Virus record (IMG/VR): IMGVR_UViG_3300029747_000004
Strand: one strand, 5' to 3'
Origin: a virus
Taxonomy: Duplodnaviria; Heunggongvirae; Uroviricota; Caudoviricetes
DNA length: 64,000 bases
Shown here: positions 1 to 64,000 of the stretch, in pieces
Layout of the letters: each line of letters begins with the position of its first letter
Position numbering within the stretch: position 1 is the stretch's first letter
Notes under the pieces: model-generated
The model's input: the letters and a program-made list of their open reading frames with translations, nothing else
Database searches by the model: none
What the model was told of the DNA's origin: nothing
Position numbers and translations under genes: made by a program

Positions 1-536
1 ATTTCTTCAACCGCAATTTCCACAGAGCACTTGCACGTTTTACGTCTTTCAAGAATTTCTGCTGCTTTTGAATAATCTGCAAAAATTGTACCTTCAACCA
101 TCAAATAATTTTTTTGCTGGTTTTCGTCAAACTCTAAATATGGAGTTGCAGTTTGAGAAATCACACCAATAGGTTGTTCAACATAATGTATCTCAATACC
201 ATTGTCAGATTCAACCAACTCTATATCATGAGCACGAAATTCATATTCTCCGGTATCAGTTTTATATATTGCCCCCAGAATCGGCCTTCCTTTAAATGAA
301 TTTTTGTATAGCTCCATAGTCTCATCGGAAATCCCAGATTTATTACGATTTTTTCCTGTATGACACGATTTTAATTTTACAGTCATTAAACCATCGGAAA
401 TATTATCCGTAGATTCAAATACACCTAGTGACTGAACAACTAGTGGCGCACCACGTTCAACCGAACTAAATGACGTATAATTATTTTCTTTACAAAAATT
501 GTAAAGATCATCAATAGTATAAAATTTTTTAGGCAT
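1..536 (-). CDS. partial CDS (N-terminal 178 aa in window, start MPKKFYTIDDLYNF), hypothetical morphogenesis-module protein downstream of portal
   Basis: Open frame on minus strand from ATG at ~536 to window edge; position after portal/HEG in a head-morphogenesis operon; no motif recognised. Confidence 0.35.
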   Translation of the reverse strand, partial: MPKKFYTIDDLYNFCKENNYTSFSSVERGAPLVVQSLGVFESTDNISDGLMTVKLKSCHTGKNRNKSGISDETMELYKNSFKGRPILGAIYKTDTGEYEFRAHDIELVESDNGIEIHYVEQPIGVISQTATPYLEFDENQQKNYLMVEGTIFADYSKAAEILERRKTCKCSVEIAVEE

Positions 537-621
537 ATATTTGTCCTCCTTTCCGTAAAAATCAAAGCACAAATTGCGCCGTATATAAAACACAATCAAA
601 TAAGCATTATTAATATGTATA

Positions 622-1542
622 TTAAAAATTAATTAAATGTTTTTTAAAGATAAAATCTTTTACATGATCGACTTTTCCCAAGCAGCACTTTGAAATAGTA
701 GAAGAATCTATTCCCAATATTCTACCGGCCTCACTTTGATTTTTAAAAGTACAAATATATCTACCTTCCAAATCAAACATGTCAATTTCTGGCACATAAG
801 GTGTCGTGATTTTACTATAATCAAACTCTTCTGTATCTAAAAATAGGACAAACTCATTATCTATTATTACATGTTTGTCTTTCCACCTAAGTGCTACACA
901 TTGCGTAACGCCATATTCATCTTGAATATCTTTGCAGGACTTGTATGACTTAACAACTTCTCCATCAAGATTAAATTTATTTACTTTAAAAGCACCATTA
1001 TATCTATATAATGTTTCAAATTTATCCAAACTATCTCCAGCATATCTAAAAAATCCGCATCTAGTACCAAACGAAGTTCCATTGCAATTTTCTGTAATTG
1101 ACGTCATTGACAAACCGGTATATTCAGATGCTGCAGTCATAGAATCAAATTGACATACCAATACCTTATCCAAAGAATAGTAATCAATTGGACGAACAGA
1201 AGAGCCTTCTCCGCCAAGCGCTCCATTATATCCATTTGGATTATATGTATTAAAAATATTAATATAATGGCGTTCTAATTTATTCAATTCAAATTTTAGT
1301 TCACTCAATGTTTTTGAACAAATAACATCAACTTGTACGACAACAAAATTTTCTTTTTTATATTTTCTAATAGCTCTATGAAAATAATAATCATCAACTT
1401 CCGACATCGCATCTTTTACATGTTGTTTCCATCGAGCATCAATTGTCCTCATTGTTTGACCAATATACATATGGTAATTAATTTGATTTGTGACTTTATA
1501 AATATATCCCTCATACATTTTTGTTTCAGTATTATAACTCAT
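622..1542 (-). CDS. GIY-YIG homing endonuclease
   Basis: N-terminal GYIYKVTNQINYHMYIGQT...RWKQH matches GIY-(10-11)-YIG with downstream Arg; size and context typical. Confidence 0.6.
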   Translation of the reverse strand: MSYNTETKMYEGYIYKVTNQINYHMYIGQTMRTIDARWKQHVKDAMSEVDDYYFHRAIRKYKKENFVVVQVDVICSKTLSELKFELNKLERHYINIFNTYNPNGYNGALGGEGSSVRPIDYYSLDKVLVCQFDSMTAASEYTGLSMTSITENCNGTSFGTRCGFFRYAGDSLDKFETLYRYNGAFKVNKFNLDGEVVKSYKSCKDIQDEYGVTQCVALRWKDKHVIIDNEFVLFLDTEEFDYSKITTPYVPEIDMFDLEGRYICTFKNQSEAGRILGIDSSTISKCCLGKVDHVKDFIFKKHLINF

Positions 1543-1583
1543 GCCATTACCTCCAAATACTTTTCAAAATAAAAAAATAAAAG

Positions 1584-1778
1584 TTAATATTTTCTTAACT
1601 TCCACTCTGTTAATAAACTATTTAATTTATCTGTACCTTCAAACACCCAATATTTTTTATCTGTTTTTGGATGCTTTCCAGAAACAATCGACACCTGGCC
1701 ATTCTGAATCAAAAACTCTTTCAATGGCCAACTATAACAATAAAAATACTTATTCATATTGCACCTCATTGCATTCAT
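1584..1778 (-). CDS. small protein, paralogue of 8102..8284 product; partner ORF of HEG cassette
   Basis: 64 aa; shares YCYSxxLxxFLxxNG...W.....LNxLLxxW pattern with 8102..8284; preceded by conserved leader motif. Confidence 0.45.
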   Translation of the reverse strand: MNAMRCNMNKYFYCYSWPLKEFLIQNGQVSIVSGKHPKTDKKYWVFEGTDKLNSLLTEWKLRKY

Positions 1779-1787
1779 TTTGTATTG

Positions 1788-1973
1788 TCAAAATGTTAAT
1801 TTATCTGTAAAATAAATTTTTGTGTTATCAATTTCTTCAAAATTAAGTTTTACTTTATCGTCATTAATAAACGTATATGTATTATTGATATTTGACACCA
1901 TATAAAACCCATGAGCAAGTAGGTAGGTGCTCACGGTTTTGTCTTGTGTAATAATAAAATTTTTTTTAGACAT
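1788..1973 (-). CDS. hypothetical protein
   Basis: ORF in operon context. Confidence 0.3.
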   Translation of the reverse strand: MSKKNFIITQDKTVSTYLLAHGFYMVSNINNTYTFINDDKVKLNFEEIDNTKIYFTDKLTF

Positions 1974-1999
1974 CGTGATACCTCCTTTATAAACATAAT

Positions 2000-3541
2000 T
2001 TAATTATCATTTTTATTTCCGTCACGTGTCGCTTCGCCTTCATCAGATAATGGTGCATCAGACTCTGGCCTGCCATCAGAACCATCACCATTTTCAGATA
2101 GTCCAGCACTTTGCACATTGCTTGAAACAAGCGGAGTTGCCCATGACATAGTTCCAATTCCAAGGGCATTTTCTATAAAAGACATTCCACGTTCTTTTAC
2201 CGGGTTCACATTAGTTAAGGATGCCAATTCAAGTTTAACTGGAACACTATATTGTGCAAGTTTCAATAGCTTATCCACTCTATCATCAATAAAATATGGA
2301 GAAATATCACTGTATTCAACAATCATACCAGTTTCTCCAAGATGATTTAAAATCCATAGATTTTGCCACGCATTAATCTGCTCTATAGGAGCCATCGCAT
2401 CCATAGAGTCAAATTGAAGTGCCAATTTAAAACTTGTACTATTAGTAATTTTATTTTGATTTAGAACAATACCACCATTAGCATTAATAATATTTTCATA
2501 AGCTTTAGAAATAATATTAACATCATTAGCATTATTGCTATTAAAATCTATACTATCAAGTTTCATTGGAGACATTGCTAAAGCAACGTTATCTGGAACA
2601 GCAGACTGTAATTTCTGATAAAATGCATTTGCTAAATCAAGATCAATTTCAAAATCATCAACATCTTTTGTACCAGAAATTGTATCAATTTTTGCATAAA
2701 TAAGTTTATATGCCTCTAATTTATCCTTTAAATCTTGAACCGCCTGCAAATCTGCAAGACTAATAATCCCATCAAATAATCCAGAAAGTGGCGGAACTGG
2801 ATAATCTAAGTTATCTATGTTAATCTTTAAACAGAACGTATTCTCAATAGGAAGTTCCGCCCATCTCTGCGTGTTATCACTTTTATATTTATTATACAAT
2901 TTCTTAAAAATAGGGTCGTATACATCTAAATAATAAGAATTTGTACCAGAATCAAAGAATGAGCAATCAAACGCGAAATTTAGCACACCTCTGTAATACT
3001 GCTGACTTGAAATTTTACAATAATCCGGGTCAAGCAAATGTATAAAAAACGTTCCATCTTTTTCGGGGTCGCCATAACAGAACCCGTACACAACGTCGTT
3101 CTTCCAAGCCTGAAGCATACACTTCAAAATCTGACTTTTCATATCCATATTACGTACATACTTTGTAACACGCTCATAATTCTGTAATACACTATTCTGA
3201 TCAGGATCTTCTGTAAGTGGAATATCTGGATATACCGTCCACGACTTGCAATTAATTTGATATGCTTTAAAATTAATTAACCTTCTATATACATGAGATA
3301 CCGTATATAAATAATTCGAAAGTTTCCTAAGCTGTTTCTGGTTTGATTCACTTGCAGGATTCTTCAAATATGTACGTAAGCTGTCTCTAGAATACGTAGT
3401 GTATGTAATATTTTTATTTTTTGTCAAGTCAATAAGACTAAGCACGTCCTTCACAGCGGCAAACGCAGCTCTATTCTTTTCCTCACGACTTAACGTTTCA
3501 ATACGTTCCTTGTCTGTTAATTCTTTTGCCAAACTATTCAC
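2000..3541 (-). CDS. putative portal protein
   Basis: 513 aa immediately downstream of terminase large subunit; acidic/Gly-rich C-terminal tail typical of portals. Confidence 0.5.
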   Translation of the reverse strand: MNSLAKELTDKERIETLSREEKNRAAFAAVKDVLSLIDLTKNKNITYTTYSRDSLRTYLKNPASESNQKQLRKLSNYLYTVSHVYRRLINFKAYQINCKSWTVYPDIPLTEDPDQNSVLQNYERVTKYVRNMDMKSQILKCMLQAWKNDVVYGFCYGDPEKDGTFFIHLLDPDYCKISSQQYYRGVLNFAFDCSFFDSGTNSYYLDVYDPIFKKLYNKYKSDNTQRWAELPIENTFCLKINIDNLDYPVPPLSGLFDGIISLADLQAVQDLKDKLEAYKLIYAKIDTISGTKDVDDFEIDLDLANAFYQKLQSAVPDNVALAMSPMKLDSIDFNSNNANDVNIISKAYENIINANGGIVLNQNKITNSTSFKLALQFDSMDAMAPIEQINAWQNLWILNHLGETGMIVEYSDISPYFIDDRVDKLLKLAQYSVPVKLELASLTNVNPVKERGMSFIENALGIGTMSWATPLVSSNVQSAGLSENGDGSDGRPESDAPLSDEGEATRDGNKNDN

Positions 3542-3549
3542 CGCCTTTC

Positions 3550-5577
3550 TTATCCGAATAATTTCTCCAATGGTTTCCCAGGATTAACTTGTAATTTTGA
3601 TAATATATCTATTGCGTTTGGCTTTTTCCTAGTTACCAAATGTTCTCTACGGAGCTGTTGCAACAAATATGCAGCCATCGCGCAGACGTAAGCTCTATCG
3701 TCATGCAATTTATTCGCCTTGTCTGGAGCTAAATCAAATCTATCACCGCCAGAAGACTGTTTAAACCTATAGATATTAACAAGCTCCGTTTTCATTAAAT
3801 CAATCTGTTTTAACGCAACCTCTTCATCTAAATCTAAATTATATTGCTCTCTGACAATCTCTATACCTTTTTTGCTAAGTTCTTTAACTTCTTTTTCAGT
3901 GGGCTCTATGAACCTTTGTGTTTTAATGCCGGTTTTTGTATTCAAATCGTACATAACCATAATATACCCACGATTATCATACTCATTAGGCCAATCAATT
4001 AAATTCATATCCATCATTTCAATTAAAGCTCTAAACATTTCAACCTTATATTTAGCTGGTTGAAGTAATCGCATCTTATCAGTAATAGCATTTGGATACA
4101 ATTTATATTCTTCTGGACTATATTCTTTGTCAATTAAACCTCTATGTATGTTTCCGTTTTCATCTTTCCAGTCTTCCCACATGAAATCTGAAATATTTAC
4201 ACCAGATCCGCCGCTACCAGCATCTATATAAAGTCCTAAAATATTTTCATAATCAGCAACGCCTTCTCCATTATAGGCCAATAAAAGTCTTTTTAACTCT
4301 TTGATTTGATTTGGTGTAGTCATAGGGGTCTTTTTTTTCTTCATGGTATTAAGCAAATTAACTACATTTTGAATTCTCATCTTCCATCCAACAATTGGAT
4401 CTTCATAATATTCTGCACATAAAATAACAGAGTTATCTGCACTTCTAGCAGGGTCATATAGTAGAGCAAATTTGCTTTTACTATCATCATTTCTTAATCT
4501 TGGGGGACGAGATACAGAGTTTCTGATAATAGCTGCTCTTTTAATAATCTGACCATCGCCGCCTTCAGAAGTGAAAATATTTTTATATTCTCGCAACGCA
4601 GCTTCTTTGTCAACCCTCATAGCCTGGTCTACCTTTTCTTGTGTAAGAAGAGGTACAGGCCATATTTTGCCATGAACAGTTGCTCCAATTACTACATCGC
4701 TTGATATGTCCGCGCAGAAATACCGTCTATCTCCAGCAAACATCTTGATCGAAAACTCTCTATATTTTTTAAAAAAATATTGGTCTGTGCGCCCAGCAGA
4801 AGAACAGTATAACAACTGGTTTGGGAATGGTTTCGGCTCTGCAAGTAAATCTTCTGCGCTAAAATCTTTACCCGCTTTAAACTCTGAGTTCTGAGTAGTA
4901 AACGGTTCAGATGTATGAAACAACTCATCCGGGGCATTCATAGCCTCATCATAGACATTTAAATTCGACCTCTTAGACCTATTGTTGTCAAATGCACCAT
5001 TCAACGTAAAACATTGGCTACCGCCATATGTCCTTACTGTATATGAAGCAGGGTTATGTATCCAACCATTAGAATTAGCCTGAGACTTTACAACATTACT
5101 TTGAAAAATATCATTTAAATTCGTAAATGAAGATATATTTTTTAAGGCGAAAGCTTCCATTTTTAAAAACATTTCAATTGATTGTGAGCCAACACCGGCA
5201 AGTATATATGCTTTAAAATTCGGTATAAGCATCATTTTATCCATTACAAATAAGGACGCTCCTATACTCTTACCGCCGTTACGACTCATCGCCCATACTG
5301 CAAATGGCACATTCCAACTTGAATCAAATAAATATCTCTGATAGTCTAATAATTGCACATTAAATATTTCTTCACAAAAACGTGTTGGGTTTCTTCTACC
5401 CCACTGCAAAAACTCAGACAACTCCAGTTTTTCGTTATATCTTTTTGTAGTCATATTATATAAATTAGGACGCACAAACGGATGGTCATATCCATAATCT
5501 TCTATAATATCATCTATTGTTTTGTAATCTTTAATTAAATTTTCGTCATATATGGGAGCAATATCAATCACTATCAA
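3550..5577 (-). CDS. terL: terminase large subunit
   Basis: 675 aa; Walker A-like AMSRNGGKS, Walker B-like NVYDEAMN, C-terminal nuclease-like region; gene order TerS-TerL-portal. Confidence 0.7.
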   Translation of the reverse strand: MIVIDIAPIYDENLIKDYKTIDDIIEDYGYDHPFVRPNLYNMTTKRYNEKLELSEFLQWGRRNPTRFCEEIFNVQLLDYQRYLFDSSWNVPFAVWAMSRNGGKSIGASLFVMDKMMLIPNFKAYILAGVGSQSIEMFLKMEAFALKNISSFTNLNDIFQSNVVKSQANSNGWIHNPASYTVRTYGGSQCFTLNGAFDNNRSKRSNLNVYDEAMNAPDELFHTSEPFTTQNSEFKAGKDFSAEDLLAEPKPFPNQLLYCSSAGRTDQYFFKKYREFSIKMFAGDRRYFCADISSDVVIGATVHGKIWPVPLLTQEKVDQAMRVDKEAALREYKNIFTSEGGDGQIIKRAAIIRNSVSRPPRLRNDDSKSKFALLYDPARSADNSVILCAEYYEDPIVGWKMRIQNVVNLLNTMKKKKTPMTTPNQIKELKRLLLAYNGEGVADYENILGLYIDAGSGGSGVNISDFMWEDWKDENGNIHRGLIDKEYSPEEYKLYPNAITDKMRLLQPAKYKVEMFRALIEMMDMNLIDWPNEYDNRGYIMVMYDLNTKTGIKTQRFIEPTEKEVKELSKKGIEIVREQYNLDLDEEVALKQIDLMKTELVNIYRFKQSSGGDRFDLAPDKANKLHDDRAYVCAMAAYLLQQLRREHLVTRKKPNAIDILSKLQVNPGKPLEKLFG

Positions 5578-6760
5578 TCACCTGCCCATATATATCAATT
5601 AAATTTTTATCTCTTAAAAAATCTTTTAAATCCTTGTTTTCAACAAGTAGCACTCTTGCTCTTTCTACCGCCTTATCACGTTCTTTTGTAAGACTTTCAA
5701 CAAGATCTCGTCTAATACCCTGAATCTCATCCATTACATTTTCATCAAATCCGATTTGATCAATTTGTGCTTTTGCGCTAATTTCTGCAACTTGTTGCAT
5801 ACCTTTGCAATAATCAATATCGTACATATTAATTTTTGCATCTCTAAACCCAATTAGGTCTAATTCCTTCATTTTCCCGGTAAGCGTATTTTGTCCTTTG
5901 CTTTTACTATTATTGAAATTTACACTAATACCATTATCTTTTGCAAGTGCATTAGCGCCAGAAAGTAATTTAGAAACTGTATCCGCAAGTTGTTTGATAG
6001 TACCATTGTTATTATTTAATTTCATAGTATCAGACGACAAATCATCAATAGCATCATTAATTTTACTAATCTGATTAAATGATTTAACAATTTGAATAAC
6101 TGCATTCATTTTCATTCCATCATTTTTAGTTTCTTCATCAATAAAACTAACAACCTGCGCATAAAGCAAAGGTTTATCATCTTCTATTGGATAATTTGCA
6201 AAAGGGTCATAGCCTGTCATCCTAATTACGTCTTTTTTATTGGTTTTATATGCCTCGTTAACATCTTCGGTGCTAATATTTGATTGCCTATTCTCTTTTC
6301 CGACCTCAATTTTTGCCGCACTTTTTGCCTTTTCAACATATACATCAAAAATGTCACTATCCTGCCAACGTAAACCTCGATATTGAATCATTCCAATATT
6401 TTTTATATATGCATCCCAAATTGTTGTTCTACGTAATGTCTGCCCTTGATTCGCCCACTCCAAATAGCTTGAATCCCATACTTTGTTTAAAAATGGCTTA
6501 TCAAGTCTAATTAGCGCTTCTTGGATTGATGCCTTAGTACATGTACCATATTGTTGTGTGCGCTCGTCCCAATTCATTGCAATTTTCCTTGCACATTCTT
6601 TACACATTGTAGTCTTCCCCGTCATTACAAGAGGGTCTGAGCTTGTATAAAATTCTGCCGTTTTTTTCTCTTTCAAACAAAACGGGCATAAATATTTTTT
6701 GTCATCTGCGGCAGTTTTCTTTTTAGCTGCCGTTTTTTTCCCTGCACTTTTTGTAGCCAT
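5564..6760 (-). CDS. putative terminase small subunit / zinc-ribbon DNA-binding protein
   Basis: Basic N-terminus (KKTAAKKK) then CPFC...CKEC zinc ribbon; directly upstream of and overlapping terL. Confidence 0.3.
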   Translation of the reverse strand: MATKSAGKKTAAKKKTAADDKKYLCPFCLKEKKTAEFYTSSDPLVMTGKTTMCKECARKIAMNWDERTQQYGTCTKASIQEALIRLDKPFLNKVWDSSYLEWANQGQTLRRTTIWDAYIKNIGMIQYRGLRWQDSDIFDVYVEKAKSAAKIEVGKENRQSNISTEDVNEAYKTNKKDVIRMTGYDPFANYPIEDDKPLLYAQVVSFIDEETKNDGMKMNAVIQIVKSFNQISKINDAIDDLSSDTMKLNNNNGTIKQLADTVSKLLSGANALAKDNGISVNFNNSKSKGQNTLTGKMKELDLIGFRDAKINMYDIDYCKGMQQVAEISAKAQIDQIGFDENVMDEIQGIRRDLVESLTKERDKAVERARVLLVENKDLKDFLRDKNLIDIYGQVIDSD

Positions 6761-6804
6761 ATATAACTGCCACCTTTCTTGTTATTTTTTAGAAAGAAGC
6801 CCAT

Positions 6805-7026
6805 TTACTGAGCTTCCTTCTCCTTGGCAGTCTTAGCCTCTGCAATTTCCTTATTAATTCTTGCGAACTCAGTCTGAAAATGCTCATCATTCTTAAACAC
6901 TAAAACGGTCTTATCTGGATTTGTACGGTCGGGTTTTACATCAACTACCTGACAATTTGCCTTGAGAAGGGCTCGTCCAACACCCATATTAAACACCAAA
7001 CGACTTTCCTTGTTTTTATTTTCCAT
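6805..7026 (-). CDS. hypothetical protein
   Basis: 73-aa ORF with upstream RBS. Confidence 0.3.
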   Translation of the reverse strand: MENKNKESRLVFNMGVGRALLKANCQVVDVKPDRTNPDKTVLVFKNDEHFQTEFARINKEIAEAKTAKEKEAQ

Positions 7027-7086
7027 AATTCATTGCTCTCCTTTATGTTTTTCTTATTTGTATATTAAAAAATGGCGGGAAAGTTT

Positions 7087-7106
7087 CCCCGCCGTAGGTG
7101 GGACCG
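7087..7106 (-). terminator. rho-independent terminator (GGCGGG-loop-CCCGCC then U-run on minus strand)
   Basis: Plus strand shows aaaaaatGGCGGGaaagtttCCCCGCC; on the minus strand this is a hairpin followed by a T-run, 3' of GIY-YIG gene 7139..8077. Confidence 0.55.
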
Positions 7107-7138
7107 GACGTACAAATACATCAGCCACCAATATTAAA

Positions 7139-8077
7139 TTATATAGCTAATTCGTCTTTGAATCTAAAAACAAATCCATGAGTATATGGTCTTTTATAGT
7201 TGCACACTTTCGAGATCATTTTATGTCCAATCCCAGTTATTCTTTCGGCATCTCTTGCAGATAAATATTCTGCAATAAAATTCATATCTAAATCATATTG
7301 TATAACCGATTTTGTGGGTGGTCTATATCTTGTTGCGTTTGGAAAAATAATATTTTTTGTCAAATCCTTCCATATACGTTTAGCCCGAATGTCTTTAATT
7401 GTATTTACAGAAATTCCATAATCATTTGCGATATCTTTATCAAATTCAGAATTTAACATTCTCTCTATAATATTTTCAACGTCATCTTTGCTTAATTTAA
7501 TTGATGGTTTCTTTCTTTTAATAAAGTTCATATCTTTTGTAAGTTCAACATATGAAGTTTTTTCATATATCCCATATATAGTACAGGCACTTACATTAAA
7601 CATTTCCGCTATATTAACTATTGGAATATCAGTATTTACAAGATAATCGCAAACATCAACAAATTGTTCAAGCGAAAATCCACGTTTGCAATTTTGCAAA
7701 TCTTCAATTGTGGTGTAATTGGTAGGAGTTTTTGAATTTATTTTATTATGATTATAAACACATATACCGTTAGCAACATAACAATCTATCCAATATTGCT
7801 CTCTTTCAAAGATATAGTCTCTATCTCCAACAACATTTTCTATAATTAAAAAATCAAAATTATCTTGTCCGTACTTATTCCACGCATTTTGCAAATGCAA
7901 ATTATGATGTCTATCATTGTATAAATCCCAAACATGTTGCCTCCATCTTCCATATATATCTACAGAAGAACCAATATATACACTACAATTTGCTAAATTC
8001 TTAATTAAATACACACCTGAAATAACTTCTCCACTAAATCTAAAAAACTTTTTTGACATAACAATAACCTCCAACAT
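7139..8077 (-). CDS. GIY-YIG homing endonuclease
   Basis: GVYLIKNLANCSVYIGSSVDIYGRWRQHV = GIY...YIG...R motif. Confidence 0.65.
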   Translation of the reverse strand: MLEVIVMSKKFFRFSGEVISGVYLIKNLANCSVYIGSSVDIYGRWRQHVWDLYNDRHHNLHLQNAWNKYGQDNFDFLIIENVVGDRDYIFEREQYWIDCYVANGICVYNHNKINSKTPTNYTTIEDLQNCKRGFSLEQFVDVCDYLVNTDIPIVNIAEMFNVSACTIYGIYEKTSYVELTKDMNFIKRKKPSIKLSKDDVENIIERMLNSEFDKDIANDYGISVNTIKDIRAKRIWKDLTKNIIFPNATRYRPPTKSVIQYDLDMNFIAEYLSARDAERITGIGHKMISKVCNYKRPYTHGFVFRFKDELAI

Positions 8078-8101
8078 ATTTCAATTCAAATAAAAAACAA
8101 C

Positions 8102-8284
8102 CTACTTTTTAACAGACCATTGATTCAGTAAGTTATTTAATTGTTCTGTTCTAATATAAACCCAAAACATAGTTTTACTATTTGGATTTAAAGCACATAG
8201 CTCATACTTCAACCCATTTTTATATAAAAAATTTCTTAAATTCAAACTATAACAGCAATATAACTTATCCATCTTGTACCTCAT
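8102..8284 (-). CDS. small protein, paralogue of 1584..1778 product; partner ORF of HEG cassette
   Basis: 60 aa; conserved pattern shared with 1584..1778; preceded by leader motif variant. Confidence 0.45.
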   Translation of the reverse strand: MRYKMDKLYCCYSLNLRNFLYKNGLKYELCALNPNSKTMFWVYIRTEQLNNLLNQWSVKK

Positions 8285-8297
8285 TCATTTGTGCTGT

Positions 8298-9527
8298 CTA
8301 ATTTAAAATAAACTTTTCAGTTCCAACGCAACCATATTTTTTGTCAAAAATAAACATCTTACAAGCCGCTTTTGAACTTTTACCCAATTTATTGAACGCA
8401 TAAGGATCTGTTCCCTGAAATGACGGACATACTAATAGCTCCGTATCATGGCTGTCATGTTCATTGCCAGAAATAATTCTATCATTGTGAAAATGGCCAA
8501 TAAACACATAATCAATTAACTTTCTATGTTTAACACTCAAATCTTTAAGTGCCGTTTCTAAATTTTTAATTGTATGACCATGCATAGCCATAACATTAAA
8601 ATTATAAATCGGAACCTCAATATAATCATATCCGTCATTCAGATGCACAGACACTCTAGTATTGTATTTAAGCATATCTGCAATATAATGACCAATCACA
8701 TACTCCATATCCTCATGAACAAGTTCATTTGCCTTCGACCCAATTGGACGAGATTGTGAGTGATTTGACGTTGGAGTGTGGTAATAATCTATATAGCAAT
8801 ATGCTGACAATTCATTCAAAAAATTGGCAATTAACCTAGCCACGGTTACGGTTGCTTCAACAACAGGAACTTCATTCAATTTCAAATCTGTCAAACGCAA
8901 GATCCCCTGAATTGTATCAGCCAACTCAACAATATAAAACTTACTAATGTTATTAAATTGTATATATTCAACAAGCATATCAAGCAATTTATTGAATCTT
9001 TCTTCGCAGATTGATAGTGAATACTCATTTGTTTCAATCTCGAAGTTGGCCCCAGCTTGAATATCTGCAATTGTTAGCACATATTCCCTGCTATAATCTA
9101 TAAGATAATCACTATTTCCAGCAATAACTTTGGGCATTGTAAGGGTTTGGATAGCATCTCGAATATTTTCATAGAATAATTCCTCTCTACTATCAAACCT
9201 TAAGCTCCTATTGGCTTCAACTTTAGTCGCATATAACTTCTGACGTTCCTTCTCCAGCTCATACTTTGCCTTCTTTATCTCTTCAAGATATTTATCTTCA
9301 CCAACAATCTTGTCTGAGTTTGCCTCAAACACGTTCTTAAACGCCGCCCATGTTTTTCTATATGCGGATTCGGTTTTATTACACCCAAACTCGTCATTAA
9401 AAATTTGTGCCATCTGCGGCCAAGTAAAACCAAGAGTCTCTTTCATATTACAAACTCTATAAAAATACTGATCTTCACTCTCATTTTCCATACGCTTTAA
9501 GTTTTCATCCATGCTTATCACCATCAC
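8298..9527 (-). CDS. metallophosphoesterase-like protein
   Basis: C-terminal HGHT ... IGHFHNDR ... GNEHDSHD His/Asp clusters resembling the calcineurin-like phosphoesterase fold; N-terminal ~120 aa of unknown function. Confidence 0.4.
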   Translation of the reverse strand: MMVISMDENLKRMENESEDQYFYRVCNMKETLGFTWPQMAQIFNDEFGCNKTESAYRKTWAAFKNVFEANSDKIVGEDKYLEEIKKAKYELEKERQKLYATKVEANRSLRFDSREELFYENIRDAIQTLTMPKVIAGNSDYLIDYSREYVLTIADIQAGANFEIETNEYSLSICEERFNKLLDMLVEYIQFNNISKFYIVELADTIQGILRLTDLKLNEVPVVEATVTVARLIANFLNELSAYCYIDYYHTPTSNHSQSRPIGSKANELVHEDMEYVIGHYIADMLKYNTRVSVHLNDGYDYIEVPIYNFNVMAMHGHTIKNLETALKDLSVKHRKLIDYVFIGHFHNDRIISGNEHDSHDTELLVCPSFQGTDPYAFNKLGKSSKAACKMFIFDKKYGCVGTEKFILN

Positions 9528-9897
9528 TTTTTCTCGCTTTTTCTATTTTTTTTAATTTTTTACTTTTCTTTTTGTTAATTTTCTTTCTAAATGCTGGACT
9601 AAATTTTGCATATGGAATGAATTTTGCAGGTGTTATAACTTTTTCTTGTGTTCTTGGGTCTCTTGCTTCATGTTCTGGAGAATATCTACCACCAAACACA
9701 AACCCAAGAGAAAGACGAATTTCTGACGGTTTATCTTTTTTCGCTGTGCTCATATTCTCAACAATTATTTCGTCGAGCGCATCAAGCACCGTCTCCATAT
9801 TATGTATATAAAAATTTGTTTTCTCAGCTAATAGCCTCGATAACTCATATTTCGTTAACACTCTTTCCATATCTTTTTGCTCCTTCTTAGCAGCCAT
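9505..9897 (-). CDS. HU/IHF-family DNA-binding protein
   Basis: RLSLGFVFGGRYSPEHEARDPRTQEKVITPAKFIPYAKFSPAFRKKI parallels the HU beta-arm consensus GFGxFxxRxRxARxGRNPxTGExIxIxAxxVPxFKxG. Confidence 0.55.
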   Translation of the reverse strand: MAAKKEQKDMERVLTKYELSRLLAEKTNFYIHNMETVLDALDEIIVENMSTAKKDKPSEIRLSLGFVFGGRYSPEHEARDPRTQEKVITPAKFIPYAKFSPAFRKKINKKKSKKLKKIEKARKSDGDKHG

Positions 9898-10075
9898 TAT
9901 TCGTAATCCTCGTCATAGTTGACGCTAAGTTTTACCGTCTTATCCGCAAAATCTTCTAGCAAATCCTTAAGATCAATAAGCTCTCCGGTATCTATATTTT
10001 CAATTGCAATAGTACCATCTTCAATAGAAAGAATACCTTTTGCATTTAATGCATATTTGCGTGTAATATTTGCCA
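9898..10075 (-). CDS. small hypothetical protein (59 aa, MANITRKYALNAKG...)
   Basis: ATG with GGAGG RBS directly 3' of leader motif; not in the supplied ORF track (<60 aa). Confidence 0.3.
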
Positions 10076-10186
10076 TAATTTTGTACCTCCATGCTGTCTA
10101 TTCATTTTGTATTGTCGGGCGACATGCTATATATTCGACACGTCGCCCAGTATATCCTGTATAATTTATGTTAAATTTATATTATA

Positions 10187-10897
10187 TTATTCAACAAATT
10201 CATCCGCATGTCTACTGATCCAACCTCTATGGTTAATAGTCAAATGGCATACTATGGACCTTTCTTCTCCCTCAAAATGCTTAATGTATCTAGTGAATCC
10301 ACTTTCAGACGGATTTGGAAGGTCACACTGTAAGTCATGCCCAATTACAACAACTTTAGAATTATCACAAACTCTCGTTAATGTCTTTTTCAACTGGGGC
10401 GTCATATAATTCTGAGCCTCGTCTAACAATATTACCTTACCGTCTAAGTTTGTGCCACGAAGATATGTATCTGTAATACAAGTAATATATCCAGTGCCAT
10501 TCTTTTGATTTACCATGCTTTCATCATTAATTGCAGTATTTGGATTAATATTGCAATTAATCAAAGCCTGATAAAATGCCTCAAAATAAACAGAGCTCTT
10601 TTCAGTAATAGAACCAGGAAGCCATCCCTGCTTACGTTCACCATAAGGTGCCATGATATATACAATGCCATCATAAAATCCATACTGGACAAGAAGGTTA
10701 GCAACCCCTGTTGCTACAGTTGTTTTTCCGCAACCAGATTTTGCATTACACCATATAATATCATAATCTGGACTCCAAATAGCATTAGCAAACTTCAACT
10801 GTTCGGGATCCAACTTCATTCCATAAAAATTGGTATTATCTATAGCTCTTGGAGCTTCACCATAGTATTCCTGTTGAACTTTTTTCTTAGCCGCCAT
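10187..10897 (-). CDS. phoH: PhoH-like ATPase
   Basis: Walker A AKSGCGKTTVA, Walker B VILLDEAQN; 236 aa typical of phage PhoH. Confidence 0.75.
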   Translation of the reverse strand: MAAKKKVQQEYYGEAPRAIDNTNFYGMKLDPEQLKFANAIWSPDYDIIWCNAKSGCGKTTVATGVANLLVQYGFYDGIVYIMAPYGERKQGWLPGSITEKSSVYFEAFYQALINCNINPNTAINDESMVNQKNGTGYITCITDTYLRGTNLDGKVILLDEAQNYMTPQLKKTLTRVCDNSKVVVIGHDLQCDLPNPSESGFTRYIKHFEGEERSIVCHLTINHRGWISRHADEFVE

Positions 10898-10911
10898 ATG
10901 CTACCTCCGTA

Positions 10912-11538
10912 TTAAAATAGTTCATCTAAACTCTCAACAATTTTATCAATAACGCCATTTTCTAGCGCCTCATCCTCATCCATAAACCAATCAACTGTTG
11001 CCTTTCGCTTAAAAATCTTCGAGTCAATTTTTGTCTTACTCATTAAATGGTCAACAGTTTTCTTCGAAAGCTTATCAAAGTACTTCTTTGTAGATTCTAC
11101 TTGATCTGCCTGTCCAGAATACGCACATGAACCTGAATGTACCATAACATGAGAACCTTTAAGTCCAAGTCTAACATGGCCAGATGCAAGAATCTCCGCT
11201 GCGGCACTATATGCCGTGCAATAATTGATAGTCCATACTGGCGTTTTGCTAATTTCAATCATGTTAATAATACTCCACATAAACACAGCATCACCACCAC
11301 AACTATCAATAAAGATCTTAATTGGCCGTCTCTCCTGTATTGGAATATCCTTGTCATCTTTGTTGCAGCGCAAAATCATTTCAATTAAGTCCTGAGCACA
11401 ATCTTCAACACCATCGTTTAGCCAAAAAATCCTATCTTGTTCATCTCTATAGAGATTTCTTAAAGTTGGGTCAGGTAACTGTAAATTCGCTACATTTTCT
11501 GGTACTCCGATTAATACATTATTCAGCATATTATCCAT
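10912..11538 (-). CDS. clpP: ClpP-family serine protease (possible prohead protease)
   Basis: IDSCGGDAVFMWSIINMI...YCTAYSAAAEILASG...SHVMVHS aligns with the ClpP core INSPGGVITAGMSIYDTM...CMGQAASMGAFLL...SRVMIHQ. Confidence 0.75.
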   Translation of the reverse strand: MDNMLNNVLIGVPENVANLQLPDPTLRNLYRDEQDRIFWLNDGVEDCAQDLIEMILRCNKDDKDIPIQERRPIKIFIDSCGGDAVFMWSIINMIEISKTPVWTINYCTAYSAAAEILASGHVRLGLKGSHVMVHSGSCAYSGQADQVESTKKYFDKLSKKTVDHLMSKTKIDSKIFKRKATVDWFMDEDEALENGVIDKIVESLDELF

Positions 11539-11658
11539 ATTTGTTGTTCCTCGCTTTCATTGATTCTGTATAAAATTAATAGGGAATATCTATGCAATAT
11601 TCCCTTTTCAATATATGTATTTTTAATGCCAATTTCAAAAATACTAATAAATTACTAT

Positions 11659-12390
11659 TCATTTTGTATTGTCTACATTGTTTTCGCCATTTCTACCGAT
11701 AGCAAATTTCTGTGTTTTGTTATATTTTTTATTACATTCTTGGCACCTGCAAGTTTTTGTATCCTTACTTGTTACAATAAATTCTTGACCACAATCTATA
11801 CAAACTACGACTCTTTTTGTATGTTTATGATATATCGAACAATAGTCACAATACTTACGTTTTTTTCTATGCTTGGGCTTCTTTGACGCATCCTTTTTAT
11901 CACGTTGTAACATATTTGTTTCTTTTTCAAAATAAGCACCGCATTTTTGACATTGTAAAATATTTTCATCTCCATTATCAAATTTATCTTTAAACAATTC
12001 AATTGACTTTTGTATTCTATTTTTATTTTTTGTTTCTAACATAGAGTTGGTTCGTTTTATAACACCAACATCTGTAATATTAAATGATTCACCACCTGGA
12101 GAAATATTGTACCCATAATTTGAATTAGTTGTATTAAATAAAGCGATCAATCTAATTTCCCAAACTTTTGCCTCATTTTCTGTTAAATTTTTTGACCAAA
12201 TAATATGCTCGAAATTATCCCATCCATATTTTTGAATAGCACTCCAAAATAGTCTCTGTTGAATATATCCCTTGCCATTTTGCCACCTTCTATTTGGATC
12301 ATCTCCATAGGCCGTAATTCCAATATATGCCTTATTATTAATTATATTTCTATGAATATAAACACAATAATTATCACCTATTTCCATCAT
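11659..12390 (-). CDS. GIY-YIG homing endonuclease with C-terminal zinc fingers
   Basis: YCVYIHRNIINNKAYIGITA...RRWQNGKGY; Cys pairs at C-terminus. Confidence 0.6.
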   Translation of the reverse strand: MMEIGDNYCVYIHRNIINNKAYIGITAYGDDPNRRWQNGKGYIQQRLFWSAIQKYGWDNFEHIIWSKNLTENEAKVWEIRLIALFNTTNSNYGYNISPGGESFNITDVGVIKRTNSMLETKNKNRIQKSIELFKDKFDNGDENILQCQKCGAYFEKETNMLQRDKKDASKKPKHRKKRKYCDYCSIYHKHTKRVVVCIDCGQEFIVTSKDTKTCRCQECNKKYNKTQKFAIGRNGENNVDNTK

Positions 12391-13366
12391 GTTTTCTCTT
12401 CCATTCTCTTTTACTCAATTTATTAGCCTCATGTTGACAATACTCACATCTATATGTTGTATTATTTTTATAATCGTTAATATAAACCACCTCACCACAA
12501 TCAACACATATAATCTTCTTTGGCTCATAGTCTAACGTATATTCGTCTTTATCTTTATACTTCGGCTCATATTTTGGAACACACGTTCTACAATATAACG
12601 AATTATTATTTTGCTCATTCATATTAATGTTTTTGCCAATAACATTACCTCTAACTTTAAATAATTTACCGCAGTTCTTACATTTCTTGTATCCTCCACC
12701 ATTTTTCCAATTTAAATAAGTAAATGCAAGCTCATAATAACTTGATTCATCAAGTTCTAGCACTACAGGGTCATTTTCATCATTAGAAATATAATCAATG
12801 CGTTTACTCGTATCGTCATTCTTGTAATTCAAGTGAATAAGTGCCGCTGGTTCTCCATTAATTAACTCATTAATAAAATAATCTCTTTCTTTTGATGGAA
12901 TAGTAACATGTGCCATCTTAAACACGGTAATATCACTTTCATTCTCCCAATGTGTCGGTTCCCTACGAGACATATCCATGAACTTAGCAATTGCTAAATA
13001 ACAAAATAATAATTTTTCTTTCTTAATATCGTTGAAGGACACGATATATTCCAATTCACTTTTTCTGATTTTTATAGTGTCTACAATATTTCTCCAGGGC
13101 ATATCTTTCATTTTCTTAATATAACTCTTTATAGTCTTTGCATACGCGGATAGGTGAAACATATTTGTCCTTTTATTCATCCAATCCTCAACATAGGCAA
13201 TAATCACTTGTTCGTCTGTTGAGATGTTATAATATGCGTCCCAAATTAAATTAAATAGAATAGATGGAATAGTTGCCTTGTTAACTGGGGCATCTAATAC
13301 CACATCGATTCTTCTTCTTGTGTTAAAATAATAATTAAACTTCTCCATGGCTTTCTCCCCCAACAT
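12374..13366 (-). CDS. hypothetical protein with multiple zinc-ribbon motifs
   Basis: CKNCGK...CRTC and CVDCG...CEYC pairs; immediately upstream of the putative RNAP gene. Confidence 0.35.
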   Translation of the reverse strand: MLGEKAMEKFNYYFNTRRRIDVVLDAPVNKATIPSILFNLIWDAYYNISTDEQVIIAYVEDWMNKRTNMFHLSAYAKTIKSYIKKMKDMPWRNIVDTIKIRKSELEYIVSFNDIKKEKLLFCYLAIAKFMDMSRREPTHWENESDITVFKMAHVTIPSKERDYFINELINGEPAALIHLNYKNDDTSKRIDYISNDENDPVVLELDESSYYELAFTYLNWKNGGGYKKCKNCGKLFKVRGNVIGKNINMNEQNNNSLYCRTCVPKYEPKYKDKDEYTLDYEPKKIICVDCGEVVYINDYKNNTTYRCEYCQHEANKLSKREWKRKHDGNR

Positions 13367-16088
13367 AAATATTTTTCATTTTAAATTTCTTACGACAGCA
13401 ACTAAACTCATCATCATCTTCAATAACTGCCTCTGGATACTCTATTATGTAATTTGCTTTGTACAATAAATTATCTACAATTACATCTCCGCACATATCC
13501 CAAACGACACCTTTAGCATTCGGCTTATCATATAACAAGTCAATTAATATATCACAAAGCACTTTCTCGTTAGAGCATACCTCGTAAAATCTACCCTTAA
13601 AAATCAAATCAATAATTGATTTATCTGCTGCACCATCCTCTTCCTCAGTTACCTCGTCAGTTTTTGTCTTTTTAACAAGATTAACAATACTTGCTTTATA
13701 TTCATCGTAAACATCTCTCACCTTATAAAAATCAACGCCACTATACTCAACGCCAGATTTTATAAGTTCCTTATCAAATTTTACTTGCGGTAAACAATTA
13801 AAATCATTAAATTTCTTGTCAACAGCCCATGCAATACGATTTACAGTACCTGGGGACATATCAACTGGGCATCTATTATAAAAAATCTCACGTTCTTTTA
13901 ATAGCTCGTCCGTCAAATTCTCACTTGTAAGCAGTTCATCTAACGAAATATGATATTTTTGCTTAAGCTTTGAGTCAACCCTTTTCACATAGCTGTCGTA
14001 CTGTGTTTTTGTGGTGTTATATCTATAAATAAAGAAAAATGGCTTTCTATAAGCACAAATTCTCTTATTAAACTCCTTTTCAAGCGTAATTTCATCACTA
14101 TCTTGAGCATTTGGCAGACATTGAGATAAATTATTCCATTGCGTATTCATTGGAGTCATCTTAATTCCTTTTACAGAATCAATACTTAGCTGCTGAAAAT
14201 GTTGAATACAGATAGTTCTATACTCCAATTCGTCCCATTCTTTACTACCAATTTCAAATTTTGACTGTAAGTTTAACATACTAGTACCAATGTTAGTGAT
14301 AGATCCGACCTTGTTCTTAAATCCTCGTTTATTACTTGCTGCAATATTTTCTTCTGTAGGAAGTATCTTTGGAGCTTTTCTCTGCTGACAGTCAAGTGCT
14401 GGCAGCAACCTGTGCTTTTCAACAAGAATTTTACTGTTCGTAGTAAAAATTATGTCTCCATCTTCATCGCAGCCAGATTCAGCTATGCGTAAAGTATCCC
14501 ATGAATTAAGAATGATACAATCTTTTATATACCTAAACCAGTAATCCGCACTAGCAGAATATTTAATTTTTTGCTTCACTATGTTGAAATGAGCACACAT
14601 TGGGGATCTCATGCACACAACTTCTGAAACATGTTTGTCTCTCCAAAATTTATGATAAATCTCACCAGCGCCCAACAAACCTTGAACTTTTAATCCAAAA
14701 ATATCTTCACACATTGCATATGGATCACCAGAAATAAGAGCAAAATTACCAGAAACGTCAATTGTTGAAATCTTGGCAAGCCGAATTTTCTTACGAATCA
14801 TACGCTCAATTCTTGAACGAACATATGGATCATTAATTAACTCTCTATTTATCATTAAAGCACGCGCAATTACATCAGATTTCATAACATTTTTATCATT
14901 CAACCCCGTCCCAGCAAGATAAACAATTGATTTTCTTGGATCAAGCGCAATAATATCTTGAATTTCTTCAACGGTGGGTGAGATTAACTCATCAATATCC
15001 TCGTCACTCAAATAATAACTTTGAGTAAACTGATAATTCAAATTTCTACTCTCATCAAGCTCTTCGGACACCTTTGTAAGCCTAAAATCATACCCATGTT
15101 TAATACAATTTTCATAATACGACTCATAACTATCATATGCATCCCATAATTTTAGCTGACTTGTGGTAATAATTACGTCTGCATCCATTACGTTACGCTC
15201 TTGCCCCCATGCGTCAATCACTGTAGTTTTATTAGCAATAGTTTTTGCAAATTCCTTAAAATCAAACGTGAATAACATTCCTTTTAAAAATGCACAACGT
15301 GCGCACACCCCAGAAGAAATTTCGTCAAGTCCAATAGCTTCTTTTGTGATTTTTTGGCTATATTCTGGAGTCATAATTCCGCAACCATCATTTATTTCAA
15401 TTTCAATGCTCTTACCTTTGACTTCGCGCACAATTGGATCATTAGAGTTAATCCCGTCACTAACCTCAATAACATCTGCATCGAATGAAGTATTTGTCCC
15501 CCTAACAACAATCATTTTAGGCCAAGAAACTGCATTAGATGTTGATGATGTAAGCGCAAAATATGCTTCAAGTTTGGCAGGAGTATACTCTATTTTTTCA
15601 TTCCTGCCATTATTAATCATCTTATATACAGACGGATACAACTTTGAATTAATGAATAGCACCGTACTCATTTTTAACCCGCCTGGAGTGCCATATAATC
15701 TATGAAATAGCTCCCCATTAATGATTAAACTTTTGCAACAATTATCAAAATGAGACTTTTTGTCAAACTGAATGGACACTAAATTTGGCTCAAATTGTAG
15801 GCTATACAACTCATCATATTTACTTTTAATACTTTTCTTATTTTCTCTGGTATCATCAAGAGTTTTTAAATACTTTATTTCCTTTCGCACCTGTTCCGCT
15901 TTTAAATAGTTATCACCGGTGCCTGTCATATCTTCAATCCATTTAATTAACTGACTATGACCAACGCTGATCACTATTTCAGAATTACAAGCTATATCAC
16001 TTAATGAAATATTAACATTGTAATTATTCATGTCCAAATAAGTGCTATTCAACTTGTATATATACTTTTGTGGTCTTAATGGTTTCAA
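13335..16088 (-). CDS. putative single-subunit two-barrel RNA polymerase (YonO/QDE-1-like), TTG start
   Basis: 917 aa; ESGCDEDGDIIFTT carries a DxDGD signature like the catalytic NADFDGD/DYDGD of double-psi beta-barrel RNAPs; no other recognisable motif; inference. Confidence 0.45.
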   Translation of the reverse strand: MKPLRPQKYIYKLNSTYLDMNNYNVNISLSDIACNSEIVISVGHSQLIKWIEDMTGTGDNYLKAEQVRKEIKYLKTLDDTRENKKSIKSKYDELYSLQFEPNLVSIQFDKKSHFDNCCKSLIINGELFHRLYGTPGGLKMSTVLFINSKLYPSVYKMINNGRNEKIEYTPAKLEAYFALTSSTSNAVSWPKMIVVRGTNTSFDADVIEVSDGINSNDPIVREVKGKSIEIEINDGCGIMTPEYSQKITKEAIGLDEISSGVCARCAFLKGMLFTFDFKEFAKTIANKTTVIDAWGQERNVMDADVIITTSQLKLWDAYDSYESYYENCIKHGYDFRLTKVSEELDESRNLNYQFTQSYYLSDEDIDELISPTVEEIQDIIALDPRKSIVYLAGTGLNDKNVMKSDVIARALMINRELINDPYVRSRIERMIRKKIRLAKISTIDVSGNFALISGDPYAMCEDIFGLKVQGLLGAGEIYHKFWRDKHVSEVVCMRSPMCAHFNIVKQKIKYSASADYWFRYIKDCIILNSWDTLRIAESGCDEDGDIIFTTNSKILVEKHRLLPALDCQQRKAPKILPTEENIAASNKRGFKNKVGSITNIGTSMLNLQSKFEIGSKEWDELEYRTICIQHFQQLSIDSVKGIKMTPMNTQWNNLSQCLPNAQDSDEITLEKEFNKRICAYRKPFFFIYRYNTTKTQYDSYVKRVDSKLKQKYHISLDELLTSENLTDELLKEREIFYNRCPVDMSPGTVNRIAWAVDKKFNDFNCLPQVKFDKELIKSGVEYSGVDFYKVRDVYDEYKASIVNLVKKTKTDEVTEEEDGAADKSIIDLIFKGRFYEVCSNEKVLCDILIDLLYDKPNAKGVVWDMCGDVIVDNLLYKANYIIEYPEAVIEDDDEFSCCRKKFKMKNIYVGGESHGEV

Positions 16089-16105
16089 TACACATCACCG
16101 CCAAT

Positions 16106-16705
16106 TCATTTTGTACTACCTATTTTTTCTTCACACGTAAATCCGCATAACTCTTTAGCTCTTTGCTGTACCATATCCCATATTTTACAATTATCAAACT
16201 TCGAATTTAAATATTTCTTAAGCTTTTCTGGTTCTAATTTATGTCTAGATGTTTCACTAACGCATGGCGGTCCAGGCATCCCACAATGATTAACACAATG
16301 TTCCCAAAAATCAGTTTTGCATTTATAGCGAAAATCTGTAACCCACAAACTATCATAGTGTATAAAAATATGAACCTTCGAAGAAATATTAAAAGACGCA
16401 TGGAGTATTTTGCCCTTATATGTTTCCGCGTTTCCATACTTAAAATCCCATCTATCGGCAAAGCCACCATCAATCATCTCATGCCCTTTACCTGCTGGCG
16501 CATTGCCATCATACATATCTCTTGTGTAATTTTGGAATGCATTATATGTTGCGAAGATCTCATCATCACTTAACTTCTTCATTGCTTTCACCATCCATCT
16601 TGGCACCGCACTTTGGACAATAATCACTCGCACGAGCTTCTTCGTCAAAACAATTAGAACAAATATATGTCGGTCGTAAAAACGAATCATCTCCGACAAA
16701 TTCAA
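16106..16705 (-). CDS. hypothetical protein
   Basis: ORF in leftward operon. Confidence 0.35.
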   Translation of the reverse strand: MNLSEMIRFYDRHIFVLIVLTKKLVRVIIVQSAVPRWMVKAMKKLSDDEIFATYNAFQNYTRDMYDGNAPAGKGHEMIDGGFADRWDFKYGNAETYKGKILHASFNISSKVHIFIHYDSLWVTDFRYKCKTDFWEHCVNHCGMPGPPCVSETSRHKLEPEKLKKYLNSKFDNCKIWDMVQQRAKELCGFTCEEKIGSTK

Positions 16706-16928
16706 CTATACCGCAACCTTCAAGCCATTCCGCATGAATTACTGGTTTAAGTTCGTGATGGCACACATGCATTCCATCATAAAAGTTATTATCAAAAGTG
16801 CATTTAAACTTTGGTGGAAGTGAAGTATAACACTGCCCATCATTAAAAGGACAATTTCCACAAGTTCGCTCACCAAAAACATTTAAGATCAAAACAATAC
16901 TCATCCTCGTCACCACCACATTGCCCAA
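16566..16928 (-). CDS. hypothetical zinc-ribbon protein
   Basis: CGNCP...CxxxxxC and CSNC...CPKCG pairs. Confidence 0.35.
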   Translation of the reverse strand: MGNVVVTRMSIVLILNVFGERTCGNCPFNDGQCYTSLPPKFKCTFDNNFYDGMHVCHHELKPVIHAEWLEGCGIVEFVGDDSFLRPTYICSNCFDEEARASDYCPKCGAKMDGESNEEVK

Positions 16929-17314
16929 AAAACTTTACTCAAAACCTTAAAAAGATCATCCTTAGCCACATCTCTCTTTTCACAATCATAAAAATCATCA
17001 CTTGTTAAAATAATTCTACAATCTCTAATCATTCTTTTAATGCACTGCATTTGAGTCATGCGACGGCCATCCACATCAAACGTATGCCATTTGGGATCGT
17101 CCATCACGATAATTTTACTTACATTGTCTTCAAAATATCTAAGCCGTTCGTAGAGCCACATAATTAGTGTTGTATCCATATTAAACGTGTCACGACTATC
17201 GAAATCTGGATAATCCTTTTCACCATATGGAAATGGGAACCTGCCATTTGGAAAAATTTCACGTAGATATTTATGTTTCATGTATTTAACATCTCCTTGA
17301 ACTTTATAATGCAT
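16910..17314 (-). CDS. hypothetical protein
   Basis: ORF in operon. Confidence 0.35.
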   Translation of the reverse strand: MHYKVQGDVKYMKHKYLREIFPNGRFPFPYGEKDYPDFDSRDTFNMDTTLIMWLYERLRYFEDNVSKIIVMDDPKWHTFDVDGRRMTQMQCIKRMIRDCRIILTSDDFYDCEKRDVAKDDLFKVLSKVFWAMWW

Positions 17315-17742
17315 TTATCAAGCTCCACATTAAATTCTTCTTGTGTAATTTCTTCATCAAAAAACACAGGTTTACCATCTTTGATATTAAAATACACAGT
17401 GCCACAAGAACATGGTGCAAATTCATCTATATCATCCTGGCAATATCTTTCACATGGAAATTTTGGATCATGCAAAAATACTGCAGGAAACAGGTTTTCT
17501 TCATAACGCTCTCCACTAAGCATCAAAAGAGTTCTTGGTGTACCAATAATTTTTACAATGCTACCTAAGTCAGACTTATAGCACTTTCCAACAAATTTAC
17601 GTGCTAATTCTTTATTTACTTCTCGCTCTTTATTTTTAAGTTCTCGCACAATATTTTTAAGCCTGCTAATTTCATCATTAATTTCTTTAAGCGTCATCCT
17701 CTTCATCCTCCGAACAATCCTGAAATGCGCATTCCATAGCAC
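17278..17742 (-). CDS. hypothetical protein (N-terminal coiled coil)
   Basis: ORF in operon. Confidence 0.35.
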   Translation of the reverse strand: MLWNAHFRIVRRMKRMTLKEINDEISRLKNIVRELKNKEREVNKELARKFVGKCYKSDLGSIVKIIGTPRTLLMLSGERYEENLFPAVFLHDPKFPCERYCQDDIDEFAPCSCGTVYFNIKDGKPVFFDEEITQEEFNVELDKCIIKFKEMLNT

Positions 17743-17899
17743 ACATAAATTCGTTCTCTAGCCAGTATAAATAACTATCCTCGTCATATGGCATGTTTCT
17801 GGACTTTCTAAACTCAATCCACGCCTCAATAATGTCATAACAAAAACAGTCCATTGCGATGTAATTAGTAAAAATATTATTCATAAAAACTTCCTCCAT
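17687..17899 (-). CDS. hypothetical acidic protein
   Basis: ORF. Confidence 0.3.
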   Translation of the reverse strand: MEEVFMNNIFTNYIAMDCFCYDIIEAWIEFRKSRNMPYDEDSYLYWLENEFMCAMECAFQDCSEDEEDDA

Positions 17900-18074
17900 C
17901 AGTTAAACTCTAGACTTAGTAATATATCCGCATTTTGTGCAACGCCAACGGTCAATAGATTTGCACGGTCTGTCTTCATTTTTGCGAAAATAGTTCGCTT
18001 TTCCAAGGTATTCCCATTCATGTTTACAAAAGCATGAACGAATGTAGTTAATAACCCATCTCATACAACCACCT

Positions 18075-18257
18075 CTAATCTAATTTGTTAATGCTTAGAA
18101 TAATAGCCTTTGGAACCTCGCTTGTAACCTTCGAAATAATAAATTTAAGAAGATCTTCGCCTCTTAACTCACTATAAATAAGGCTATTACCGAAATAAAT
18201 TCCAAGTTCATTGTATGTCCAAGAAACGAAATACGCATGTGTTTTCTTCATATACAT
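18075..18257 (-). CDS. hypothetical protein
   Basis: ORF. Confidence 0.3.
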   Translation of the reverse strand: MYMKKTHAYFVSWTYNELGIYFGNSLIYSELRGEDLLKFIISKVTSEVPKAIILSINKLD

Positions 18258-18572
18258 CCATCACCAAAACCATTTAATATCATCAGGGTCTCCAATATAC
18301 TCTTCAACATAAAATATCTTAAGCCATGGGAATTTGTTCTTAAAATATTCTCTTGCTTCTTTTTTACTATTTGCTCGCACCGCATACGGAGTAGTAATTG
18401 GTGAGCTCCGATAATCTGCAGTAATCATGAATATTTTCATGTAAAAACTCCTTACTGTTACAGTGTATGTTTTTGCGCAAAAACCGCCAATTTGATTCTA
18501 CCCTTACAATTTATCATCTCACATAGAAAAACGCGAAATTGGTGTAATTTTCTAGATTATTAATCTATATTT

Positions 18573-18869
18573 TTAACGCTTACGCTTCTCTCTTGCATCC
18601 GCAAGTCTCTTAGCCGCAGCTTCGCGCTGTTCATCAGTCATTTCCCTTGTGCGAGGAGGACTAAGCTTAAACCAATTCTTAGGTACGTGTGCCACAATAT
18701 ATCCATCATTATTTTCTGGATACGTAGTGATTTCAACATCATCTGGATTAGATTCTTTTAGTTTTAGAATCTTATTTACCCATTTTCGTTCGCACGTACA
18801 AAAAACGGCATAATCATCAACATCCAAAAAATCAAAGCTTGTTTCCTTAAAGTCTGCCATTAACATCAC
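18573..18869 (-). CDS. hypothetical protein
   Basis: ORF; leader motif upstream at ~18876. Confidence 0.35.
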   Translation of the reverse strand: MMLMADFKETSFDFLDVDDYAVFCTCERKWVNKILKLKESNPDDVEITTYPENNDGYIVAHVPKNWFKLSPPRTREMTDEQREAAAKRLADAREKRKR

Positions 18870-18878
18870 TCCTACAAT

Positions 18879-19313
18879 TCATTTTGTACTGTCAAATTTG
18901 CTCCTAACAAATTCAACGCTGCTAGACTTAATGTCTTTGTAATAATAATTACTACCGTTAACTGCAAATTTACCACCAGCAAAGTAGATCACTGCTTCAT
19001 GATAACCACCGCCATAACTGCGCATCTTTACAATATCATGTTCAAAAAGAAGTTTACCATTTTTGTCTTTGACACCAGTGCTACGACAAACTGTTTCTGG
19101 GTCAACCTCAACATATTCAAGAAGTGGCTCGAATCCCCAATCACAAAAACCATCACGGACAATATAGTGCCTAGTTTTAGGGTCATCTGATGAGAAACAA
19201 ACTTTTACCGCATCATGTTTTACATAATACCCATAAACCCATTCGCCGCTATCAATGCACTTACCCCGAAATAAAATCTCGTTTTCCATATGGTTGAAAG
19301 TACCCCCTGTCAT
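18879..19313 (-). CDS. hypothetical protein
   Basis: ORF. Confidence 0.35.
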   Translation of the reverse strand: MTGGTFNHMENEILFRGKCIDSGEWVYGYYVKHDAVKVCFSSDDPKTRHYIVRDGFCDWGFEPLLEYVEVDPETVCRSTGVKDKNGKLLFEHDIVKMRSYGGGYHEAVIYFAGGKFAVNGSNYYYKDIKSSSVEFVRSKFDSTK

Positions 19314-19440
19314 AGAATGCGGTTGTGATTGTTTATGTCATACAATGCCATAAAGATCAAAACAAGAATCATAATACAGTAAACCCAATTCATTTAAATG
19401 GCCTCCATTCATTTTGTATTACCTGTATCTAGTATAGCAC

Positions 19441-19757
19441 CAAATTTTGGAAATGTCAAGAGGGTAATTCAATTCCCCCTACAACCCCTTTATATTATTA
19501 TTTAATATATACTATGTAGTTTATATATAATACACTATATAGTTTATATATATTATTTAAATAAATAAATAAATAAATATAAAATATATAAACAATACGA
19601 GTTATATACGTAGTATATAACGAGTAAGAGGATAAATACGTAGTATTTATACGATAACCTAATGTAATATCTATTGTAATAATACTAATGTAATATAGTA
19701 TACTGAGTATACTTTGGTTAGTATAACCAGTATATTTTGGTATGTATACTGAGTATA
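19441..19757. repeat. AT-rich repeat region with near-palindromic GTATACTGAGTATA / GTATAACCAGTATA units and (AAAT)n; candidate origin or operator array
   Basis: Direct reading: TATACTGAGTATA x2 flank GTATAACCAGTATA; TATACG-AGTATATAACGAGTA repeats; no ORF. Confidence 0.5.
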
Positions 19758-20105
19758 TTATGGTGCGTGCGGCGCAGCCAACTTAAATTCCTCTACGGCT
19801 TGTTCATTATAAGTCAATATTCTTTGTTTCCTACCCTCAATACAAAATACTTTTTTATTGATAAAACCATGAGCTAAAAGCTTGTTTATAGACTTTTGTA
19901 TAGTTGCCTGTGTAGTAAAGCATTTTTCAGCAAGATATTTATTTGATGCAAAAAATGTTTGGCCTGAATATTCGTATGAATGAACAAGGCTAATAATACG
20001 CGCATCAACTAAAGTAAATTGCTCTTTTGTAGGTTTATCAATATTATATTTTATCATTGCGTCAAGTATCTCTTCGTCAAATGGAGAATGCTTATAGTCT
20101 TTCAT
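19758..20105 (-). CDS. HTH protein resembling phage replisome-organiser N-terminal domain (paralogue of 48308..48622)
   Basis: FFASNKYLAEKCFTTQATIQKSINKLLAHGFI parallels YLYFASNMNGYSIALSPIAIEEAIGISENTYRAAFKELLEYGYL; adjacent repeat array. Confidence 0.45.
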   Translation of the reverse strand: MKDYKHSPFDEEILDAMIKYNIDKPTKEQFTLVDARIISLVHSYEYSGQTFFASNKYLAEKCFTTQATIQKSINKLLAHGFINKKVFCIEGRKQRILTYNEQAVEEFKLAAPHAP

Positions 20106-20109
20106 TCAT

Positions 20110-20340
20110 CTACACCTTCTTCATAGTTAAAAAGTATATTTGATTTAAATATCTTGATTGTACTCTGTGACGTTCACCATTAATATACTGATTTTTCTTG
20201 GATATACAAAGTTTATTAATTGATTTTTGTGTAAGCGCATGACCTGCATTTGATATAGCGCAGGAATACCGATGTTCATGCACAATACTCATAATTATTA
20301 CGTCAGATCCATTTTGTTTGTACAAGCATAGCGTCATCAA
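20110..20340 (-). CDS. small HTH-like protein
   Basis: ALTQKSINKL segment resembles the HTH of the neighbouring 115-aa protein. Confidence 0.3.
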   Translation of the reverse strand: MMTLCLYKQNGSDVIIMSIVHEHRYSCAISNAGHALTQKSINKLCISKKNQYINGERHRVQSRYLNQIYFLTMKKV

Positions 20341-20499
20341 ATCTAGAATTCTTATACGGACTCTTTACCAGGTTAATTTCTCCTTTTCATTTTGTACTAC
20401 CATAGGCGCTGTAATTATATCACAGGATTTGGCGCTTGTCAATATAGACTTGAGTGTAATGTTTTTGAATGTAAAATCGTTTTTTGTGGCTTGCCTTGG

Positions 20500-20662
20500 G
20501 GATTTTACCTATCAGGAGTTAAAGCGGCTAATTTCTTCAAAAACGTAGATTATTACAGTAAATTTTGTATTTGTGTCCATAGCACAAAATATAGGCTTGA
20601 GTTAACGGCGCTCTATAGGATTTTACCTGTTTGGTGCAAAATCCGTTAATTTCTCTGAAAAT
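20500..20662. repeat. two ~45-bp imperfect direct repeats (GGATTTTACCT...TAATTTCT)
   Basis: 20500-20545 versus 20618-20662 read directly. Confidence 0.5.
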
Positions 20663-21199
20663 AATACAATAGAAAATTCATGCTGTAGACAGGTTGAAAG
20701 GTGGTGCTGGTAGATAAGTGACAGCATTTTACTAGTGGTTTTATGAATATTTACATTTTTATGAAAACGAATTCAAGATTTTTTCGTGATTATTTTTTCA
20801 GGCTGTAATTTTATATTGTTGAAAATATCAATGTGCTGTTGATGTTTTTGCAGGTGCTTGTATTTTTCAATTTTTATGTTTGTTTGTGAAAATGTTAATT
20901 TTTATGAATAAAATTTTATAAAAATAATAATTGTTCGTTGTTACTTTACGATAACAAAAACGAGCATTTTGAGGGTTTTTGAAGGAATTTGAGTGCTGAA
21001 TTGTTTTTACGTTGAAAATCCAAGTTTGATATAAATTTATAGTACGCATTTTTCAGTTAGTATGTAAAAGAACCACCTACATAAAAATGTATAAAAAATC
21101 ATAAAATCAATAGTTTTATGCACCCTAACGCCTGTTTTATGCAAAAAAATGTATAAAATATGCAATTAAAATAAATTTGAATTTATCCGAATTATTGAT

Positions 21200-21960
21200 A
21201 TAATAATAACTGTCCAAAGGACAAGCGACAACAGCGGCGCAAGCCGAAAAAGTGGCGCAAGCCGAAAAAGTGGCGCAAGCCTTGCAAGTCCTAGGACGCG
21301 GAAACAATCGTTCCTTGAAAACTTTACACGGAGGTAACATTCCGACAAAAGTGACAGCTTTGTGCCTAAGGTCATAGGCGTATGGATAGATAGGCGTAAA
21401 TTTACCCACTTGCAAACCATGCAGGCAGGATAAATGAGAACCCGAAGAATTACATATGCTAGCAGGGCTATGGTACGTAAAAGGGACTTGCTTATAAACA
21501 GTCCGCAACCGGATAAAACCGGCTTTAGCTAGGGTTTCCCTTACCGACGTGCGATATAGGACTATGTTATACCTGTACAGTGTTTGCACTTAGGCGAATA
21601 CGCAGGGTTACGGGGCAAATCCGCAATGAAAAGTCCCTAATGCGATACTGTTATTCATGTTAAATCATGTTAGCAAGTCGTTACCTTATACAGTGATAAC
21701 GTGCGTTTCGCGGACGCACAGGAAGGATTAAAGCAACGTCCAAATAATCCATAGAAGAATACTATAATATCAATGTTAAAGAGTTAAGCCACAACCTTAA
21801 AATGACTGCGCTCATGGCATACTCATGGGGAAGATGGCTGTACCATGTATAGGTTGAAGAGCGACGTAAAACCGTCTAAAAGTATCCGCTGATTTAGGAC
21901 TATGCGAATGGCAATCGAGTAACTTCTGCTCGTCCTTATATAGTATTCTTTATGCGACTA
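21200..21960 (+). ncRNA. candidate structured non-coding RNA / long 5' leader (GC-elevated, ORF-free)
   Basis: ~760 nt with clearly higher GC than flanks, no credible ORF, recurring GGACTATG words, several hairpins including TTTACAGCATA/TATGCTGTAAA at 21967-22005. Confidence 0.3.
21233..21290. repeat. tandem 18-bp repeat (AAGCCGAAAAAGTGGCGC) x ~3
   Basis: Direct reading. Confidence 0.7.
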
Positions 21961-22058
21961 TGGATTATTTACAGCATATTACACAAAAACAGTATGCTGT
22001 AAATAGTCCATAGGACTATAATAATAATTTGCGGTAAAACCGCATAGGAGGAATAACC

Positions 22059-22859
22059 ATGAATAAAACTACTTTCAACACCATTGGCGCTGAGATGATT
22101 GAGAACCGTCTCACCAAGTCCACCCTTGACCTTGATATGCTCACTAGCTATGAGCGCAAGAGCTATATCTCTATCTGTGATGAGATTGCCGACTCTGCCT
22201 ATGCCCTCATGTCTAGCAATAACCATGACAACTTCCCTGCATTCCGTTCTGCCCTGCACAAGCTGTTTACCTTTGTGGAGACCGAAACCCGCATTCTGTC
22301 CCTTGACGCATATTCCCTGCGCTTCATCCCTGCCGTTGTGCCCTATAAGACTTTCAAGTCTAAGGCGTACAAAGACGCTGAAAAGGCTATTCGTGTATTC
22401 AAAAATGCTATGGAATGGGCTTGTGAAGTGTCCAATGTGGATATGACCAACGACGAAGGCGAACTGTTCCCGAATGCAAAGGACTGCGTCCAATTCCAGA
22501 CCGAATACTATTCTGCCGACGTGCAGGATAGCTATAACGCCATTGTCGGAATGTTTGTAGCTAACAATGCGCTCAAAGTATCCGACTTGAAGGCTCACCT
22601 TCAGACTCTCGAAGACGCAAGGGACGACCTTGCAAAAGTTCCGGGCAATTTCTATAACGACTTCAAAGACCCTATGAAGTCCAGCACCGGTAAGCGTCTT
22701 TCTCATGCGCCTGAATCTGTTCGCAAGGGCATTGAGGACGCAATGGCAGACCTTCTTGCCCAGCGTGAACTCATGACCAGTGCCCAGCTCGACAAAGAAG
22801 AAGCCCAGATTGTCGGCGGTAAGAAGCAGGCAAAGCAGGCGAAGTCTGCCAACAAGTAA
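22059..22859 (+). CDS. hypothetical protein (GC-rich gene, strong RBS)
   Basis: AGGAGGAATAACC-ATG; 266 aa; first gene of the rightward block in a compositional island. Confidence 0.5.
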   Translation: MNKTTFNTIGAEMIENRLTKSTLDLDMLTSYERKSYISICDEIADSAYALMSSNNHDNFPAFRSALHKLFTFVETETRILSLDAYSLRFIPAVVPYKTFKSKAYKDAEKAIRVFKNAMEWACEVSNVDMTNDEGELFPNAKDCVQFQTEYYSADVQDSYNAIVGMFVANNALKVSDLKAHLQTLEDARDDLAKVPGNFYNDFKDPMKSSTGKRLSHAPESVRKGIEDAMADLLAQRELMTSAQLDKEEAQIVGGKKQAKQAKSANK

Positions 22860-23030
22860 GACAGTACAAAATGAATGCATCGCATGGGTTTCCTAAAGAG
22901 TCTGTACCCTAAACAGGCTCTTTTTCAGCGCCTAGAGGGGGATAGCCCATTTTACGGCATCCGCAAAATTGATGGGTGTTTCTGTGAGACTTGTATTGTC
23001 AAGTAAACCTATTGAGAAGGAGGAATAACC

Positions 23031-23381
23031 ATGTATCGTAAACCCAGTTTCACTTGGTGGGACGGACTTGGTCGTTGTGTAATTTACCCTGTTTCCGTTC
23101 ATGTTTCTGGTCGACAGTGGGATGAGAAGAACATTCTCGTTCCTTTGCAGGCATGGCAGGAAGGTATCCGCAAATTCGGATTTGTGGATAGTTATGGTGT
23201 AACTCTTCCCGAATACACCATTACTCCGAAGGTTGAAAAGGGTTTGTCCGATGCTGTTGCCGCCTGCGAATCTTTTTACGATAGCATGAAAGAGATGCGT
23301 CGTATTCAGAATGAGCTTGACCGCATACGGAGTAAAATGGACGATATGTCTTATGACTATGACATTCCGTTTTTTGAATAA
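23031..23381 (+). CDS. hypothetical protein
   Basis: RBS GAAGGAGGAATAACCATG. Confidence 0.45.
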   Translation: MYRKPSFTWWDGLGRCVIYPVSVHVSGRQWDEKNILVPLQAWQEGIRKFGFVDSYGVTLPEYTITPKVEKGLSDAVAACESFYDSMKEMRRIQNELDRIRSKMDDMSYDYDIPFFE

Positions 23382-23382
23382 A

Positions 23383-23436
23383 CCCATATAAGACGCTTCG
23401 GCTATGTTGGAGCGTCTAATTATGGGCTTATAACTA
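23383..23436 (+). promoter_or_regulatory. conserved hairpin element copy 1 (AAACCCATATAAGACGCT-loop-AGCGTCTAATTATGGGCTT)
   Basis: Second copy at 24614-24668; both sit immediately 5' of RBS-led genes. Confidence 0.4.
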
Positions 23437-23464
23437 TACTACGCCCAAATAGGAGGTAACAATC

Positions 23465-23659
23465 ATGACCAAGTTCGAGCAGGTTGGCGTTAACTATCAG
23501 AATGACGCTGAATCCAAAGAACAGGCTAACCGAAGTTTCCGCTACAGTTGCGAATGTTGTTGCACTCGTGGTTTGCGCATTGAGTGTGACCGTTGCGCTA
23601 TTGCGGTAGCGCACAATCTCACTATTGCAGCCTTTGAAAATAAAAAGGTTGCCAAGTGA
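23465..23659 (+). CDS. hypothetical Cys-rich small protein
   Basis: RBS AGGAGGTAACAATCATG; CECCCTRGLRIECDRC. Confidence 0.4.
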   Translation: MTKFEQVGVNYQNDAESKEQANRSFRYSCECCCTRGLRIECDRCAIAVAHNLTIAAFENKKVAK

Positions 23660-23758
23660 CCCACTACCAGAGTATACACTGGTTAAGTTTGTATGCCGTT
23701 AGCGTTACAACGTGCGTGACGCAGCAAAGAGTGAGAGCGGCTTAGGCTCTTAGGCTTT

Positions 23759-23790
23759 AGCAGGTAGAATAAACCTGCTATTTTTCATGC
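23759..23790 (+). terminator. rho-independent terminator GCAGGT-agaataa-ACCTGC TATTTTTC
   Basis: Direct reading. Confidence 0.6.
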
Positions 23791-23953
23791 CCACAAAATA
23801 TTATACAACGAACCATACGTGGTTTTTTGATTTAATAAATGTGGGCATACCCATTCGAGCAGAACTACCTTGACGTGGTGAGTTGGCTGCGCTAACGCGC
23901 TCTAAAGTTCTGCACAACATCAATGCCTACGGGCAGAATAGGAGAATGACATC

Positions 23954-24460
23954 ATGAATAACAACATCATCATCAGCAATAATGCCACCATTAAGAGCAC
24001 AGGGGAACATATTGGTGGTAACTGCAAGCCCGTCATTTGCATCACCGACAATATGACCTTCAATAGCGTTACTGATGCCGCCGAGTATTATAATGCTTGG
24101 GCAGTCCAAATTTCTAATGTATGCACCGGCAAGTTTAGAACTTTTCATGGAAAAAGGTTTTGTTTCTTGCGCGACATCAACCAGCATCTTGATGAAATGA
24201 TGGATAACAATCGTAATACGGCAGAAAGAGTTTCTGAGCTTGAGCGCAAAGCCGCTCTTTGGGATGCGTTTCAGCACGAGCAGGAAATGAAGCGCAAAGC
24301 AGAAGAAGAACGCAATGCAACTATTGCAAAGGTCGAAGCAAAACTTGAGCGCCGTAAGCGCATTGCAGAGCGCATTGATGCCGAATATCAGAACGCTGTG
24401 CATCGTATGATGGAAGCAGAAAAAGAACTTGCTGAACTGAAAGGAGATAAAAGCAAATGA
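23954..24460 (+). CDS. hypothetical protein with C-terminal coiled coil
   Basis: 168-aa ORF. Confidence 0.45.
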   Translation: MNNNIIISNNATIKSTGEHIGGNCKPVICITDNMTFNSVTDAAEYYNAWAVQISNVCTGKFRTFHGKRFCFLRDINQHLDEMMDNNRNTAERVSELERKAALWDAFQHEQEMKRKAEEERNATIAKVEAKLERRKRIAERIDAEYQNAVHRMMEAEKELAELKGDKSK

Positions 24461-24613
24461 GCATATTTGCAATCCTTATTGCGGCAACCGCATGTGAAAG
24501 CGCAATAGACTTTGCAGAAACTTGTATTAACAAAGGAAAGGAGTATATAACCCATCAGAAATTTAAATACATCGCACAGGCAAGACGCTATAGAAAAAGA
24601 AGATTTGTTTAGA

Positions 24614-24668
24614 AGCGAAACCTATATAAGACGCTTTGCTAATAAGGCAGAGCGTTTAATTATGGGCT
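24614..24668 (+). promoter_or_regulatory. conserved hairpin element copy 2
   Basis: See 23383..23436. Confidence 0.4.
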
Positions 24669-24689
24669 TTGCTCAAATAAACAATGGAG

Positions 24690-24931
24690 GTAGTACAATG
24701 AGTAATCTTTACTATGAACTGAGTAACGGAGAACTAGTGCCCAAGCACAAGGTAGATGCTGCCTTTGAACTGATTGAGCGGTTGAGGGAAGGTTGCTCGA
24801 TTATTGGTCTTTCTGACATTGATGTGTTTACTAAGGGAGATAAGCTTGACGCAATTATCCGTTTCCGCAATAAGTACAATATCCCGATTAATGAAGCGAA
24901 AGAAGCAATTGAATTTTTAAGGGAGGAATAA
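24690..24931 (+). CDS. hypothetical protein (start MSNLYYEL; track ORF extends upstream without RBS)
   Basis: GGAGG RBS 8 nt before ATG at 24690. Confidence 0.4.
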
Positions 24932-24933
24932 TC

Positions 24934-25272
24934 ATGCAGCGTGTAGCAACTTTTATTAAGATTCAGGGTAACGGAAATATAGAAGTTATTATGAACGGCA
25001 TTGTTAACAAGGAAATTCAGCACCTTCGTCAGCAGGAACTTATTGAACTCAACAAGGCAAATGAAGAGCTTGAAAGGGAAAGAGATGCGGTTAAAATGAT
25101 TAAAAAACAGCGCGATAGGTTACTTGCAGAAAAGTACGCAGAAAGCAAGCCTAGGCGCATGAGCATTAGAACTCGTATAAAGGAAAGCGTTATTTTTGCA
25201 TGGGCATGTCTCATTTGCTGGAGTGAAATGCTTGGGCTGATTGAATACATTGGTGATAAGAAAGTGAGGTAA
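24934..25272 (+). CDS. hypothetical protein
   Basis: RBS GGGAGGAATAATCATG. Confidence 0.4.
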   Translation: MQRVATFIKIQGNGNIEVIMNGIVNKEIQHLRQQELIELNKANEELERERDAVKMIKKQRDRLLAEKYAESKPRRMSIRTRIKESVIFAWACLICWSEMLGLIEYIGDKKVR

Positions 25273-25277
25273 GGAAA

Positions 25278-25535
25278 ATGCCGTCCTATGATTCACATTA
25301 TTATTTGACAAGAGAGTTTAACGGAAATCCAATCGGAACAGAAATCCGTGTTCACAATTGGAATGAAACATCAGTCCAAATTTCTATTCATGGAAAGTAC
25401 GAATGGATAAGCGCAAACACATTTAAGCATATTACAGAATATGTTGTAAGCGATTATTGGACGAACCCAATTGGAGATAACAGAAGGGATGGATATAGCG
25501 AATTTAGTGTAAAGGAGAAGAAAAATGGAAATTAA
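25278..25535 (+). CDS. hypothetical protein
   Basis: ORF with RBS. Confidence 0.4.
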   Translation: MPSYDSHYYLTREFNGNPIGTEIRVHNWNETSVQISIHGKYEWISANTFKHITEYVVSDYWTNPIGDNRRDGYSEFSVKEKKNGN

Positions 25536-25893
25536 AATTACGAATTATTCATGTTACGATAACGGAATTGTAAGCGAAACCGAGAATATTAGCAATATCA
25601 TGGATAAAATGGTTCGCCTTGCTGCAAAGTTAACCGAAAGATATGCAGGTGATATTTACTATGATATGTTAAAACTGAATAACGCTATAAACGAAAAAGA
25701 ACAACTTGACAATTTGTTTTTCTTCCATAAAAACGGAGTTACTACAAGTGAAACTAATAAATTGACAGCAGAACTTTATGATGGTCTCCTATGCTTCTTC
25801 ACTCCTATTCAAACATGGAGATTGACCTACAACCCAGACACAATGGAAATAAAACTTATTCGTGTCAACGTAAGAAAGGAAGGGTTATACTAA
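25525..25893 (+). CDS. hypothetical protein
   Basis: ORF with RBS AAGGAGAAGAAAAATG. Confidence 0.4.
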   Translation: MEIKITNYSCYDNGIVSETENISNIMDKMVRLAAKLTERYAGDIYYDMLKLNNAINEKEQLDNLFFFHKNGVTTSETNKLTAELYDGLLCFFTPIQTWRLTYNPDTMEIKLIRVNVRKEGLY

Positions 25894-26078
25894 TGAATGA
25901 AATTATTAGAATCCTAATGGAACGTGATGGCGTAAGCCGCGAAGAAGCAAGGGAAATGTATCTTGAATGCAAAAGCGAACTCATGGATGCTATATCCGGT
26001 ACAAGTTGCCTTGACCCTGAAGAAGTTCTTGCAAGTGAACTTGGGTTGGAGCCTGACTACTTTATTTACTTTTTATAA
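25894..26078 (+). CDS. hypothetical small protein (MNEIIRILMERDGVSREEAREMY...)
   Basis: ATG with RBS inside track ORF 25791..26078. Confidence 0.35.
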
Positions 26079-26096
26079 CGGAAAGGAGATATAAAC

Positions 26097-26492
26097 ATGA
26101 CACTTAAAGAATTTGCAGGTGTTGATTCTTTTTATAGAGATATTGAAACTAAAAGGGAAATCTCGCATACAGAATACATGCACCGTATAATAGACAAGCT
26201 CGGACTTGAGAATATCGCACGCTATATTCCATTTGACATTGATTGCCTCAAAGAGAAATTTAAGAGAGATAAGCATTTTAACAATACGGCAATGCAAGTA
26301 TGGGATGTAGCAGCAGGATTTATACCACATATAAGCAAAAAAACACATACTCTTGAATACAATCATGCTCATAACGGGCTTGCATATTTGTTCATTGCTA
26401 ACAGAATTACATGTTTTAGTGTATCTGAAGGAGTGAGTGTGCTAAAGGAAGTCGCAAGAATTTTGTGTGGAAGGGAAAATGGAAATGGTTAA
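26097..26492 (+). CDS. hypothetical protein
   Basis: RBS AAAGGAGATATAAACATG. Confidence 0.4.
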   Translation: MTLKEFAGVDSFYRDIETKREISHTEYMHRIIDKLGLENIARYIPFDIDCLKEKFKRDKHFNNTAMQVWDVAAGFIPHISKKTHTLEYNHAHNGLAYLFIANRITCFSVSEGVSVLKEVARILCGRENGNG

Positions 26493-26679
26493 ATTCAAAG
26501 TTCATGTATGCACTCCTTACGAAGATTTTGATAGAGAATATTTTGCGCGAACAAGTAGCAGAGCAATAAACACCGTTGATAAATGGAATGCAGATTTTAA
26601 GGGAACTGAATATAGTGTTGAGCTTATCAGCATTGAACCAACAATTGAAAAGATTCCAGAATATTATACAATCTGGTAA
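26479..26679 (+). CDS. hypothetical protein
   Basis: ORF; start uncertain (GTG 26467 or ATG 26479). Confidence 0.3.
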   Translation: MEMVKFKVHVCTPYEDFDREYFARTSSRAINTVDKWNADFKGTEYSVELISIEPTIEKIPEYYTIW

Positions 26680-26694
26680 TTAGGAGGAAACGCA

Positions 26695-26895
26695 ATGAAC
26701 AAAGACCAAGCGAAACGGCTTTTTGTAACAGCGTGCTACGAAAATGTTTATAATTTGCGTACAGCTATTAAGAAAGACAGACTTATGGTTCAAGAAGATT
26801 GGGGCATCTTTACTGATAGACTTTGTCGTGATGGAGAAATCTCAATGAAACAGTATGAATCATGGACTTTTCCGTGGCCTAAGAAAGGGAGGTAA
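26695..26895 (+). CDS. hypothetical protein
   Basis: RBS TTAGGAGGAAACGCAATG. Confidence 0.4.
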   Translation: MNKDQAKRLFVTACYENVYNLRTAIKKDRLMVQEDWGIFTDRLCRDGEISMKQYESWTFPWPKKGR

Positions 26896-26899
26896 CACA

Positions 26900-27118
26900 A
26901 TGAAATCTTCTGAAATGAAAATTACTGTAAGCCGCAGACCTGATGGAGTTCCTGAATTTACATTTCCTAAAGAATGGGACTTTGATAAGATTTTTGAACA
27001 GATTAGTGAATTGTGTTGTACACTTTCCGAAGAACTTGCGCAAGAGAAACGCATAAATTGGGTTTACAAATGTATGCTTGACTATGATAAAAATGTGGGG
27101 CATATCTATGGAGAATAA
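26900..27118 (+). CDS. hypothetical protein
   Basis: RBS AAGGGAGGTAACACAATG. Confidence 0.4.
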   Translation: MKSSEMKITVSRRPDGVPEFTFPKEWDFDKIFEQISELCCTLSEELAQEKRINWVYKCMLDYDKNVGHIYGE

Positions 27119-27230
27119 ATACAGCATCATTCATATACACGACCACTACGAAATTTACATCAATGGAAGATTCTATTGTAGTGCAGACACTATGGAAGAA
27201 GCAGTAAGAGAAATTGAAGGAGGAATTCTT

Positions 27231-27359
27231 TATGAGTAATAACAATGGAACCAGCGGAGCAGACGTAGTATTTCATCTCTTTATGACGTTAATTACTGGC
27301 GGTGTATGGATCGGAATTCTTGTTATCTGGCTTATCATTAAGGCAGTTTCACAAAAGTA
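27231..27359 (+). CDS. small predicted membrane protein (42 aa)
   Basis: RBS GAAGGAGGAATTCTTTATG; hydrophobic stretch LFMTLITGGVWIGILVIWLII. Confidence 0.3.
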
Positions 27360-27385
27360 ATTAAATTGTTTCCAGAGGAGGTGTA

Positions 27386-27589
27386 ATGAAAATGCCCTTA
27401 AGGTCACATCATAATGATTTCTATTCACTTACTATGCGGTTAAACGTTAATGATAAACTTGAATATATTGAAATCACTGTTAGTTTTACTAACAAAGCTA
27501 ACGGAAAGCAAAAAACTAAACAATTTGCCGCGAGCGAATTTCCAAAAGCAATTGCTTACTATAACGAAATTGAAAACATGATGTTTTAA
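27386..27589 (+). CDS. hypothetical protein
   Basis: RBS AGAGGAGGTGTAATG. Confidence 0.4.
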   Translation: MKMPLRSHHNDFYSLTMRLNVNDKLEYIEITVSFTNKANGKQKTKQFAASEFPKAIAYYNEIENMMF

Positions 27590-27601
27590 AGGAGAACAAA
27601 T

Positions 27602-27898
27602 ATGAATGTTAATGGATATGAAACAATAACTACATTTTTGGATGACTTTAGTATTGCCGATATGTTTGGCGTAGCAGCAATTAAAGATACTTACAAGCGA
27701 GCTTTCAATGAGTGGAAAAGCAATTACAAGTATTTGACTGAACTTGTTATGGTGCTCAACTGGAAAATCTGGCAGCACTACGAAAACAACGAATCAATTG
27801 CAAGAGTGTATAACGAGCTTTGGGAAGAAGCCGATTTGTACGCACAAGAGAACCTGTATGGCGAAGAAGCAGAGTATTTCTTCAGGACAACTGATTAA
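27602..27898 (+). CDS. hypothetical protein
   Basis: RBS AAGGAGAACAAATATG. Confidence 0.4.
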   Translation: MNVNGYETITTFLDDFSIADMFGVAAIKDTYKRAFNEWKSNYKYLTELVMVLNWKIWQHYENNESIARVYNELWEEADLYAQENLYGEEAEYFFRTTD

Positions 27899-27911
27899 AG
27901 GAGTGATAAGA

Positions 27912-28280
27912 ATGATAAACAGAAATGAATCTTTGGCAAAAGATATATATAAATGGTGCAAAAATAAAGAATTGTGGGGTGATAATTGCATTTACTTTAA
28001 TGGCAAGGCATGGGCATCATGGTCAAAATGGGGCGATGAAAACGGAAATGAAATTGACGAAAATCTCTACGAATATATGAATAAAAATCCAATTAAGTAC
28101 TTCGAATATGCAAACCCCGAAACGGTAAGCATGAGTTATGAAGGTGCGCTAAATCATGTGCTTAATGCGTATGTAAGCGGCTGGGTTAAACTAGAAGATG
28201 AATTCCTAAAACTGTTTGAAAAGTATGGGCTTTATGCAGAATATGGAAACTCGTGGAACCTAAGCGCATACGAGCTGTAA
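27912..28280 (+). CDS. hypothetical protein
   Basis: RBS AAGGAGTGATAAGAATG inside longer track ORF. Confidence 0.4.
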   Translation: MINRNESLAKDIYKWCKNKELWGDNCIYFNGKAWASWSKWGDENGNEIDENLYEYMNKNPIKYFEYANPETVSMSYEGALNHVLNAYVSGWVKLEDEFLKLFEKYGLYAEYGNSWNLSAYEL

Positions 28281-28292
28281 AGGAGAATAATA

Positions 28293-28514
28293 ATGTCTTT
28301 GTTGTATGGATTACACACCATAGGTGGTAGAAAACATCGTTTATGCATATCTTTTGCTGGTAAAACAGCTAAAGGGTGGAAAAGTGCATATAATGGACCT
28401 CCATGGAAAAAATGGTTCAACAATCCAATCTTTCACAACAGAAGCGGATACGACCAAGTGCTTGATAGATATAGAGTTTGGTTTATATTCATGTGGTTTA
28501 TTATTCAATGGTAA
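28293..28514 (+). CDS. hypothetical protein
   Basis: RBS AAGGAGAATAATAATG. Confidence 0.35.
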   Translation: MSLLYGLHTIGGRKHRLCISFAGKTAKGWKSAYNGPPWKKWFNNPIFHNRSGYDQVLDRYRVWFIFMWFIIQW

Positions 28515-28528
28515 AGGAGATAGCACCC

Positions 28529-28783
28529 ATGACAGTTGAAGAGCTTAAACTTGAAGCCGCAAAACTTGGATATAACATCACCAAAAAACCAGAACCAATT
28601 AAACTTTTGCCATGTGTTTGTGGACACAACAAAAGACACTTGTGGTTTGATTGCAAAACCCAAATGCATTTTTATAGATGTGAATATTGTGGTTTTGATG
28701 GTTATCAGTCAAAGACTAAAAAAGACGCAAAGACAAATTGGAACAAAGCTATTGAGAAGGCGAGGAAAGGTGAAAGCAATTAA
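28529..28783 (+). CDS. hypothetical zinc-binding protein
   Basis: RBS AAAGGAGATAGCACCCATG; CVCGHNKRH...CEYCG. Confidence 0.4.
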   Translation: MTVEELKLEAAKLGYNITKKPEPIKLLPCVCGHNKRHLWFDCKTQMHFYRCEYCGFDGYQSKTKKDAKTNWNKAIEKARKGESN

Positions 28784-28948
28784 TATTGATTGGGATATTG
28801 AATACGAAGAAGATAGAGAGTCGCTTCCAACAGAAATTGAGATTCCTGCCGACATGGAAGATGAAGATGAAATCAGTGATTATCTTTCAGATGTAACTGG
28901 ATTTTGTCATAAGGGATTTGAATTAATCTAATAAAGGAAGTAAAGCAA

Positions 28949-29230
28949 ATGGCACAGTTCAAAAACTGGAAATGCAATAGTTACAGATTCGGCAGCAAAA
29001 AAGAGAAAGATTATAGTTATTTAGAACTTAAAGAGTATTTCTATATAGACGGCAGTGAGGTAATCTATTGTAAGAGAGACTTTGGAGATTGCGAAGCTGG
29101 AAACTACTATCTTGTATCTGATGGCACATGGTATGGTTGTGGCTTTGTTGTAAATGAGTACGCCCCATTTAAATCATGGATTGACAGAGAATATATGAAG
29201 GAAGGCAAGGTAAATGAAACTTTGGGTTGA
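28949..29230 (+). CDS. hypothetical protein
   Basis: RBS AAAGGAAGTAAAGCAAATG. Confidence 0.4.
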   Translation: MAQFKNWKCNSYRFGSKKEKDYSYLELKEYFYIDGSEVIYCKRDFGDCEAGNYYLVSDGTWYGCGFVVNEYAPFKSWIDREYMKEGKVNETLG

Positions 29231-29519
29231 TGATGTGCGTCCTGTTCCAGATGGATATTGGTTGGCTCAATCTGTTAAGCAAGCAAAACTTGCTATTCAA
29301 ATTGTAGAACAAAGTTCTGAACCTATTGAACTTATTGACATTGATCATGATGCGGGCGACTACGTAAACGACGGTGGAGATTATATTAACCTTCTTAACT
29401 GGCTCGAACAAACTGGTCGTAACTATCCAATTAAAATTCACAGTATGAATCCTGTTGGCGTAGAAAACATGCGACGAATCATTAAGCGAAATGGTTGGAC
29501 GGAAATTAAAGGAGAGTGA
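29214..29519 (+). CDS. hypothetical protein
   Basis: ORF with RBS. Confidence 0.4.
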   Translation: MKLWVDDVRPVPDGYWLAQSVKQAKLAIQIVEQSSEPIELIDIDHDAGDYVNDGGDYINLLNWLEQTGRNYPIKIHSMNPVGVENMRRIIKRNGWTEIKGE

Positions 29520-29524
29520 TAAAA

Positions 29525-29761
29525 ATGGACACATTAACAAACATAGCAATATTAGGAGTATTCATGTATGCTTGCGCTGGCGACTATGAACCAATGAAGA
29601 GAATAGGATTTTTGCTAACCATCATAGGAATGATTGGTTCATCAATTATTTACCAAAGATTAAAAGAAAGGATTGAAGAATTAGAAAGACAAATAAACAA
29701 GAGTAATGATATAATAGCCAAGAATAGACAATACAAAATGAATGGCAGAAGGGGATTATAA
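29525..29761 (+). CDS. small membrane protein (two predicted TM helices)
   Basis: RBS AAAGGAGAGTGATAAAAATG; hydrophobic segments. Confidence 0.4.
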   Translation: MDTLTNIAILGVFMYACAGDYEPMKRIGFLLTIIGMIGSSIIYQRLKERIEELERQINKSNDIIAKNRQYKMNGRRGL

Positions 29762-29762
29762 T

Positions 29763-30383
29763 ATGGGCTGGACAAGTTATCATGTTGAAACAATATATAA
29801 TAACGGAAAGCTTTTCATAGACCGTAAAATAGAATGCGATAAGATGTTTAGATGTGATGCAATTCATAGCAAAACAAATAAAATAGTTGGTAAATATGAA
29901 CTTCTAAAATCTGCTATGGTTGGTGGTACTCATTATGCTGCAGTAAAGAAAACTATCTTTGCAACAGAAACTGAACCAGAACGAACTATAGTGTTTGCAG
30001 CCATTACATTGACCCGTGTTGACAATAAAAACTATTTCAACTTTGCATATAAAGATATGGAAGAAAGTATGGGACCTTGTGAACACAATTGTCCAAAGTC
30101 AATCTTGGATTTATTAACCCCAACTGATTCTGAATATGCAAAAAAATGGAGGAAAGATTGTTATGAGAATTTGAAGAAAAAGCGAGATCCAAATACACTT
30201 GCAAACTTACCAATTGGAAGTGTAATTAAATATACACATCGTAACGGAATGGAAATAGAACTTTTTAAACATCCAGCAGCATATCAATTTAAACGCCCAT
30301 TCTGGATGATGTGCAATGATAACAAATATGTATCTGCGAATCATATTCCTAGCAATTATGTTGTTGTTAAGAGGGGGGAGTAA
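29763..30383 (+). CDS. hypothetical protein
   Basis: RBS AAGGGGATTATAATATG. Confidence 0.4.
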   Translation: MGWTSYHVETIYNNGKLFIDRKIECDKMFRCDAIHSKTNKIVGKYELLKSAMVGGTHYAAVKKTIFATETEPERTIVFAAITLTRVDNKNYFNFAYKDMEESMGPCEHNCPKSILDLLTPTDSEYAKKWRKDCYENLKKKRDPNTLANLPIGSVIKYTHRNGMEIELFKHPAAYQFKRPFWMMCNDNKYVSANHIPSNYVVVKRGE

Positions 30384-30655
30384 TGATGTTTGATATGTTG
30401 TACATCCAAGGTTATACGGCTGCATTGATGGATGTTCTTGAGGTTATGGAAAATATTCAAGATGATTTAAAACGGCATAAACGAAAGCAAAATTATAAAA
30501 CGTACAAAGCAATTATTGGATGTATGCTTCATAATCGCGTGATATTGCGTGAAAATCCGAATACATTTGTTCGATGTAATGATAATGCAAATGACGGGTT
30601 TGAAATATATATTGAAAGTAAAGGAGTGTATGATATAGATGAAAACAATAGTTGA
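30383..30655 (+). CDS. hypothetical protein
   Basis: RBS GAGGGGGGAGTAATGATG. Confidence 0.4.
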   Translation: MMFDMLYIQGYTAALMDVLEVMENIQDDLKRHKRKQNYKTYKAIIGCMLHNRVILRENPNTFVRCNDNANDGFEIYIESKGVYDIDENNS

Positions 30656-31061
30656 TTACTTAAAACAACATAAACAATTTACAGGGGAGATTGGAGGTTA
30701 CAAACTCAAACTTGAACTGATATGCAAAGACATAATAATGGAAATTCAAGGTGTAATGTGGTGTAAAGTTGATGCATATAGAATAGATATTTGTGAGGTT
30801 TTGCAGTTCCTATTTGAAAACTTTACGGAAATGGAAATCCGTTTTTGTGAAGAATGTGGCAAGCCTTATGACAGAGGGTTTACCGCAGAGAATGGAGATT
30901 GGTATTGTTGTGAAGAATGTTTTGAATCAACAATGGATAGGGATTATGGCAGAGGCAACTGGAGAGCTGCTAAAGAGGAAGGAGTGTATGGTGGTTGGTA
31001 TGAAGCATTAAGAGATGGTAAGTGGGAAGACACTGGAATCTACTGGACTGATTGGAACTAA
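30639..31061 (+). CDS. hypothetical Cys-rich protein
   Basis: ORF with RBS. Confidence 0.4.
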   Translation: MKTIVDYLKQHKQFTGEIGGYKLKLELICKDIIMEIQGVMWCKVDAYRIDICEVLQFLFENFTEMEIRFCEECGKPYDRGFTAENGDWYCCEECFESTMDRDYGRGNWRAAKEEGVYGGWYEALRDGKWEDTGIYWTDWN

Positions 31062-31077
31062 GAAAGGAGACAAAGTA

Positions 31078-31335
31078 ATGAAAAACACAAATAAGATTTA
31101 TACTCACGACGAAGCAATGCTAATCGTAGAAGAATTTGAAAATGTACTAAACGAATACGGAATTAAAGTTCCCAGTCCCGAAGATGATGAACGAGATGAG
31201 GAAAGTGAAACAGGGCTTTATGGAAGTACTTATAGTGATTTGCTTGACGCTGTTGAATATATGTTGATTGAAATTCTTAAGCGTCATTCAAATGATACAG
31301 AAGTGATTGAATATGAATTTTCTGGAAATGTTTAA
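31078..31335 (+). CDS. hypothetical acidic protein
   Basis: RBS AAAGGAGACAAAGTAATG. Confidence 0.4.
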   Translation: MKNTNKIYTHDEAMLIVEEFENVLNEYGIKVPSPEDDERDEESETGLYGSTYSDLLDAVEYMLIEILKRHSNDTEVIEYEFSGNV

Positions 31336-31353
31336 TTGAAAGGAGAATGAAAA

Positions 31354-32031
31354 ATGGGTTTGGATATGTATCTCGAAAGAATGCCTCGTTACGGAAACAC
31401 TACTCCAAGTGAAATTGGTGCAATCGAGAGCTATATGGATTGGAGACGGCAAAAAGAAAACAAAACGTACAATGGAACTATGGAAAAATGGTGCGGCGTT
31501 AGCTATAGCAAAGTACCGAAAGGCAAGGTACTGAAATTTTATAAAGAACATTGCAAGTTTTGCTATGCATATTGGGACACTGAAAAGAAATATTCTGGAG
31601 GATATAAAATTATTGAGGAAGTTGGCTATTGGCGCAAAGTAAATCAAATTCATAATTGGTTTGTTGAAAATGTACAGGACGGAGTTGATGATTGCAATTA
31701 TCATAATGAAGTAACTAAAGAAATTCTTGAAGAACTACTTGATATTTGCCAGAGAGTCATTGACAGTTGTGAACTCGTAAAAGGTAAGATTAAAAACGGA
31801 GAAACGCTAGAAAACGGCAAATGGGTTCCGATTATGGAAGATGGGCTTTACGTAAAAGATTCTAGTGTTGCCGAAGAATTGCTTCCTTGTTGCGAAGGAT
31901 TCTTCTTTGGTAGTTATAATTACGATCAATATTATGTAGATGATATCAAAAAAACGATTGACATTATTACGACGGTACTTGAAACAACCGATTTTGAAAC
32001 GCAAATGATTTATTACGTGAGCGATTGGTAA
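31354..32031 (+). CDS. hypothetical protein
   Basis: RBS AAAGGAGAATGAAAAATG. Confidence 0.45.
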   Translation: MGLDMYLERMPRYGNTTPSEIGAIESYMDWRRQKENKTYNGTMEKWCGVSYSKVPKGKVLKFYKEHCKFCYAYWDTEKKYSGGYKIIEEVGYWRKVNQIHNWFVENVQDGVDDCNYHNEVTKEILEELLDICQRVIDSCELVKGKIKNGETLENGKWVPIMEDGLYVKDSSVAEELLPCCEGFFFGSYNYDQYYVDDIKKTIDIITTVLETTDFETQMIYYVSDW

Positions 32032-32043
32032 GGAGGTAGCAAT

Positions 32044-32259
32044 ATGAAATTTGTAATGAAGGTAACAGAAACGCTTTCTCGAACAGTAGTTGTAGACGCA
32101 AATGATCAAGACGACGCAATTAGTAAGGTAGAACAAGCATATGACAACGAAGATATTGTGCTCGATTATAAGGACTATGATGGATATGACATTAGCGCAG
32201 TTCGTATTGCGTGCCCCGGAGACCTTGAGTGGTACGGGGAGCTGGAGGTAAAAGAATGA
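32044..32259 (+). CDS. hypothetical protein
   Basis: RBS AAGGAGGTAGCAATATG. Confidence 0.4.
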   Translation: MKFVMKVTETLSRTVVVDANDQDDAISKVEQAYDNEDIVLDYKDYDGYDISAVRIACPGDLEWYGELEVKE

Positions 32260-32786
32260 AAATATATACAGTAGAAAGAATGGATAAATTTGATTATGAC
32301 TTTTCAGTTGAGTTGAAGAAGTGCGGTTGCTTCTATGATAAAAAGAATGCACTTCAAAAGGCAAAAGAAGTGTATGAATCCATGTGCGGCGAATATGAAG
32401 ACGGCATGGCAAGATACGCTGACGAGGAAGATGAGGCCAGCGGCAAAACTCGTATTGAGGAGGATACAGAAAACGGATATTATTTGGTGGCGTTCGGTTT
32501 TGAAGAGCATTATGAATGTCATAGCGTAGCCGTTGAAGAGTACGAAATTGAAGATGAGCTTTCATATCGGGAAAAGCGAAATGTATATGACGAGTTGCGC
32601 GAAGGCTATCTGATTGAAGATATTAAATGTAAGCTCGAAGAAATGGAGGATTACACTGCAACAAATGAAGACTTGGAGAGTATAGCATATAAGGCACAGA
32701 GGACACTGGACAACAATGATTATTACTGGGATTCTTATTGGTGTACGCTGGAAAACGTAATTGAAGATTACTTCAGGGAGGCATAA
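32256..32786 (+). CDS. hypothetical acidic protein
   Basis: ATG overlapping previous stop. Confidence 0.4.
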   Translation: MKIYTVERMDKFDYDFSVELKKCGCFYDKKNALQKAKEVYESMCGEYEDGMARYADEEDEASGKTRIEEDTENGYYLVAFGFEEHYECHSVAVEEYEIEDELSYREKRNVYDELREGYLIEDIKCKLEEMEDYTATNEDLESIAYKAQRTLDNNDYYWDSYWCTLENVIEDYFREA

Positions 32787-32789
32787 AAC

Positions 32790-33206
32790 ATGAGCATGAG
32801 AGATTATACGGTTAATGACTACGGTCTTATAATGACAAGGGATATGCTGAAAACTATCTGCTCGAAATATTGTCCTGATTATACTAAAAAGAAATACGAT
32901 AATGACGAATGTGGCTTCAATAATGACTTGTATGAAGCGGGAATTGTAGAATATATTAGTGATTTCACTGGCGAGTCAATGGCAATTGATAATGATGGAA
33001 GAGATATTTATGATTCTGGTGAAACATACGAAGGCGACATAATCTATTATGTACCTGTTAAACAATATAGCACATTGTTTAAAGCGGCATATCACAACAT
33101 GGATGACATCATAAATGAATTCAGATGGTCTCTTCATGAGTATTTGCCTATTGATTTTGATTACAAGAAATATATTCGTCACATTGTAGGTACCTATTAC
33201 GGTTAA
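32790..33206 (+). CDS. hypothetical protein
   Basis: RBS CAGGGAGGCATAAAACATG. Confidence 0.4.
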   Translation: MSMRDYTVNDYGLIMTRDMLKTICSKYCPDYTKKKYDNDECGFNNDLYEAGIVEYISDFTGESMAIDNDGRDIYDSGETYEGDIIYYVPVKQYSTLFKAAYHNMDDIINEFRWSLHEYLPIDFDYKKYIRHIVGTYYG

Positions 33207-33241
33207 AGTTTACAACACAAAATGAATGGAGGTATATTATT

Positions 33242-34213
33242 ATGGCACACATGATTATGGAAACCGACCAGATGTTTAGTGTAAGAGAAAAGCCCTGGCA
33301 TTATGAACTCACGAAAGAACACACCAAAATTATTCAGGAAGCACCGAACTCAAGAGAAGCACTTGTTGCCGCAGGACTTGATTGGAATGTGGTATCTATG
33401 CCTGTGTATCAGGAAAACGGATTGCTGATTCCTGGATATAAGGCAAATGTAAGAGATAAGGATAATATGGTTCTTGGTATTGTGTCCGGAAGGTATAAAA
33501 TCGTACAAAATACAGAAGCATTCGAGTTCACTGATTCGCTGATTGGCGAAACCGAAAATGGAGAAGTGCGATATGAAACTGCAGGTTCACTCTATAACGG
33601 AAAGAAAGTGTGGCTACTTGCAAAGCTACCCACGACGAAAGTTCTTGATGATGATGTAGAACCGTATTTGTGTTTTGCAAACAGTTTTGACGGAAGTGGC
33701 GCTGTTCAGGTTTGCATCACAGGAATTCGCGTCGTTTGTCAGAACACACTCAATATTGCTTTGAACACTGCAAAGCGTAAGTGGTCTACCAAACATATTG
33801 GTGATATGCAGTCTAAGCTCGAAGAAGCGAAGCTGTGCTTGCGAATGGCAGACAGTTATATGGCCAACCTCGATGTCGAAGCTGACCGTCTTGCAAACGC
33901 GAAGCTTTATAGGGAACAGATTGAAGAGATTCTTGATGAAATGTTCCCTGTAGATGGCAACGCAAGCGAACGTAAGAAGAACAACATTGTACAGTTTAAG
34001 AACCAGTTCTGGACTGCATATGGTATGCCCGACATTCAGAAATTTGATGAAAGTGCATGGAAAGCTGTAAACGCTATGAGTGATGTTATTACCCATTCTG
34101 CTCCTCGCAGAAACACCGCAAGCTATAATGAAAACCGCTGGGGCAAGATAATGGACGGGCATATGCTCTTTGACCAGTTCAACAATCTTATTAATAAGAA
34201 AATTGCCGCATAA
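33242..34213 (+). CDS. DUF932-family phage/plasmid protein
   Basis: Overall pattern GLDW.V...P......G..........R.D....LG.V...Y...QN.EAF.F.D.L...E.AG.L..G..VWLLAKL...FANSFDGSGA...GIRVVCQNTL, as I recall for DUF932. Confidence 0.5.
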   Translation: MAHMIMETDQMFSVREKPWHYELTKEHTKIIQEAPNSREALVAAGLDWNVVSMPVYQENGLLIPGYKANVRDKDNMVLGIVSGRYKIVQNTEAFEFTDSLIGETENGEVRYETAGSLYNGKKVWLLAKLPTTKVLDDDVEPYLCFANSFDGSGAVQVCITGIRVVCQNTLNIALNTAKRKWSTKHIGDMQSKLEEAKLCLRMADSYMANLDVEADRLANAKLYREQIEEILDEMFPVDGNASERKKNNIVQFKNQFWTAYGMPDIQKFDESAWKAVNAMSDVITHSAPRRNTASYNENRWGKIMDGHMLFDQFNNLINKKIAA

Positions 34214-34259
34214 CAATACAAAATGAATACGGAATAATATGGGAAGGCGGTAATGATTT

Positions 34260-34892
34260 ATGGCAATGAACGGTGCTCTTTGGATGACCAATCATGAAGG
34301 TAAAATGAAGGGAATCAATAGCATTGGTACTTCGTGTGCAAACAACCCCTATTGCATTAAGCGTAGAGAGAACGGGGAAAGTGTATGTAGTCATTGTTAT
34401 GCCTCTACATATATGAAAATGAGAAAAAGTTTGCAGAACCATTTGAAGGACAATGCAAATATCTTGACTACTAGACTTCTTGAAGGAAAAGAAATCCCTG
34501 TAACAAATGCAAACGTTTTCAGATTTGAAAGTTTTGGAGATTTGTACAATGTAACGCATCTTGAAAATTATGTAAGGATTTGTGAAAGAAACCCGTATAC
34601 GAAGTTTGGTATTTGGACTAAAAACATTTGGCTGCTCAACGAACTGTTTAATCAGAACAAAGTTAAGAAGCCTGATAATTTGAGTATTGTGGTAAGTAGC
34701 CCAATGCTAAATGTGCAAATGGAACTTGATAAGGAAAAATATTGGATGGTAGATCATGTGTTTACCGTTTACGACAAGGACTATATTAAGAACAATGGAA
34801 TTGTGATTAATTGTGGCTCTAGAGACTGTCTTGGATGTCAGCGTTGTTATCATAATAATACTGATTTTTATGTAAGAGAAAAATTGAAATGA
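34260..34892 (+). CDS. hypothetical Cys-rich protein
   Basis: SCANNPYC...CSHCYA and CGSRDCLGCQRC clusters. Confidence 0.4.
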   Translation: MAMNGALWMTNHEGKMKGINSIGTSCANNPYCIKRRENGESVCSHCYASTYMKMRKSLQNHLKDNANILTTRLLEGKEIPVTNANVFRFESFGDLYNVTHLENYVRICERNPYTKFGIWTKNIWLLNELFNQNKVKKPDNLSIVVSSPMLNVQMELDKEKYWMVDHVFTVYDKDYIKNNGIVINCGSRDCLGCQRCYHNNTDFYVREKLK

Positions 34893-35690
34893 AAGAAGTG
34901 ATATATATGAATATTAATTATATTAAATGTGGTGATTGTGTACAGTTAATGTCTAAAATGGAAAATGATTGCATTGATCTTACAGTCACTTCTCCTCCAT
35001 ATGACAATTTAAGGAAATACAATGGTTTTGAATGGAATTTTGAGAATACTGCAAAAGAGTTGTATCGTATTACAAAACCTGGCGGTGTGGTTGTTTGGAT
35101 AATTGGAGATGCGACAATTAAAGGAAGCGAAACAGGGACGTCATTTAAGCAGGCTCTATTTTTTAAAGAATGTGGATTTAACATTCATGACACTATGATT
35201 TGGGGAAAAAACAGCAATGCTTCCAACACAAGATCGTTATTACAATGTGTTCGAATATATGTTTGTGTTTAGCAAAGGCAAACCAAAGGCTATGAATTTC
35301 ATAGAAGACAAGCCTAATGTGAATGGAGGTCGGAAACAAAGAAAAGATACTTGCATAAACAAAGGACATAATGAGAAATCGGACAGCTACTTTGTTCGAA
35401 AAGAAGTCGGAAGAAGAACAAATATTTGGCGTATACCAATTGGCAAAAACAAGGAGACACAAGGGCACCCGGCTCCATTTCCTGAACAATTAGCGAATGA
35501 TCATATTATTACATGGAGTAATCCAGGTGATATAGTATTTGATCCTTTTGTTGGAAGTGGCACGACACCCAAAATGGCAATGTTAAATAATCGTAATTTT
35601 ATTGGATTTGATATCTCAGAAGAATATTGCAATATTGCAGATAATAGGCTAAGACAATACAAAATGGATGGAGATGATAATTATGCTTAA
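34889..35690 (+). pseudogene. DNA N6-adenine/N4-cytosine methyltransferase (beta class), reading frame broken at a G4A6 homopolymer
   Basis: ORF1 carries motif IV TSPPY; ORF2 carries MIWGK-like continuation RYYNVFEYMFVFSKGKPK and motif I DPFVGSGTT; frames switch at GGGGAAAAAAC near 35203-35213. Confidence 0.6.
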
Positions 35691-36063
35691 GAATTATGTG
35701 CCGTCAAAATGGTGTAAAATCACAGAGTATCAGCTTGTGTTTGATGATCGTCGTCACAACGGATTCGGTTTCCCATGTGATGCAAATGGAAATCTACTAC
35801 AAAATGAAGAAGAGAATCCAGAAGCTTATAAAAATTTGCGCTGGTGCCTTGAACACCCAAATGAATTTGAACGATTTAATGAAGTTGTAAAATATACTCA
35901 TAATGTAAGAGATGATGCCCACGGAACCTGTCATTGTGGCAACGAAGTGTATCTGTATAATCAATATCATGGCGCTTGTCAATGTTCAGAGTGTGGACAG
36001 TGGTATAACTTATTTGGCGAAGAACTTTTGCCGCCAGAAGAATGGATTGAGGAGGAATTTTAA
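35683..36063 (+). CDS. hypothetical zinc-finger protein
   Basis: HGTCHCGNE...CQCSECGQ. Confidence 0.4.
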   Translation: MLKNYVPSKWCKITEYQLVFDDRRHNGFGFPCDANGNLLQNEEENPEAYKNLRWCLEHPNEFERFNEVVKYTHNVRDDAHGTCHCGNEVYLYNQYHGACQCSECGQWYNLFGEELLPPEEWIEEEF

Positions 36064-36540
36064 ATGAATATATGCACAATAAGAAAATTAGAAAAATTAG
36101 GCTTTGATAAAGATTGGTTAATGGTTGTTAAAAGTGAATGGAAGCCAAAGAAACGTGGTGCATATGATATGCTAATAACAGATATACAAAACTTATCTGA
36201 TGATCCTTTATATGGTACACGTATTGAACGTACAAAGTTTAATAATGATTATGACCTATCTTTAATTCTCAAATATTTTGAGGGAAATGCATATGTCATT
36301 GTAGAAGTAGACAGCAATGAAATTATCAGTAAAGGCATTCTTGATGATGGTGTTTTTGACATAATGCATTATTGGACACAAGAGAATTGGGATATATATA
36401 GTAATAAGGAGTTGGAGAGCGAGCGACAAATGCGGGCTGCAAGAAATGAAAGCATAATTAATAGACTCACAAGAGAAAATTATGAACTTCAAGTTGAAAA
36501 TGCAAAGTTGAGATTGCAGTTAAAGGAGAAACAAAAATGA
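36064..36540 (+). CDS. hypothetical protein with C-terminal coiled coil
   Basis: RBS GAGGAGGAATTTTAAATG. Confidence 0.4.
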   Translation: MNICTIRKLEKLGFDKDWLMVVKSEWKPKKRGAYDMLITDIQNLSDDPLYGTRIERTKFNNDYDLSLILKYFEGNAYVIVEVDSNEIISKGILDDGVFDIMHYWTQENWDIYSNKELESERQMRAARNESIINRLTRENYELQVENAKLRLQLKEKQK

Positions 36541-36689
36541 AACATATTGAAGCCACGAGCAAAGATGGTCGTTATATTAAAGTATCAGATGATGAAACTG
36601 GTAAGGATATTGGAATCTATTGCGACAACATAGAACAGGCAAACGAACTTATTATCAAACTTGTTGCTGAACTTTTGAAGGGAGAATAA
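36537..36689 (+). CDS. small hypothetical protein (50 aa)
   Basis: RBS TTAAAGGAGAAACAAAAATG. Confidence 0.3.
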   Translation: MKHIEATSKDGRYIKVSDDETGKDIGIYCDNIEQANELIIKLVAELLKGE

Positions 36690-36691
36690 AT

Positions 36692-36865
36692 ATGAAAATT
36701 GAAAATCTTATTTGTAAATTACAGGAACTTCAACATGAATACCCGAATGCCGAAATATATTTTACTGATGGAAATAGTCAAGAATGGTTTGAAACTTATT
36801 TTCAACATTTTAATATCGATGAAGAAAATAATAAAATTGAAATGCTATTTGATACGGAGGAGTAA
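36692..36865 (+). CDS. small hypothetical protein (57 aa)
   Basis: RBS GAAGGGAGAATAAATATG. Confidence 0.3.
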   Translation: MKIENLICKLQELQHEYPNAEIYFTDGNSQEWFETYFQHFNIDEENNKIEMLFDTEE

Positions 36866-36867
36866 TT

Positions 36868-37404
36868 ATGAAAGCACCTAAAAATTATAAAATTGGATAT
36901 AAACTTTTTGAAATGAGGGAAGACGGGAAGCTCTTCCCTCTCTTCATTTCTAAAGGAAAAGAAACTCCCATGAACGAATGGATTCCTGCAGAAAATAATC
37001 CCACCAAAGGATATGCTAGCCGTCCAGGTTGGCACTGTTCCATGACGGTGCCGGATGCACCACACCTTCGCGGTTATGACGGGAGCAATCTTGGGCCATA
37101 TAAAAGCAGGTTTAAGAATGGAAAGCGTGTTTGGTGTGAAGTTCTGTATAATACAACTGTAGATTACAGAGATGAGGTATCTAAATTACATAAGAAATGT
37201 TTCACGGATAAGCTTCCAACCAACGGATGGTATCTGTTCAACGAAGGAAACCGATCCACTTGGGCTATTTCTGATGCAATCAAAGTAATCCGTATTCTTA
37301 CAGAAGAAGAGCGCCAAGAGATTCTAAGGCAAATGAATTACAATGAATCCACGGCATTCGAACCGTACAAGAGAGCATTTAAAAAGAGAATGAAGTCTAT
37401 ATAA
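36868..37404 (+). CDS. hypothetical protein
   Basis: RBS ACGGAGGAGTAATTATG. Confidence 0.4.
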   Translation: MKAPKNYKIGYKLFEMREDGKLFPLFISKGKETPMNEWIPAENNPTKGYASRPGWHCSMTVPDAPHLRGYDGSNLGPYKSRFKNGKRVWCEVLYNTTVDYRDEVSKLHKKCFTDKLPTNGWYLFNEGNRSTWAISDAIKVIRILTEEERQEILRQMNYNESTAFEPYKRAFKKRMKSI

Positions 37405-37503
37405 AATTCCAAATATTTAAAATTGTCAGTCTTGACAATACGAAATGAATGAGTTACAATATACGTAATTCAATAGTAAATCGTTAATGAAAAGAGGTAT
37501 ACT

Positions 37504-37740
37504 ATGGAATGTTTGTTCAACTGTGAATCTAATAACTGCTGTGCGTACTGCAAGCATCATCACGCGTCAATGACCGTGCGGCAGATGAAAGTAAAGGAGT
37601 GTCTCCAGAAGGAGTGCCGTCATCTTGTTAAAAATGAAACGCATCAATACTGGCGGCAGAGAGAAAGAGTCAAACAAAATAAGAAACTTAAAAAGAAAAT
37701 GCTCAATAATTATATCATGTCGTTGAACGGAGGTATGTGA
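37504..37740 (+). CDS. hypothetical Cys/His-rich protein
   Basis: CFNCESNNCCAYCKHHH. Confidence 0.35.
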   Translation: MECLFNCESNNCCAYCKHHHASMTVRQMKVKECLQKECRHLVKNETHQYWRQRERVKQNKKLKKKMLNNYIMSLNGGM

Positions 37741-37742
37741 TA

Positions 37743-37958
37743 ATGAATAAAGCAAGAAGAAAAGAAATCCAGAAAATTATTAAGGATATTGAGAATTTGG
37801 TGCATAGCGTTCTAAGTGAAGAACAGGTGGCGTTTGACAATATGCCTGAAAACCTTCAAGGGTCTTATCGAGGTCAAGAATCAGAGGATGCACAGGGAAG
37901 TCTAGAGTCCGCAATTGATGCTCTTGAAGAAGCGATTTCATGTTTGGATGAAATTTAA
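37743..37958 (+). CDS. hypothetical protein
   Basis: ORF with RBS. Confidence 0.35.
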   Translation: MNKARRKEIQKIIKDIENLVHSVLSEEQVAFDNMPENLQGSYRGQESEDAQGSLESAIDALEEAISCLDEI

Positions 37959-38389
37959 TGAATGCTAGAAATTATTTTGAGTATAATGGAAAGAAATATT
38001 ATACTGGTACGGTTTTTGTTGTAAAGGATGGCAATAAACAGACTGATGCAACATTTATTTGTTATGATATGGATACTAAAAATTATATTTATAAAATTAA
38101 AAATTGGAGCGGAAATGATTGTAAAGTATTTGCGTATGAAAAATATTTTTACAACAATTTGGTATCTATAACAAATAAATTTGATAATACTGTTCGTTCG
38201 CCTATCATAAAGAAAAGAAAAGACACTCAAATAGACGGACTATTTTTGGGTTGGATGTGGTATATTTTTCTTATGGCAATAAGCGTTATTTTCAAAGATG
38301 CGATTGGATTATGGATTTTCGAATCAATTGTATTCTTTAATTGGAGAAAGAATAAAATCAAAAAGGAGGGTACTTACGTTGAGTGGTAG
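37958..38389 (+). CDS. hypothetical membrane-anchored protein
   Basis: C-terminal hydrophobic LFLGWMWYIFLMAISVIF. Confidence 0.35.
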   Translation: MNARNYFEYNGKKYYTGTVFVVKDGNKQTDATFICYDMDTKNYIYKIKNWSGNDCKVFAYEKYFYNNLVSITNKFDNTVRSPIIKKRKDTQIDGLFLGWMWYIFLMAISVIFKDAIGLWIFESIVFFNWRKNKIKKEGTYVEW

Positions 38390-39374
38390 ACATGAAAAGG
38401 AAATTAACCTAGAAAGAAGAATTAAAAATAGATTGCAAGATGCGCCCAGTGTTGTTGAAGAATTTTATTATAGTCTTATTGGTTCTGGAAGAACATATGA
38501 TACGGCATATTCTTATATTAATTGTGTACTTTCATTTATTAACTTTTTGCAACTTGAAAATGCAAAGCGATTTAATTCCACTAATAAAGAAAAATTTTAC
38601 GAATATGTAAAACCTATTGACATAAATAAATATATGACATCATTGCGCACAAAAAGAGTTAACGGAAAAGAAGAGCGAGCATCTGATAGCATTAGAAGCG
38701 TTCGGTGGTCTTCACTTAATACTTTTTTTCAGTTTTTGGTCCCAGATTATATTCAAGATAATCCTGTTGCAAATACACAACGTCCAAAAATGAAAGACAA
38801 TCCAAAAGTTACATACTTGAACCCAGAAGAAATTGCGAAAGTGCTATCTAATGTAGAAAAGACCGCACCTGAAAAGTTTAAGAACAGAGACCTTTGTATT
38901 ATGAAACTTGGATTTAGCACCGGACTCAGAGCGTCTGCTCTTATTGGAATTGATATTGACGATATTGATTTTAAGCACAATCAAATTAGAATTACTGAAA
39001 AGGGAGATTATGATAATTATGTGATTTTTGGAGATAATTTAAAAACGCAACTTATCGCTTGGATTAAAGATAGAGAAAAATATTTTCCAAAATGTGGTTC
39101 TAGTGCGCTATTTGTTTCAAGTTTTAATCAACGCATTAGTGATGATATGGTTGCGGTGATACTTAAACAGTATTCTAAGGGTGTAACTGATAAACATGTA
39201 ACTCCGCATGTTATGAGACATTCGTGTGCAACAAATTTGTACGAAGCAACTGGAGACATTTACTTGTGTGCAAAGCAGCTAAATCATAAACAAGTTTCGA
39301 CCACGCAAAGATATGCAGAGCTGTCTAAGGAAAAGCAAAAGCACGCTGCAAATATTCTGGATGGAATGATTTAA
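38379..39374 (+). CDS. int: tyrosine site-specific recombinase / integrase (TTG start)
   Basis: TGLRASALIGIDIDDIDF (Arg box), HVMRHSCATNLYEA...(H-x-x-R), RYAE (Tyr); RBS AAAAAGGAGGGTACTTACGTTG. Confidence 0.75.
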   Translation: MSGRHEKEINLERRIKNRLQDAPSVVEEFYYSLIGSGRTYDTAYSYINCVLSFINFLQLENAKRFNSTNKEKFYEYVKPIDINKYMTSLRTKRVNGKEERASDSIRSVRWSSLNTFFQFLVPDYIQDNPVANTQRPKMKDNPKVTYLNPEEIAKVLSNVEKTAPEKFKNRDLCIMKLGFSTGLRASALIGIDIDDIDFKHNQIRITEKGDYDNYVIFGDNLKTQLIAWIKDREKYFPKCGSSALFVSSFNQRISDDMVAVILKQYSKGVTDKHVTPHVMRHSCATNLYEATGDIYLCAKQLNHKQVSTTQRYAELSKEKQKHAANILDGMI

Positions 39375-39434
39375 AAAACCACGTATTTCCAGTTGATAAT
39401 ATGAATATTCATAATATATAATAATCCACGAAGG

Positions 39435-40361
39435 GTGGCAATACAAATGTATCAATCTGAAATGAAAGAAGGGTTTGTAGAAGACTATTTACGAAGTCGA
39501 TTTGTTGCACGCACGTCGTTAAATAGTCTATTTAAAAAAACAGAATTATTTGAGAACAAAAACGAAAAAGATTGTAGCCAGTTTGATGAGACCGAAGCGC
39601 TGGAAATGTACAGGGAGTTTAATGCCAAATCAGTTTATGTATTATTGAACTACAATACAATTATAAAATCATATTGTGCATGGAGGAAATATTATTATAA
39701 AGATAATGTAACTAATGCATATGATAGTTTAACAATTGAAATGCTAAAACCGTGCATATCTCCAGACAATATGATATTTTTAAGTAGAGATGAAGTAACC
39801 AGTATTGAGAATCAAGTATATAATTGGACGGATAGAGCCATTATAGAATGTTTATGGGAGGGCATTTCTGGACAGAGCATGCTTGATTTAGTGAGTCTTA
39901 ATAGAAATATGATTGACGTTGAGTGTAAAATATTATATTTTCCAGATGGTAGGCAAGTGCAACTAACTAACAGACTATGCAATTTGCTGTTAAAAGCATT
40001 CGACGAGATTGAATATGTATGTTATGGCAAAGATTTAACGGTCGTTAAGCTCAACGGACATGGTAGTTTATACAAAGAGCTTGAGAATGCACACGCTCAA
40101 GATTCAAATGATAAGTATTTTAGATGGGTTTATAGAAAAGTCAGAAACTGTAGAGATCATGTTGGTATGCCGGGGCTGACAATGAAAAACATTCAAACTA
40201 GTGGGATGTATTATTATCTATGTCAAGGGATACAAGAAACAGGGCTCGATTTAAGAAGTTTTTTAAAGTCTGAAGATGGAGAGTGCTTGATGGACAAATA
40301 TGGTTTTCAATCAAAATATCGTGTAGATAATGTATATCATCATTTTCAAGATTATATTTAA
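39435..40361 (+). CDS. integrase-like protein, possibly catalytically degenerate
   Basis: N-terminal SAM-like segment FVEDYLRSRFVARTSLNSL; no clear R-H-R-Y tetrad. Confidence 0.3.
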   Translation: MAIQMYQSEMKEGFVEDYLRSRFVARTSLNSLFKKTELFENKNEKDCSQFDETEALEMYREFNAKSVYVLLNYNTIIKSYCAWRKYYYKDNVTNAYDSLTIEMLKPCISPDNMIFLSRDEVTSIENQVYNWTDRAIIECLWEGISGQSMLDLVSLNRNMIDVECKILYFPDGRQVQLTNRLCNLLLKAFDEIEYVCYGKDLTVVKLNGHGSLYKELENAHAQDSNDKYFRWVYRKVRNCRDHVGMPGLTMKNIQTSGMYYYLCQGIQETGLDLRSFLKSEDGECLMDKYGFQSKYRVDNVYHHFQDYI

Positions 40362-40384
40362 TTGATAGCTTCAGGGGGTAGGGT

Positions 40385-40663
40385 ATGTTGCCGAAATATA
40401 TTATAAAAGATTTTATAGACCAATTTAGCATTTTAGACATTAAAAAGGCAAATGTACAAATTAGACATAGTTTTTATGGGAATCAAAAATCAAACCAATG
40501 CGATATTTGTCCATTTGTAGATGAAGATCGTATTGGTTTTATTAAAGATGATGGAGAGAAAGTGTATATAACATTTGATGAATTGTGTGAGGTTGGCATT
40601 GATAATGAAGGATGCTATCTTAAAAGTGATGTAATGGAATTATATATTAAATACATTTTTTAA
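40385..40663 (+). CDS. hypothetical protein
   Basis: RBS CAGGGGGTAGGGTATG. Confidence 0.35.
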   Translation: MLPKYIIKDFIDQFSILDIKKANVQIRHSFYGNQKSNQCDICPFVDEDRIGFIKDDGEKVYITFDELCEVGIDNEGCYLKSDVMELYIKYIF

Positions 40664-40676
40664 AAAGTGAGAAAGA

Positions 40677-40714
40677 GGCTTGACAAGTCTCTTTTTTTAT
40701 GTTATAATGCTTAA
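40677..40714 (+). terminator. weak rho-independent terminator (AAAGAG-loop-CTCTTT TTTTATG), loop contains a TTGACA -35
   Basis: Direct reading. Confidence 0.4.
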
Positions 40715-40727
40715 CGAAGAGGAAGGC
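40698..40727 (+). promoter_or_regulatory. sigma70-type promoter TTGACA-17-TATAAT
   Basis: cTTGACAagtctctttttttatgtTATAATg. Confidence 0.5.
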
Positions 40728-40779
40728 AATACAAAATGAATGGTATTGAGACAAAAAGAGAGGAGGCCAAAAATGAGTA

Positions 40780-40992
40780 ATGAGTATAGATTTAAAAAAG
40801 AAAAAATGCTGCCACATTCAATGTCAAACATGTGGAATTATATATACGGTCCAACGTAATATTCCGTTTGAGGAGATGTATGTAAAGGCAAATTGCCCTA
40901 ACTGCGGGATCGTAACAGGGTTGAATTTGAGTGACAATGAAAATGATGTGTACGTTTTCATGAATGAAAATGTTGATCCGAGGTATTATTAA
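40780..40992 (+). CDS. hypothetical zinc-ribbon protein
   Basis: CCHIQCQTCG...CPNCG. Confidence 0.35.
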   Translation: MSIDLKKKKCCHIQCQTCGIIYTVQRNIPFEEMYVKANCPNCGIVTGLNLSDNENDVYVFMNENVDPRYY

Positions 40993-41021
40993 CAGTACGA
41001 AATGAATGAGGGAAGACAAAC

Positions 41022-41831
41022 ATGAATGAGATTCAAGTTTTTGAAAGTGAAAAATTTGGACAGATAAGATCTGTAATTATTGATGAAGAACCATGGTTCG
41101 TGCTTAAGGATGTGTGTAATGCATTCGGTGAAACGAATTATAGGCGCGTTTCTTCTAGATTGGCTGACGACGAAAAGGGTGTGTCGCAAATTAACACCCC
41201 TGGTGGGATGCAAAATATGACTGTGATTAACGAATCTGGAATATACACAGCATTGTTTGTTATGCAACCAGAAAAAGCACGTGGTGTAGACGATGAATAT
41301 ATTGAAAAGAGACAAAATGAACTTAAGACATTTAAGCGATGGGTAACTCATGATGTTCTCCCTTCAATTCGTAAACATGGCATGTACGCTGTAGATGAAG
41401 TCCTTGCAAACCCAGATATGTTAATCAATGCACTTCAAGCGCTTAAGAAAGAGCGTGAGGAAAAAGCACTCCTTAAGCAAAAGAATGAAGCACAAGCTCT
41501 TTTGATTACGGAAATGCAGCCGAAGGTAAGTTATTACGATAAGATTCTTCAAAGCAAATCAACTGTGTCAGTTACTCAGATTGCTAAGGATTATGGAATG
41601 AGCGCGGTGAAGTTCAATTCAATTCTACATGGTCTTAAAGTGCAATATAAACAAGGCGATATGTGGATGCTATATCAGAAATACGCCAATAAAGGATATA
41701 CAAAATCAAGAACATACACTGTAAGTGACGACGTTAGTAGAATGGGCACATATTGGACACAGAATGGTAGAAAGTTTTTGTATGATATATTGAAGAAAAA
41801 TGGAATCCTGCCTGAATGTGAACGAAACTAA
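41022..41831 (+). CDS. phage antirepressor (Bro-N domain plus KilA-C/ANT domain)
   Basis: N-terminal IQVFESEKFGQIRSVIIDEEPWFVLKDVCNAFGETN (Bro-N); C-terminal SYYDKILQSKSTVSVTQIAKDYGMSAVKFNSIL (ANT/KilAC). Confidence 0.8.
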   Translation: MNEIQVFESEKFGQIRSVIIDEEPWFVLKDVCNAFGETNYRRVSSRLADDEKGVSQINTPGGMQNMTVINESGIYTALFVMQPEKARGVDDEYIEKRQNELKTFKRWVTHDVLPSIRKHGMYAVDEVLANPDMLINALQALKKEREEKALLKQKNEAQALLITEMQPKVSYYDKILQSKSTVSVTQIAKDYGMSAVKFNSILHGLKVQYKQGDMWMLYQKYANKGYTKSRTYTVSDDVSRMGTYWTQNGRKFLYDILKKNGILPECERN

Positions 41832-41875
41832 TAATGACAACACAAAATGAATGACATGAAAAGGAGATAAAAATT

Positions 41876-42262
41876 ATGGTGTATGATGGAACTAACAACT
41901 CGGAGCTGATTGTATTTCATACGGTGGAAGATTCGGATTATAAGCACTTCATTGAACTGTATAAGGACATGAATTCACAGGTGCTTTCGGTTGGTTGCTG
42001 TTGTGATCGCTATTGGGGTTATAAGTTTTTCATGACTAGTAATTCGGACTATGAAAGAATTAAATTCAACATCATGGAGGCCGTTTTCGAATGTGAAGAT
42101 GTTGATGAACTGTTGAACGCTTTGGATGAAATTTTTTGTGATGGTTTTAGTGATATCATGCTTGAAAATGAGTGTGGAGGCCATTGTGACTGTTGCGATG
42201 AGAATGATAATAATGAAAAGAATGTATATTTTTTAAACGAAAATAATAAGTATTTGAATTGA
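41876..42262 (+). CDS. hypothetical Cys-rich acidic protein
   Basis: RBS AAAAGGAGATAAAAATTATG. Confidence 0.4.
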   Translation: MVYDGTNNSELIVFHTVEDSDYKHFIELYKDMNSQVLSVGCCCDRYWGYKFFMTSNSDYERIKFNIMEAVFECEDVDELLNALDEIFCDGFSDIMLENECGGHCDCCDENDNNEKNVYFLNENNKYLN

Positions 42263-42282
42263 CGAAAAGGAGAGACGTAATT

Positions 42283-43356
42283 ATGGCAGAGAGACTACAC
42301 GAACTTAAGCAGACTACAAGTACTGTACAGCTTCGCGGCGTAATCACTGGTACTAAGAGTAATAGATTTTATAAAAACGGCACCGGCAAGAATGGTGGCG
42401 CATGGAATGCAATTGAAATGGGTGTGAAAATTGCGGAAAACGAAACAGTATACGTAAAGCTGAACGGGTTCCCTCGTCCTGAAGTATTTTACTATAAGAA
42501 GGGCGAAGGTAAGGCCAAGGGAGACACTCAAAAGGTGGCGTGGAAGAACAGACACAAGTCTCCGGGAGAGGGATATCGTCTAATTGGTGTTAATATTAGC
42601 ACTGGCAAGGATGAAAACGGAAAGAATATCAATAAGAGTTTTACAGAGTATGATGCTGTTGAGTGGATACACGAAAACATTCACGACGGAGATAGTGTTC
42701 TAATTAGAGGCAGTCTTGAGTTTTCTTCTTATACTGATAAGAACGGACAGACTCGTAGAAAGGTAGATATTGTTCCGAATCAGATTTCTTATACAAATGA
42801 GCCGATTGATCTTGACGATCCAAATTGCAATACGATGGCAGAATTTGAAAATGTGATTGTTTTCTCGTCTATTGACAAAGAAGAAGATGAGAACGGGAAG
42901 GCAACTGGAAGATTTGTCCTAAGTGGATATTCTATTGGGTACAACACCGTTGAGCCTGTGTCTTTTATCATTGATGCAGAACACGCAAAGGTTGCGAATG
43001 CAATTAAGAAGAAGATGCGTCCGGGCAATGCAATTAAGACATATGGCAGAGTAGTTATCAAAAATAATATCGAGACGGTTGTAGAGGAAGATTCTTGGGG
43101 CTCTACTGAAACTTCTCCGTTTGAAAGAGTTGTTGGGCCCACAATTAGAGAGTATGTTGTGTATAAGGTAGACGGAAGCACCTTTGATACGGAGACATAT
43201 TCTGAGGAATCTATTGCGCAGGCACTGCGTAAGATTAAGGCTGCAAAGACTGCCAAGGAAAACTTTGGTGAGAAGCCGAGTGTGGCGGTTAGTGATGATA
43301 CTGATGACTGGGGCAGCGATGACGACGATAGTCTAGATGACGAAGCTCCATGGTAA
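42283..43356 (+). CDS. SSB-like protein (OB-fold segments, acidic C-terminal tail)
   Basis: DSVLIRGSLEFSSYTDKNGQTRRKVDIVPNQISY resembles SSB L45/beta-strand pattern; C-terminus DDWGSDDDDSLDDEAPW. Confidence 0.45.
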   Translation: MAERLHELKQTTSTVQLRGVITGTKSNRFYKNGTGKNGGAWNAIEMGVKIAENETVYVKLNGFPRPEVFYYKKGEGKAKGDTQKVAWKNRHKSPGEGYRLIGVNISTGKDENGKNINKSFTEYDAVEWIHENIHDGDSVLIRGSLEFSSYTDKNGQTRRKVDIVPNQISYTNEPIDLDDPNCNTMAEFENVIVFSSIDKEEDENGKATGRFVLSGYSIGYNTVEPVSFIIDAEHAKVANAIKKKMRPGNAIKTYGRVVIKNNIETVVEEDSWGSTETSPFERVVGPTIREYVVYKVDGSTFDTETYSEESIAQALRKIKAAKTAKENFGEKPSVAVSDDTDDWGSDDDDSLDDEAPW

Positions 43357-43418
43357 GGTAAATAAGGAGTGGGCGTAAGCTCACTCCTGATAATACAAAA
43401 TGAATGAGATGATGATTA

Positions 43419-44564
43419 ATGTTAGAAATAACAGATGATGTCATCATTGAGGAGCAAGAAGAAAAACAAGTAGATGATGAAAAATATGTAGAGATAAGAG
43501 AACCATATGGGTTTATTTACATAACTACTAATATTGTAAATGGTAAACGATATTTGGGGCAAAAAACATTTGATAGAAAATGGAAAGATTACATCGGTAG
43601 TGGCATTGCATTTAAGGCGGCAGTTAAAAAATACGGAAAAGAAAATTTTATAAGAAATATTGTTTTTATATGTTATTCTGTGGAAGAATTAAATCAGATA
43701 GAGTTTGAACTTAGTGTATTTTTAAACGTTGTTGAGTCTGATAATTGGTATAATATGGTTTATGGTGGTGGGACTACATCGGGGATAACTGTCTCTGAAA
43801 AGACACGAAAGAAGTTGAGTGAGGCACGTAGAAACAATACTATACTACATCCAGAATATGATGCTTACCACAGTCAAAAAATGATTGAATTTCATAAAAA
43901 ACACCCTGAAGCGAAAGAAAATAGTAGTGACAGGCTTAAACAGCTATGGCAAAATTCAGATTTTATTATAAAAATGGAGCAACACCGCGAAGGGTATTGG
44001 AGTGACGAGAACAATCATACAAAACGTAGAGAAATATTAAAAGAAATATGGAAGGATCCAGATGTTAAGGAGATTAGACTTCGTGGATTAAGAGAGTGGA
44101 ATGCACAGTCAAATAACCACGATATTAGAAGTGAATTGTCAAAACGCAACTGGGATAAGCCAGGTTATAGAGAAGCACAAATTTTAAGAAATACTGGAAG
44201 CGGAAATCCAATGTATGGTGTTCGTAGATATGGGATTGATAGCACAAATTTTATACCAGTATATTGTATAGAAATGCACAGGATATTCTGGGGAGCAACT
44301 CAAGCAGAGAATGAACTACATATTAAAGGTTCTGATATAGCGCAATGCTGCAAGGGAAGGCGTGGGCATAAGTCTGCTGGGAAGTATCCAGTTACAGGTG
44401 AGAAACTACAATGGAAGTATGTTTATGATCAAGCTAGTAATGATGGAACTATCATCAAAGGTGCAATAACACTTGGCTATATAACAGAAGAAGAAGTTAA
44501 TAATTATTTGGATAGTTTAAGACAGAAAGGAAATGATATAAATGGCACTATGGAAGAAGAATGA
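43419..44564 (+). CDS. GIY-YIG homing endonuclease (I-TevI-like, NUMOD-type repeats)
   Basis: YGFIYITTNIVNGKRYLGQ ... YIGSG; GITVSEKTRKKLSEARRNN-like repeats. Confidence 0.75.
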   Translation: MLEITDDVIIEEQEEKQVDDEKYVEIREPYGFIYITTNIVNGKRYLGQKTFDRKWKDYIGSGIAFKAAVKKYGKENFIRNIVFICYSVEELNQIEFELSVFLNVVESDNWYNMVYGGGTTSGITVSEKTRKKLSEARRNNTILHPEYDAYHSQKMIEFHKKHPEAKENSSDRLKQLWQNSDFIIKMEQHREGYWSDENNHTKRREILKEIWKDPDVKEIRLRGLREWNAQSNNHDIRSELSKRNWDKPGYREAQILRNTGSGNPMYGVRRYGIDSTNFIPVYCIEMHRIFWGATQAENELHIKGSDIAQCCKGRRGHKSAGKYPVTGEKLQWKYVYDQASNDGTIIKGAITLGYITEEEVNNYLDSLRQKGNDINGTMEEE

Positions 44565-45621
44565 AGTGTCCGTTGATTTAGCACATTATCGTCATTATTG
44601 GAGGGCGCCAAAGAAGTGGGGAAAGACAACCCTATTTGCAAATCTAGCTCTTGAACTTTATGGAGATATGGGAAAATCTCTACTAATTAGCTGCGGAAAT
44701 GAACGAGGATATTCCGCTCTAGATGGGTTGGTATACGTAGATTGCCCCGAATGGTCAGCCTTAACGGAAGTTATTGATGAACTGGTCGAGAATAAAGAAG
44801 ATAACGAGTTTAAACTAATTGGTTTTGATACCGTTGATGAGCTTGTGGCCATGGCACAGCGAGAGGTTATTAGGCTCGAATATCGTAAGAGTGGCGAACG
44901 TAAGGAATTTAATGCGTGCCTTGGTGGATATGGGGCTGGACGTAAGAAAGTAGAAGATCTAATCAACGCAATTATTACAAGACTTGGAGATAGCGGATAT
45001 GGTTTGATTTTCATCGGTCATACAAAAATCCGTGATATTAAAGAAAAGAACGGCGATGAATACCAGATGCTTACTTCTAACTTGTCTAGCGATTATGATG
45101 GTATTTTTGCTAACAAGGCAGATATTTGTATGATGGGTACAATCGAAAAGAATATTGATGGTGGTTTTGTACAGGACGCAGAAAGGTTTATGGTTTTTCG
45201 CGGAGACGGTTACATTGACGCAGGTGGTAGATTTGCGGATATCGATTCTAAGGTAGAAGTCTCTGCAAAGAATTATATTAAGACTGTAACTGATGCAATT
45301 AGAAGGTCGATTAAATCTCATGAGGTAACTGACGAATATATCGAAAAGAAGATGAAGCAGGAACAGCAGGAGCGTGAAGAATATTACCAGGCGAATAAGG
45401 AAAAACTTATGCGGGACGAACCTGATATTGGAAACGTAGAAGATGAAATTGAAAAATGTAAGGAACTTCAGGCACAAATTAAGTCTGCTATTAACGACCT
45501 AGATGCTGGTACAAAGAAGGAAATGCAGACCAAGCTCAAGGATTCCGGCCTACCAACAGCCTTCAACAAGGTAGCCGACGTAGACATCCTTAAGCAAATC
45601 CTTGACATTGTGTCGGCTTAA
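44542..45621 (+). CDS. Sak4-like (AAA_24) RecA-family ATPase, putative recombination protein
   Basis: Walker A APKKWGKTTL, Walker B LIGFDTVDEL; sits next to SSB-like gene. Confidence 0.45.
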   Translation: MALWKKNEVSVDLAHYRHYWRAPKKWGKTTLFANLALELYGDMGKSLLISCGNERGYSALDGLVYVDCPEWSALTEVIDELVENKEDNEFKLIGFDTVDELVAMAQREVIRLEYRKSGERKEFNACLGGYGAGRKKVEDLINAIITRLGDSGYGLIFIGHTKIRDIKEKNGDEYQMLTSNLSSDYDGIFANKADICMMGTIEKNIDGGFVQDAERFMVFRGDGYIDAGGRFADIDSKVEVSAKNYIKTVTDAIRRSIKSHEVTDEYIEKKMKQEQQEREEYYQANKEKLMRDEPDIGNVEDEIEKCKELQAQIKSAINDLDAGTKKEMQTKLKDSGLPTAFNKVADVDILKQILDIVSA

Positions 45622-45631
45622 TAAAGTACAT

Positions 45632-45665
45632 AAGGGGGACCTACGAGTCTCCCTAAATTTTTTAT
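45632..45665 (+). terminator. rho-independent terminator GGGGGAC-ctacga-GTCTCCC TAAATTTTTTA
   Basis: Direct reading. Confidence 0.55.
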
Positions 45666-45675
45666 ATGCGCGTGC

Positions 45676-45704
45676 TTGACAATACGAAATGAATGGATTA
45701 TAAT
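45676..45704 (+). promoter_or_regulatory. sigma70-type promoter whose spacer is the conserved motif (TTGACA-ATACGAAATGAATGGAT-TATAAT)
   Basis: Direct reading. Confidence 0.55.
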
Positions 45705-45715
45705 GTTTCCAGAAT

Positions 45716-46393
45716 ATGGGGGTGGACAGCGTGGTAGACGTGAAATGTGCCGAGTGCGGGAAAACAATAAAAGTTGAAAGAAACAAGATTGAGAATGTAT
45801 TGCAATTTAAAGGGAAATATTATCATTCTGGGTGCTTTAAGGCGCTTGTATCAAAGCGAGTAGCTTCAGGTCGTGGCAAACCAGAAATGTGGAGTGCCGC
45901 ATTGGATAAAATGTCATCACTGGAAGCGGAAACGAAGTCTAAATTAGAGCATCGTTTTTATAGCGACGAATTGAATGAATGGCTGCTGAACCATTATGAT
46001 ATTAGCATCGTACCGGGAGCATTCTGGCAGGTCATTGCAAGTCTAGAAAGTGGAACTTACAAAGGAAAAAGGTGTAAGCCCATGAGTATTGGCACTTTGT
46101 TGGAATGCTGGAAATGGGGACAAAAGAAATTAGATGAAATTAAACAGTATAATAAGGTAAATCATAAAGGCCCAGATAATGACAATGCAAGATTGATGTA
46201 TGATTTAGCAATCTTGATTGGCAAGATGCCTAATTATTTGGCTTATAAGGCAAAGCAAGAGGCGGCAGAGATTGAAAGGCAAAGAGAAATGAAAGAGAAA
46301 GTTAAAATTGATTATAATGATGTGGCATGTCGCGCAGAAGTGAAAAAAGAAGGATTAGATGATATTTCTGATCTGCTAGATGAATTCTTTTAA
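45716..46393 (+). CDS. hypothetical protein with N-terminal zinc ribbon (possible helicase loader/accessory)
   Basis: CAECGK...HSGC; directly upstream of DnaB-like gene. Confidence 0.4.
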   Translation: MGVDSVVDVKCAECGKTIKVERNKIENVLQFKGKYYHSGCFKALVSKRVASGRGKPEMWSAALDKMSSLEAETKSKLEHRFYSDELNEWLLNHYDISIVPGAFWQVIASLESGTYKGKRCKPMSIGTLLECWKWGQKKLDEIKQYNKVNHKGPDNDNARLMYDLAILIGKMPNYLAYKAKQEAAEIERQREMKEKVKIDYNDVACRAEVKKEGLDDISDLLDEFF

Positions 46394-46397
46394 GTAG

Positions 46398-47966
46398 GTG
46401 GCAATAATGGGAAATGACAATAATATCGTTATTGAGAAGAGCAATGTGCAGGCAGAGCTCCTTTTTGTAGGCTCATTTTATAAAAAGACAGATCTATATT
46501 TAAGCTACGGCAAAAGCATTAAGTCTAAATATGATCTTTCTGATAATGCAACTCGGTTTTTCTACGACATGTTTGAGGAGTATTATCTTACATTTAGTCA
46601 AGATGTAAGTGAAAACAAGGTAAATAATTTCGCAACTCAAAACATGGAGCGCCTTAAACAGTACAGATCTTATGGAGGATGGAAAACAATTAAGTCTATG
46701 ATGGATCTATCAGATCCTCAAGATTTTAAAAACATATATAATACGGTAAAGAAATATTCTCTTGTGAGAGAGTATGAGCATAACGGTTTTCCAGTAGAAA
46801 AGATTTTATCTAACGAAAGATTTCAGTATATGACCCCAAACGACATCTATAGATTGATGCGGAGTAAGGCAGATAAAATTAACACAATAATTAACGTAAT
46901 TGACGAGCCAATAGTTATGACGCAGGAAGCAAAGAAAACTATCGATAGTTATTTGACTGCGCCACAATTTGGGTGCCAAGTCCATTGGAAAGGGTATAAT
47001 GATTATTTCCGTGGATTGCTAAGTACTAACGTATTGTTTCAGGGATTTTTAGCCAACGAGGGAAAATCTAGGAATATTGTTAATTTAATTTCATACACAG
47101 TGTTAGTTAAAAAGAAGAAATTTATGCTTCTTTCAAATGAGATGACTCATACATCCATTTTTAATTGTTTTATTGCAACTGTACTAAATTGCGCAGAATT
47201 TAAAAAATTACATGGCGTTGAACTTATGAAGCCAGAAAAAGAAATTACTATGGGACTATATAGAGATGATAAAACTCATGAGTTTATTGAAAGAGGCATT
47301 GACAATGATGGGAATTATACTGAATCTGAAGAGTCGTTTTTGAACAGAGTAAAAGCTACAAAAGAGTATAAAGATGTTGCTTACGTTGCCAAATGGCTAG
47401 AAGAACAAATCGATGGTAAGTTTTATTTCACCGACATTACAAGTGATTATAGTGAAGAAGCAATTGAGCTAGAAATGAGACGAGCCAAATTAATTTATAA
47501 TTGTGAATATGTTGCATTGGACACTCTCAAAGCATATGGAGAAGAACATTGGGAGCAAGTTAAAAAGCTTGCAACACGTGTAGTTGAGGTCACAAAGGAA
47601 CTTAAAATTTTCACGGTTTGCTCATTTCAGTTGACGGATGATTCGTTGTTCTGTGATATATTTGATCTATCTAGTAATAACATTTCTGCAGCAAAGGGTA
47701 TTAAACATCCTGCAGATCTTCTTGTGCTTGGCAAAAAGATTGCGCCAGAAGAATATCATAAATATCAATATGATTCTTATGACGACGATTTAGAAGATAC
47801 TTGGGGAGAACCTGAGCCAAAGGATTTAAATGCCAACAAGAAATATTTTGGAATAAAAATCGATAAAAATAGGTTAGGTGAACGAGGACACGTTTTGTTG
47901 TTTGAATATGATTTGAATTATAATATTTGGAATAATATCGGGATTTTAAAGAAGAAGCAATCATAA
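46398..47966 (+). CDS. DnaB-like replicative helicase
   Basis: Walker A-like GFLANEGKSRNIVNL; DnaB-like motif layout through C-terminal ADLLVLGK. Confidence 0.55.
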   Translation: MAIMGNDNNIVIEKSNVQAELLFVGSFYKKTDLYLSYGKSIKSKYDLSDNATRFFYDMFEEYYLTFSQDVSENKVNNFATQNMERLKQYRSYGGWKTIKSMMDLSDPQDFKNIYNTVKKYSLVREYEHNGFPVEKILSNERFQYMTPNDIYRLMRSKADKINTIINVIDEPIVMTQEAKKTIDSYLTAPQFGCQVHWKGYNDYFRGLLSTNVLFQGFLANEGKSRNIVNLISYTVLVKKKKFMLLSNEMTHTSIFNCFIATVLNCAEFKKLHGVELMKPEKEITMGLYRDDKTHEFIERGIDNDGNYTESEESFLNRVKATKEYKDVAYVAKWLEEQIDGKFYFTDITSDYSEEAIELEMRRAKLIYNCEYVALDTLKAYGEEHWEQVKKLATRVVEVTKELKIFTVCSFQLTDDSLFCDIFDLSSNNISAAKGIKHPADLLVLGKKIAPEEYHKYQYDSYDDDLEDTWGEPEPKDLNANKKYFGIKIDKNRLGERGHVLLFEYDLNYNIWNNIGILKKKQS

Positions 47967-48060
47967 AATTTTGAATTGACAACTTTTCAAAAAAGTTGAG
48001 ATCACGGACTAGTTAGACAATACAAAATGAATGATAATAAAAATAATGGAGATATGAGAC

Positions 48061-48261
48061 ATGCTAGAAAGAAAACATGGAAAGTATTATACATGCAAAA
48101 GACTTAAACTGCTGCAATATTTACTTGAGCATGGATATGAACCAATTAAAATAATTCCAGATGTAAATGACTGGCGATATAAGAACTGGGTATTTGAAAA
48201 CACCGGCGCGGATTTCGAACAGTGCGTAAATCACTATTTTGAAAATCTAAAGGCAAATTAA
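48061..48261 (+). CDS. hypothetical protein
   Basis: ORF. Confidence 0.35.
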   Translation: MLERKHGKYYTCKRLKLLQYLLEHGYEPIKIIPDVNDWRYKNWVFENTGADFEQCVNHYFENLKAN

Positions 48262-48307
48262 ATAACAGAAATAATAATGATAATAATAATAAGGAGTTTT
48301 AATATGC

Positions 48308-48622
48308 ATGATTATATACCCAAACCAAAGAGTTGTTACTGTATTTAAACCAGATTGTTCTAAAGATTTTTTACAGATCAACAATCAGGAGTGGCAAGCT
48401 GCCGCTAGTACATTAAAAACTTATAGCGCATTTAAATTATACTTGTACTTTGCCAGCAATATGAACGGTTATTCTATTGCCCTTAGCCCTATAGCAATCG
48501 AAGAAGCAATTGGTATAAGTGAGAACACGTATCGCGCAGCATTTAAAGAATTATTAGAATATGGTTATCTACATAAAGTCGAAGGGAAAAAGAACCAATA
48601 TTTTTTCTACACCGCAATATAA
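48308..48622 (+). CDS. HTH protein, phage replisome-organiser N-terminal-like (paralogue of 19758..20105)
   Basis: LYLYFASNMNGYSIALSPIAIEEAIGISENTYRAAFKELLEYGYL. Confidence 0.45.
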   Translation: MIIYPNQRVVTVFKPDCSKDFLQINNQEWQAAASTLKTYSAFKLYLYFASNMNGYSIALSPIAIEEAIGISENTYRAAFKELLEYGYLHKVEGKKNQYFFYTAI

Positions 48623-48760
48623 AACTATGTACCAACATATTGCGGTTTTAACCACCAATGTGTTGAGGTTTTACCCACCAATAGACTGCGGTTTTAAACC
48701 ACCAATGTATTGCGGTTTTAAAACCACAGTATACTGGTACAGAAATAGATAATAACATAT
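48622..48760. repeat. iteron array, candidate replication origin (ACCACCAATGTNTTGNGGTTTTAA x3 plus AT-rich tail)
   Basis: accaccaatgtgttgaggtttta / cccaccaatagactgcggttttaa / accaccaatgtattgcggttttaaaaccac, read directly. Confidence 0.55.
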
Positions 48761-48887
48761 AAAAACATATAAATACAAATAAATAACATAAGCCAAAAAT
48801 TAAAAATTTTTGTCCTGTTAGATTACAACACAAAAATGAATAGAGGACAACATAACAATATATGAAAAAAAATAACAATTCACCCCC

Positions 48888-48916
48888 TTGACAACACAAA
48901 ATGAATATGCTATACT
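48888..48916 (+). promoter_or_regulatory. sigma70-type promoter with motif as spacer (TTGACA-ACACAAAATGAATATGC-TATACT)
   Basis: Direct reading. Confidence 0.5.
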
Positions 48917-48947
48917 ATTTCCAGAAATTGACAATGGAGGGAACGAC

Positions 48948-49160
48948 ATGAAAAATCATATCAAACAAGAAGGTATGTGGTGGAAATGGATTGAATCTTG
49001 TGATAGATGCGGAAGTATGATCCGAGAGTATAATGTGCGATCAACAAATAAGCCAAATACAGAGGAAGCAGACTTTTGTGTAAATTGCCTTAAATATTTT
49101 CTTGACAACAATATTCCATATGAAGAAGTAAAGGAACAATATAAAAAGGAGGATATTTAA
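48948..49160 (+). CDS. hypothetical zinc-ribbon protein
   Basis: RBS AATGGAGGGAACGACATG. Confidence 0.35.
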   Translation: MKNHIKQEGMWWKWIESCDRCGSMIREYNVRSTNKPNTEEADFCVNCLKYFLDNNIPYEEVKEQYKKEDI

Positions 49161-49907
49161 ATGAGTTTACTTAACAACTTACGAAAGCGCCTAGTGCGCA
49201 AGTTGCTACGACCAGAAGATGGCTATACTTACACAGGATTTAGAGAAGGAAAACCAATTAAATTCTATTACCAAGAAAGCACTGGTAAGTATTTGATGGG
49301 TATGCGCAATGATACAATGTATTACTTTGAGCCTACGCTTACTGGATGGAGTGCCGCATCATCTAAGTATCTTCCATGGGGAATGACTTATAATGGGCAT
49401 ACATATCCAACGGAACCAAAGAAAATTGATTTTCAGCGTTGGGTTCATGGCATTTTAGATAATATTTATGAGCAGTATAAGGAACGTCTAGATAGAATTT
49501 CAACAAAGGAACTAAAGAAACTGCAAGATTATAAGTTAGAGGAAAGTGGTGAGAAGCTCGTGATTACTAGGAAGTCTTTCTGCAATATTATGGATGCACT
49601 TGATAGTTATTGGATGCATATGAATGCACTAGAAGACGTGCTGAATGTTTGTTTTGAAAAGGGAATGATGGCTGATATTCTTAATAATATTGTTGACGCG
49701 CTTGAAGAAGAGCTTGAGCCGCAGTTCTTCGATCCAGAAATGAATTTTGATATTGATGAAGAGCCGCTCATTATGCGATGGTTGACTGAATTTGATGCTG
49801 GACGTAGTGAAAAAGCACAGGAAGGTGTAGATGGGCATCCACTAAGGAGTGCCGATGAGCTCTATGATTATCTGGTAGCAAAGAGAGACGAAGAGGATGT
49901 AGAGTAA
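49161..49907 (+). CDS. hypothetical protein
   Basis: ORF with RBS AAAAGGAGGATATTTAAATG. Confidence 0.4.
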   Translation: MSLLNNLRKRLVRKLLRPEDGYTYTGFREGKPIKFYYQESTGKYLMGMRNDTMYYFEPTLTGWSAASSKYLPWGMTYNGHTYPTEPKKIDFQRWVHGILDNIYEQYKERLDRISTKELKKLQDYKLEESGEKLVITRKSFCNIMDALDSYWMHMNALEDVLNVCFEKGMMADILNNIVDALEEELEPQFFDPEMNFDIDEEPLIMRWLTEFDAGRSEKAQEGVDGHPLRSADELYDYLVAKRDEEDVE

Positions 49908-50077
49908 GCAGTGAATTATTGTAAATGCTGTGAGAGTTGTGGGCGAAGCGAATGGAAGAGTAAAGATCTTTTCTGTTATCAATGGAACAAAAATGTTTTA
50001 ACTACTGGATATTGTGAGTGTTTTTGTGAGGATTCGGTATATCATTATGAAGAGTTTCGTGATATGGAGTAATTGAT

Positions 50078-50287
50078 ATGTATGTTGTAAAATATAGTTG
50101 CATATATGGTGATCTAGGTATGTTTATTTGTAATAATATTGAAGACTGCTTAAAATATTTTAAAACTAATTTTGGACAGGTTACTGATTTTTATTACGAT
50201 AGGGACTATGGAGATTCGTGGATTGGCGCTTTTAAGAGTGATGGCATTAGATGTACTTGGATGGCGACAAAATGCGAGGTAATTTGA
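50078..50287 (+). CDS. hypothetical protein
   Basis: ORF. Confidence 0.35.
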   Translation: MYVVKYSCIYGDLGMFICNNIEDCLKYFKTNFGQVTDFYYDRDYGDSWIGAFKSDGIRCTWMATKCEVI

Positions 50288-50306
50288 CGAAAAAAACCTT
50301 GAGAAA

Positions 50307-50335
50307 CCTATTGACAAGATTGGAAGAATATGGTA
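50307..50335 (+). promoter_or_regulatory. sigma70-type promoter TTGACA-17-TATAAT flanked by CTTGAG/CTCAAG inverted repeat
   Basis: ttgacaagattggaagaatatggtataat. Confidence 0.5.
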
Positions 50336-50392
50336 TAATCAATACATCCTCAAGAGAGGCGATACAAAATGAATGAAAAAGGAGCAAGGAAA

Positions 50393-50771
50393 GATGGATT
50401 ACGAGCGGGTAGGTCACGTTATCGATAAGGGTAATAACGTAGTGGTTGCAGAAATTACTGGTTGTATTTTTGATGCAGAAGACATAATGAATGAGAGATT
50501 TATTCCGTCTGTTACTTCAGGTCTTCATGTGTCTAATGTTGGTAAGAATAAGTTTGATATGAATCGCAATTACAAGGCTGTTGCTAAACTGCATCCAGAT
50601 GATCAGTGGGACGAAAAGCGCGGTAAGAAGATCGCGAATGATAAGCTTACTGAGGTGTACCACCACAGCATGAATAAGCGACTTGCCAAGTACGCCAAAG
50701 ATTTTCGTAAGATTGCGGATAACATCGATAAGTATCTTGAAGATCGACACTTTAATGCAACGAAGAGTTAA
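50393..50771 (+). CDS. hypothetical protein
   Basis: RBS AAAGGAGCAAGGAAAGATGG. Confidence 0.4.
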
Positions 50772-50794
50772 CATTAGAAAGTATTGACAAATAA

Positions 50795-50823
50795 TGGAAA
50801 TCATGATATAATCAATATTGTAC
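50795..50823 (+). promoter_or_regulatory. sigma70-type promoter (TTGACA-17-TATAAT) feeding tRNA cluster 1; duplicated at 54600
   Basis: ttgacaaataatggaaatcatgatataat, near-identical to 54600-54628. Confidence 0.5.
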
Positions 50824-50954
50824 TGAGGGAGACAACACAAAATGAATGGGAAGGGATGATCCATATGAGGTATACAAGAGAAATTAGTAGTTCGATGGAT
50901 GAGCCACCCTGCTTAGATTGCCCTGCGCCATGGCGATAAACTGGCGCACAATAT

Positions 50955-51104
50955 GAACCCGTAGCTCAGTTAGTAGAGCATCGGACTTGGGATATTAACC
51001 TAGCGGTTAGGCAGGTGGCTGTTAACCACCCAAGGGAGGTTCGACCCCTTCATATCCCGCCATTAATCCGAGGGTCGTGGGAGCAAAGCCCACCGGGTTT
51101 ACCA
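50955..51104 (+). tRNA. tRNA-Lys(UUU)-like gene interrupted between anticodon nt 34/35 by a complete tRNA-Asn gene; atypical D-loop (AGTTAGTAGA) and T-loop (AGCAAAG)
   Basis: Acceptor GAACCCG/CGGGTTT, D-stem GCTC/GAGC, anticodon stem TCGGA/TCCGA, T-stem GTGGG/CCCAC, ACCA end; after removing 50989-51062 the loop reads CTTTTAA. Confidence 0.4.
50989..51062 (+). tRNA. tRNA-Asn(GUU), nested inside the anticodon loop of the tRNA-Lys-like gene
   Basis: Acceptor GGGATAT/ATATCCC plus GCCA, D-stem CCTA/TAGG, anticodon arm GGTGG-CTGTTAA-CCACC, T-arm GGAGG-TTCGACC-CCTTC. Confidence 0.6.
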
Positions 51105-51360
51105 GCAGAGAATTAAGCTACGGCTTCTCTGAATTCCCAACATACCGCCATGCGTGGGTGAGAAGAGAAGAAGGCGGCCGAAGCTCAATGGGAGAATAGA
51201 GCATTTTAATCTTAGCACGGCCCGTGCGCGGGACATCTTTCGAGATGAAAAAAGGGTATTGCGGGGAAGCTCCCCGCACAATGCGGGATTGATGTAATGA
51301 TAGCATAAGTGCCTTCCAAGCATTTTGTGCCAGTTTGAATCTGGTATCTCGCTCCAATAT

Positions 51361-51527
51361 AGTCGTGTAGCCAAGTGGTAAGGCACGGGACTTCGTAGAA
51401 TAGTTTAAAAGTAAAACACTCTATCGAAGGATAGACCTTTACTGGATAACAAAGAGATGTTTGTGCAAGACAAACTTCTACGTCCATGACTCCCGGATCG
51501 TTGGTTCGAACCCAACCACGACTGCCA
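51361..51527 (+). tRNA. tRNA-Gln(UUG) gene interrupted between nt 34/35 by a 93-nt class-II tRNA-like insert
   Basis: Acceptor AGTCGTG/CACGACT plus GCCA, D-loop AAGTGGTAA, anticodon stem CGGGA/TCCCG, T-arm GTTGG-TTCGAAC-CCAAC; loop after removing insert = CTTTGAC. Confidence 0.45.
51394..51486 (+). tRNA. nested class-II (long variable arm) tRNA-like gene, anticodon uncertain (loop CGAAGGA)
   Basis: Acceptor CGTAGAA/TTCTACG plus TCCA, D-arm GTTT-AAAAGTA-AAAC, anticodon stem TCTAT/ATAGA, variable arm CTTT..AAAG, T-arm GTTTG-TGCAAGA-CAAAC. Confidence 0.4.
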
Positions 51528-51559
51528 GATTTATTTAGCAGTAAAAGAAGTGATGACGT

Positions 51560-52327
51560 TTGAGTAATATGACAGATGGAAATGTTGGCAAGAGAATCGG
51601 AATTTATGATGTACTATATGAATGTGATGAAAAGCGTAACGATGGGCATAAGTTATATCATGTAAGGTGTGTATTTTGTGGTTGGGAAACTGACATGCAA
51701 CTCAGTGATGCAAAGAGAGCTGCTAAATGTACACATTACAATAAATTAACACAAGAACAAAAAGATGCTTGGTACGATAAAAATAAAAAGCAGTGTTTGT
51801 ATTGCGGAAAAGACATTCCATTTAATGAAAGATGTCAAAGTGAATATGTAATAAAAAATTTTTGTAATCAAAGTTGCGCTGCATCTTATAACAACAAGGG
51901 AGTTAGAAGAAATCACAAAGATGGTAGGGACTATAATGTAAAATATTGTTTAAATTGTGGAAAAGAGATCTCATATAAAAATAAATATTGCTCTTCTAAG
52001 TGCCTGCAAGATTATCGGCATAAGCAATACATAGAACGGTGGAAGAATAGCATTGAAGACGGAATAGTGGGAGAATATCAAATTTCAGACCACATTCGAA
52101 GATATTTGTTTGAAAAATATGATAATAGATGCTCAATATGTGGATGGAACAAAATTAATGAATTTACTGGAAATGTACCGCTTGAAGTCCATCATATAGA
52201 CGGAAATTACACTAATAATACAGAAAGCAATCTGCAATTGCTTTGTCCAAACTGCCATTCCCTGACGAAAACCTACAAAGCAGGAAACATAGGAAGTGGC
52301 AGAAAAGGACGTCAAAAATATAATTAA
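51560..52327 (+). CDS. HNH homing endonuclease (paralogue of 53833..54597)
   Basis: CSICGW...EVHHIDGNYTNNTESNLQLLCPNCH; shares N-terminal block with 53833 product. Confidence 0.7.
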   Translation: MSNMTDGNVGKRIGIYDVLYECDEKRNDGHKLYHVRCVFCGWETDMQLSDAKRAAKCTHYNKLTQEQKDAWYDKNKKQCLYCGKDIPFNERCQSEYVIKNFCNQSCAASYNNKGVRRNHKDGRDYNVKYCLNCGKEISYKNKYCSSKCLQDYRHKQYIERWKNSIEDGIVGEYQISDHIRRYLFEKYDNRCSICGWNKINEFTGNVPLEVHHIDGNYTNNTESNLQLLCPNCHSLTKTYKAGNIGSGRKGRQKYN

Positions 52328-52380
52328 ACAATACAAAATGAATGGTTGGCAAACCAGTTTAAACAAAGCTTCCACAGCAT

Positions 52381-52464
52381 GCCGTGGTCGCATAGTGGTC
52401 GAGTGCATCAGTTTTGTAATCTGACAGCGAAAGCTCATCATAGGTTCGAATCCTATTCACGGCT
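52381..52464 (+). tRNA. class-II tRNA (84 nt, long variable arm), anticodon ambiguous (loop TTTTGTAAT; GUA/Tyr or UGU)
   Basis: Acceptor GCCGTGG/TCACGGC, D-loop TAGTGGTCGAG, variable arm AGC-GAAA-GCT, T-arm ATAGG-TTCGAAT-CCTAT. Confidence 0.5.
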
Positions 52465-52538
52465 GACTACAATTCCTCACCTTCACGTGGTGTAGTTGTT
52501 TAAACTAACGAGGAAATTAACAACGGAGGTACAAAACA

Positions 52539-52661
52539 ATGACTAAGACCGTAGAAATGCTTCAGGCACGAATCAATCTTCTAAAGCAGCGCGATCCTGT
52601 AGGAAATGCAAATATCATTCGAAAGATCCAGCGTGAAATTCGAAAACTAGAAGGAAATTAA
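52539..52661 (+). CDS. small hypothetical protein (40 aa) between tRNAs
   Basis: RBS AACGGAGGTACAAAACAATG. Confidence 0.25.
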   Translation: MTKTVEMLQARINLLKQRDPVGNANIIRKIQREIRKLEGN

Positions 52662-52676
52662 ATAACATGGTGGGAT

Positions 52677-52760
52677 GGCAGAGTTTGATTTAATGCACTA
52701 GATTCGAAATCTAGCGTGCTTTTAGGAGCACCGTGGGTTTAAATCCCACTCCTGCCGCCA
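52677..52760 (+). tRNA. tRNA-Ser(CGA), class II, encoded CCA; atypical D-arm and TTTAAAT T-loop
   Basis: Anticodon arm CTAGA-TTCGAAA-TCTAG, variable arm GTGCT-tttagg-AGCAC, T-arm GTGGG-TTTAAAT-CCCAC, 3' TCCTGCC-G-CCA. Confidence 0.5.
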
Positions 52761-53296
52761 GAGGGTTGGTGTATCCTGCGGAACTACTGCAAACACCGAG
52801 GCAACAGGCAATGTCTCGCTATGAAAATAGCAAAGATGTGGAACCGGATTTTACTAAAGCATAGTTCAGGACAATATGCGGAGTTAGTCGGAATTAAATG
52901 AGGAAACCCTGAGATCTACACATCAACCTGTTATGGGGGTAGGCTCCGAGAGCTAGCAGGAGAGCAAGGGCCTGTGGAAGTTTGGTTTGACTCCAGATGC
53001 CTCCACCACAACCGCAAGATGTGTTATGCGGTATAAAAATGACGAAACATCCTTTAAGGGTAGGGGATCTGAAATGTGAATCCAGCCACTTAAAGTGAGT
53101 CCTATAGCCCATGATACTAACGGACTATGCGTGAATGGGTGATTTATCACTCTAAAAAGTATCTGAAACGCTAGGCAAATTTGTTCGATGATAGTAAGCG
53201 CTACGCTACTATATAGTGTTTACCGGAGAATCCCTGTTGGTTATCGCTTATCCACAAGGTAGCTAGGATTTAATCTGAAAGAAAAAGCGAATTTAT
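52761..53296 (+). ncRNA. ORF-free GC-elevated block between tRNAs: candidate large structured ncRNA(s) (for example ROOL/GOLLD-type, group I intron, or tRNA-like modules ending in CCACCA)
   Basis: ~530 nt with no credible ORF on either strand, GC well above genome average, multiple GC helices, tRNA-like 3' end GCCTCCACCA at ~52985-53007. Confidence 0.3.
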
Positions 53297-53448
53297 TGTC
53301 CACTAGCTCAATTTGGTGAGAGCCACGGCCTTGATGGATTCATTTCGGGATAGTGTAGTTCAAATCTATGATCCATCACAAATAAGCCGTAAGCCCTAAC
53401 AAGGCATAGTCTGGGTTCGAGGCCCAGGTGGACTACCAGCCATGCTGA
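53297..53448 (+). tRNA. tRNA-like gene (loop CTT/ATAA if spliced, anticodon UAU?) interrupted after nt 34 by a ~50-nt acceptor/T-arm minihelix insert; encoded ACCA
   Basis: Acceptor TGTCCAC/GTGGACT, D-arm GCTC-AATTTGGTGA-GAGC, anticodon stem ACGGC/GCCGT, T-arm CTGGG-TTCGAGG-CCCAG; insert GATGGAT...ATCCATC with TTCAAAT loop. Confidence 0.35.
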
Positions 53449-53650
53449 CTTCGCATGTAAAACCAGTTGAGAAGAAACTGCTCGAAAGGTTATATAATAC
53501 GCAAATGGTGGCTGTCCGACGGCGCGGTTCGAGTCCGCAAGCTATAGGTTATATAATTCAAGTTAGTCTTCCGAGGCAATCCGAGTTCATCACGACTTTA
53601 TTAGAGTGATTGCTAAAGGATAAACGCAGGTGATGCTGTTAGTAGTCCAC

Positions 53651-53680
53651 GGTAGGTTCGGAGATACCCTACCATATTTT
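53651..53680 (+). terminator. hairpin GGTAGG-loop-CCTACC followed by ATATTTT (terminator-like) just before tRNA-Arg
   Basis: Direct reading. Confidence 0.35.
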
Positions 53681-53682
53681 AT

Positions 53683-53757
53683 GCAAGTATCGTCTAACGG
53701 ACAGGACATGAAGCTTCTACCTTCAGAATGAGAGTTCGACCCTTTCTACTTGCGCCA
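53683..53757 (+). tRNA. tRNA-Arg(UCU), encoded CCA
   Basis: Acceptor GCAAGTA/TACTTGC-G-CCA, anticodon arm TGAAG-CTTCTAC-CTTCA, T-arm GAGAG-TTCGACC-CTTTC. Confidence 0.6.
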
Positions 53758-53832
53758 TATTTGATTGTAGTATTAGTAGATACAAAAAGAGACAAATACG
53801 TCTAATGCACAATCTAATTAATTTAATTAGAG

Positions 53833-54597
53833 GTGTATTACAATATGAGAGTGGACCCGAATGCACACATAGGAGAACAATATGGAATATATGTAATTAA
53901 AAGCGTATCTGAAGAAAAAGACAAGTATGGACATTATATTTATAATGGTGTATGTAGTGAATGCGGATATGTTCATTCTGCAAAGTTGGATTATTTTAAA
54001 CGGAAACAGATCAATACATGTACTCACTTTAGTAAATTAACACAAGATCAGAAAGACGCCTGGTACGAAAAGAATAAAAAAGTTTGCTTATGTTGTGGGG
54101 AATATATTCCAATGGGCAATAAAACATTCTTTGAATATAAAATATCGAGATTTTGTAATCAAAATTGTGGCGCAATTTTCGCAAACAAAAATACAAAAAA
54201 GAAAACATATTATTGTCAAAAATGTGGTAAACCGATTGGATATGGCCATGATCAGTGTGGCAATAAACAGTTATGCGATGATTGCAACCCTTTTCGAGTT
54301 GATTGGGGCTTTATTACATACGGAGAAATGAAAAGCAGAAGAAAATATCAAGTTAATAGTAGAATCAGAGAAATTGCAAGAACATTATATAAAAACTCTG
54401 GAAGACCACAGATGTGTATGAATTGTGGGTATGATAAGCACTATGAAATTTGTCATATCAAAGGAATATCAACTCACTCAGATGATACATTTATATCAGA
54501 AATTAATAACATTGATAATTTGATTGCGCTATGTCCAAATTGCCACTGGGAATTCGACCACGGTTTGTTAGACTTGCAAGCGATAACACAATCTTAA
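53833..54597 (+). CDS. HNH homing endonuclease (paralogue of 51560..52327)
   Basis: CMNCGYDKHYEICHIKG...LIALCPNCHWEFDHG. Confidence 0.7.
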   Translation: MYYNMRVDPNAHIGEQYGIYVIKSVSEEKDKYGHYIYNGVCSECGYVHSAKLDYFKRKQINTCTHFSKLTQDQKDAWYEKNKKVCLCCGEYIPMGNKTFFEYKISRFCNQNCGAIFANKNTKKKTYYCQKCGKPIGYGHDQCGNKQLCDDCNPFRVDWGFITYGEMKSRRKYQVNSRIREIARTLYKNSGRPQMCMNCGYDKHYEICHIKGISTHSDDTFISEINNIDNLIALCPNCHWEFDHGLLDLQAITQS

Positions 54598-54599
54598 CT

Positions 54600-54628
54600 T
54601 GACAGAATACGGAAATCATGATACAATA
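54600..54628 (+). promoter_or_regulatory. sigma70-type promoter feeding tRNA cluster 2 (duplicate of 50795 module)
   Basis: ttgacagaatacggaaatcatgatacaat. Confidence 0.45.
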
Positions 54629-54721
54629 ACTACAGTTCAAGGGACAGTACAAAATGAATGGAAAGGCGCATGCAGCAAATGTTTAAGTTTAATATTTTGG
54701 TAAAATATGAAATAAACGCGT

Positions 54722-54844
54722 CTTGAGATATGGGAACGTCTGGACGACAGAATAAAGTGCACGGAGTGGGCGGCACGGACAGCAAATTTACATATGAAAT
54801 TACGGCATTAATTTTACTCCTTGGTTCAATTCCAAGGGTTCCCA
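54722..54844 (+). ncRNA. ~120-nt tRNA-like RNA (acceptor-like GGGAAC/GTTCCC closing helix, T-arm CCTTGG-TTCAATT-CCAAGG), Y-RNA/YrlA-like candidate
   Basis: Direct reading of complementary ends and canonical T-arm; long internal region with repeated CACGGA. Confidence 0.3.
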
Positions 54845-54864
54845 AATCCAACTAATTTTAATAT

Positions 54865-54992
54865 GCCGGTGGTAGCTTAACTGGATAGAGCGCGTACATC
54901 ACACAACGTGAAATGAAAATTTCGCGCACAGCAATTGAACAAGATAGGGCTGTTAACCCCGAGGTTGTTGGTTCGAGTCCAACACACCGGCA
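54865..54992 (+). tRNA. long tRNA-like gene (~125 nt) with internal GNRA-capped hairpin insert (CGTGAAAT-GAAA-ATTTCGCG); anticodon unresolved (GGGCTGTTAACCCC suggests GUU)
   Basis: Acceptor CCGGTGG/ACACCGG, D-arm GCTT-AACTGGATA-GAGC, T-arm GTTGG-TTCGAGT-CCAAC. Confidence 0.35.
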
Positions 54993-55275
54993 CAAGAGAA
55001 TAAAAGGCACTCACAGCAAATTTATATTAGAAGATTATAATGTGGTTTTATAGTAAGATAATAAGTGCCTTGATTATTGAAATGATAGAGAGACTAGCAG
55101 CAACTTTATTTAAAAAAGATATAAGTTATTATTGGTTCTGCCAGAAATGATATTTATGGTCTCTCGAAAAAAAATAAAATCTCCAAAGACATAAACAGCA
55201 ATCTTATATAACGACCTGACTTTTAACCAGACTACGTAAATGTGTGTCTTGAGATTTTAGAAATAAAATCAGATA

Positions 55276-56844
55276 ATGGAGGAAAGAGCAATGGAATTTA
55301 TGAACGCAGTAAAGCAGACTCTAAACAATGAATACAATATGTCCATCACTGAGAACGGAGCTGTTGGATTTAGAACTACTGGCAAGGAACTACTTGATCT
55401 TAATTTTGCGGTTGCTTCTCTTCGTAAGATGAGTGATGAGGAAGTAACTAAGAGATTTATGAAAGCATTTTGTGAGAATAAGATGCTGGCTATGCGTTGG
55501 TTGTTTTATGCTAGAGATGCAAGACAGGGGATCGGTGAGCGCAGACTATTTAGGGTTGTTATGAAACATCTTGTAGAATCTAATCCTGAAATGGTTATCC
55601 CTGTTATCAATCTGATTCCTGAATACGGTAGGTATGATGATTTGTGGTGTCTACTTGACAACGAGGAATCTGCAAAAGTTATATATCAGATTGTAGATAA
55701 ACAGCTTAAAGAAGATTGGGATAATATGAGTACTGGTAAGCCCATTTCTCTCACAGCCAAGTGGATGCCGTCAATTAACGCATCCTCTGAAAAGACTAAG
55801 GAATATGGTAAGAAGCTCTGCAAGGCACTTCACATGTCCGAACGTGAATATCGCAAGGCTCTCAGCAAGCTTCGTAAGTATCTCGATGTCGTTGAAGTTA
55901 AGATGTCCAACAAGGATTGGTCTGAAATCAAGTATGAAACAGTTCCTTCTCGTGCAAATCTTATCTATAACAGCGCATTCCTCAGAAATGATGAAGTACG
56001 TCGTAGGGAATATCTTGGAAAGCTTGAAAAAGGAGAAACGAAGATTAATGCGTCAACGCTTTTCCCCCATGATATTGTTCATAAATATGCTATTCACTAT
56101 GGGTGGAAATGTAGTCTAAATCAGAAGGACGCAACTATTGAGGCTCTGTGGAGGGCTCTGCCAGATACTGTAAACGGTTGCAGTAACACTATCGTTGTTG
56201 CTGATGGTTCTGGTAGCATGATAACTCAGGTTGACCGTAGTTCCAGTGTGACGGCACTTGAGGTTGCAAACGCACTTGCGATTTATTTTGCAGAACATTC
56301 TTCTGGTCAGTTTAAGGACAAGTACATTACTTTCTCTGAACGTCCACAAATCGTTGATTTCAGTAATGCCACTTCACTCCATGATAAGCTGCAGATTGCA
56401 CTGACACATGATGAGTGTGCGAATACCAATATTGAGAAGGTATTTGATCTGATTCTTGATACTGCGATTAAGAATAGAATGAAGCAGGAAAATCTTCCTC
56501 AGAATATTCTGATTATCTCAGATCAGGAATTTGATAGATGCGCTTCCTGTGGAAATAATAGATCATCGTGGGATTTTAAGAAACCGAACCAGAGGCTGTT
56601 CGATGTGATTGCTCAGAAGTATGCTAATGCAGGATACTCAATCCCAAGGTTAGTATTCTGGAACGTTAATAGTCGAACTGGCACAATCCCTGTAAAGGAA
56701 AATGAACTTGGTGTAGCACTTGTTAGCGGATTCTCTGTTAACATCGCCAAGATGGTTTTGAGCAACAAGCTTGATCCTTATGAGTGCCTACTCGAAACTC
56801 TGAACTCTGAGCGCTATGCTCCAATTGAAGCTGCGCTGAGTTAA
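55276..56844 (+). CDS. rsr: Ro60/Rsr orthologue (TROVE domain plus vWA domain with MIDAS)
   Basis: 522 aa; N-terminal helical region with LFYARDARQGIGERRLF; C-terminal VVADGSGSM (DxSxS MIDAS), ITFSE, ILIISDQEF, RLVFWNVNSRTG...GFSVN colinear with human Ro60 LLAVDVSASM ... VAFSDE ... FIVFTDNETF ... KLIVCGMTSNG...GFDTG. Confidence 0.65.
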   Translation: MEERAMEFMNAVKQTLNNEYNMSITENGAVGFRTTGKELLDLNFAVASLRKMSDEEVTKRFMKAFCENKMLAMRWLFYARDARQGIGERRLFRVVMKHLVESNPEMVIPVINLIPEYGRYDDLWCLLDNEESAKVIYQIVDKQLKEDWDNMSTGKPISLTAKWMPSINASSEKTKEYGKKLCKALHMSEREYRKALSKLRKYLDVVEVKMSNKDWSEIKYETVPSRANLIYNSAFLRNDEVRRREYLGKLEKGETKINASTLFPHDIVHKYAIHYGWKCSLNQKDATIEALWRALPDTVNGCSNTIVVADGSGSMITQVDRSSSVTALEVANALAIYFAEHSSGQFKDKYITFSERPQIVDFSNATSLHDKLQIALTHDECANTNIEKVFDLILDTAIKNRMKQENLPQNILIISDQEFDRCASCGNNRSSWDFKKPNQRLFDVIAQKYANAGYSIPRLVFWNVNSRTGTIPVKENELGVALVSGFSVNIAKMVLSNKLDPYECLLETLNSERYAPIEAALS

Positions 56845-57081
56845 TAAATCTTAAACCGTGGTCGCTCCACATTCTATAAGGTTATATCAATTTTAGTATT
56901 AATGCTGCATTGGGTGTCGCTCATTCATGTAAGTCAAACATTATCTAGAAATTGTAGTTAGTAATAGAAAATAATCCAAAGGAGGATTTTGCTTATGATT
57001 GTATCTGCTTATTCTGATTTGGAGGACGAGCCGAAGGGCTAGTCTATGTCCCGAGTAAGACATAAAACTGCTCAATTATAT

Positions 57082-57203
57082 GGCCATGTAGCCCAATTGG
57101 AAGAGGCAACAGACCGTCGATAGCCAGAGCGTAGCGAGGTCATCACTTGCATCGACGACCATTAAAATCTGTACAGGTATGGGTTCGAATCCCATTATGG
57201 CCA
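57082..57203 (+). ncRNA. tRNA-like RNA (~120 nt) with a ~50-nt hairpin (CGTCGAT...ATCGACG) in place of/inside the anticodon loop; Y-RNA/YrlA-like or intron-containing tRNA candidate
   Basis: Acceptor GGCCATG/TATGGCC, D-arm GCC-AATTGGAAG-GGC, stem ACAGA/TCTGT, T-arm ATGGG-TTCGAAT-CCCAT. Confidence 0.35.
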
Positions 57204-57361
57204 AAGTAGCAATATCAACAACCTCCACGTGGTGCTACTTGGGTAATGCTAATAGTTGATAGGCGCGTAATGGTGCTGGACTGGCCTGATTGGGGAGAGT
57301 CGTTTCGAATAATCTTCTGTGTGGAGAAGATAAAATACCAATCACCACACATTTATATTAT

Positions 57362-57439
57362 GGCGCGGTAGTCCAACTGGCAGGAGACAAATCACTCAAA
57401 ATGATTACAGTATGGTTTCGAATACCATCCGCGCTACCA
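57362..57439 (+). tRNA. class-I tRNA with anticodon CAA (Leu-type anticodon on a short-variable-arm body; atypical), encoded CCA
   Basis: Acceptor GGCGCGG/CCGCGCT-A-CCA, anticodon arm AATCA-CTCAAAA-TGATT, T-arm ATGGT-TTCGAAT-ACCAT. Confidence 0.45.
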
Positions 57440-57683
57440 AGCTGGGCTGGTTCTAACTACTTCACAAGTCACAGGCTAAAATGTGGTACCTGAAGCAGCG
57501 GTGGTTGTGGCACCTGTGGAATACCGATAAAGAAAAGCCACCATTGACACTGAATCAATGTAAAATAAACTGCAAGTCGGGATACCGGGCGGAAAAGATA
57601 CAGGTATAAGAGGATAAAGAAAAGTTCAGTTAGCATCCTCTGGCGTAGACTGACGCTAAAAGCAACAAAGAAAGGATGTTTTC

Positions 57684-58676
57684 ATGTTTAGTATTGTGAT
57701 TGGTGTCCTACTAATTATTGTAGCAATTATTGCGCGTATTGTTTGTCCAAAGCTTGGTTCTAGTCGTGTAGGAGTACTTATAAGTGTGGCTGCGGCTGTG
57801 CTTGCAGTAATTATTATTGGAGCTTCTTGCATTTCTATTGTTCCAACTGGTCATACCGGAATCCTTACTACGTTTGGGCGCGTAGAAGACAGGAATCTTC
57901 CAGAAGGTGTAAATTTTCATGCGCCATGGCAGAATATCACAACAATGACGAATAAGGAACAGATTTTTACAGAAACAAATATGTGTTTTTCTGCGGATCT
58001 ACAAGAGGTATCATATACTTATACTGTAAAATATAATCTGTCATCGTCCGCAACTCCTAACATTTACAAGACCGTTGGCGTTAATTACTTTAACGTTCTT
58101 ATTAAGCCTCATGTAAATAATGCAATTAAAGCAGAATTTGGCCTTGTTAAAGCCGAAAACATGACGGAATTACGTACACAGCTTCAGGACAATATCGACA
58201 CTACAGTTTCGAATTTTGCGTCTCAGTATGGTATTAGTGTTACCGTGGTAATTGACGATTTTGATTTCTCTGATGCTTATACAGATGCTATTGAAGCAAA
58301 ACAGGTAGCAGAGCAGGAAGCTCTTCGTGATAAGACGCAGCAGCAAATGGAAACAGAACGTACTAGACAGGCAGCAGAACGCACTAAGATTCAAGCTGAA
58401 AACGACGCTGCGGTTCGTGAAATTAATGCCAATGCAGATGCAGAAGCGGCTCGCATTAAGGCTCAGGCAGATTTTGAAGTAGCCCAACTTGAGGCAGATG
58501 CAATCGCTTACAAGGGTGAAAAAGAAGCGGAAGCAACAAAAGCTCTTGCCGAGGCAATTACTAATGACATTGTTGCTTACGAATATGCGAAGAACTGGTC
58601 CGGCGATCTTCCGACTTATATGATGGGCACTGGAGCACTTCCTATTATTGATATTCCAATGGGTGAGGGGAATTAA
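57684..58676 (+). CDS. SPFH/band-7 (prohibitin/HflKC-like) membrane protein with long coiled-coil C-terminus
   Basis: N-terminal TM helices then VPTGHTGILTTFGRVEDRNLPEGVNFHAPWQNI (SPFH core), Ala/Glu-rich coiled coil. Confidence 0.7.
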   Translation: MFSIVIGVLLIIVAIIARIVCPKLGSSRVGVLISVAAAVLAVIIIGASCISIVPTGHTGILTTFGRVEDRNLPEGVNFHAPWQNITTMTNKEQIFTETNMCFSADLQEVSYTYTVKYNLSSSATPNIYKTVGVNYFNVLIKPHVNNAIKAEFGLVKAENMTELRTQLQDNIDTTVSNFASQYGISVTVVIDDFDFSDAYTDAIEAKQVAEQEALRDKTQQQMETERTRQAAERTKIQAENDAAVREINANADAEAARIKAQADFEVAQLEADAIAYKGEKEAEATKALAEAITNDIVAYEYAKNWSGDLPTYMMGTGALPIIDIPMGEGN

Positions 58677-58705
58677 TTCCCTCATCTTTTTTTTATTTAT
58701 ATATC

Positions 58706-58735
58706 TTGACAAATTGAAAAAACGTGCTATAATGA
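58706..58735 (+). promoter_or_regulatory. sigma70-type promoter TTGACA-17-TATAAT followed by leader motif
   Basis: cttgacaaattgaaaaaacgtgctataat. Confidence 0.5.
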
Positions 58736-58765
58736 CAATACAAAATGAATGGAAGGGGAGATAGC

Positions 58766-59911
58766 TTGATTTATCTTGATAATGCTGCTACTACACGTAT
58801 GTATCCAGAGGCAATACAGGCAGCAACTGACGTTATGACAAACTACTGGGCTAATCCATCAAGTAGTTATAGTATCGCCGATAACCCTAGAATTTTAATC
58901 GAAAATATACGGCAGCAGTTTGCGGATGATTTAAATTGCATTCCAGAAGAATTAATTTTTACTAGCTCTGGTTGTGAAGCAAACAACCTTGCAATTATTG
59001 GTTTTCTAAAAAATAATACAGGATATGAATTTTACACAAGTGATATGGAACACGCTTCAATTAGTGAATTTGTTGAAAGTCGTCCTGCAACGCTAGGTCA
59101 TGTTACTATTCCTGTAAATGAAATTGGACAGATTAATCCTGATAAACTTAGAATTTTGTTTATAGAGCGACAAAGACTTTCAAATAGGAAACCCTTTGTT
59201 TCTATTCAGGCGGCTAATTCAGAGATTGGGATAAAGCAGGATATCAAAGCGCTGGCCGAGGTTGTACATCAATACAATGGAATTATTCATTGTGATGCGG
59301 TGCAGCTTTTCCCGGAACAACGCATTAATGTTGACGATTGGAATGTGGATATGCTATCAATTTCGGCGCAAAAATTCCATAGTGGACGCGGGTGCGGTGT
59401 ATTATTTGTTCGAGACAACATTGAAATTTCACCGACAACTTATGGAAGTCAAGAAAACCACCGACGCGGAGGCTCGTATAATACCTCAGCTATAGTAGCC
59501 GCAGGTAAGGCGCTTGAAATTACTAGACTATATGATTCAAAATCTTACGTAAAATCGCTTCGTGACAAACTACTGAACAAACTATTAACCATACCAGATA
59601 CGAGGCTCAACGGCCCTAGAAACAAAGATAATAGATTAGTAAATAACATAAGCTTGACTATTGATGGTGTGTCTGCGGAGCGACTTGTTATTCTTTGTGA
59701 CTTGGCCGGTGTTATGATAGCAAAAGGTTCAGCATGTCAATCTCATGAGCCAACTCCGAGTAAGACACTATTAGCTATAGGACTTACACCAGAACAAGCA
59801 CTAAGTACAATTAGAATTACTCTTGATGAGTTTAATACAGAGGAAGAGATTGAACAGGCCGCAAGCATCATTTCAAAACTAGTTTGGAGGATTAGAAATA
59901 ATGAGGCGTAA
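58766..59911 (+). CDS. NifS/IscS-like cysteine desulfurase (class V PLP aminotransferase), TTG start
   Basis: LIYLDNAATTRMYPE N-terminus; SISAQKFHSGRGCGVLFV (PLP-Lys region); C-terminal active-site Cys region GSACQS. Confidence 0.7.
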   Translation: MIYLDNAATTRMYPEAIQAATDVMTNYWANPSSSYSIADNPRILIENIRQQFADDLNCIPEELIFTSSGCEANNLAIIGFLKNNTGYEFYTSDMEHASISEFVESRPATLGHVTIPVNEIGQINPDKLRILFIERQRLSNRKPFVSIQAANSEIGIKQDIKALAEVVHQYNGIIHCDAVQLFPEQRINVDDWNVDMLSISAQKFHSGRGCGVLFVRDNIEISPTTYGSQENHRRGGSYNTSAIVAAGKALEITRLYDSKSYVKSLRDKLLNKLLTIPDTRLNGPRNKDNRLVNNISLTIDGVSAERLVILCDLAGVMIAKGSACQSHEPTPSKTLLAIGLTPEQALSTIRITLDEFNTEEEIEQAASIISKLVWRIRNNEA

Positions 59912-60482
59912 TTTGTGTAGTATTTTCTTGATTGTTGTGTCGATTTTCCTTTTGTTAAGTACGTTGTTTTATAACTATCAATTAAATACTAAAGATAAAC
60001 TACTTCAATATGTGCAAGAAAAGCTTGCTTCTGTTACTGAAAAACTAGAGTTGACTATTAGAAAATCAGATGAATTAGCCGTTCAATTAGATCACACGAC
60101 CAAATCCTTAGACAAAGCAAACGAGACGATTTCAGCGCTAAAAAGTATTGAATATGAATTAGTTTATCTAGGAGATTTTAAACTAACTCATTATTGCATT
60201 GAGGAATTTGACCATATTTGTGGCAATGGTGATGGGCTCACAGCAACTGGGACAAAAATAGCAGTAGGGGAAACTATTGCGGTAGATCCTTCACTGATTC
60301 CGTATGGATCTCAAGTGTACATTGAAGGCTATGGTTGGTACACGGCTGATGATTGTGGAGGATCCGTCAATGGCAAGCACATTGACATTGCAGTTGAAAC
60401 ACACGAAGAAGCACTATCTAAAGGTGTTAAAAATGGTGGTGTGTGGATTTTAGTTCAAAAAGGGCTTGACAATACAAAATGA
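59901..60482 (+). CDS. 3D-domain (MltA/YuiC-like) cell-wall-active protein with N-terminal TM and coiled coil
   Basis: GLTATGTKIAVGETIAVDPSLIPYGSQVYIEGYGWYTADDCGGSVNGKHIDI matches 3D-domain pattern. Confidence 0.55.
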   Translation: MRRNLCSIFLIVVSIFLLLSTLFYNYQLNTKDKLLQYVQEKLASVTEKLELTIRKSDELAVQLDHTTKSLDKANETISALKSIEYELVYLGDFKLTHYCIEEFDHICGNGDGLTATGTKIAVGETIAVDPSLIPYGSQVYIEGYGWYTADDCGGSVNGKHIDIAVETHEEALSKGVKNGGVWILVQKGLDNTK

Positions 60483-60496
60483 ATGATGTATAATAG
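60466..60496 (+). promoter_or_regulatory. sigma70-type promoter with motif as spacer (TTGACA-ATACAAAATGAATGATG-TATAAT)
   Basis: Direct reading. Confidence 0.55.
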
Positions 60497-60534
60497 TACC
60501 AGAAACTGGAAAATAAATTGATGGGTGAACGAGG

Positions 60535-61551
60535 ATGCAAGTCAATGAGCTAAAAGAATATTTGTTAAACAATGAGTTGTGTGAAGATGTTCTTACAGCT
60601 CTTGGCTGTGGACATGTTCGTAACAGGGGTGAGTATATCTCTGCTCAAAATCCAGACGGGAATAATAAACAAGCAATTACGCTTTACCTCAACGAAAATC
60701 TCAACTGCATTGATTATACGCGACAGATTTCTAAAACAAAAAGAGCAACTGACATTTTTGATTTAGTGGCGTATTTTAAACAGTGCACGTTCGCTGAGTC
60801 TATGAAATGGGTTTGCGATACAGTGGGACTGGACTACTACCACGAACCAGATGATGTGCCTGAAAGCTTAAAAATACTTCGTTTCCTTCGAGAAATGAGT
60901 AATGACGGTAATGATGAAGATAACAGATCAGTAGTCCCAATTCCAGAAGAAATATTAAATTATTATCTTCCTTACCCAAATAAAATGTTTGAAAATGATG
61001 GAATATCTCTAGATATACAACAGGAATTGGGTTATGGTTATGACCCACAAACCAATAGAATCACAATTCCTATTAGAACGCCAATTGGAGATTTATGCGG
61101 TGTGAAGGGGCGATTATTAGGAGAACCAGACGAGTATAACCCAAAATATGTTTATATCGAACCAACTGTAAAATCTAAAATTTTGTATGGATTATATGAG
61201 AATAAGAATTATATCAAAAATAGCAATCAACTTTTAATTTTTGAAGCAGAAAAGAGTGTGGCTCAATGTGCATCAAATGGTATACGAAATTGTGTGGCGA
61301 TTGGCGGTAAATCTATTTCAAAAACTCAGATGGAGTTGATTATAAGAACAGGGTGTGCGCCTATTGTTGCGTTAGACAAAGGAATTTCAGTAGATGAAAT
61401 TAAATCTGTATCATCAGTATTCCCTGAAAATATACCGGTATATTATATTTACGATAAAGATAATATTTTACTAGACAAACAGTCCCCTAGTGATGACTTT
61501 GAAAAATTTAGATATCTTTTTGGAAATAATATTTATGAATTGAGGCGATAG
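60535..61551 (+). CDS. DnaG-like primase (divergent zinc-binding region plus TOPRIM-like C-terminus)
   Basis: FEAEKSV and VALDKG acidic motifs in a TOPRIM-like arrangement; N-terminal region with primase-zinc-finger-like spacing; inference. Confidence 0.4.
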   Translation: MQVNELKEYLLNNELCEDVLTALGCGHVRNRGEYISAQNPDGNNKQAITLYLNENLNCIDYTRQISKTKRATDIFDLVAYFKQCTFAESMKWVCDTVGLDYYHEPDDVPESLKILRFLREMSNDGNDEDNRSVVPIPEEILNYYLPYPNKMFENDGISLDIQQELGYGYDPQTNRITIPIRTPIGDLCGVKGRLLGEPDEYNPKYVYIEPTVKSKILYGLYENKNYIKNSNQLLIFEAEKSVAQCASNGIRNCVAIGGKSISKTQMELIIRTGCAPIVALDKGISVDEIKSVSSVFPENIPVYYIYDKDNILLDKQSPSDDFEKFRYLFGNNIYELRR

Positions 61552-61552
61552 A

Positions 61553-62323
61553 ATGGGGAGAGGTTGGGAAGATTTAATAGGTCAAAGATTTGGCAGATTA
61601 ATTGTATTAGAACGTGTAAATGATTACATTTCTCCTAAAGGAAGGCATATTCCGCAATGGAGGTGCATTTGTGATTGTGGGGAAGAGTGCATCGTAACCA
61701 GCAATAATTTAAAAAAGAAAAATGGCACAAAGTCGTGTGGGTGTATTAGACGCGAAAATGCTGCTATTATATCTAAAAAAACACGACATAAAATATTAAA
61801 GTATGACATGTCAAATGAATTTGGAATAGGATATTTATCTAATACAGGCAATCCATTTTACTTTGACGAGGAAGATTTTGACAAAATTAAAGATTATTGT
61901 TGGTATGAATGTGTTACCTGCAGTGGGCATCATGACGTTCGAGCATGGAGCAAAGACGAGAAGAAAGCAATTTTGTTGCATCAATTGATAACTGGAAAGA
62001 AAAATATAGATCATAAAAACCGCAATCCTTTGGATAATAGAAAAATAAATCTAAGAGATGCAACACCATCACAACAAGTACAAAACCAACCCGTAAGAAA
62101 AACAAACACTAGTGGTTTTATTGGAGTACGATTTTGTAAGAACATACAGAAATGGCGAGCTAGGATAGTCATCAATTATAAAGAGATTAATCTTGGATGT
62201 TTTATAAATAAAGATGACGCAATTCGTGCTAGGCTTAAAGCAGAAGCAGAGTACTTTGGTGAATTTGCTCCGCAACGTAATCTATTTGAAGAATACGGAA
62301 TTCAGACAATACAAAATGAATGA
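61553..62323 (+). CDS. HNH homing endonuclease with C-terminal AP2 DNA-binding domain
   Basis: HKNRNPLDNRKINLR (HNH core) and GFIGVRFCKNIQKWRARIVINYKEINLGCFINKDDAIRARLKAEAEYFGEFA (AP2). Confidence 0.7.
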   Translation: MGRGWEDLIGQRFGRLIVLERVNDYISPKGRHIPQWRCICDCGEECIVTSNNLKKKNGTKSCGCIRRENAAIISKKTRHKILKYDMSNEFGIGYLSNTGNPFYFDEEDFDKIKDYCWYECVTCSGHHDVRAWSKDEKKAILLHQLITGKKNIDHKNRNPLDNRKINLRDATPSQQVQNQPVRKTNTSGFIGVRFCKNIQKWRARIVINYKEINLGCFINKDDAIRARLKAEAEYFGEFAPQRNLFEEYGIQTIQNE

Positions 62324-62535
62324 GGATGATGCTTTTGATCATTGTAGAAAGCGGCTGTGTAGGGTGCCCGACAGAGATGGGTTGCTTATATGAAGCTTGC
62401 CCGTATTATAAAATTACACGTTTTTACTGTGATAAATGTCATGAAGAAACTGAGGGCTTATATAAATGGAATAATGAAGAATGGTGCTTGGACTGTATTA
62501 TTAATGATTTAGAAAGGGTTGAATATGATGATTAA
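62320..62535 (+). CDS. hypothetical Cys-rich protein
   Basis: ORF. Confidence 0.3.
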   Translation: MRMMLLIIVESGCVGCPTEMGCLYEACPYYKITRFYCDKCHEETEGLYKWNNEEWCLDCIINDLERVEYDD

Positions 62536-62728
62536 TACCAATAACACCCACGAAGAAGATCTAGAACTATATGACCTATACCTATCTGGGCGCAACCCAA
62601 AGATTTTAAAGAATCCAAAGGGTTATGACAGAGTAAGAGATCGTAAGAGTAAATACTTGTATGAGTATGAATATGAAGAGGATGAAGATTTGGATGACTA
62701 TGACACGGAGGAGACTCGCCTTTTTTAA
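62519..62728 (+). CDS. hypothetical acidic protein
   Basis: ORF. Confidence 0.3.
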   Translation: MNMMINTNNTHEEDLELYDLYLSGRNPKILKNPKGYDRVRDRKSKYLYEYEYEEDEDLDDYDTEETRLF

Positions 62729-63110
62729 CGCAGCACGGGCAGTCTCGAAGCTTAGTGATTTTCCGAGGGTTGCTGTTGGAAGTTGCGCAGTATATAAACA
62801 TCGTATTATTTCTAGCGGATGCAATTCTCGGAAAACGGATACTTTGCAAAAGCAATATAATATTTATCGTTTTTCTGAGGATACGCCAGCATCTATACAT
62901 TCTGAAGTATCTTGTCTAAAACCATTGATTGGAAGAAAAGATATAGATTTTAGATATGTTGATTTGTATGTGTATAGAGAAAGTAAAAAAGGTACCCCCA
63001 TGCTTGCACGTCCGTGTGATTCGTGTATGGCACTAATCAAGAAGCTTGGTATACGTAATATTTATTATTCGAATAACGGCGGTTATTCGCACGAAGATAT
63101 TCTAAATTAA
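62706..63110 (+). CDS. dCMP/cytidine deaminase-family zinc enzyme
   Basis: HSEVSCL (H-x-E) and PCDSCMALI (PCxxC) zinc-binding motifs; start uncertain. Confidence 0.55.
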   Translation, partial: RRRLAFFNAARAVSKLSDFPRVAVGSCAVYKHRIISSGCNSRKTDTLQKQYNIYRFSEDTPASIHSEVSCLKPLIGRKDIDFRYVDLYVYRESKKGTPMLARPCDSCMALIKKLGIRNIYYSNNGGYSHEDILN

Positions 63111-63124
63111 GAAAGGAATTATTT

Positions 63125-63298
63125 ATGAGTAACGCAACTAATTTCTACAAGTATTGCAAAAATTGTTTTATCTCTATTGAGAAACCTAAGAAGAAGGTAC
63201 AGAAACATCTTGTGCTGTCTAATTACAAAGAAGAATGTGATAACTGTGGAAGAATTGAGAGACTAGTAATTGATATTGATATGGAGCGGAAGGAATAA
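63125..63298 (+). CDS. small zinc-ribbon protein
   Basis: RBS AAGAAAGGAATTATTTATG; CKNC...CDNCG. Confidence 0.3.
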   Translation: MSNATNFYKYCKNCFISIEKPKKKVQKHLVLSNYKEECDNCGRIERLVIDIDMERKE

Positions 63299-63314
63299 GG
63301 TAGTGAACAAAATA

Positions 63315-64000
63315 TGGTAAAAGTTAAAAACGATTTAACAGGTAGAACATTTGGGAGATTAAAAGTTATAAAACAAGTTGAAGACCATGTTCAATCAAAC
63401 GGGCGTCATGTAGCTATGTGGGAGTGTATATGTTCTTGTGAAGATCATAATACTGTCTTTGTTATTGGTGATAGTTTAAAAGGTGGAAAAACAGCTTCGT
63501 GTGGATGTTTACATAAAGAATGTATTTCTAAAATTGGAATTGATAATAAAAAAGGCAATCGGTATGATTTATCTGGAGAATATGGTGTAGGTTGGACTTC
63601 TAACACCAATAAAGAATTTTATTTCGACCTAGAAGACTACGATAATATTAAAGAATATACTTGGTATGAAAATATAGACCAAAATAACTATCATTCTTTA
63701 AGAGCATATGATAAAAAGTCTAATATAAAAATTGTAATGTCATGGATTATTTGTGGTAAATTTTTTGATCATAATAATTTAAATCCTTTAGATAACAGGA
63801 AACAAAACTTACGTCCTGCCACAATGATAGAAAATGCACGAAATCATAGTAAACAAAAGAACAACATTTCTGGTTTTATAGGAGTATATTTTAGAAAACG
63901 GGATCAAAAATGGTGTGCTCAAATTAATTTTAATAAAAAACATATTTTAATTGGAGCGTTTAATAACAAAAAAGATGCTATTATCGAACGTCTTAAGGCA
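63315..64000 (+). CDS. HNH-AP2 homing endonuclease, 3'-truncated by window edge (paralogue of 61553..62323)
   Basis: GRTFGRLKVIKQVEDHVQSNGRHVAMWECICSCEDH parallels GQRFGRLIVLERVNDYISPKGRHIPQWRCICDCGEE; DHNNLNPLDNRKQNLR; GFIGVYFRKRDQKWCAQINF. Confidence 0.6.

Follow-up and report, generated by a model that had tools for sequence, protein, structure and literature searches.

A strand-specific intergenic motif in a distant SPbeta-like phage, probable recognition site of its MrpR/SroF-family repressor

The motif and its sites

The 64,000-nt stretch of DNA analysed here (the window) is from a gut phage distantly related to SPbeta, whose host is probably a member of the Lachnospiraceae. It carries 27 strong sites for the element G-ACAATACAAAATGAATG and two one-base indel variants (chance expectation about 1–2). 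The 12-mer core, ACAAAATGAATG, is present in 16 exact copies against 0.05 expected; allowing at most 3 mismatches to the 17-mer returns 28 matches against 1.0 expected, those at 20666 (plus), 47152 (minus) and 50477 (plus) being at chance level. Scanning the window with a position weight matrix derived from 25 sites, a check proposed by the first-pass annotation, separates the 27 strong sites (15.8–32.8 bits) from dinucleotide shuffles (maxima averaging 10.2 bits, highest 15.0). Information content is limited to 18–19 nt, with flanks at background level; of 25 sites, 21 have a G at position 0, and the base after position 17 is a purine.

The leftward block (minus strand) contains:
1772–1788, minus: exact 17-mer, 30.8 bits; intergenic, no good promoter; adjoins the stop of ORF 1788–1973, with a 57-aa ORF 14 nt on, then GIY-YIG gene 622–1542.
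8282–8297, minus: degenerate copy with a 1-nt deletion, ACAGCACAAATGAATG, read from the sequence; begins immediately past the stop of YonJ-like gene 8298–9527 and is followed after 9 nt by a 56-aa ORF, then GIY-YIG gene 7139–8059.
10099–10115, minus: motif, 29.8 bits; intergenic, no good promoter; hairpin GGGCGAC...GTCGCCC, lacking a T-tract, adjoins it upstream; 59-aa ORF 22 nt on.
11656–11672, minus: motif, 29.8 bits; GIY-YIG gene 11659–12390 terminates on its TGA; 117 nt to ClpP-like gene 10912–11538.
16103–16119, minus: weaker motif GTAGTACAAAATGAATT, 20.4 bits; immediately ahead of the YonO-like RNA polymerase gene, overlapping the end of ORF 16106–16705.
18876–18892, minus: motif, 26.5 bits; intra-operon, overlapping the stop of YopX-like gene 18879–19313; TTGACA ahead, yet no -10 hexamer after.
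19406–19422, minus: motif, 26.7 bits; 7 nt past the -10 of promoter 19459–19431.
20384–20400, minus: weakest accepted motif, GTAGTACAAAATGAAAA, 15.8 bits (highest shuffle 15.0); past promoter 20442–20414.

The cassettes at 8282 and 1772 (motif, small ORF and GIY-YIG gene) are paralogous. The rightward block (plus strand) contains:
22861–22877, plus: motif, 29.3 bits; 1 nt past the stop of ORF 22059–22859, in G+C-rich surroundings, with no following RBS.
29728–29744, plus: motif, 32.8 bits; 12 nt past weak extended -10 promoter 29686–29715.
33212–33228, plus: motif, 26.5 bits; spacer of a weak promoter (TTTACA-18-TATATT, 10/12), ahead of a DUF932 gene.
34213–34229, plus: motif, 24.2 bits; intra-operon, adjoining the DUF932 gene stop; GP88-like gene 30 nt on.
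35654–35670, plus: motif, 29.3 bits; within the 3' end of a DNA methylase ORF, next gene 12 nt on; orthologous site also in relatives L004 and L005.
37435–37451, plus: motif; spacer of promoter 37432–37460, at the head of the sro-like lysogeny operon.
40726–40742, plus: motif; 16 nt past the -10 of promoter 40680–40708.
40992–41008, plus: motif, 24.3 bits; no promoter; adjoins the stop of a 70-aa ORF, Bro-N/ANT gene 13 nt on.
41837–41853, plus: motif, 29.8 bits; intra-operon, no promoter; 5 nt past the ANT gene stop, 22 nt to the next start.
43390–43406, plus: motif, 27.2 bits; right after a hairpin without T-tract (folding z-score of the region -5.4, owing to this upstream hairpin), ahead of a SegE-like endonuclease gene; in L004 and L005 the counterpart stands directly ahead of an AAA_24 gene.
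45679–45695, plus: motif; spacer of promoter 45676–45704.
48017–48033, plus: exact 17-mer, 31.3 bits; intergenic, no good promoter; 50 nt past YorI-like gene 46398–47966 (no Pfam family; putative helicase from a weak tblastn hit, E 2e-6), next start 27 nt on.
48825–48842, plus: degenerate copy with a 1-nt insertion, ACAACACAAAAATGAATA, read from the flank; 49 nt ahead of site 48891.
48891–48907, plus: motif; spacer of promoter 48888–48916.
50359–50375, plus: motif, 25.8 bits; 18 nt past the -10 of promoter 50311–50339.
50832–50848, plus: motif; 18 nt past the -10 of promoter 50784–50812, ahead of a tRNA cluster (tRNA-Asn at 50989).
52328–52344, plus: exact 17-mer; right after an HNH gene stop, with no following RBS; tRNA-Thr 52381–52464 lies 36 nt past it.
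54644–54660, plus: motif, 31.3 bits; 15 nt past the -10 of promoter 54599–54627.
58735–58751, plus: motif, 32.8 bits; adjoins the -10 of promoter 58706–58733, and therefore covers its start-site region.
60469–60485, plus: motif; spacer of promoter 60466–60494, overlapping the stop of a 3D-domain (YorM-like) gene, ahead of a YorJ-like primase gene.
62306–62322, plus: exact 17-mer, 31.3 bits; no promoter; overlaps an HNH gene stop.

The recurrent, strand-specific element described by the first-pass annotation is therefore real. Motif and gene strand agree at 27 of 27 sites (minus left of about 20.4 kb, plus rightward), as they do for the indel variants, and all sites are intergenic or at gene boundaries though genes cover 85% of the window. 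This pattern, at a density of about 0.4 sites per kb, suggests an orientation-dependent role. Some particulars needed revision. 'Invariant' was too strong, given 1–4 mismatches to the 17-mer at 11 of the 27 sites; several coordinates were off by 1–8 nt; the copies reported at 16104 and 20386 are genuine, if weaker (GTAGTAC...), and those at 8281 and 48826 are the deletion and insertion copies, respectively. The stated interval of 3–10 nt from motif end to a GGAGG-type RBS does not apply to the four promoter-spacer sites, to 11656 (117 nt from the next called gene), 22861 (153 nt) and 54644 (up to 630 nt), or to 50832 and 52328, where tRNA genes follow instead.

Promoters and the lysogeny operon

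The sigma-A-type promoters associated with the motif or with the putative repressor gene are:
19459–19431, minus: TTGACA-17-TATACT, 11/12 with TG.
20442–20414, minus: 12/12 with TG.
29686–29715, plus: weak, AAGACA-18-TATAAT with TG, 10/12; alone not above background.
37432–37460, plus: TTGACA-17-TACAAT, 11/12.
39393–39422, plus: TTGATA-18-TATAAT, 11/12; motif-free, immediately ahead of the MrpR-like gene.
40680–40708, plus: 12/12 with TG; overlaps terminator-like hairpin 40669–40697.
45676–45704, plus: TTGACA-17-TATAAT, 12/12; terminator-like hairpin 45633–45654 ahead.
48888–48916, plus: TTGACA-17-TATACT, 11/12 with TG.
50311–50339, plus: 12/12 with TG.
50784–50812, plus: 12/12 with TG.
52296–52324, plus: weak, GTGGCA-17-TATAAT, 10/12; ahead of motif 52328–52344.
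54599–54627, plus: TTGACA-17-TACAAT, 11/12 with TG.
58706–58733, plus: 12/12 with TG; terminator-like hairpin 58661–58687 ahead.
60466–60494, plus: TTGACA-17-TATAAT, 12/12.

The window holds 13 promoters matching at least 11 of 12 consensus positions (3.3 +/- 1.9 in shuffles), and the motif lies on 11 of them, including all seven perfect ones. The two motif-free exceptions are the repressor gene's own promoter and one antisense to the surrounding genes. Both contexts recognized in the first-pass annotation hold: the motif forms the spacer of a TTGACA-N17-TATAAT-type promoter at 37432, 45676, 48888 and 60466, and lies 0–18 nt past the -10 at the seven promoters 19459 (minus), 20442 (minus), 40680, 50311, 50784, 54599 and 58706. 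Its count of 28 transcription units is not supported; 11 sites have a promoter of at least 11/12 and three a weak one, and about half of all sites, some 13, lack a recognisable promoter and occupy tight gaps between genes inside operons.

Promoter 37432–37460 heads an operon that encodes a candidate reader of the motif:
37504–40663, plus: sro-like operon of three small ORFs, an integrase-family gene, the MrpR-like gene and a 92-aa ORF.
38379–39374, plus: integrase-family gene (Pfam Phage_integrase, E 1e-31).
39447–40361, plus: MrpR/SroF-family repressor gene (304 aa; Pfam, BLASTP and profile evidence), proposed motif reader.

The 304-aa protein matches Pfam MrpR_N_CB (41.1 bits, cut-off 27) and, weakly, MrpR_C_cat, and aligns to SPbeta YopR by BLASTP (E 1e-15). 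Its family profile matches PDB entries 8a0a (MrpR), 8bj6 and 8bjv (YopR) and 9rd5, with E about 1e-14. There are more than 400 homologues; of 120 listed, 119 have both MrpR domains. Residues that line up with two helices through which SroF reads DNA do not vary within the family. As in SPbeta, where yopR was compared within yopMNOPQR, the gene belongs to an operon of several genes and comes after one of the integrase family, an order also found in relatives. SroE (YopQ), which is the other SPbeta repressor, lacks a counterpart in the window. The relatives examined have a near-consensus TTGAYA -35 and a TATAAT-like -10 at the position of promoter 39393–39422, the -10 being less clear in L008, L022 and L025.

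Relatives and known repressor sites

The motif is present in related phages: ten were examined, and in nine of them no 12-mer is more strongly over-represented, while in L026 it ranks within the top three. At promoter 37432–37460 the -35, motif and -10 are kept in ten relatives, with MrpR-like proteins down to 42% identity, while the flanks of motif 37435–37451 diverge. Motif 40726–40742 has orthologous sites in eight relatives, and the promoter-less motif 40992–41008 is retained at the orthologous position in ten of ten, again between differing flanks. Sites that stay while their flanks diverge indicate that the motif is under selection. Its 5' half is constant and its 3' half varies by repressor clade (GAATG, TAATG, TATTG); position 13 does not act as a clean specificity switch, L023 mixing G and T sites and L007 and L022 retaining one G site each.

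MrpR binds the SPbeta repeat SPBRE in ChAP-seq and EMSA (PMC10516654), and in SPbeta this MrpR/SroF-family repressor does so as a monomer (PMC10516654; bioRxiv 10.1101/2025.11.27.690993). SroF recognises an asymmetric box, present in many copies genome-wide, of which the bound monomer reads 24 of 26 bp (bioRxiv 10.1101/2025.11.27.690993). The first-pass annotation had argued that a non-palindromic site speaks against a classical dimeric repressor; the SPbeta and phi3T homologues bind their long non-palindromic repeats as monomers (PMC10516654; bioRxiv 10.1101/2025.11.27.690993), so that objection was correct. From ten MrpR-bound promoters we derived the SPBRE consensus (TAG)ACAAATACAAAWAATATGTATA. 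It shares GACAA(A)TACAAA, the 5' half, with the window motif, whereas its 3' half differs and the phi3T box differs again; sequence similarity alone is therefore weak support. Placement is also alike: SPBRE forms the spacer of TAGACA-N17-TATAAT or lies just past the promoter, adjoining the RBS, much as the window motif occupies promoter spacers or lies just past the -10. At the ten MrpR-bound genes every SPBRE copy that we read is by promoter-like sequence or just ahead of an RBS, so the promoter-less sites seen here lack precedent in this repressor family.

A probable repressor-binding site

Three roles had been put forward for the element. A promoter for the YonO-like phage RNA polymerase is poorly supported: the motif heads every gene class (lysogeny operon, replication, tRNA genes, the polymerase gene itself) and is embedded in host-type sigma-A promoters. 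Moreover, the one mapped start site of SPbeta YonO is upstream of yonK (PMC5467207), a region in which we sought an SPBRE copy and found none. A 5'-UTR RNA signal is poorly supported too: the four sites between -35 and -10 would be absent from transcripts of the promoters they lie in, terminator-like hairpins precede two of these promoters, and folding analysis found no RNA structure signal at the motif. We favour the remaining role, an asymmetric site for a phage regulator, and the protein that recognises the motif is probably the MrpR/SroF-family master repressor encoded by the phage itself (39447–40361). The reader could instead be a different factor, such as the integrase-family protein encoded next to the repressor; a protein more conserved than the 304-aa repressor would also fit, as repressor identity falls to 42% with no change in the 5' half of the motif.

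With the 304-aa repressor as reader, a monomer of tyrosine-recombinase fold would clamp round one long asymmetric sequence, as its SPbeta and phi3T homologues do. In the lysogen, its binding at the 11 spacer or near -10 sites would prevent initiation by host RNA polymerase at near-consensus sigma-A promoters, silencing early, replication, tRNA and cargo units and the operon with the phage RNA polymerase gene. The long lysogeny operon would likewise be repressed through its own motif-bearing promoter, the repressor gene remaining expressed via its motif-free proximal promoter. In mycobacteriophage L5, stoperators are repressor sites that halt read-through transcription. The roughly 13 promoter-less copies resemble these, and are most likely extra landing sites at which bound repressor would block elongation. 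Almost all strong promoters carry the motif, as do many intergenic gaps; it is therefore most likely not a new kind of signal but part of a silencing system of known type, present here as a variant.

Distribution of the motif over the window and its promoters

The motif, a repeated element of 18–19 nt, is evident from word counts. Its 12-mer ACAAAATGAATG occurs in 16 exact copies in the window (0.05 expected), and the 17-mer ACAATACAAAATGAATG, with up to three mismatches, in 28 (1.0 expected). Scanning the window with a weight matrix built from 25 clear copies returned 27 sites scoring 15.8–32.8 bits; across dinucleotide shuffles of the window the maximum averages 10.2 bits, the highest being 15.0. 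The weakest accepted copy (20384, 15.8 bits) owes its acceptance partly to its place behind a perfect promoter. Two further copies are one-base indel variants:

8282–8297, minus strand: motif copy with a one-base deletion
48825–48842: motif copy with a one-base insertion

Information is limited to the 18–19 nt, with flanks at background; 21 of the 25 sites have G at position 0, and the base after position 17 is a purine. All 27 sites are co-oriented with the local genes (minus to the left of ~20.4 kb, plus rightward), and every one is intergenic or lies over the last codons of the upstream gene, in a window of which called genes and RNAs cover 85%. An upstream ORF entering the motif often ends on the motif's own TGA (11656, 18876, 60469). 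The distance from site to next start ranges from 8 to at least 153 nt, and two copies stand ahead of tRNA genes. Counts and scan together confirm the repeated element described in the first-pass annotation; calling it invariant was an overstatement, and its placement 3–10 nt before an RBS and at the head of 28 transcription units was put too strongly.

Sigma-A-type promoters with at least 11 of 12 matches number 13 in the window, against 3.3 ± 1.9 in shuffles. The motif is present, in sense orientation, at eleven of them, and none of the seven with 12/12 matches lacks it. Four use it as their spacer, the ACA of the motif ending TTGACA; in the other seven it begins 0–18 nt past the −10, over the start-site region. 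The two promoters without a motif are the repressor's own and one antisense match, which is probably due to chance. Weak 10/12 promoters lie beside sites 29728, 33212 and 52328, a strength not above background. Both settings had been noticed at first pass, and they are the same as those of SPBRE, the SPbeta repeated element and operator of MrpR. A protein bound to the motif at the spacer or start site would block polymerase binding or promoter escape.

At Rfam gathering thresholds the window yields six tRNA matches and a drum RNA; ARAGORN also calls six tRNAs, five of them in common. Motif copies 50832 and 52328 head parts of the tRNA cluster, and unusual cargo lies behind motif-bearing promoters:

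50989–57439: tRNA cluster (Asn, Gly, Thr, Ser, Arg, Leu), interleaved with HNH genes
53183–53294: drum RNA (59 bits)
55291–56844: cargo, DUF2828/DUF7788/VWA
57786–58676: cargo, SPFH/Band-7
58745–59911: cargo, class-V (NifS-like) aminotransferase

Between the leftward promoter 19459 and the HTH_36 gene 19758–20105 is an AT-rich stretch (19480–19770) with no called gene and with many short direct repeats, several repeat pairs and palindromes, among them three copies of GTATACTGAGTATAC-TTTGGT at 23-nt spacing (19698–19764). Possible roles are an iteron-type origin, partition or packaging.

A candidate repressor of the MrpR/SroF family

Judged by protein homology, the window is a distant SPbeta-like phage. 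The 917-aa protein (gene 13335–16088) is a YonO-type single-chain RNA polymerase with a Pfam RdRP match, 21–37% identical to proteins of Clostridium phage c-st, Enterocloster phages and SPbeta-like phages, and tblastn against SPbeta recovers homologues of YonG, YonJ, YonO, YopR, YoqD, YorI, YorJ and YorM in SPbeta order. A megablast search of the phage collection with the 7 kb surrounding the polymerase gene gave no match; relatives appear at the protein level only. Close relatives are metagenomic contigs of about 155–176 kb; a search of the genome collection gave one locus only, in a Faecalimonas (Lachnospiraceae) MAG, whose MrpR-like protein is 55% identical to that of the window.

The MrpR-like protein of the window (304 aa, gene 39447–40361, plus strand) matches the Pfam model MrpR_N_CB at 41.1 bits (cut-off 27) and MrpR_C_cat weakly, at 22.5 bits, below its cut-off. 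BLASTP aligns it to SPbeta YopR (MrpR, SroF) with an E of 1e-15, and a family profile retrieves PDB entries 8a0a, 8bj6, 8bjv and 9rd5 (MrpR, YopR and 9rd5 structures) at E ~1e-14 over residues 1–267. There are more than 400 homologues, with both MrpR domains in all but one of the 120 listed. The ORF (39435–40361) most likely starts at ATG 39447, as in all homologues. A 'half motif' at this start codon (39432–39449) is not conserved in relatives and was not counted as a site.

We consider it probable that the motif is an SPBRE-type operator site of this MrpR/SroF-family repressor, and the observation of a recurrent element is upheld. The best explanation is an operator array expanded to stoperator-like density and intra-operon distribution. 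The repressor gene forms the distal part of a multi-gene lysogeny operon (37504–40663), preceded by an integrase-family gene (38379–39374). The operon begins at a promoter (37432–37460) with the motif as spacer, an arrangement kept in ten relatives. Directly upstream of the repressor gene is a near-consensus promoter (39393–39422) without the motif, and relatives have a comparable one at the corresponding position. Such a motif-free proximal promoter would leave the repressor on while the long operon and everything else are shut down.

The spacer of this repressor-proximal promoter holds a palindrome, ATGAATATTCAT, in the window and an SOS-box-like sequence, CAAACATTTGTTCG, in the T-type relatives L006, L016 and L023. 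In the most distant relatives, L025 (~9940–9975), L026 and L027 (~9950–9985), a reversed motif, TTGACAAAATTAATATTGTACTGT, occupies the spacer of the promoter upstream of the mrpR-like gene. SOS boxes (GAAC-N4-GTTC) have two matches in the window, no more than chance, and neither of them upstream of a candidate antirepressor.

In SPbeta, SPBRE is found in ~10 promoter regions and is bound by MrpR (YopR, SroF) in ChAP-seq and EMSA; MrpR is a master repressor with a tyrosine recombinase fold (PMC10516654). Its phi3T homologue, a SroF monomer, nearly encircles a 26-bp box, reading 24 of the 26 bp, and the boxes are scattered across distant regions of the genome (bioRxiv 10.1101/2025.11.27.690993). 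From ten MrpR-bound promoters in the SPbeta record we derived SPBRE as (TAG)ACAAATACAAAWAATATGTATA. It is the spacer of TAGACA-N17-TATAAT at yonP, yorE, yorZ, yosX and yorM, and lies downstream of the promoter, abutting the RBS, at yopM, yopV and the second yonX copy. SPBRE and the motif thus share their placement, over the 3′ part of the −35 and the spacer or past the −10 against the RBS. Their 5′ halves are alike (GACAAATACAAA against GACAATACAAA), with GACAA(A)TACAAA common to both at a 1-nt offset, and their 3′ halves are unrelated (TGAATG versus AATATGTATA). Since the phi3T box differs again, sequence identity is not expected within the MrpR/SroF operator family.

The likeness extends to the setting. 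SPbeta, phi3T and the window have a repressor of the same family, and SPbeta-like phages and the window alike spread a long, non-palindromic repeat across distant promoters. The repressor operons are similar, each with its own element-bearing promoter (SPbeta yopM–yopR with SPBRE at yopM; window 37504–40663), and both phages have the element at the operon of the YonO-type polymerase gene (at yonP in SPbeta, at 19406 and 16103 in the window). The window differs in that its repressor is 24% identical to YopR, the conserved stretch is 18–19 nt versus a 22–26-bp box, and 27–29 sites fall in 64 kb against about a dozen in SPbeta's 134 kb. Unlike SPBRE, around half of the sites are intra-operon and promoter-less. 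YopQ (SroE) has no counterpart in the window, and the phage belongs to an uncultured lineage with contigs of about 160–175 kb.

A scan of related phages had been suggested at first pass; the motif is present there and conserved at orthologous sites. Where the MrpR-like protein is 82% identical to that of the window, the motif is unchanged at ten orthologous sites. At 55–69% identity nearly all copies read ...AAAATTAATG, at 46% they read ...AAAATTATTG, and at 42–43% ...AAAATTAA and then variable bases. The 5′ half stays ACAATACAAAAT in all relatives examined. In nine of ten relatives the top over-represented 12-mer is the motif or its clade variant, which ranks in the top three in L026. A lineage-wide shared change is what co-evolution with a trans-acting reader predicts, and it is not a clean switch: G and T copies occur together in L023, and a single G copy persists in each of L007 and L022. 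When the reported DNA-reading residues of SroF are placed on the family alignment, no variation is seen at the positions aligned to its core-binding helix (ARTSL) or to the major helix of its catalytic domain (FRWVYRK), which would fit the constant part of the site.

A search based on the polymerase recovered only 99%-identical relatives; their repressor is 82% identical and their motif unchanged, so this comparison cannot tell the repressor from the polymerase as the co-varying partner. The T-type contigs are missing from the polymerase results, and their polymerase has therefore also diverged. The lysogeny module seems to be exchanged, or to evolve much faster than the polymerase. Polymerase loci L031–L033 and L035 are on the same IMG/VR contigs as repressor loci L009, L011, L013 and L021. 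An RVT_1 reverse-transcriptase gene is also present in relatives (L005 347–1624, L006 1104–2366), in the early region close to the DUF932 gene, and is absent from the equivalent place in the window.

Promoter-less copies and competing readings

About 13 copies lack a credible promoter, at the following first coordinates:

1772: promoter-less copy
10099: promoter-less copy
11656: promoter-less copy
16103: promoter-less copy
18876: promoter-less copy
22861: promoter-less copy
34213: promoter-less copy
35654: promoter-less copy
40992: promoter-less copy
41837: promoter-less copy
43390: promoter-less copy
48017: promoter-less copy
62306: promoter-less copy

These copies occupy gaps of 20–60 nt within operons or overlie an upstream stop codon. 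Site 40992 is at the orthologous position in ten of ten relatives examined, despite differing flanks, so the promoter-less copies are not decayed leftovers. We tentatively propose, by analogy, that they may block elongation in the manner of stoperators. The operators and stoperators of mycobacteriophage L5 comprise more than 20 asymmetric sites, bound by a monomeric repressor, at promoters and in short intergenic spaces; their orientation follows transcription, and a site turned round no longer represses (PMC9283540). The gp71-type repressor systems of L5 and other Cluster A phages share with the window an array of more than 20 asymmetric sites and a monomeric repressor (a candidate one in the window). 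Some sites cover promoters and others lie in short intergenic gaps, their orientation tracks transcription (27 of 27 sites in the window, the ~13 promoter-less ones included), and site density is alike at ~0.4–0.5 per kb. The L5 site also holds the −35 hexamer of the early promoter. The L5 site differs in sequence, is shorter (13 nt) and belongs to a phage of another host phylum; the elongation block is demonstrated in L5, and in the window we infer it. The L5 repressor consists of an HTH and a 'stoperator' domain, whereas the candidate reader here has the unrelated tyrosine-recombinase fold, and Pfam models of the L5 repressor or stoperator domain found no match among the 50 window proteins scanned. 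The unrelated fold makes the window an analogue of L5, by convergence, and not a member of its system. That an integrase-fold repressor has independently evolved L5-like, orientation-dependent stoperators is a possibility we hold with less than even confidence.

Two features adjoin such copies. An ORF of 266 aa (22059–22859) with no Pfam match lies in a G+C-rich island (22001–24000; 45.8% versus 36% overall), with the motif 1 nt past its stop and ~150 nt without a called gene after that; it could be a moron expressed in the lysogen, the motif preventing read-through. Directly against the upstream edge of the motif, at 10116–10148 (minus; GGGCGAC...GTCGCCC) and 43357–43389 (plus; GGAGTGGGCGTAAGCTCACTCC), are G+C-rich hairpins that lack a T-tract; they could stabilise RNA 3′ ends or serve a non-host polymerase as terminators.

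The 64 kb contain at least seven genes for free-standing homing endonucleases (GIY-YIG/NUMOD1, SegE-like, HNH), and a motif copy adjoins most of these genes:

622–1542, minus strand: homing-endonuclease gene
7139–8059, minus strand: homing-endonuclease gene
11659–12390, minus strand: homing-endonuclease gene
43419–44564, plus strand: homing-endonuclease gene
51560–52327, plus strand: homing-endonuclease gene
53845–54597, plus strand: homing-endonuclease gene
61553–62323, plus strand: homing-endonuclease gene

The first-pass annotation had offered a role in initiation by the YonO-like polymerase and a role in RNA. As a polymerase promoter or initiation element, each copy would start a transcript just upstream of an RBS. 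The form of the motif recalls the promoters of phage single-subunit polymerases: it is compact, conserved, sharp-edged, co-oriented with the many genes it precedes and usually followed by a purine and then the RBS, in a phage that has its own polymerase. T7-type phage polymerase promoters span 17–23 nt. Hairpins without a T-tract stand directly upstream at 10099 and 43390, as if units ended and began there, sites 10099 and 11656 lie in a region syntenic with the SPbeta YonO start site, and the YonO promoter sequence is still undefined in SPbeta (PMC5467207). Unlike phage-polymerase promoters, however, the motif is not confined to one gene class: it stands ahead of all of them, several temporal classes included (lysogeny operon, replication, tRNA, cargo and the polymerase gene itself), and is built into 11 near-consensus promoters of the host type. 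Late-gene transcription by YonO in SPbeta has a single mapped start, upstream of yonK (PMC5467207), at ~60.3 kb in the phage record by an approximate coordinate conversion that we use loosely. No SPBRE copy was found between yonK and yonN, the homologous SPbeta repeat is bound by MrpR (PMC10516654), and the published SPbeta and phi3T boxes differ in step with their SroF repressors. The role is very unlikely on this evidence, though conceivable at the promoter-less copies, and the finding does not reveal a promoter for a YonO-type polymerase. Highly improbable, too, is a dual use, with the motif a landing site for the MrpR-like protein and, at promoter-less copies, an internal start or re-start signal for the YonO-like polymerase. 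Recognition by the polymerase would be direct or via a phage factor, the repressor would silence host and phage polymerases through one sequence, and the first promoter sequence for a YonO-type polymerase would be in hand. An RNA leader signal—a cleavage site in polycistronic transcripts, or a site for a translational regulator or enhancer near the RBS—would suit the strict sense orientation, the many copies ending 8–30 nt ahead of a start codon in very short gaps and the A-rich composition, predicted to be somewhat less paired than the flanks (0.62 versus 0.53 unpaired). It is nonetheless quite unlikely. In four near-consensus promoters a fully conserved copy sits between −35 and −10, which places it upstream of the transcript start and leaves it untranscribed from its own promoter; terminator-like hairpins precede two of these four promoters. 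The GACA of the −35 hexamer is itself completed by the motif, through the conserved G at position 0. What follows a copy is a tRNA gene in two cases and, in another, 153 nt that are not translated. Folding of the 27 sites gave no signal against shuffled controls (mean z-score −0.1; the outlier 43390 is due to its upstream hairpin) and no complementarity to the RBS, and Rfam gave no match at gathering score for any of the copies. The start-associated sequence (SAS) of Cluster K mycobacteriophages is a short asymmetric motif repeated a little upstream of many starts, co-oriented with the genes, that includes the RBS and keeps a fixed short distance to the start codon; unlike the SAS, the motif stands at varying distances from the next start, acts as a spacer in four copies and precedes tRNA genes in two.

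A reader other than the MrpR-like protein is unlikely as well. It might be the YopP-like integrase-family protein (38379–39374), a small operon protein or the HTH protein 19758–20105. The integrase-family gene adjoins the MrpR-like gene in all relatives examined, more than one repressor has been reported in SPbeta-like phages (SroE), and a constant 5′ half beside a repressor diverging to 42% identity fits a more conserved reader. The family does not vary, however, in the residues aligned to the DNA-reading helices of SroF, which suffices to account for the constant half; nothing specific speaks for the other proteins, and binding to this kind of repeat is demonstrated only for MrpR/SroF (PMC10516654; bioRxiv 10.1101/2025.11.27.690993). 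Least probable of all is a recombination or mobility sequence, either a linker for module exchange or a homing-endonuclease target or landing pad. At least seven GIY-YIG or HNH genes lie beside motif copies, and two paralogous cassettes (1772 and 8282) each join the motif to a 56/57-aa ORF and a GIY-YIG gene. Comparison with L004 and L005, two loci of relatives, shows a SegE-like gene inserted between site 43390 and the AAA_24 gene, and the relatives are mosaic (polymerase 99% versus repressor 82% identical). Such a sequence would leave unexplained both the exact placement on 11 of the 13 best promoters and the lineage-wide differences in the 3′ half, and no endonuclease lies near most of the motif copies. 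Intergenic DNA is a common place for homing endonucleases to insert, so their association with the motif may be secondary.

The SPbeta yonK–yonN gap (1.7 kb; 9153–10833 of our SPbeta segment L002, record 59153–60833) has no annotated gene and resembles a large structured RNA, with no obvious counterpart in the window; Forrest et al. mention an unannotated non-coding RNA in this region (PMC5467207). A literature search on YonO from 2018 onward found only unrelated papers, and the Pfam scan of 50 window proteins turned up no sigma factor.

Implications for MrpR/SroF silencing

If the motif is an operator of the MrpR-like protein, silencing of the MrpR/SroF kind, by a monomeric, integrase-shaped repressor on a long asymmetric site, would not be limited to Bacillus. 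It would extend to a large family of uncultured phages, with more than 400 repressor homologues found, and the regulon could be read straight from sequence, at 27–29 sites in 64 kb. Half of the sites lie within operons in a fixed orientation, a pattern that points to convergence of an unrelated repressor fold on the stoperator strategy of L5. Clade-specific 3′ halves (GAATG, TAATG, TATTG) set against invariant helices would offer a natural series for the evolution of immunity specificity.

Follow-up and report, generated by a model that had tools for sequence, protein, structure and literature searches.

A YonO-family single-chain RNA polymerase and its zinc-ribbon neighbour in an uncultured SPbeta-organised phage

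[quoted passage not shown] YonO of phage SPbeta is a DNA-dependent, processive RNA polymerase that strongly prefers DNA templates, loses its activity when the Asp triad is mutated, and is needed for the expression of 37 late SPbeta genes (PMC5467207). We believe that the window polymerase is probably a two-barrel, DNA-dependent RNA polymerase of a similarly organised uncultured phage (approximately 155-168 kb), which is made early and transcribes the late genes. The features on which this reading is built are collected in Table 1.

Table 1. Positions of the polymerase gene, its control elements and its neighbours in the window
Feature	Position	Strand	Basis or remark
YonO-family single-subunit two-barrel RNA polymerase gene	13335..16088	-	917 aa, TTG start; ORF, PF05183, BLASTP, AF2, Foldseek
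Shine-Dalgarno-like GGCGGTGA, 6 nt before the polymerase TTG	16095..16102	-	direct sequence reading
ESGCDEDGDIIF motif segment, residues 537-548	14445..14480	-	ORF translation
Metal-binding triad D541-E-D543-G-D545, beta-prime-like barrel, predicted catalytic	14454..14468	-	invariant in the 84-sequence alignment
R494-S-P496, invariant Arg and Pro of two-barrel polymerases	14601..14609	-	invariant columns; aligns with YonO RSP
Beta-like barrel segment with D234, R264, K269	15282..15389	-	alignment columns; aligns with YonO TDGCG...VRLPWVKG
Sigma-A-type consensus promoter TTGACA-17-TATAAT (12/12), heading the leftward early operon	20414..20442	-	degenerate repeated-element copy 13 nt after the -10
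Second sigma-A-type promoter TTGACA-17-TATACT (11/12)	19431..19459	-	repeated element begins 8 nt after the -10
SPBRE-like element GTAATACAAAATGAATG, downstream of the 19459 promoter	19406..19422	-	sequence match
Degenerate element copy GTAGTACAAAATGAATT	16103..16119	-	4 mismatches; overlaps the preceding gene's stop codon, directly before the polymerase ribosome-binding site
Terminator-like hairpin AGGGAATAT...ATATTCCCT with T-rich tail, end of the polymerase operon	11581..11605	-	sequence
Zinc-ribbon partner gene, directly downstream of the polymerase gene	12374..13366	-	sequence, homologues
MrpR/YopR-like repressor homologue, tyrosine-recombinase-like	39435..40361	+	likely start ATG 39447
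Presumed late module	2000..9897	-	Pfam/PHROG matches; BLASTP to SPbeta
HU/YonN-like	9505..9897	-	Pfam/PHROG
YonJ-like exonuclease	8298..9527	-	Pfam/PHROG; BLASTP to SPbeta YonJ, E=4e-69
YonG-like	5564..6760	-	Pfam/PHROG; BLASTP to SPbeta YonG, 1e-11
Terminase-like	3550..5577	-	Pfam/PHROG
Portal	2000..3541	-	Pfam/PHROG

Polymerase gene, catalytic residues and predicted fold

The 917-aa reading frame described in the initial annotation was confirmed, with its TTG start at 16088..16086 on the minus strand. At E<=1e-3, it matched 675 database proteins, the best 120 of which were 69-99% identical, and 1453 clusters at the 50% identity level; therefore, it is not a chance frame. The Pfam family RdRP (PF05183) matched residues 118-572 with E=1e-14 and 54.6 bits, above the curated cut-off of 23.8 bits, most of the homologues bear a precomputed PF05183 label, and no profile pointed to an unrelated family. 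The identity of the enzyme will not surprise specialists, as the family is already labelled in Pfam. Against SPbeta YonO, BLASTP gave E=3e-24 and tblastn gave E=8e-18; the BLASTP identity was approximately 28% over approximately 400 residues of the polymerase, and the remainder aligned weakly. The sequence search gave no PDB match, and solved structures were reached by fold comparison only. A DNA search of the phage collection with 20 kb around the polymerase gene returned no close match, and Rfam returned nothing within or adjoining the gene.

Studies have shown that eight residues are common to all two-barrel polymerases, which in Qde1 are D709, R738, K743, R962, P964, D1007, D1009, and D1011 (PMC2919709). 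All eight were present in the window polymerase, where they aligned with YonO at matching spacings. The DEDGD loop aligned with DNDGD of YonO and DFDGD of PMBT24, and its triad corresponds to D1007/D1009/D1011 of Qde1; R494 and P496 correspond to R962 and P964, and D234/R264/K269 have the same spacing as D709/R738/K743 (PMC2919709). In an alignment of 84 sequences (24-84% identity), D234, K269, R494, P496, D541, D543, and D545 were invariant, and R264 was found in at least 90%. The initial annotation had seen no signature besides DxDGD, which overlooked D234, R264, K269, R494, and P496. It had also described the product as close in size to YonO at about 800 aa; the sizes are indeed similar (917 vs 839 aa), and the figure for YonO should read 839 aa.

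The AlphaFold (AF2) model of the polymerase had a pLDDT of 92.5 and a pTM of 0.88. In whole-model (global) structure searches with Foldseek, RDR2 (7W82, 7ROZ) and QDE-1 (2J7N) were the best solved matches, with a probability of 1.00, E values of 4e-18 to 1e-14, and TM scores of 0.4-0.5; the Thermus phage polymerases P32 gp64 and P74 gp62 came next. These four were the only matches at E<=1e-3, and the weaker ones were mostly subunits of multisubunit RNA polymerases. The alignments to RDR2 and QDE-1 were nearly full length (approximately 900 columns) at 12-15% identity, and the best matches among viral models were phage proteins named RdRP. The model thus predicts that the polymerase shares the overall fold of the solved two-barrel family members, in which a pair of double-psi beta-barrels makes up the active site. 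QDE-1 and RDR2 also share its Pfam family and the eight-residue catalytic constellation, whereas they differ from phage transcriptases in that they serve silencing in eukaryotes and work on RNA, in the case of QDE-1 also on single-stranded DNA. The earlier suggestion of a YonO/QDE-1-like single-subunit two-barrel RNA polymerase was borne out, as Pfam, the BLAST match to YonO, the AlphaFold/Foldseek comparison, and the eight residues agree.

Polymerase operon and zinc-ribbon partner

Two sigma-A-type promoters precede the polymerase gene. The minus strand showed no terminator-like site between the promoter at 19459 and position 11605, and the stem sequence of the hairpin that stands there is kept at the equivalent place in the relative L002. 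Near-consensus sigma-A promoters (at least 11/12) were absent from positions 1..19400 on either strand. We suggest that the host sigma-A RNA polymerase would transcribe the polymerase gene early from the promoters at 20442 and 19459, and that the operon would extend to the hairpin at 11605..11581. Both promoters would bear an operator for an MrpR-like repressor, an arrangement that PyonP of SPbeta also has; this operator resembles SPBRE, the experimentally shown operator of MrpR in SPbeta (PMC10516654). The yonO operon of SPbeta is likewise preceded by a sigma-A-type promoter with a repeated operator element.

The zinc-ribbon gene that had been placed upstream of the polymerase gene in fact lies downstream in the direction of transcription and overlaps the polymerase 3' end. 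Its likely true start is the ATG at 13348, preceded by GGGGGAGA, with an overlap of 14 nt with the end of the polymerase gene, and its homologues begin MEKFNYYF. C229/C232/C259/C262, the Cys4 set of the partner, is invariant among the homologues, and the body of the protein is weakly winged-helix-like. A partner homologue was found directly after the polymerase gene in L002, L004, c-st, PMBT24, BUCT082, TR-TP1, and MT835481, and two genes past it in L118. The pairing, usually adjacent, was seen in nine sampled lineages whose polymerases are 23-78% identical to that of the window. In a tenth lineage (P0207), polymerase and partner were fused into one chain of 1173 aa, which was recovered from several independent samples.

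Long-form YonO-like genes are also known from Clostridium phage c-st, Enterocloster PMBT24 and CB4xx, and Bacillus BUCT082, and their products share 29-37% identity with the window polymerase across 85-99% of the length. In c-st, PMBT24, and BUCT082, the HU gene follows the polymerase-partner pair past one or more other genes, and the partners are shorter (240-278 aa) with one zinc ribbon, compared with two in the window. The polymerase genes of c-st and CB4xx are interrupted, and the break in c-st falls inside the DxDGD loop.

We propose tentatively that the partner could be a dedicated subunit or an initiation/specificity factor of long-form YonO-type polymerases, which would make a minimal two-component, two-barrel machine. 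This proposal draws on the gene overlap, the nine-lineage pairing, the fusion, the invariant Cys4, and the winged-helix-like body. Polymerase and partner are probably co-produced through translational coupling, with the partner as a possible cofactor. The window lineage has this separate gene, whereas SPbeta lacks it, which shows that a partner is not needed in every case. Whether YonO requires extra factors was left open by Forrest et al.; if the partner is a cofactor, it would be a concrete candidate for the extra factor of YonO-type polymerases.

YonO itself ends in a Cys4 zinc ribbon and a basic tail, whereas the window polymerase has neither and keeps an FSCC remnant only. Its C-terminus EFSCCRKKFK lines up by eye with YonO FKGCCICGKAFK, and this likeness points to a degenerate ribbon inside the polymerase instead of a partner remnant. 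The YonO ribbon and basic tail were also considered as a remnant of the partner, which was rejected because the pairwise E values were 0.005-0.5 and the partner HMM missed YonO.

Late module and repeated element

The order of genes in the window, namely polymerase, HU/YonN, YonJ, YonG, terminase, and portal, is that of SPbeta, and YonO resembles the window polymerase in its position before HU/YonJ/YonG/terminase/portal as well as in its size and eight invariant residues. BLASTP also matched SPbeta YonF (5e-8) in the presumed late module, and YoqD was matched in the window. In relatives, the polymerase gene is followed downstream by an HU gene and by genes with YonJ, YonG, and YonD Pfam domains. 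Because of this gene order and the absence of strong host-type promoters, we suggest that the polymerase, once made, would transcribe the downstream late structural genes. SPbeta has a 1.7 kb non-coding stretch with P(YonO) between yonN and yonK, whereas the window has no counterpart. Neither a polymerase-specific promoter or transcription start site nor anything comparable to the SPbeta P(YonO) start-site interval, which was located via published primers, was found in the window.

The window also carries a repeated 17-mer, ACAATACAAAATGAATG, with 28 copies at up to 3 mismatches compared with 1.03 expected, nearly all of them co-oriented with genes. Each of the 12 gene-oriented near-consensus sigma-A promoters has a copy of the element (10 good copies and 2 degenerate ones), placed 1-19 nt downstream of the -10 or inside the stretch that separates the -35 from the -10. 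Promoters scoring at least 10/12 adjoin 12 of the 25 good copies (48%), compared with 3.6% of random positions. The element has ACAA(A)TACAAA...ATG in common with SPBRE (ACAAATACAAAWAATATGTATA), and both promoter geometries are alike, as judged by eye against the sites recovered at ten published MrpR targets. An ungapped comparison of the 17-mer with the SPbeta yonO region gave no match, and the resemblance emerged after the SPBRE sites had been located. For the repeated element, though not for the polymerase, the SPBRE/MrpR system (Kohm et al. 2023, PMC10516654) is the nearest known counterpart. As in SPbeta, an MrpR homologue is encoded and the element has two placements with respect to sigma-A promoters and ribosome-binding sites. 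It differs from SPBRE in its 3' half and in number, with at least 25 copies in the 64 kb window and approximately 11-12 in the 134 kb of SPbeta. The MrpR-like protein matched SPbeta YopR (BLASTP E=1.4e-14) and Pfam MrpR_N_CB (41.1 bits, cut-off 27), and it probably binds the repeated element. A role of the 17-mer purely as a translation enhancer was rejected, as one copy precedes a tRNA gene and four are embedded in promoters distant from the ribosome-binding site.

Competing readings and significance

The initial annotation had taken an invariant upstream element as evidence for dedicated promoters, and on such a reading the polymerase would use the 17-mer as its own promoter in the manner of T7 and would transcribe most of the genome instead of the late genes alone. 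The abundance and orientation of the copies suit such a role, as does the copy 36 nt before the tRNA gene, which shows that the element cannot serve translation alone. Roughly half of the copies stand at gene junctions with no recognisable sigma-A promoter nearby, degenerate copies follow directly after the hairpin, ahead of the next gene downstream, in the window as well as in L002, and the core ACAATACAAAAT is retained in relatives with polymerases that are 69-78% identical. However, a T7-like promoter would stand independently of host-type promoters, and the 17-mer does not: it is present at every gene-oriented near-consensus one, and it resembles a repressor operator in sequence and in both geometries, with an MrpR homologue encoded in the same DNA. 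Its copies are also unevenly spread, with two in 10 kb of the late module and a high density in the replication module. In SPbeta without YonO, only the 37 late genes fall silent (PMC5467207), and the ten genes marked by SPBRE seem to fall outside that cluster. We therefore consider a T7-like use of the 17-mer unlikely.

The polymerase might instead be RNA-dependent and copy phage or host transcripts, for example into dsRNA or antisense RNA with a regulatory or counter-defence role. The Pfam family bears the name RdRP, the best solved matches are eukaryotic RNA-dependent enzymes, and QDE-1 accepts both RNA and DNA templates according to its PDB entry titles; the preference for DNA templates would be carried over from YonO alone, at 28% identity over approximately 400 residues. 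However, YonO is the sole characterised bacterial or phage member and prefers DNA, it is a far closer relative (28% by BLASTP) than the structural matches (12-15% in structural alignments), and the conserved position before a structural module without host promoters fits a transcriptase. We give this reading very little credence. We give even less to a main role in phage DNA replication, in which the enzyme would chiefly supply primers or origin transcripts instead of mRNA. Its gene sits in an early operon, and some phage RNA polymerases also prime replication, but a separate primase and a DnaB-like helicase are encoded in the window, and in every relative examined the polymerase gene is linked to the packaging/structural module instead of the replication module. 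An early-made transcriptase of the late genes remains the reading that we prefer.

Among the known relatives of cellular RNA polymerases, YonO-type enzymes are the simplest, and to our knowledge, that of SPbeta is the only one that has been studied. Here, a YonO module, an MrpR-type repressor, and a repeated operator element co-occur in large uncultured gut phages, which extends the regulatory layout of SPbeta well beyond Bacillus. The partner protein, which is conserved and sometimes fused, offers a lead as a polymerase cofactor, and the conserved non-coding block at 11581..11672, just past the polymerase operon, is a place to seek the promoter of the polymerase.

Identity of the polymerase and interrupted relatives

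The minus-strand ORF proposed in the initial annotation was present as described, with 675 homologous database proteins at E≤1e-3; the best 120 of these were 69–99% identical and came from metagenomic contigs as long as 173 kb. An exhaustive HMMER search returned 1453 clusters (50% identity) at E≤1e-3 and 381 at E≤1e-30. Because homologues number in the hundreds, the ORF is clearly a real gene and not a chance frame. The tblastn searches of phage genomes gave 36% identity over the full length in Clostridium phage c-st, 37% in Enterocloster phages, 29% in Bacillus phage BUCT082, and 30% (E about 1e-18) for yonO of SPbeta and its relatives.

Coordinates of the features in the window
Feature	Position	Strand	Remarks
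Polymerase ORF	13335..16088	-	917 aa
TTG start codon of polymerase gene	16088	-	read from sequence
Shine–Dalgarno-like GGCGGTGA	6 nt ahead of polymerase TTG	-	read from sequence
ESGCDEDGDIIF segment, residues 537–548	14445..14480	-	polymerase ORF translation
Aspartate triad D541/D543/D545	14454..14468	-	polymerase ORF translation
Likely partner start, ATG	13348	-	GGGGGAGA ahead; 14-nt overlap with polymerase stop
Genes after polymerase gene, in transcription order	leftward block	-	zinc-ribbon (partner) gene, GIY-YIG homing endonuclease, ClpP, PhoH, HU-like protein
Order continued	leftward block	-	YonJ-like exonuclease, second GIY-YIG gene, YonG-like, terminase-like, portal
Sigma-A-type promoter heading leftward block	20442	-	at least 11/12 match
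Second such promoter	19459	-	at least 11/12 match
Homing-endonuclease genes	622-1542, 7139-8077, 11659-12390	-	
Homing-endonuclease genes	43419-44564, 51560-52327, 53833-54597	+	
Three tandem copies of about 23–24 nt (TTTTAACCACCAATGTGTTGAGG...)	48646-48720	+	gap after DnaB-like helicase gene
drum RNA (Rfam)	53183-53294	+	59.1 bits, gathering score 43; within six-tRNA cluster 50989-57439
522-aa protein, DUF2828 and DUF7788, weak vWA	55276-56844	+	PHROG 850 'RNA-binding protein'; adjoins tRNA/drum RNA cluster
tRNA-like Rfam match, 122 nt	57082-57203		no ARAGORN call there; possibly an interrupted tRNA

PHROGs placed the protein only in families of unknown function. Pfam RdRP (PF05183) matched residues 118–572 (E=1e-14, 54.6 bits, cut-off 23.8), and BLASTP matched YonO over residues 119–496 (E=3e-24). 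Eight residues are common to all two-barrel RNA polymerases, in Qde1 D709, R738, K743, R962, P964, D1007, D1009 and D1011 (Ruprich-Robert and Thuriaux, PMC2919709). The window polymerase carries the same eight with matching spacing, aligned with TDGCG, VRLPWVKG, RSP and DNDGD of YonO. In an alignment of 84 family members (24–84% identical to the window polymerase), D234, K269, R494, P496, D541, D543 and D545 were among the invariant residues, and R264 was kept in at least 90%. The AlphaFold model built from this alignment was confident, with a mean pLDDT of 92.5 and a pTM of 0.88. Compared by global fold in Foldseek, it came closest to the solved structures of RDR2 (maize and Arabidopsis) and of QDE-1 from Neurospora (E 4e-18 to 1e-14, probability 1.00). 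The Thermus phage polymerases P32 gp64 and P74 gp62 ranked next, and subunits of multisubunit polymerases appeared at noise level only. Among viral models, the top matches were phage proteins labelled RdRP.

The YonO/QDE-1-like single-subunit polymerase that had been proposed from one short motif was thus borne out by the Pfam RdRP match, the YonO match, the eight residues and the fold. Because the AlphaFold/Foldseek comparison and the profile search suggested with that proposal returned global matches to RDR2 and QDE-1 and the PF05183 domain, neither a different fold nor an unrelated family was indicated. By every sequence and structure criterion tested, the protein belongs to the YonO branch of the two-barrel polymerases. 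Reports of YonO-type genes in Firmicute phages go back to 2003–2010, and Pfam labels such genes, so it is a further member of an established type.

Some YonO-like genes are split. The annotation of c-st divides the gene (6995-10104 of its locus) between two ORFs. The first stops at ...NGMDMDK within the catalytic DxDGD loop, and coding restarts about 370 nt on. The gene of Enterocloster CB4xx phages lies in 2–3 pieces over about 3.4 kb, compared with 2.3 kb in PMBT24. In PHROGs and the metagenome, N-terminal halves that stop near residue 540 and C-terminal halves also occur as separate entries. These breaks suggest introns or other insertions at active-site codons.

Partner gene and relationship to SPbeta

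The zinc-ribbon ORF, initially described as upstream of the polymerase gene, lies downstream of it on the coding strand, and its homologues start at the corresponding MEKFNYYF. A homologue was found immediately 3' of the polymerase gene in two relatives from metagenomes and also in c-st (CST177, E=4e-13), PMBT24 (E=5e-7), BUCT082 (HMM E=3e-11), Thomasclavelia phage TR-TP1 (1e-6) and a faecal contig (1.5e-5). In a lineage with a polymerase 27% identical to that of the window, it lies two genes downstream (E=2e-16). In another lineage, polymerase and partner are fused in a single 1173-aa chain on five contigs; three such loci were retrieved, each from a different sequencing run. In contrast to the window phage, no partner homologue was found in SPbeta.

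In the window, the leftward block covers 1 to about 21 kb; the rightward block, at 22–64 kb, encodes a tyrosine integrase, an MrpR/YopR homologue, an Ant/YoqD-like anti-repressor, Sak4, DnaB, primase, HNH endonucleases and six tRNAs. SPbeta has the same layout. BLASTP against SPbeta proteins matched YonJ (E=4e-69), YonG (1e-11), YonF (5e-8) and, for the MrpR homologue, YopR (E=1.4e-14); the MrpR homologue also matched Pfam MrpR_N_CB (41 bits). The Pfam YonJ, YonG and YonD domains keep the same order in relatives. Because of the shared layout and these YonJ, YonG, YonF and YopR matches, we regard the phage as a distant, uncultured relative of SPbeta. A 99% identical polymerase occurs on IMG/VR contigs of 132–168 kb.

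The homing endonucleases comprise three GIY-YIG genes, two paralogous HNH genes sharing repeats D6 and D16, and one further homing-endonuclease-like ORF. The metagenomic relative L002 lacks the GIY-YIG gene of 11659..12390, ClpP and PhoH at the equivalent position. The segment at about 22000-24500 has 46% G+C compared with about 34% for the phage and long ORFs on both strands, none matching Pfam or PHROG; as the plus-strand ORF 22059..22859 ends precisely where the repeated element described below has a copy, plus-strand coding is favoured. The tandem repeats at 48646-48720 lie just ahead of a sigma-A-type promoter at 48888 and could be replication-origin iterons.

Transcription and the repeated element

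YonO is a strictly DNA-dependent, processive RNA polymerase made on induction, and 37 late genes require it (PMC5467207). From orthology and synteny, the window polymerase most likely plays the same role; its function, enzymology and regulon are predicted from homology and gene order. There were 13 near-consensus (at least 11/12) sigma-A-type promoters in the window, 12 of them gene-oriented. Since no terminator-like site was found on the minus strand from the two promoters heading the leftward block to the hairpin at 11605..11581, it is plausible that host polymerase transcribes as far as the polymerase gene and the partner gene. No promoter of at least 11/12 was found below 19.4 kb, and 10/12 matches there were not commoner than in shuffled sequence; this absence of strong host-type promoters fits late genes that would depend on the phage enzyme. 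We infer host transcription of the polymerase gene followed by polymerase-dependent late genes. No polymerase-specific promoter or transcription start was found in the window.

A non-coding block 3' of the polymerase operon is conserved between the window (11581-11672, minus strand) and L002 (13747-13870). The repeated element comes first, then about 50 nt, a hairpin with identical stems (AGGGAATAT / ATATTCCCT) and, ahead of the next gene, TTTTATACA(A/G)A. The block looks terminator-like, yet on the SPbeta model a late promoter would be expected at this site. In SPbeta (locus L109), the primers published for primer extension map the YonO start site to 10356-10573 (record about 60356-60573), in the 1.7 kb without coding sequence that separates yonN from yonK (9153-10833, minus strand). 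A single base in an A-run distinguishes the published reverse primer from the SPBc2 record.

The repeated element, the AT-rich ACAATACAAAATGAATG, occurred in 28 copies at up to 3 mismatches (1.03 expected), nearly all gene-oriented. The distance to the start codon that follows is 12–27 nt, and there is often an overlap with the stop codon of the gene before. The element had been considered a candidate promoter of the phage polymerase, and about half of the copies indeed have no recognisable promoter; one copy precedes a tRNA. However, all 12 gene-oriented near-consensus sigma-A promoters carry the element, either 1–19 nt past the -10 or built in so that it forms the -35 and the spacer (e.g., TTGACAATACAAAATGAATGatgTATAAT). 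Of 25 good copies, 12 lie next to a promoter of at least 10/12, compared with 3.6% of random positions. In SPbeta, ten MrpR target promoters were reported by ChAP-seq (PMC10516654), and we recovered SPBRE sites at exactly these ten. The SPBRE consensus ACAAATACAAAWAATATGTATA shares, as judged by eye, its 5' half and ATG with the window element, and it shows the same two geometries, e.g., TAGACAAATACAAATAATATGTATATAAT at PyonP, which drives the yonP-yonO operon. We therefore consider a polymerase promoter quite unlikely. Because of the sigma-A promoter association, the likeness to SPBRE and the encoded MrpR homologue, the element is best read as an SPBRE-like operator, which would gate early, host-transcribed promoters, including those feeding the polymerase gene; it may have a second role as well. 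In L002 (2040-7460), 11 small genes ahead of the polymerase gene are each preceded by a different junction repeat, ATAAAAATAGAGTTTTAAGAGGT followed by about 5–7 nt and ATG, and stereotyped gene junctions seem common in this phage group.

Two features appear to be undescribed in the literature searched: the partner protein, which is widely conserved and in some cases fused to the polymerase, and the fact that large gut phages combine the YonO, MrpR and SPBRE-like elements.

Follow-up and report, generated by a model that had tools for sequence, protein, structure and literature searches.

Results

A complete tRNA-Asn gene within the anticodon loop of a tRNA-Lys(UUU) gene

Can one tRNA gene be housed within another, and if so, how would two tRNAs be made from it? 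This question is raised by positions 50955-51104 of a 64,000-nucleotide stretch (hereafter the window) of a human-gut phage of the Caudoviricetes (IMG/VR record IMGVR_UViG_3300029747_000004), where the preliminary description placed a whole tRNA-Asn in the anticodon loop of a tRNA-Lys(UUU)-like gene. Our analysis confirms this arrangement. The 5' exon of the outer tRNA (50955-50988, plus strand) comprises the acceptor 5' strand GAACCCG, the D arm GCTC-AGTTAGTA-GAGC, the anticodon stem 5' strand TCGGA and the loop nucleotides C32, U33 and U34. It is followed by a 74-nt insert (50989-51062, plus strand), a complete tRNA-Asn(GUU) with discriminator G73 and encoded CCA. The 3' exon (51063-51104, plus strand) provides U35, U36, A37 and A38, the anticodon stem 3' strand TCCGA, the variable loop GGGTC, the T arm GTGGG-AGCAAAG-CCCAC, the acceptor 3' strand CGGGTTT, A73 and CCA.

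ARAGORN and Rfam both identify the insert as tRNA-Asn(GTT), with an Rfam RF00005 score of 49.2 bits against a gathering score of 29. In silico deletion of the insert joins the exons as ...AGCAUCGGACUU|UUAAUCCGAGGGUCGUGGGAGCAAAG..., restores the loop CUUUUAA, and yields a 76-nt sequence that ARAGORN calls tRNA-Lys(ttt) with four regular stems. The outer gene is reported neither by ARAGORN in intron mode nor by Rfam on the unspliced DNA, even at E <= 10, and its identification therefore rests on the in silico deletion. The minimum-free-energy fold of the whole 150-nt RNA is the nested double cloverleaf (-51.2 kcal/mol, z = -1.7). A promoter-like site (50784-50812, plus strand; TTGACA, 17-nt spacer, TATAAT, with TG before the -10 hexamer) matches the consensus at 12 of 12 positions and lies 143 nt upstream of the nested gene, although this is a consensus match only.

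Direct DNA similarity searches of the locus against 50,697 deposited phage genomes gave no match, exact-pattern scans of IMG/VR for the outer 5' half with the window's D-loop gave none because relatives differ by one base, and a first scan of a genome collection with poorly chosen patterns from a protein alignment found nothing. Nevertheless, the same arrangement is present in independent assemblies from different samples (loci of related phages, numbered with the prefix L: L001-L003, L129, L211 and L212), drawn from IMG/VR, ENA and Logan. It is therefore neither an assembly artefact nor chance, even though brute-force deletion shows that ARAGORN is permissive, too much so to define boundaries.

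Two details of the preliminary description require correction. The D-loop is AGTTAGTA (8 nt) and not AGTTAGTAGA; it keeps G19, and only G18 is replaced, by A. The T-loop AGCAAAG keeps C56 and A58. The hint that the outer molecule is degenerate is not supported: a 15-mer scan for the T arm, which otherwise gave mostly chance hits and served as a negative control, revealed the identical T arm in intact tRNA-Lys(CUU) and tRNA-Asp(GUC) genes of unrelated phages. The unusual elbow (A18, G19, A54, G55, C56) is thus a recurrent variant and probably functional. It should be noted that the window allele has G1-U72 in the outer tRNA and an A10-C25 mismatch in the inner one. As only three alleles at about 95% identity exist, covariation within this one gene has no power.

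Split tRNA genes recur in the window and in related phages

Interestingly, the same window holds three more split tRNA genes. In a tRNA-Gln(UUG) gene (51361-51527, plus strand) a 93-nt tRNA-like insert (51394-51486; CGTAGAA...TTCTACG T CCA) lies between nucleotides 34 and 35, and the same insert is present in at least 10 related phages. In a tRNA-Ile(UAU)-like gene (53297-53438, plus strand), which follows directly after the drum RNA, a 49-nt minihelix insert (53333-53381; GATGGAT...ATCCATC A CAA) lies between nucleotides 34 and 35. In a gene with anticodon UAA (57082-57203, plus strand) a 47-nt minihelix insert (57115-57161; CGTCGAT...ATCGACG A CCA) lies between nucleotides 32 and 33; here Rfam reports a tRNA of 41.4 bits with a 53-nt insertion, and a homologous uninterrupted gene is present in L001. 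This split Leu gene lacks an encoded CCA and is directly followed by an HDV-like (theta-type) ribozyme candidate (57204-57261, plus strand). The Rfam match to HDV-F-prausnitzii is below threshold (27.3 bits against a gathering score of 44, E = 0.059), but the sequence is conserved after the Leu(UAA) genes of four relatives, and such a tRNA-adjacent context has been described (PMC10879173).

To search for further cases we deleted any element consisting of a 7-bp stem, N and CCA and re-ran ARAGORN. This revealed about 25 distinct split genes (Lys, Gln, Leu, Ile, Arg, Asn and Thr) for seven anticodons in related gut phages, probably of Oscillospiraceae. None with the junction in the anticodon loop was found in 1.1 Mb of unrelated viral loci, and more distant relatives gave only L216 and one false positive, L222. 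In a tail-specificity control with 15 other trinucleotides, six gave no hit, while most of the remaining hits were off-register parses of the same genes or genuine CAA-tailed inserts, and a few belonged to the hairpin-ACAGCAA element or were not examined further. A covariance model of the short inserts could not be built, as the alignment did not keep the acceptor strands in register; the descriptor scan used instead is noisy at one mismatch.

The inserts have 19 different acceptor-stem sequences, all with 6-7 of 7 positions paired. All 25 have a 5-bp T-like stem (24 fully paired, one 4/5) closed by G53-C61 in 25/25, with C at loop position 3, and a tail of N-CCA or, rarely, N-CAA. The nucleotide preceding the insert is U in 23 of 25 and C in 2, and the first insert base is G in 19 and C in 6. 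A 12-bp stack, U(-1), G(+1) and RCCA are features that bacterial RNase P generally reads. Removal of the insert always restores a 7-nt loop with U33 and A37. The spliced outer genes are 97.4% paired over 21 cloverleaf pairs and 18 pairs show double-sided changes, although this test is partly circular because ARAGORN selected the genes.

Filled and empty alleles of split genes

Alleles with and without the insert exist for members of the family. The Leu gene of L142 spliced in silico is identical to the intact Leu gene of L137, a sister phage, over 86/86 nt; L184 compared with L143 gives 98.8%, and the Gln genes of L142 and L143 give 94.6%. For the nested Lys gene itself no empty allele with the same exons was found in IMG/VR, but at the same slot, with identical flanks, sister phages carry an ordinary tRNA-Lys(UUU). 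Split genes are almost always the only copy of that anticodon in the locus (44 of 45).

These data bear on the possibility that only the inner tRNA-Asn matters and that the outer halves are a dead gene or a processing scaffold that presents the inner tRNA to RNase P and the 3'-end enzymes and is then discarded. In favour of this view, the outer gene is invisible to standard tRNA finders unless the insert is removed, the window allele carries G1-U72, the slot can be refilled with an unrelated, ordinary tRNA-Lys, and tRNA punctuation illustrates that a tRNA can be excised without the flanks being re-joined. However, all four outer stems are intact in three alleles, the loop is restored to exactly CUUUUAA, and the unusual elbow recurs in intact genes. 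Moreover, across the family the outer genes are ordinary tRNAs while the inserts have degenerated to minihelices, which is the opposite of what a scaffold model predicts. Together with the sole-copy status of the split genes, this makes the scaffold reading doubtful.

RNA-repair genes in the vicinity and a proposed processing pathway

Profile scans of about 60 window ORFs with Pfam, PHROG and NCBIfam found no ligase or RNase inside the window. At its end, however, an HD-domain protein begins (63314-64000, plus strand; 265 aa in relatives, cut off by the window end), the first gene of an RNA-repair neighbourhood that continues beyond the window. In L211 this neighbourhood holds an Rnl5 ligase, RlaP, a P-loop kinase with HD domain, a Thg1-like protein, a metallophosphoesterase and a DHH protein. 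In close relatives the Rnl5-type ligase, kinase and phosphoesterases lie about 2-7 kb beyond the window end; in L211 and L212, which carry the same nested gene, the cluster lies about 13 kb downstream of it. The ligase matches Pfam PHA02142 and RNA_ligase and is homologous to the NgrRnl structure 5COT (phmmer E = 6.6e-30, two matched stretches, the best over residues 5-116). DRB0094-family (Rnl5) ligases are reported to be 140-fold enriched in phages with tRNA-adjacent theta ribozymes (PMC10879173). The cassette is also present in relatives without split tRNAs and is thus permissive rather than diagnostic. The HD protein is found in 24 of 26 loci of the clade with split tRNAs and in 2 of 92 other relatives, a difference that could simply reflect phylogeny; sequence searches of this protein against solved structures were uninformative, and a deaminase matched only weakly, as a dCMP deaminase.

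Of the three alternatives put forward in the preliminary description (an intron-like or split tRNA needing ligation, a processing scaffold, or a decoy), the comparative evidence favours the first. We propose that the 74-nt tRNA-Asn is a tRNA-shaped intron in a functional tRNA-Lys(UUU) gene. One transcript would fold as a cloverleaf within a cloverleaf, and host RNase P would recognise the inner acceptor/T-arm stack with its NCCA tail and cut between outer U34 and inner G1, leaving a 3'-OH on the 5' exon. A second, unidentified endonuclease would cut immediately after the inner CCA, releasing mature tRNA-Asn, while the two Lys halves stay together through their acceptor and anticodon stems. The nick would then be sealed by the Rnl5-type ATP-dependent RNA ligase, if necessary after healing of the ends by the neighbouring kinase and phosphoesterases. 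One gene would thus yield two tRNAs. In most other members of the family the insert has shrunk to a minihelix of acceptor stem, T arm and CCA, the minimal substrate of tRNA end-processing enzymes. In the absence of RNA data every enzymatic step, the identity of the enzymes and the production of spliced tRNA-Lys itself are inferred, and we consider this model about as likely as not. In particular, no enzyme appears to be known that would cut a Clostridia or phage precursor precisely after an internal CCA, and B. subtilis RNase Z is inhibited by CCA. In addition, RNase P products (3'-OH and 5'-P) need no kinase or phosphatase, so that the healing genes do not specifically support this route.

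Alternatively, the exons may be ligated after excision by a dedicated phage or host endonuclease that recognises the tRNA-shaped insert, with the ends healed by the phage kinase and phosphoesterase before sealing by Rnl5, or sealed directly by host RtcB. This would explain a cut after CCA without an unusual RNase Z, and the repair cluster with its kinase, metallophosphoesterase and further clade-enriched proteins, including the HD protein and several unknown ORFs just upstream of the ligase, speaks for it. As junctions occur after nucleotide 32, 34 or 35 with any following base, the ruler must be the insert's own shape. On the other hand, no recognisable splicing endonuclease or other RNase domain was found in the 64-kb window or in the 10 kb beyond it, the healing enzymes are equally explained by the theta ribozyme candidate, which would leave a cyclic phosphate, and by repair of anticodon-nuclease damage, and the strong U(-1), G(+1), NCCA signature fits RNase P well. 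We regard this route as possible but less likely.

Discussion

Bacteria and their viruses are thought to have only self-splicing group I introns in tRNA genes, while protein-dependent tRNA splicing is a hallmark of archaea and eukaryotes. In the literature that we could search we found no description of nested tRNA genes, tRNA-like introns or phage tRNA introns. Like group I introns in bacterial tRNA anticodon loops, for example in cyanobacterial tRNA-Leu(UAA) between U34 and A35, the inserts described here occur in a bacterial or phage setting, often after U34, with presence/absence polymorphism and proximity to homing endonuclease genes. However, they measure 47-93 nt, whereas group I introns exceed 200 nt, and no group I intron match was found in 50800-57600 even at E <= 10, so self-splicing is implausible. 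Archaeal and eukaryal introns with a bulge-helix-bulge motif, removed by a splicing endonuclease and sealed by RtcB or Trl1, likewise are short, lack a ribozyme core and leave exon halves held together by the tRNA body. Here, by inspection and in the predicted fold, there is no bulge-helix-bulge: the 5' junction follows a 3-nt single strand and the 3' junction lies in an 8-nt single strand (GCCA+UUAA) at the same end of the insert's acceptor helix. The positions are 34/35, 35/36 or 32/33 rather than 37/38, the intron is itself a tRNA or a tRNA minihelix ending in CCA, and the nearby ligase is of the Rnl5 type. Insertion at an integrase att site was also rejected, as there are no flanking repeats.

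In tRNA punctuation of mitochondrial transcripts and in MALAT1-mascRNA an embedded tRNA or tRNA-like fold recruits RNase P and 3'-end enzymes, but the flanks are separate products, whereas here they are the halves of another tRNA and would have to be ligated. In Nanoarchaeum equitans and Cyanidioschyzon merolae split and permuted tRNA genes are also separated at the anticodon loop and joined at the RNA level, through BHB-type leader pairing or circular intermediates, while here the halves are on one transcript. Phage T4 Pnkp/Rnl1 reseals tRNA-Lys(UUU) cleaved by PrrC, with the ligase, kinase and phosphoesterase encoded near the phage tRNA genes; there the break is inflicted by a host defence on a host tRNA, 5' of U34, and here it would be programmed in the phage's own gene, 3' of U34, and sealed by a ligase of a different family. 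Theta ribozymes share the setting of gut-phage tRNAs, but define tRNA 3' ends and do not interrupt tRNAs, and the study describing them does not mention introns (PMC10879173).

It is an even possibility that these elements represent a third kind of tRNA intron, mobile and tRNA-shaped, which borrows the tRNA end-processing machinery for excision and depends on a phage-encoded Rnl5 ligase for exon joining, with Lys[Asn] as the least-degenerate member. Phage tRNA supply would then be conditional on the phage's own RNA-repair enzymes. This would add a splicing pathway in the bacterial world, give a physiological substrate to Rnl5-type ligases, whose natural role is unknown, and explain why gut phages with tRNA arrays so often carry RNA-repair genes. 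It would also show that standard tRNA finders miss a substantial share of phage tRNA genes, in this window 4 of about 10. The inserts may also protect the genes from the many homing endonucleases in the array, and the released CCA-ended minihelices may have a function of their own, for example as decoys for acceptor-end-targeting defence toxins.

A different view is that the unspliced or nicked composite RNA, or the excised minihelices, are themselves the functional products, acting as decoys or sponges for host tRNA-targeting nucleases or acceptor-end-modifying toxins, or as partners of the adjacent Ro-like protein. We consider this unlikely, although it is compatible with splicing rather than exclusive of it. 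A decoy requires neither exact restoration of seven different anticodon loops nor sole-copy status, and a Lys-specific decoy in particular is weakened because Gln, Leu, Ile, Arg, Asn and Thr genes are split in the same way. It is noteworthy, however, that the tRNA slots are hypervariable between phages that are about 95% identical, as expected in an arms race, and that a Ro-like (DUF2828/VWA) RNA-binding protein and other tRNA-like RNAs lie within the same array. In addition, two insert flavours carry non-canonical but conserved loops, GTCATCA and GGCAGCA.

Architecture of the nested gene

The preliminary description of a complete tRNA-Asn gene lying in the anticodon loop of a tRNA-Lys(UUU)-like gene holds. 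Window positions 50955-51104 read GAACCCG TA GCTC AGTTAGTA GAGC A TCGGA CTT, followed by 74 nt and then TTAA TCCGA GGGTC GTGGG AGCAAAG CCCAC CGGGTTT A CCA. The 74 nt at 50989-51062 are called tRNA-Asn(GTT) by ARAGORN and score 49.2 bits on the Rfam tRNA model, whose threshold is 29. Removal of exactly these 74 nt in silico gives a 76-mer that ARAGORN calls tRNA-Lys(ttt), with the insert located between nucleotides 34 and 35, while standard tools applied to the unedited DNA report only the inner tRNA. The unconstrained MFE fold of the 150-nt RNA is the nested double cloverleaf (-51.2 kcal/mol, z = -1.7). A perfect TTGACA-17-TATAAT site lies 143 nt upstream.

Genomic context and the nested gene in related phages

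The window is part of a phage of about 160 kb from the human gut, and near-identical contigs come from human gut metagenomes. It carries a portal, a prohead protease, two tyrosine recombinases, PhoH and a YonO-like single-subunit RNA polymerase, the latter a 917-aa protein encoded at 13335-16088 on the - strand that matches Pfam RdRP (PF05183, E = 1e-14). The load of free-standing homing endonuclease genes is unusually high, with four GIY-YIG and three HNH genes (622-1542, 7139-8077, 11659-12390, 43419-44564, 51560-52327, 53833-54597 and 61553-62323), several of them between tRNA genes. The order PhoH, tRNA array, DUF2828 'Ro-like' RNA-binding protein also occurs in Tsamsa-like Bacillus siphophages. 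Relatives of the Ro-like gene sit mostly in Clostridia genomes, notably Oscillospiraceae, one being a 164-kb contig of a Hominicoprocola isolate.

We then compared the nested gene with the corresponding loci of related phages, numbered here with the prefix L. Loci L001-L003, L129, L211 and L212 come from independent assemblies and keep the Lys[Asn] arrangement with a few substitutions; in them the outer acceptor is G1-C72, while in the window it is G1-U72. In L004 the flanks on both sides are identical to the window but the slot holds an ordinary, unrelated 74-nt tRNA-Lys(UUU), and L008 and L009 carry the same ordinary gene behind the same upstream flank, although their downstream sequence differs. 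The slot is therefore a tRNA-Lys(UUU) gene in all of them. More generally, the tRNA genes in a given slot differ wholesale between phages that are about 95% identical, while the flanks are conserved, which looks like cassette exchange.

A family of split tRNA genes

To investigate whether the nested gene is unique we wrote a scan that deletes any 40-100-nt element made of a 7-bp stem (at most one mismatch), N and CCA, and then asks ARAGORN whether a tRNA now spans the join with the join in the anticodon loop. In the window this also identifies a Gln(UUG) gene at 51361-51527 with a 93-nt insert and a Leu(UAA) gene at 57082-57203 with a 47-nt insert, the latter already shown by Rfam as a tRNA with a 53-nt insertion. 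A descriptor scan added an Ile(UAU)-like gene at 53297-53438 with a 49-nt insert ending in CAA. Thus, about 4 of 10 tRNA genes in the array are missed or mis-called by standard finders. In the slot where L001 and L004 have the split Ile gene, L002 (3644-3721), L003, L008 and L009 carry a 78-nt sequence called 'tRNA-Ile(tat)' by ARAGORN, with the anticodon at position 37 and an odd 5' half, which may be another disrupted or atypical tRNA.

Across related phages, with a Ro-like protein at least about 64% identical, there are about 25 distinct split genes, with the anticodons Lys UUU, Gln UUG, Leu UAA, Ile UAU, Arg UCU, Asn GUU and Thr UGU. In contrast, 1.1 Mb of unrelated viral loci gave no hit with the join in the anticodon loop, and about 2.4 Mb of tRNA-rich loci from more distant relatives and bacterial genomes gave only L216, a related 165-kb contig, and one obvious false positive, L222. 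When 15 other trinucleotide tails were tried in place of CCA, six gave no hit. Most of the other hits were off-register versions of the same genes or genuine CAA-tailed inserts, and a few belonged to a separate hairpin-ACAGCAA element or were not examined.

Anatomy of the inserts

The inserts have 19 different acceptor-stem sequences, all 6-7 of 7 paired. A 5-bp stem with a 7-nt loop abuts the acceptor 3' strand, as the T arm does in tRNA; it is closed by G-C in 25 of 25 and has C at loop position 3. The loops are either canonical (TTCRANN) or one of two conserved variants (GTCATCA; GGCAGCA/GGCAGTA). A discriminator follows (A in 15, G in 6, T in 4) and then CCA, while three further genes end in CAA. 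The base before the insert is U in 23 and C in 2, and the first insert base is G in 19 and C in 6. Interestingly, only the Asn insert is a complete tRNA. The 66-93-nt inserts keep a D-arm-like TAGTTTAA..AAAC and a degenerate anticodon arm, whereas the 47-56-nt inserts are bare minihelices. What is conserved corresponds to what RNase P, tRNase Z and the CCA-adding enzyme generally need of their substrates, and we interpret the series as degeneration of nested tRNAs down to that minimum.

The outer tRNA genes

The outer genes look functional. After in silico removal of the insert every loop is 7 nt with U33 and A37. Most outer genes have canonical D and T loops, the Leu genes mostly have class II variable arms, and most outer genes encode CCA. 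Over 13 type I outer genes 97.4% of cloverleaf cells pair and 18 of 21 pairs change on both sides, although this test is partly circular as the genes were selected by ARAGORN. Two independent lines of evidence are provided by allele comparison and by gene content. Among filled and empty alleles, the Leu gene of L142 spliced in silico is identical over 86/86 nt to the intact Leu gene of L137, the alleles of L184 and L143 are 98.8% identical, and the Gln genes of L142 and L143 are 94.6% identical with a compensated anticodon-stem change. Of 45 split genes, counted per locus, only one shares its locus with an intact gene of the same anticodon.

Decay of the outer tRNA-Lys, which its unusual loops might suggest, is not supported. 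The identical T arm GTGGG-AGCAAAG-CCCAC (A54 G55 C56; 51077-51093 in the window), together with D loops that have A18 G19 in place of G18 G19, is a recurrent variant elbow in otherwise normal tRNA-Lys(UUU/CUU) and tRNA-Asp(GUC) genes of unrelated phages (loci L026, L027, L036, L081, L091 and L106), with intact Lys(CUU) and Asp(GUC) genes among them. The Lys(CUU) of L081 shares the D arm, variable loop and T arm with the outer gene of the window, while its acceptor and anticodon stems differ with compensation. The anticodon arm itself is a common phage tRNA-Lys arm. Several of the phages with this elbow also carry Ro-like and RNA-repair genes.

RNA repair genes and proposed processing

No ligase or RNase was found among the window ORFs scanned. 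However, an RNA repair and maturation cluster begins at an HD protein that starts at window position 63314 and is cut off by the window end, and continues about 2-7 kb beyond that end in phages with an identical primase, two of which (L211 and L212) carry the same nested gene. The cluster (L211:12761-21017, L213:15650-17935) holds an Rnl5-type RNA ligase (Pfam PHA02142 + RNA_ligase; E = 6.6e-30 to the Naegleria ligase 5COT), RlaP, a P-loop kinase with HD domain, a Thg1-like protein, a metallophosphoesterase and a DHH/RecJ-like protein. In L213 the ligase gene carries an intein with a LAGLIDADG endonuclease, and in L210 the ligase is split into two ORFs (173 and 180 aa). Parts of this cassette also occur in relatives without split tRNAs, indicating a permissive background and not a marker. 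Genes enriched in the split-tRNA clade include the HD protein and several unknown ORFs upstream of the ligase, but this enrichment cannot be separated from phylogeny. A published survey found DRB0094-family ligases 140-fold enriched in phages with tRNA-adjacent theta ribozymes (PMC10879173). Such an HDV-like (theta-type) ribozyme candidate is present at 57204-57261, directly after the CCA-less split Leu(UAA) gene; it is sub-threshold in Rfam (27.3 bits), but the sequence is conserved after the Leu(UAA) genes of L001, L004, L008 and L009.

Based on these data, and in the absence of RNA-level evidence, we propose that the inserts are introns and that RNase P cuts at their 5' end, which is supported by the signature of U(-1), G(+1), a 12-bp stack and NCCA. 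An unidentified endonuclease would cut right after CCA. As the following base is U, A or G, the ruler must be the shape of the insert. This 3' cut is the weakest step of the model. The exon halves would stay paired and the phage Rnl5 ligase would seal the anticodon loop, with RNase P chemistry giving the 3'-OH that an ATP-dependent ligase needs. Why the inserts exist is a matter of speculation. They may be selfish elements tolerated because a repair ligase is present, they may confer immunity of tRNA genes to the many free-standing homing endonucleases in the array, since the slots are hypervariable, or their products may have decoy functions.

The inserts are not group I introns, as they are too short and no match to a group I intron model was found in the part of the window searched (50800-57600), and they are not BHB introns, because both junctions sit at one helix end. 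In the proposed pathway they would work like tRNA punctuation or mascRNA combined with T4-style anticodon-loop ligation. No description of nested tRNA genes or tRNA-shaped introns was found in the full-text literature searched, which lacks most subscription journals, and the theta-ribozyme study (PMC10879173) does not mention introns. We therefore consider the finding to be new in kind, with the caveat that splicing is inferred.

Other elements of the tRNA array

The Ro-like protein embedded in the tRNA array (55276-56844) is a DUF2828 + DUF7788/VWA protein (PHROG 850, 'RNA-binding protein'), and tblastn finds relatives in 706 deposited phage genomes, typically large phages with tRNA arrays. 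In L212 and L008 the gene is interrupted, and in L212 a LAGLIDADG ORF lies in the gap. A drum RNA (Rfam RF02958, 59.1 bits) at 53183-53294 ends about 3 nt before the split Ile gene and lies 2 kb upstream of the Ro-like gene; an unexplained association of drum RNAs with a nearby protein gene has been noted before (Weinberg et al. 2017).

A second kind of element consists of a hairpin followed by ACAGCAA(T/A)TT and has four copies within 420 nt just upstream of the Ro-like gene (54730-55200). It sits inside tRNA-like genes, of which 54730-54845 has only an acceptor and a T arm, while 54867-54990 is a tRNA-Asn(GUU)-like gene with a roughly 52-nt non-tRNA insert near nucleotides 26-29. The element is also found at L138:9504-9553, L141:9561-9604, L005:5857-5917, L145:9641 and L134:16965, and is widespread in the broader phage group, including phages without tRNA-shaped introns. 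It may be a Y-RNA-like partner of the Ro-like protein or another intron class. Finally, a class V aminotransferase (cysteine desulfurase-like) is encoded at 58745-59911 next to the tRNA array, which is rich in U34 tRNAs (Lys, Gln, Leu, Ile, Arg), a possible link to 2-thiolation of U34.
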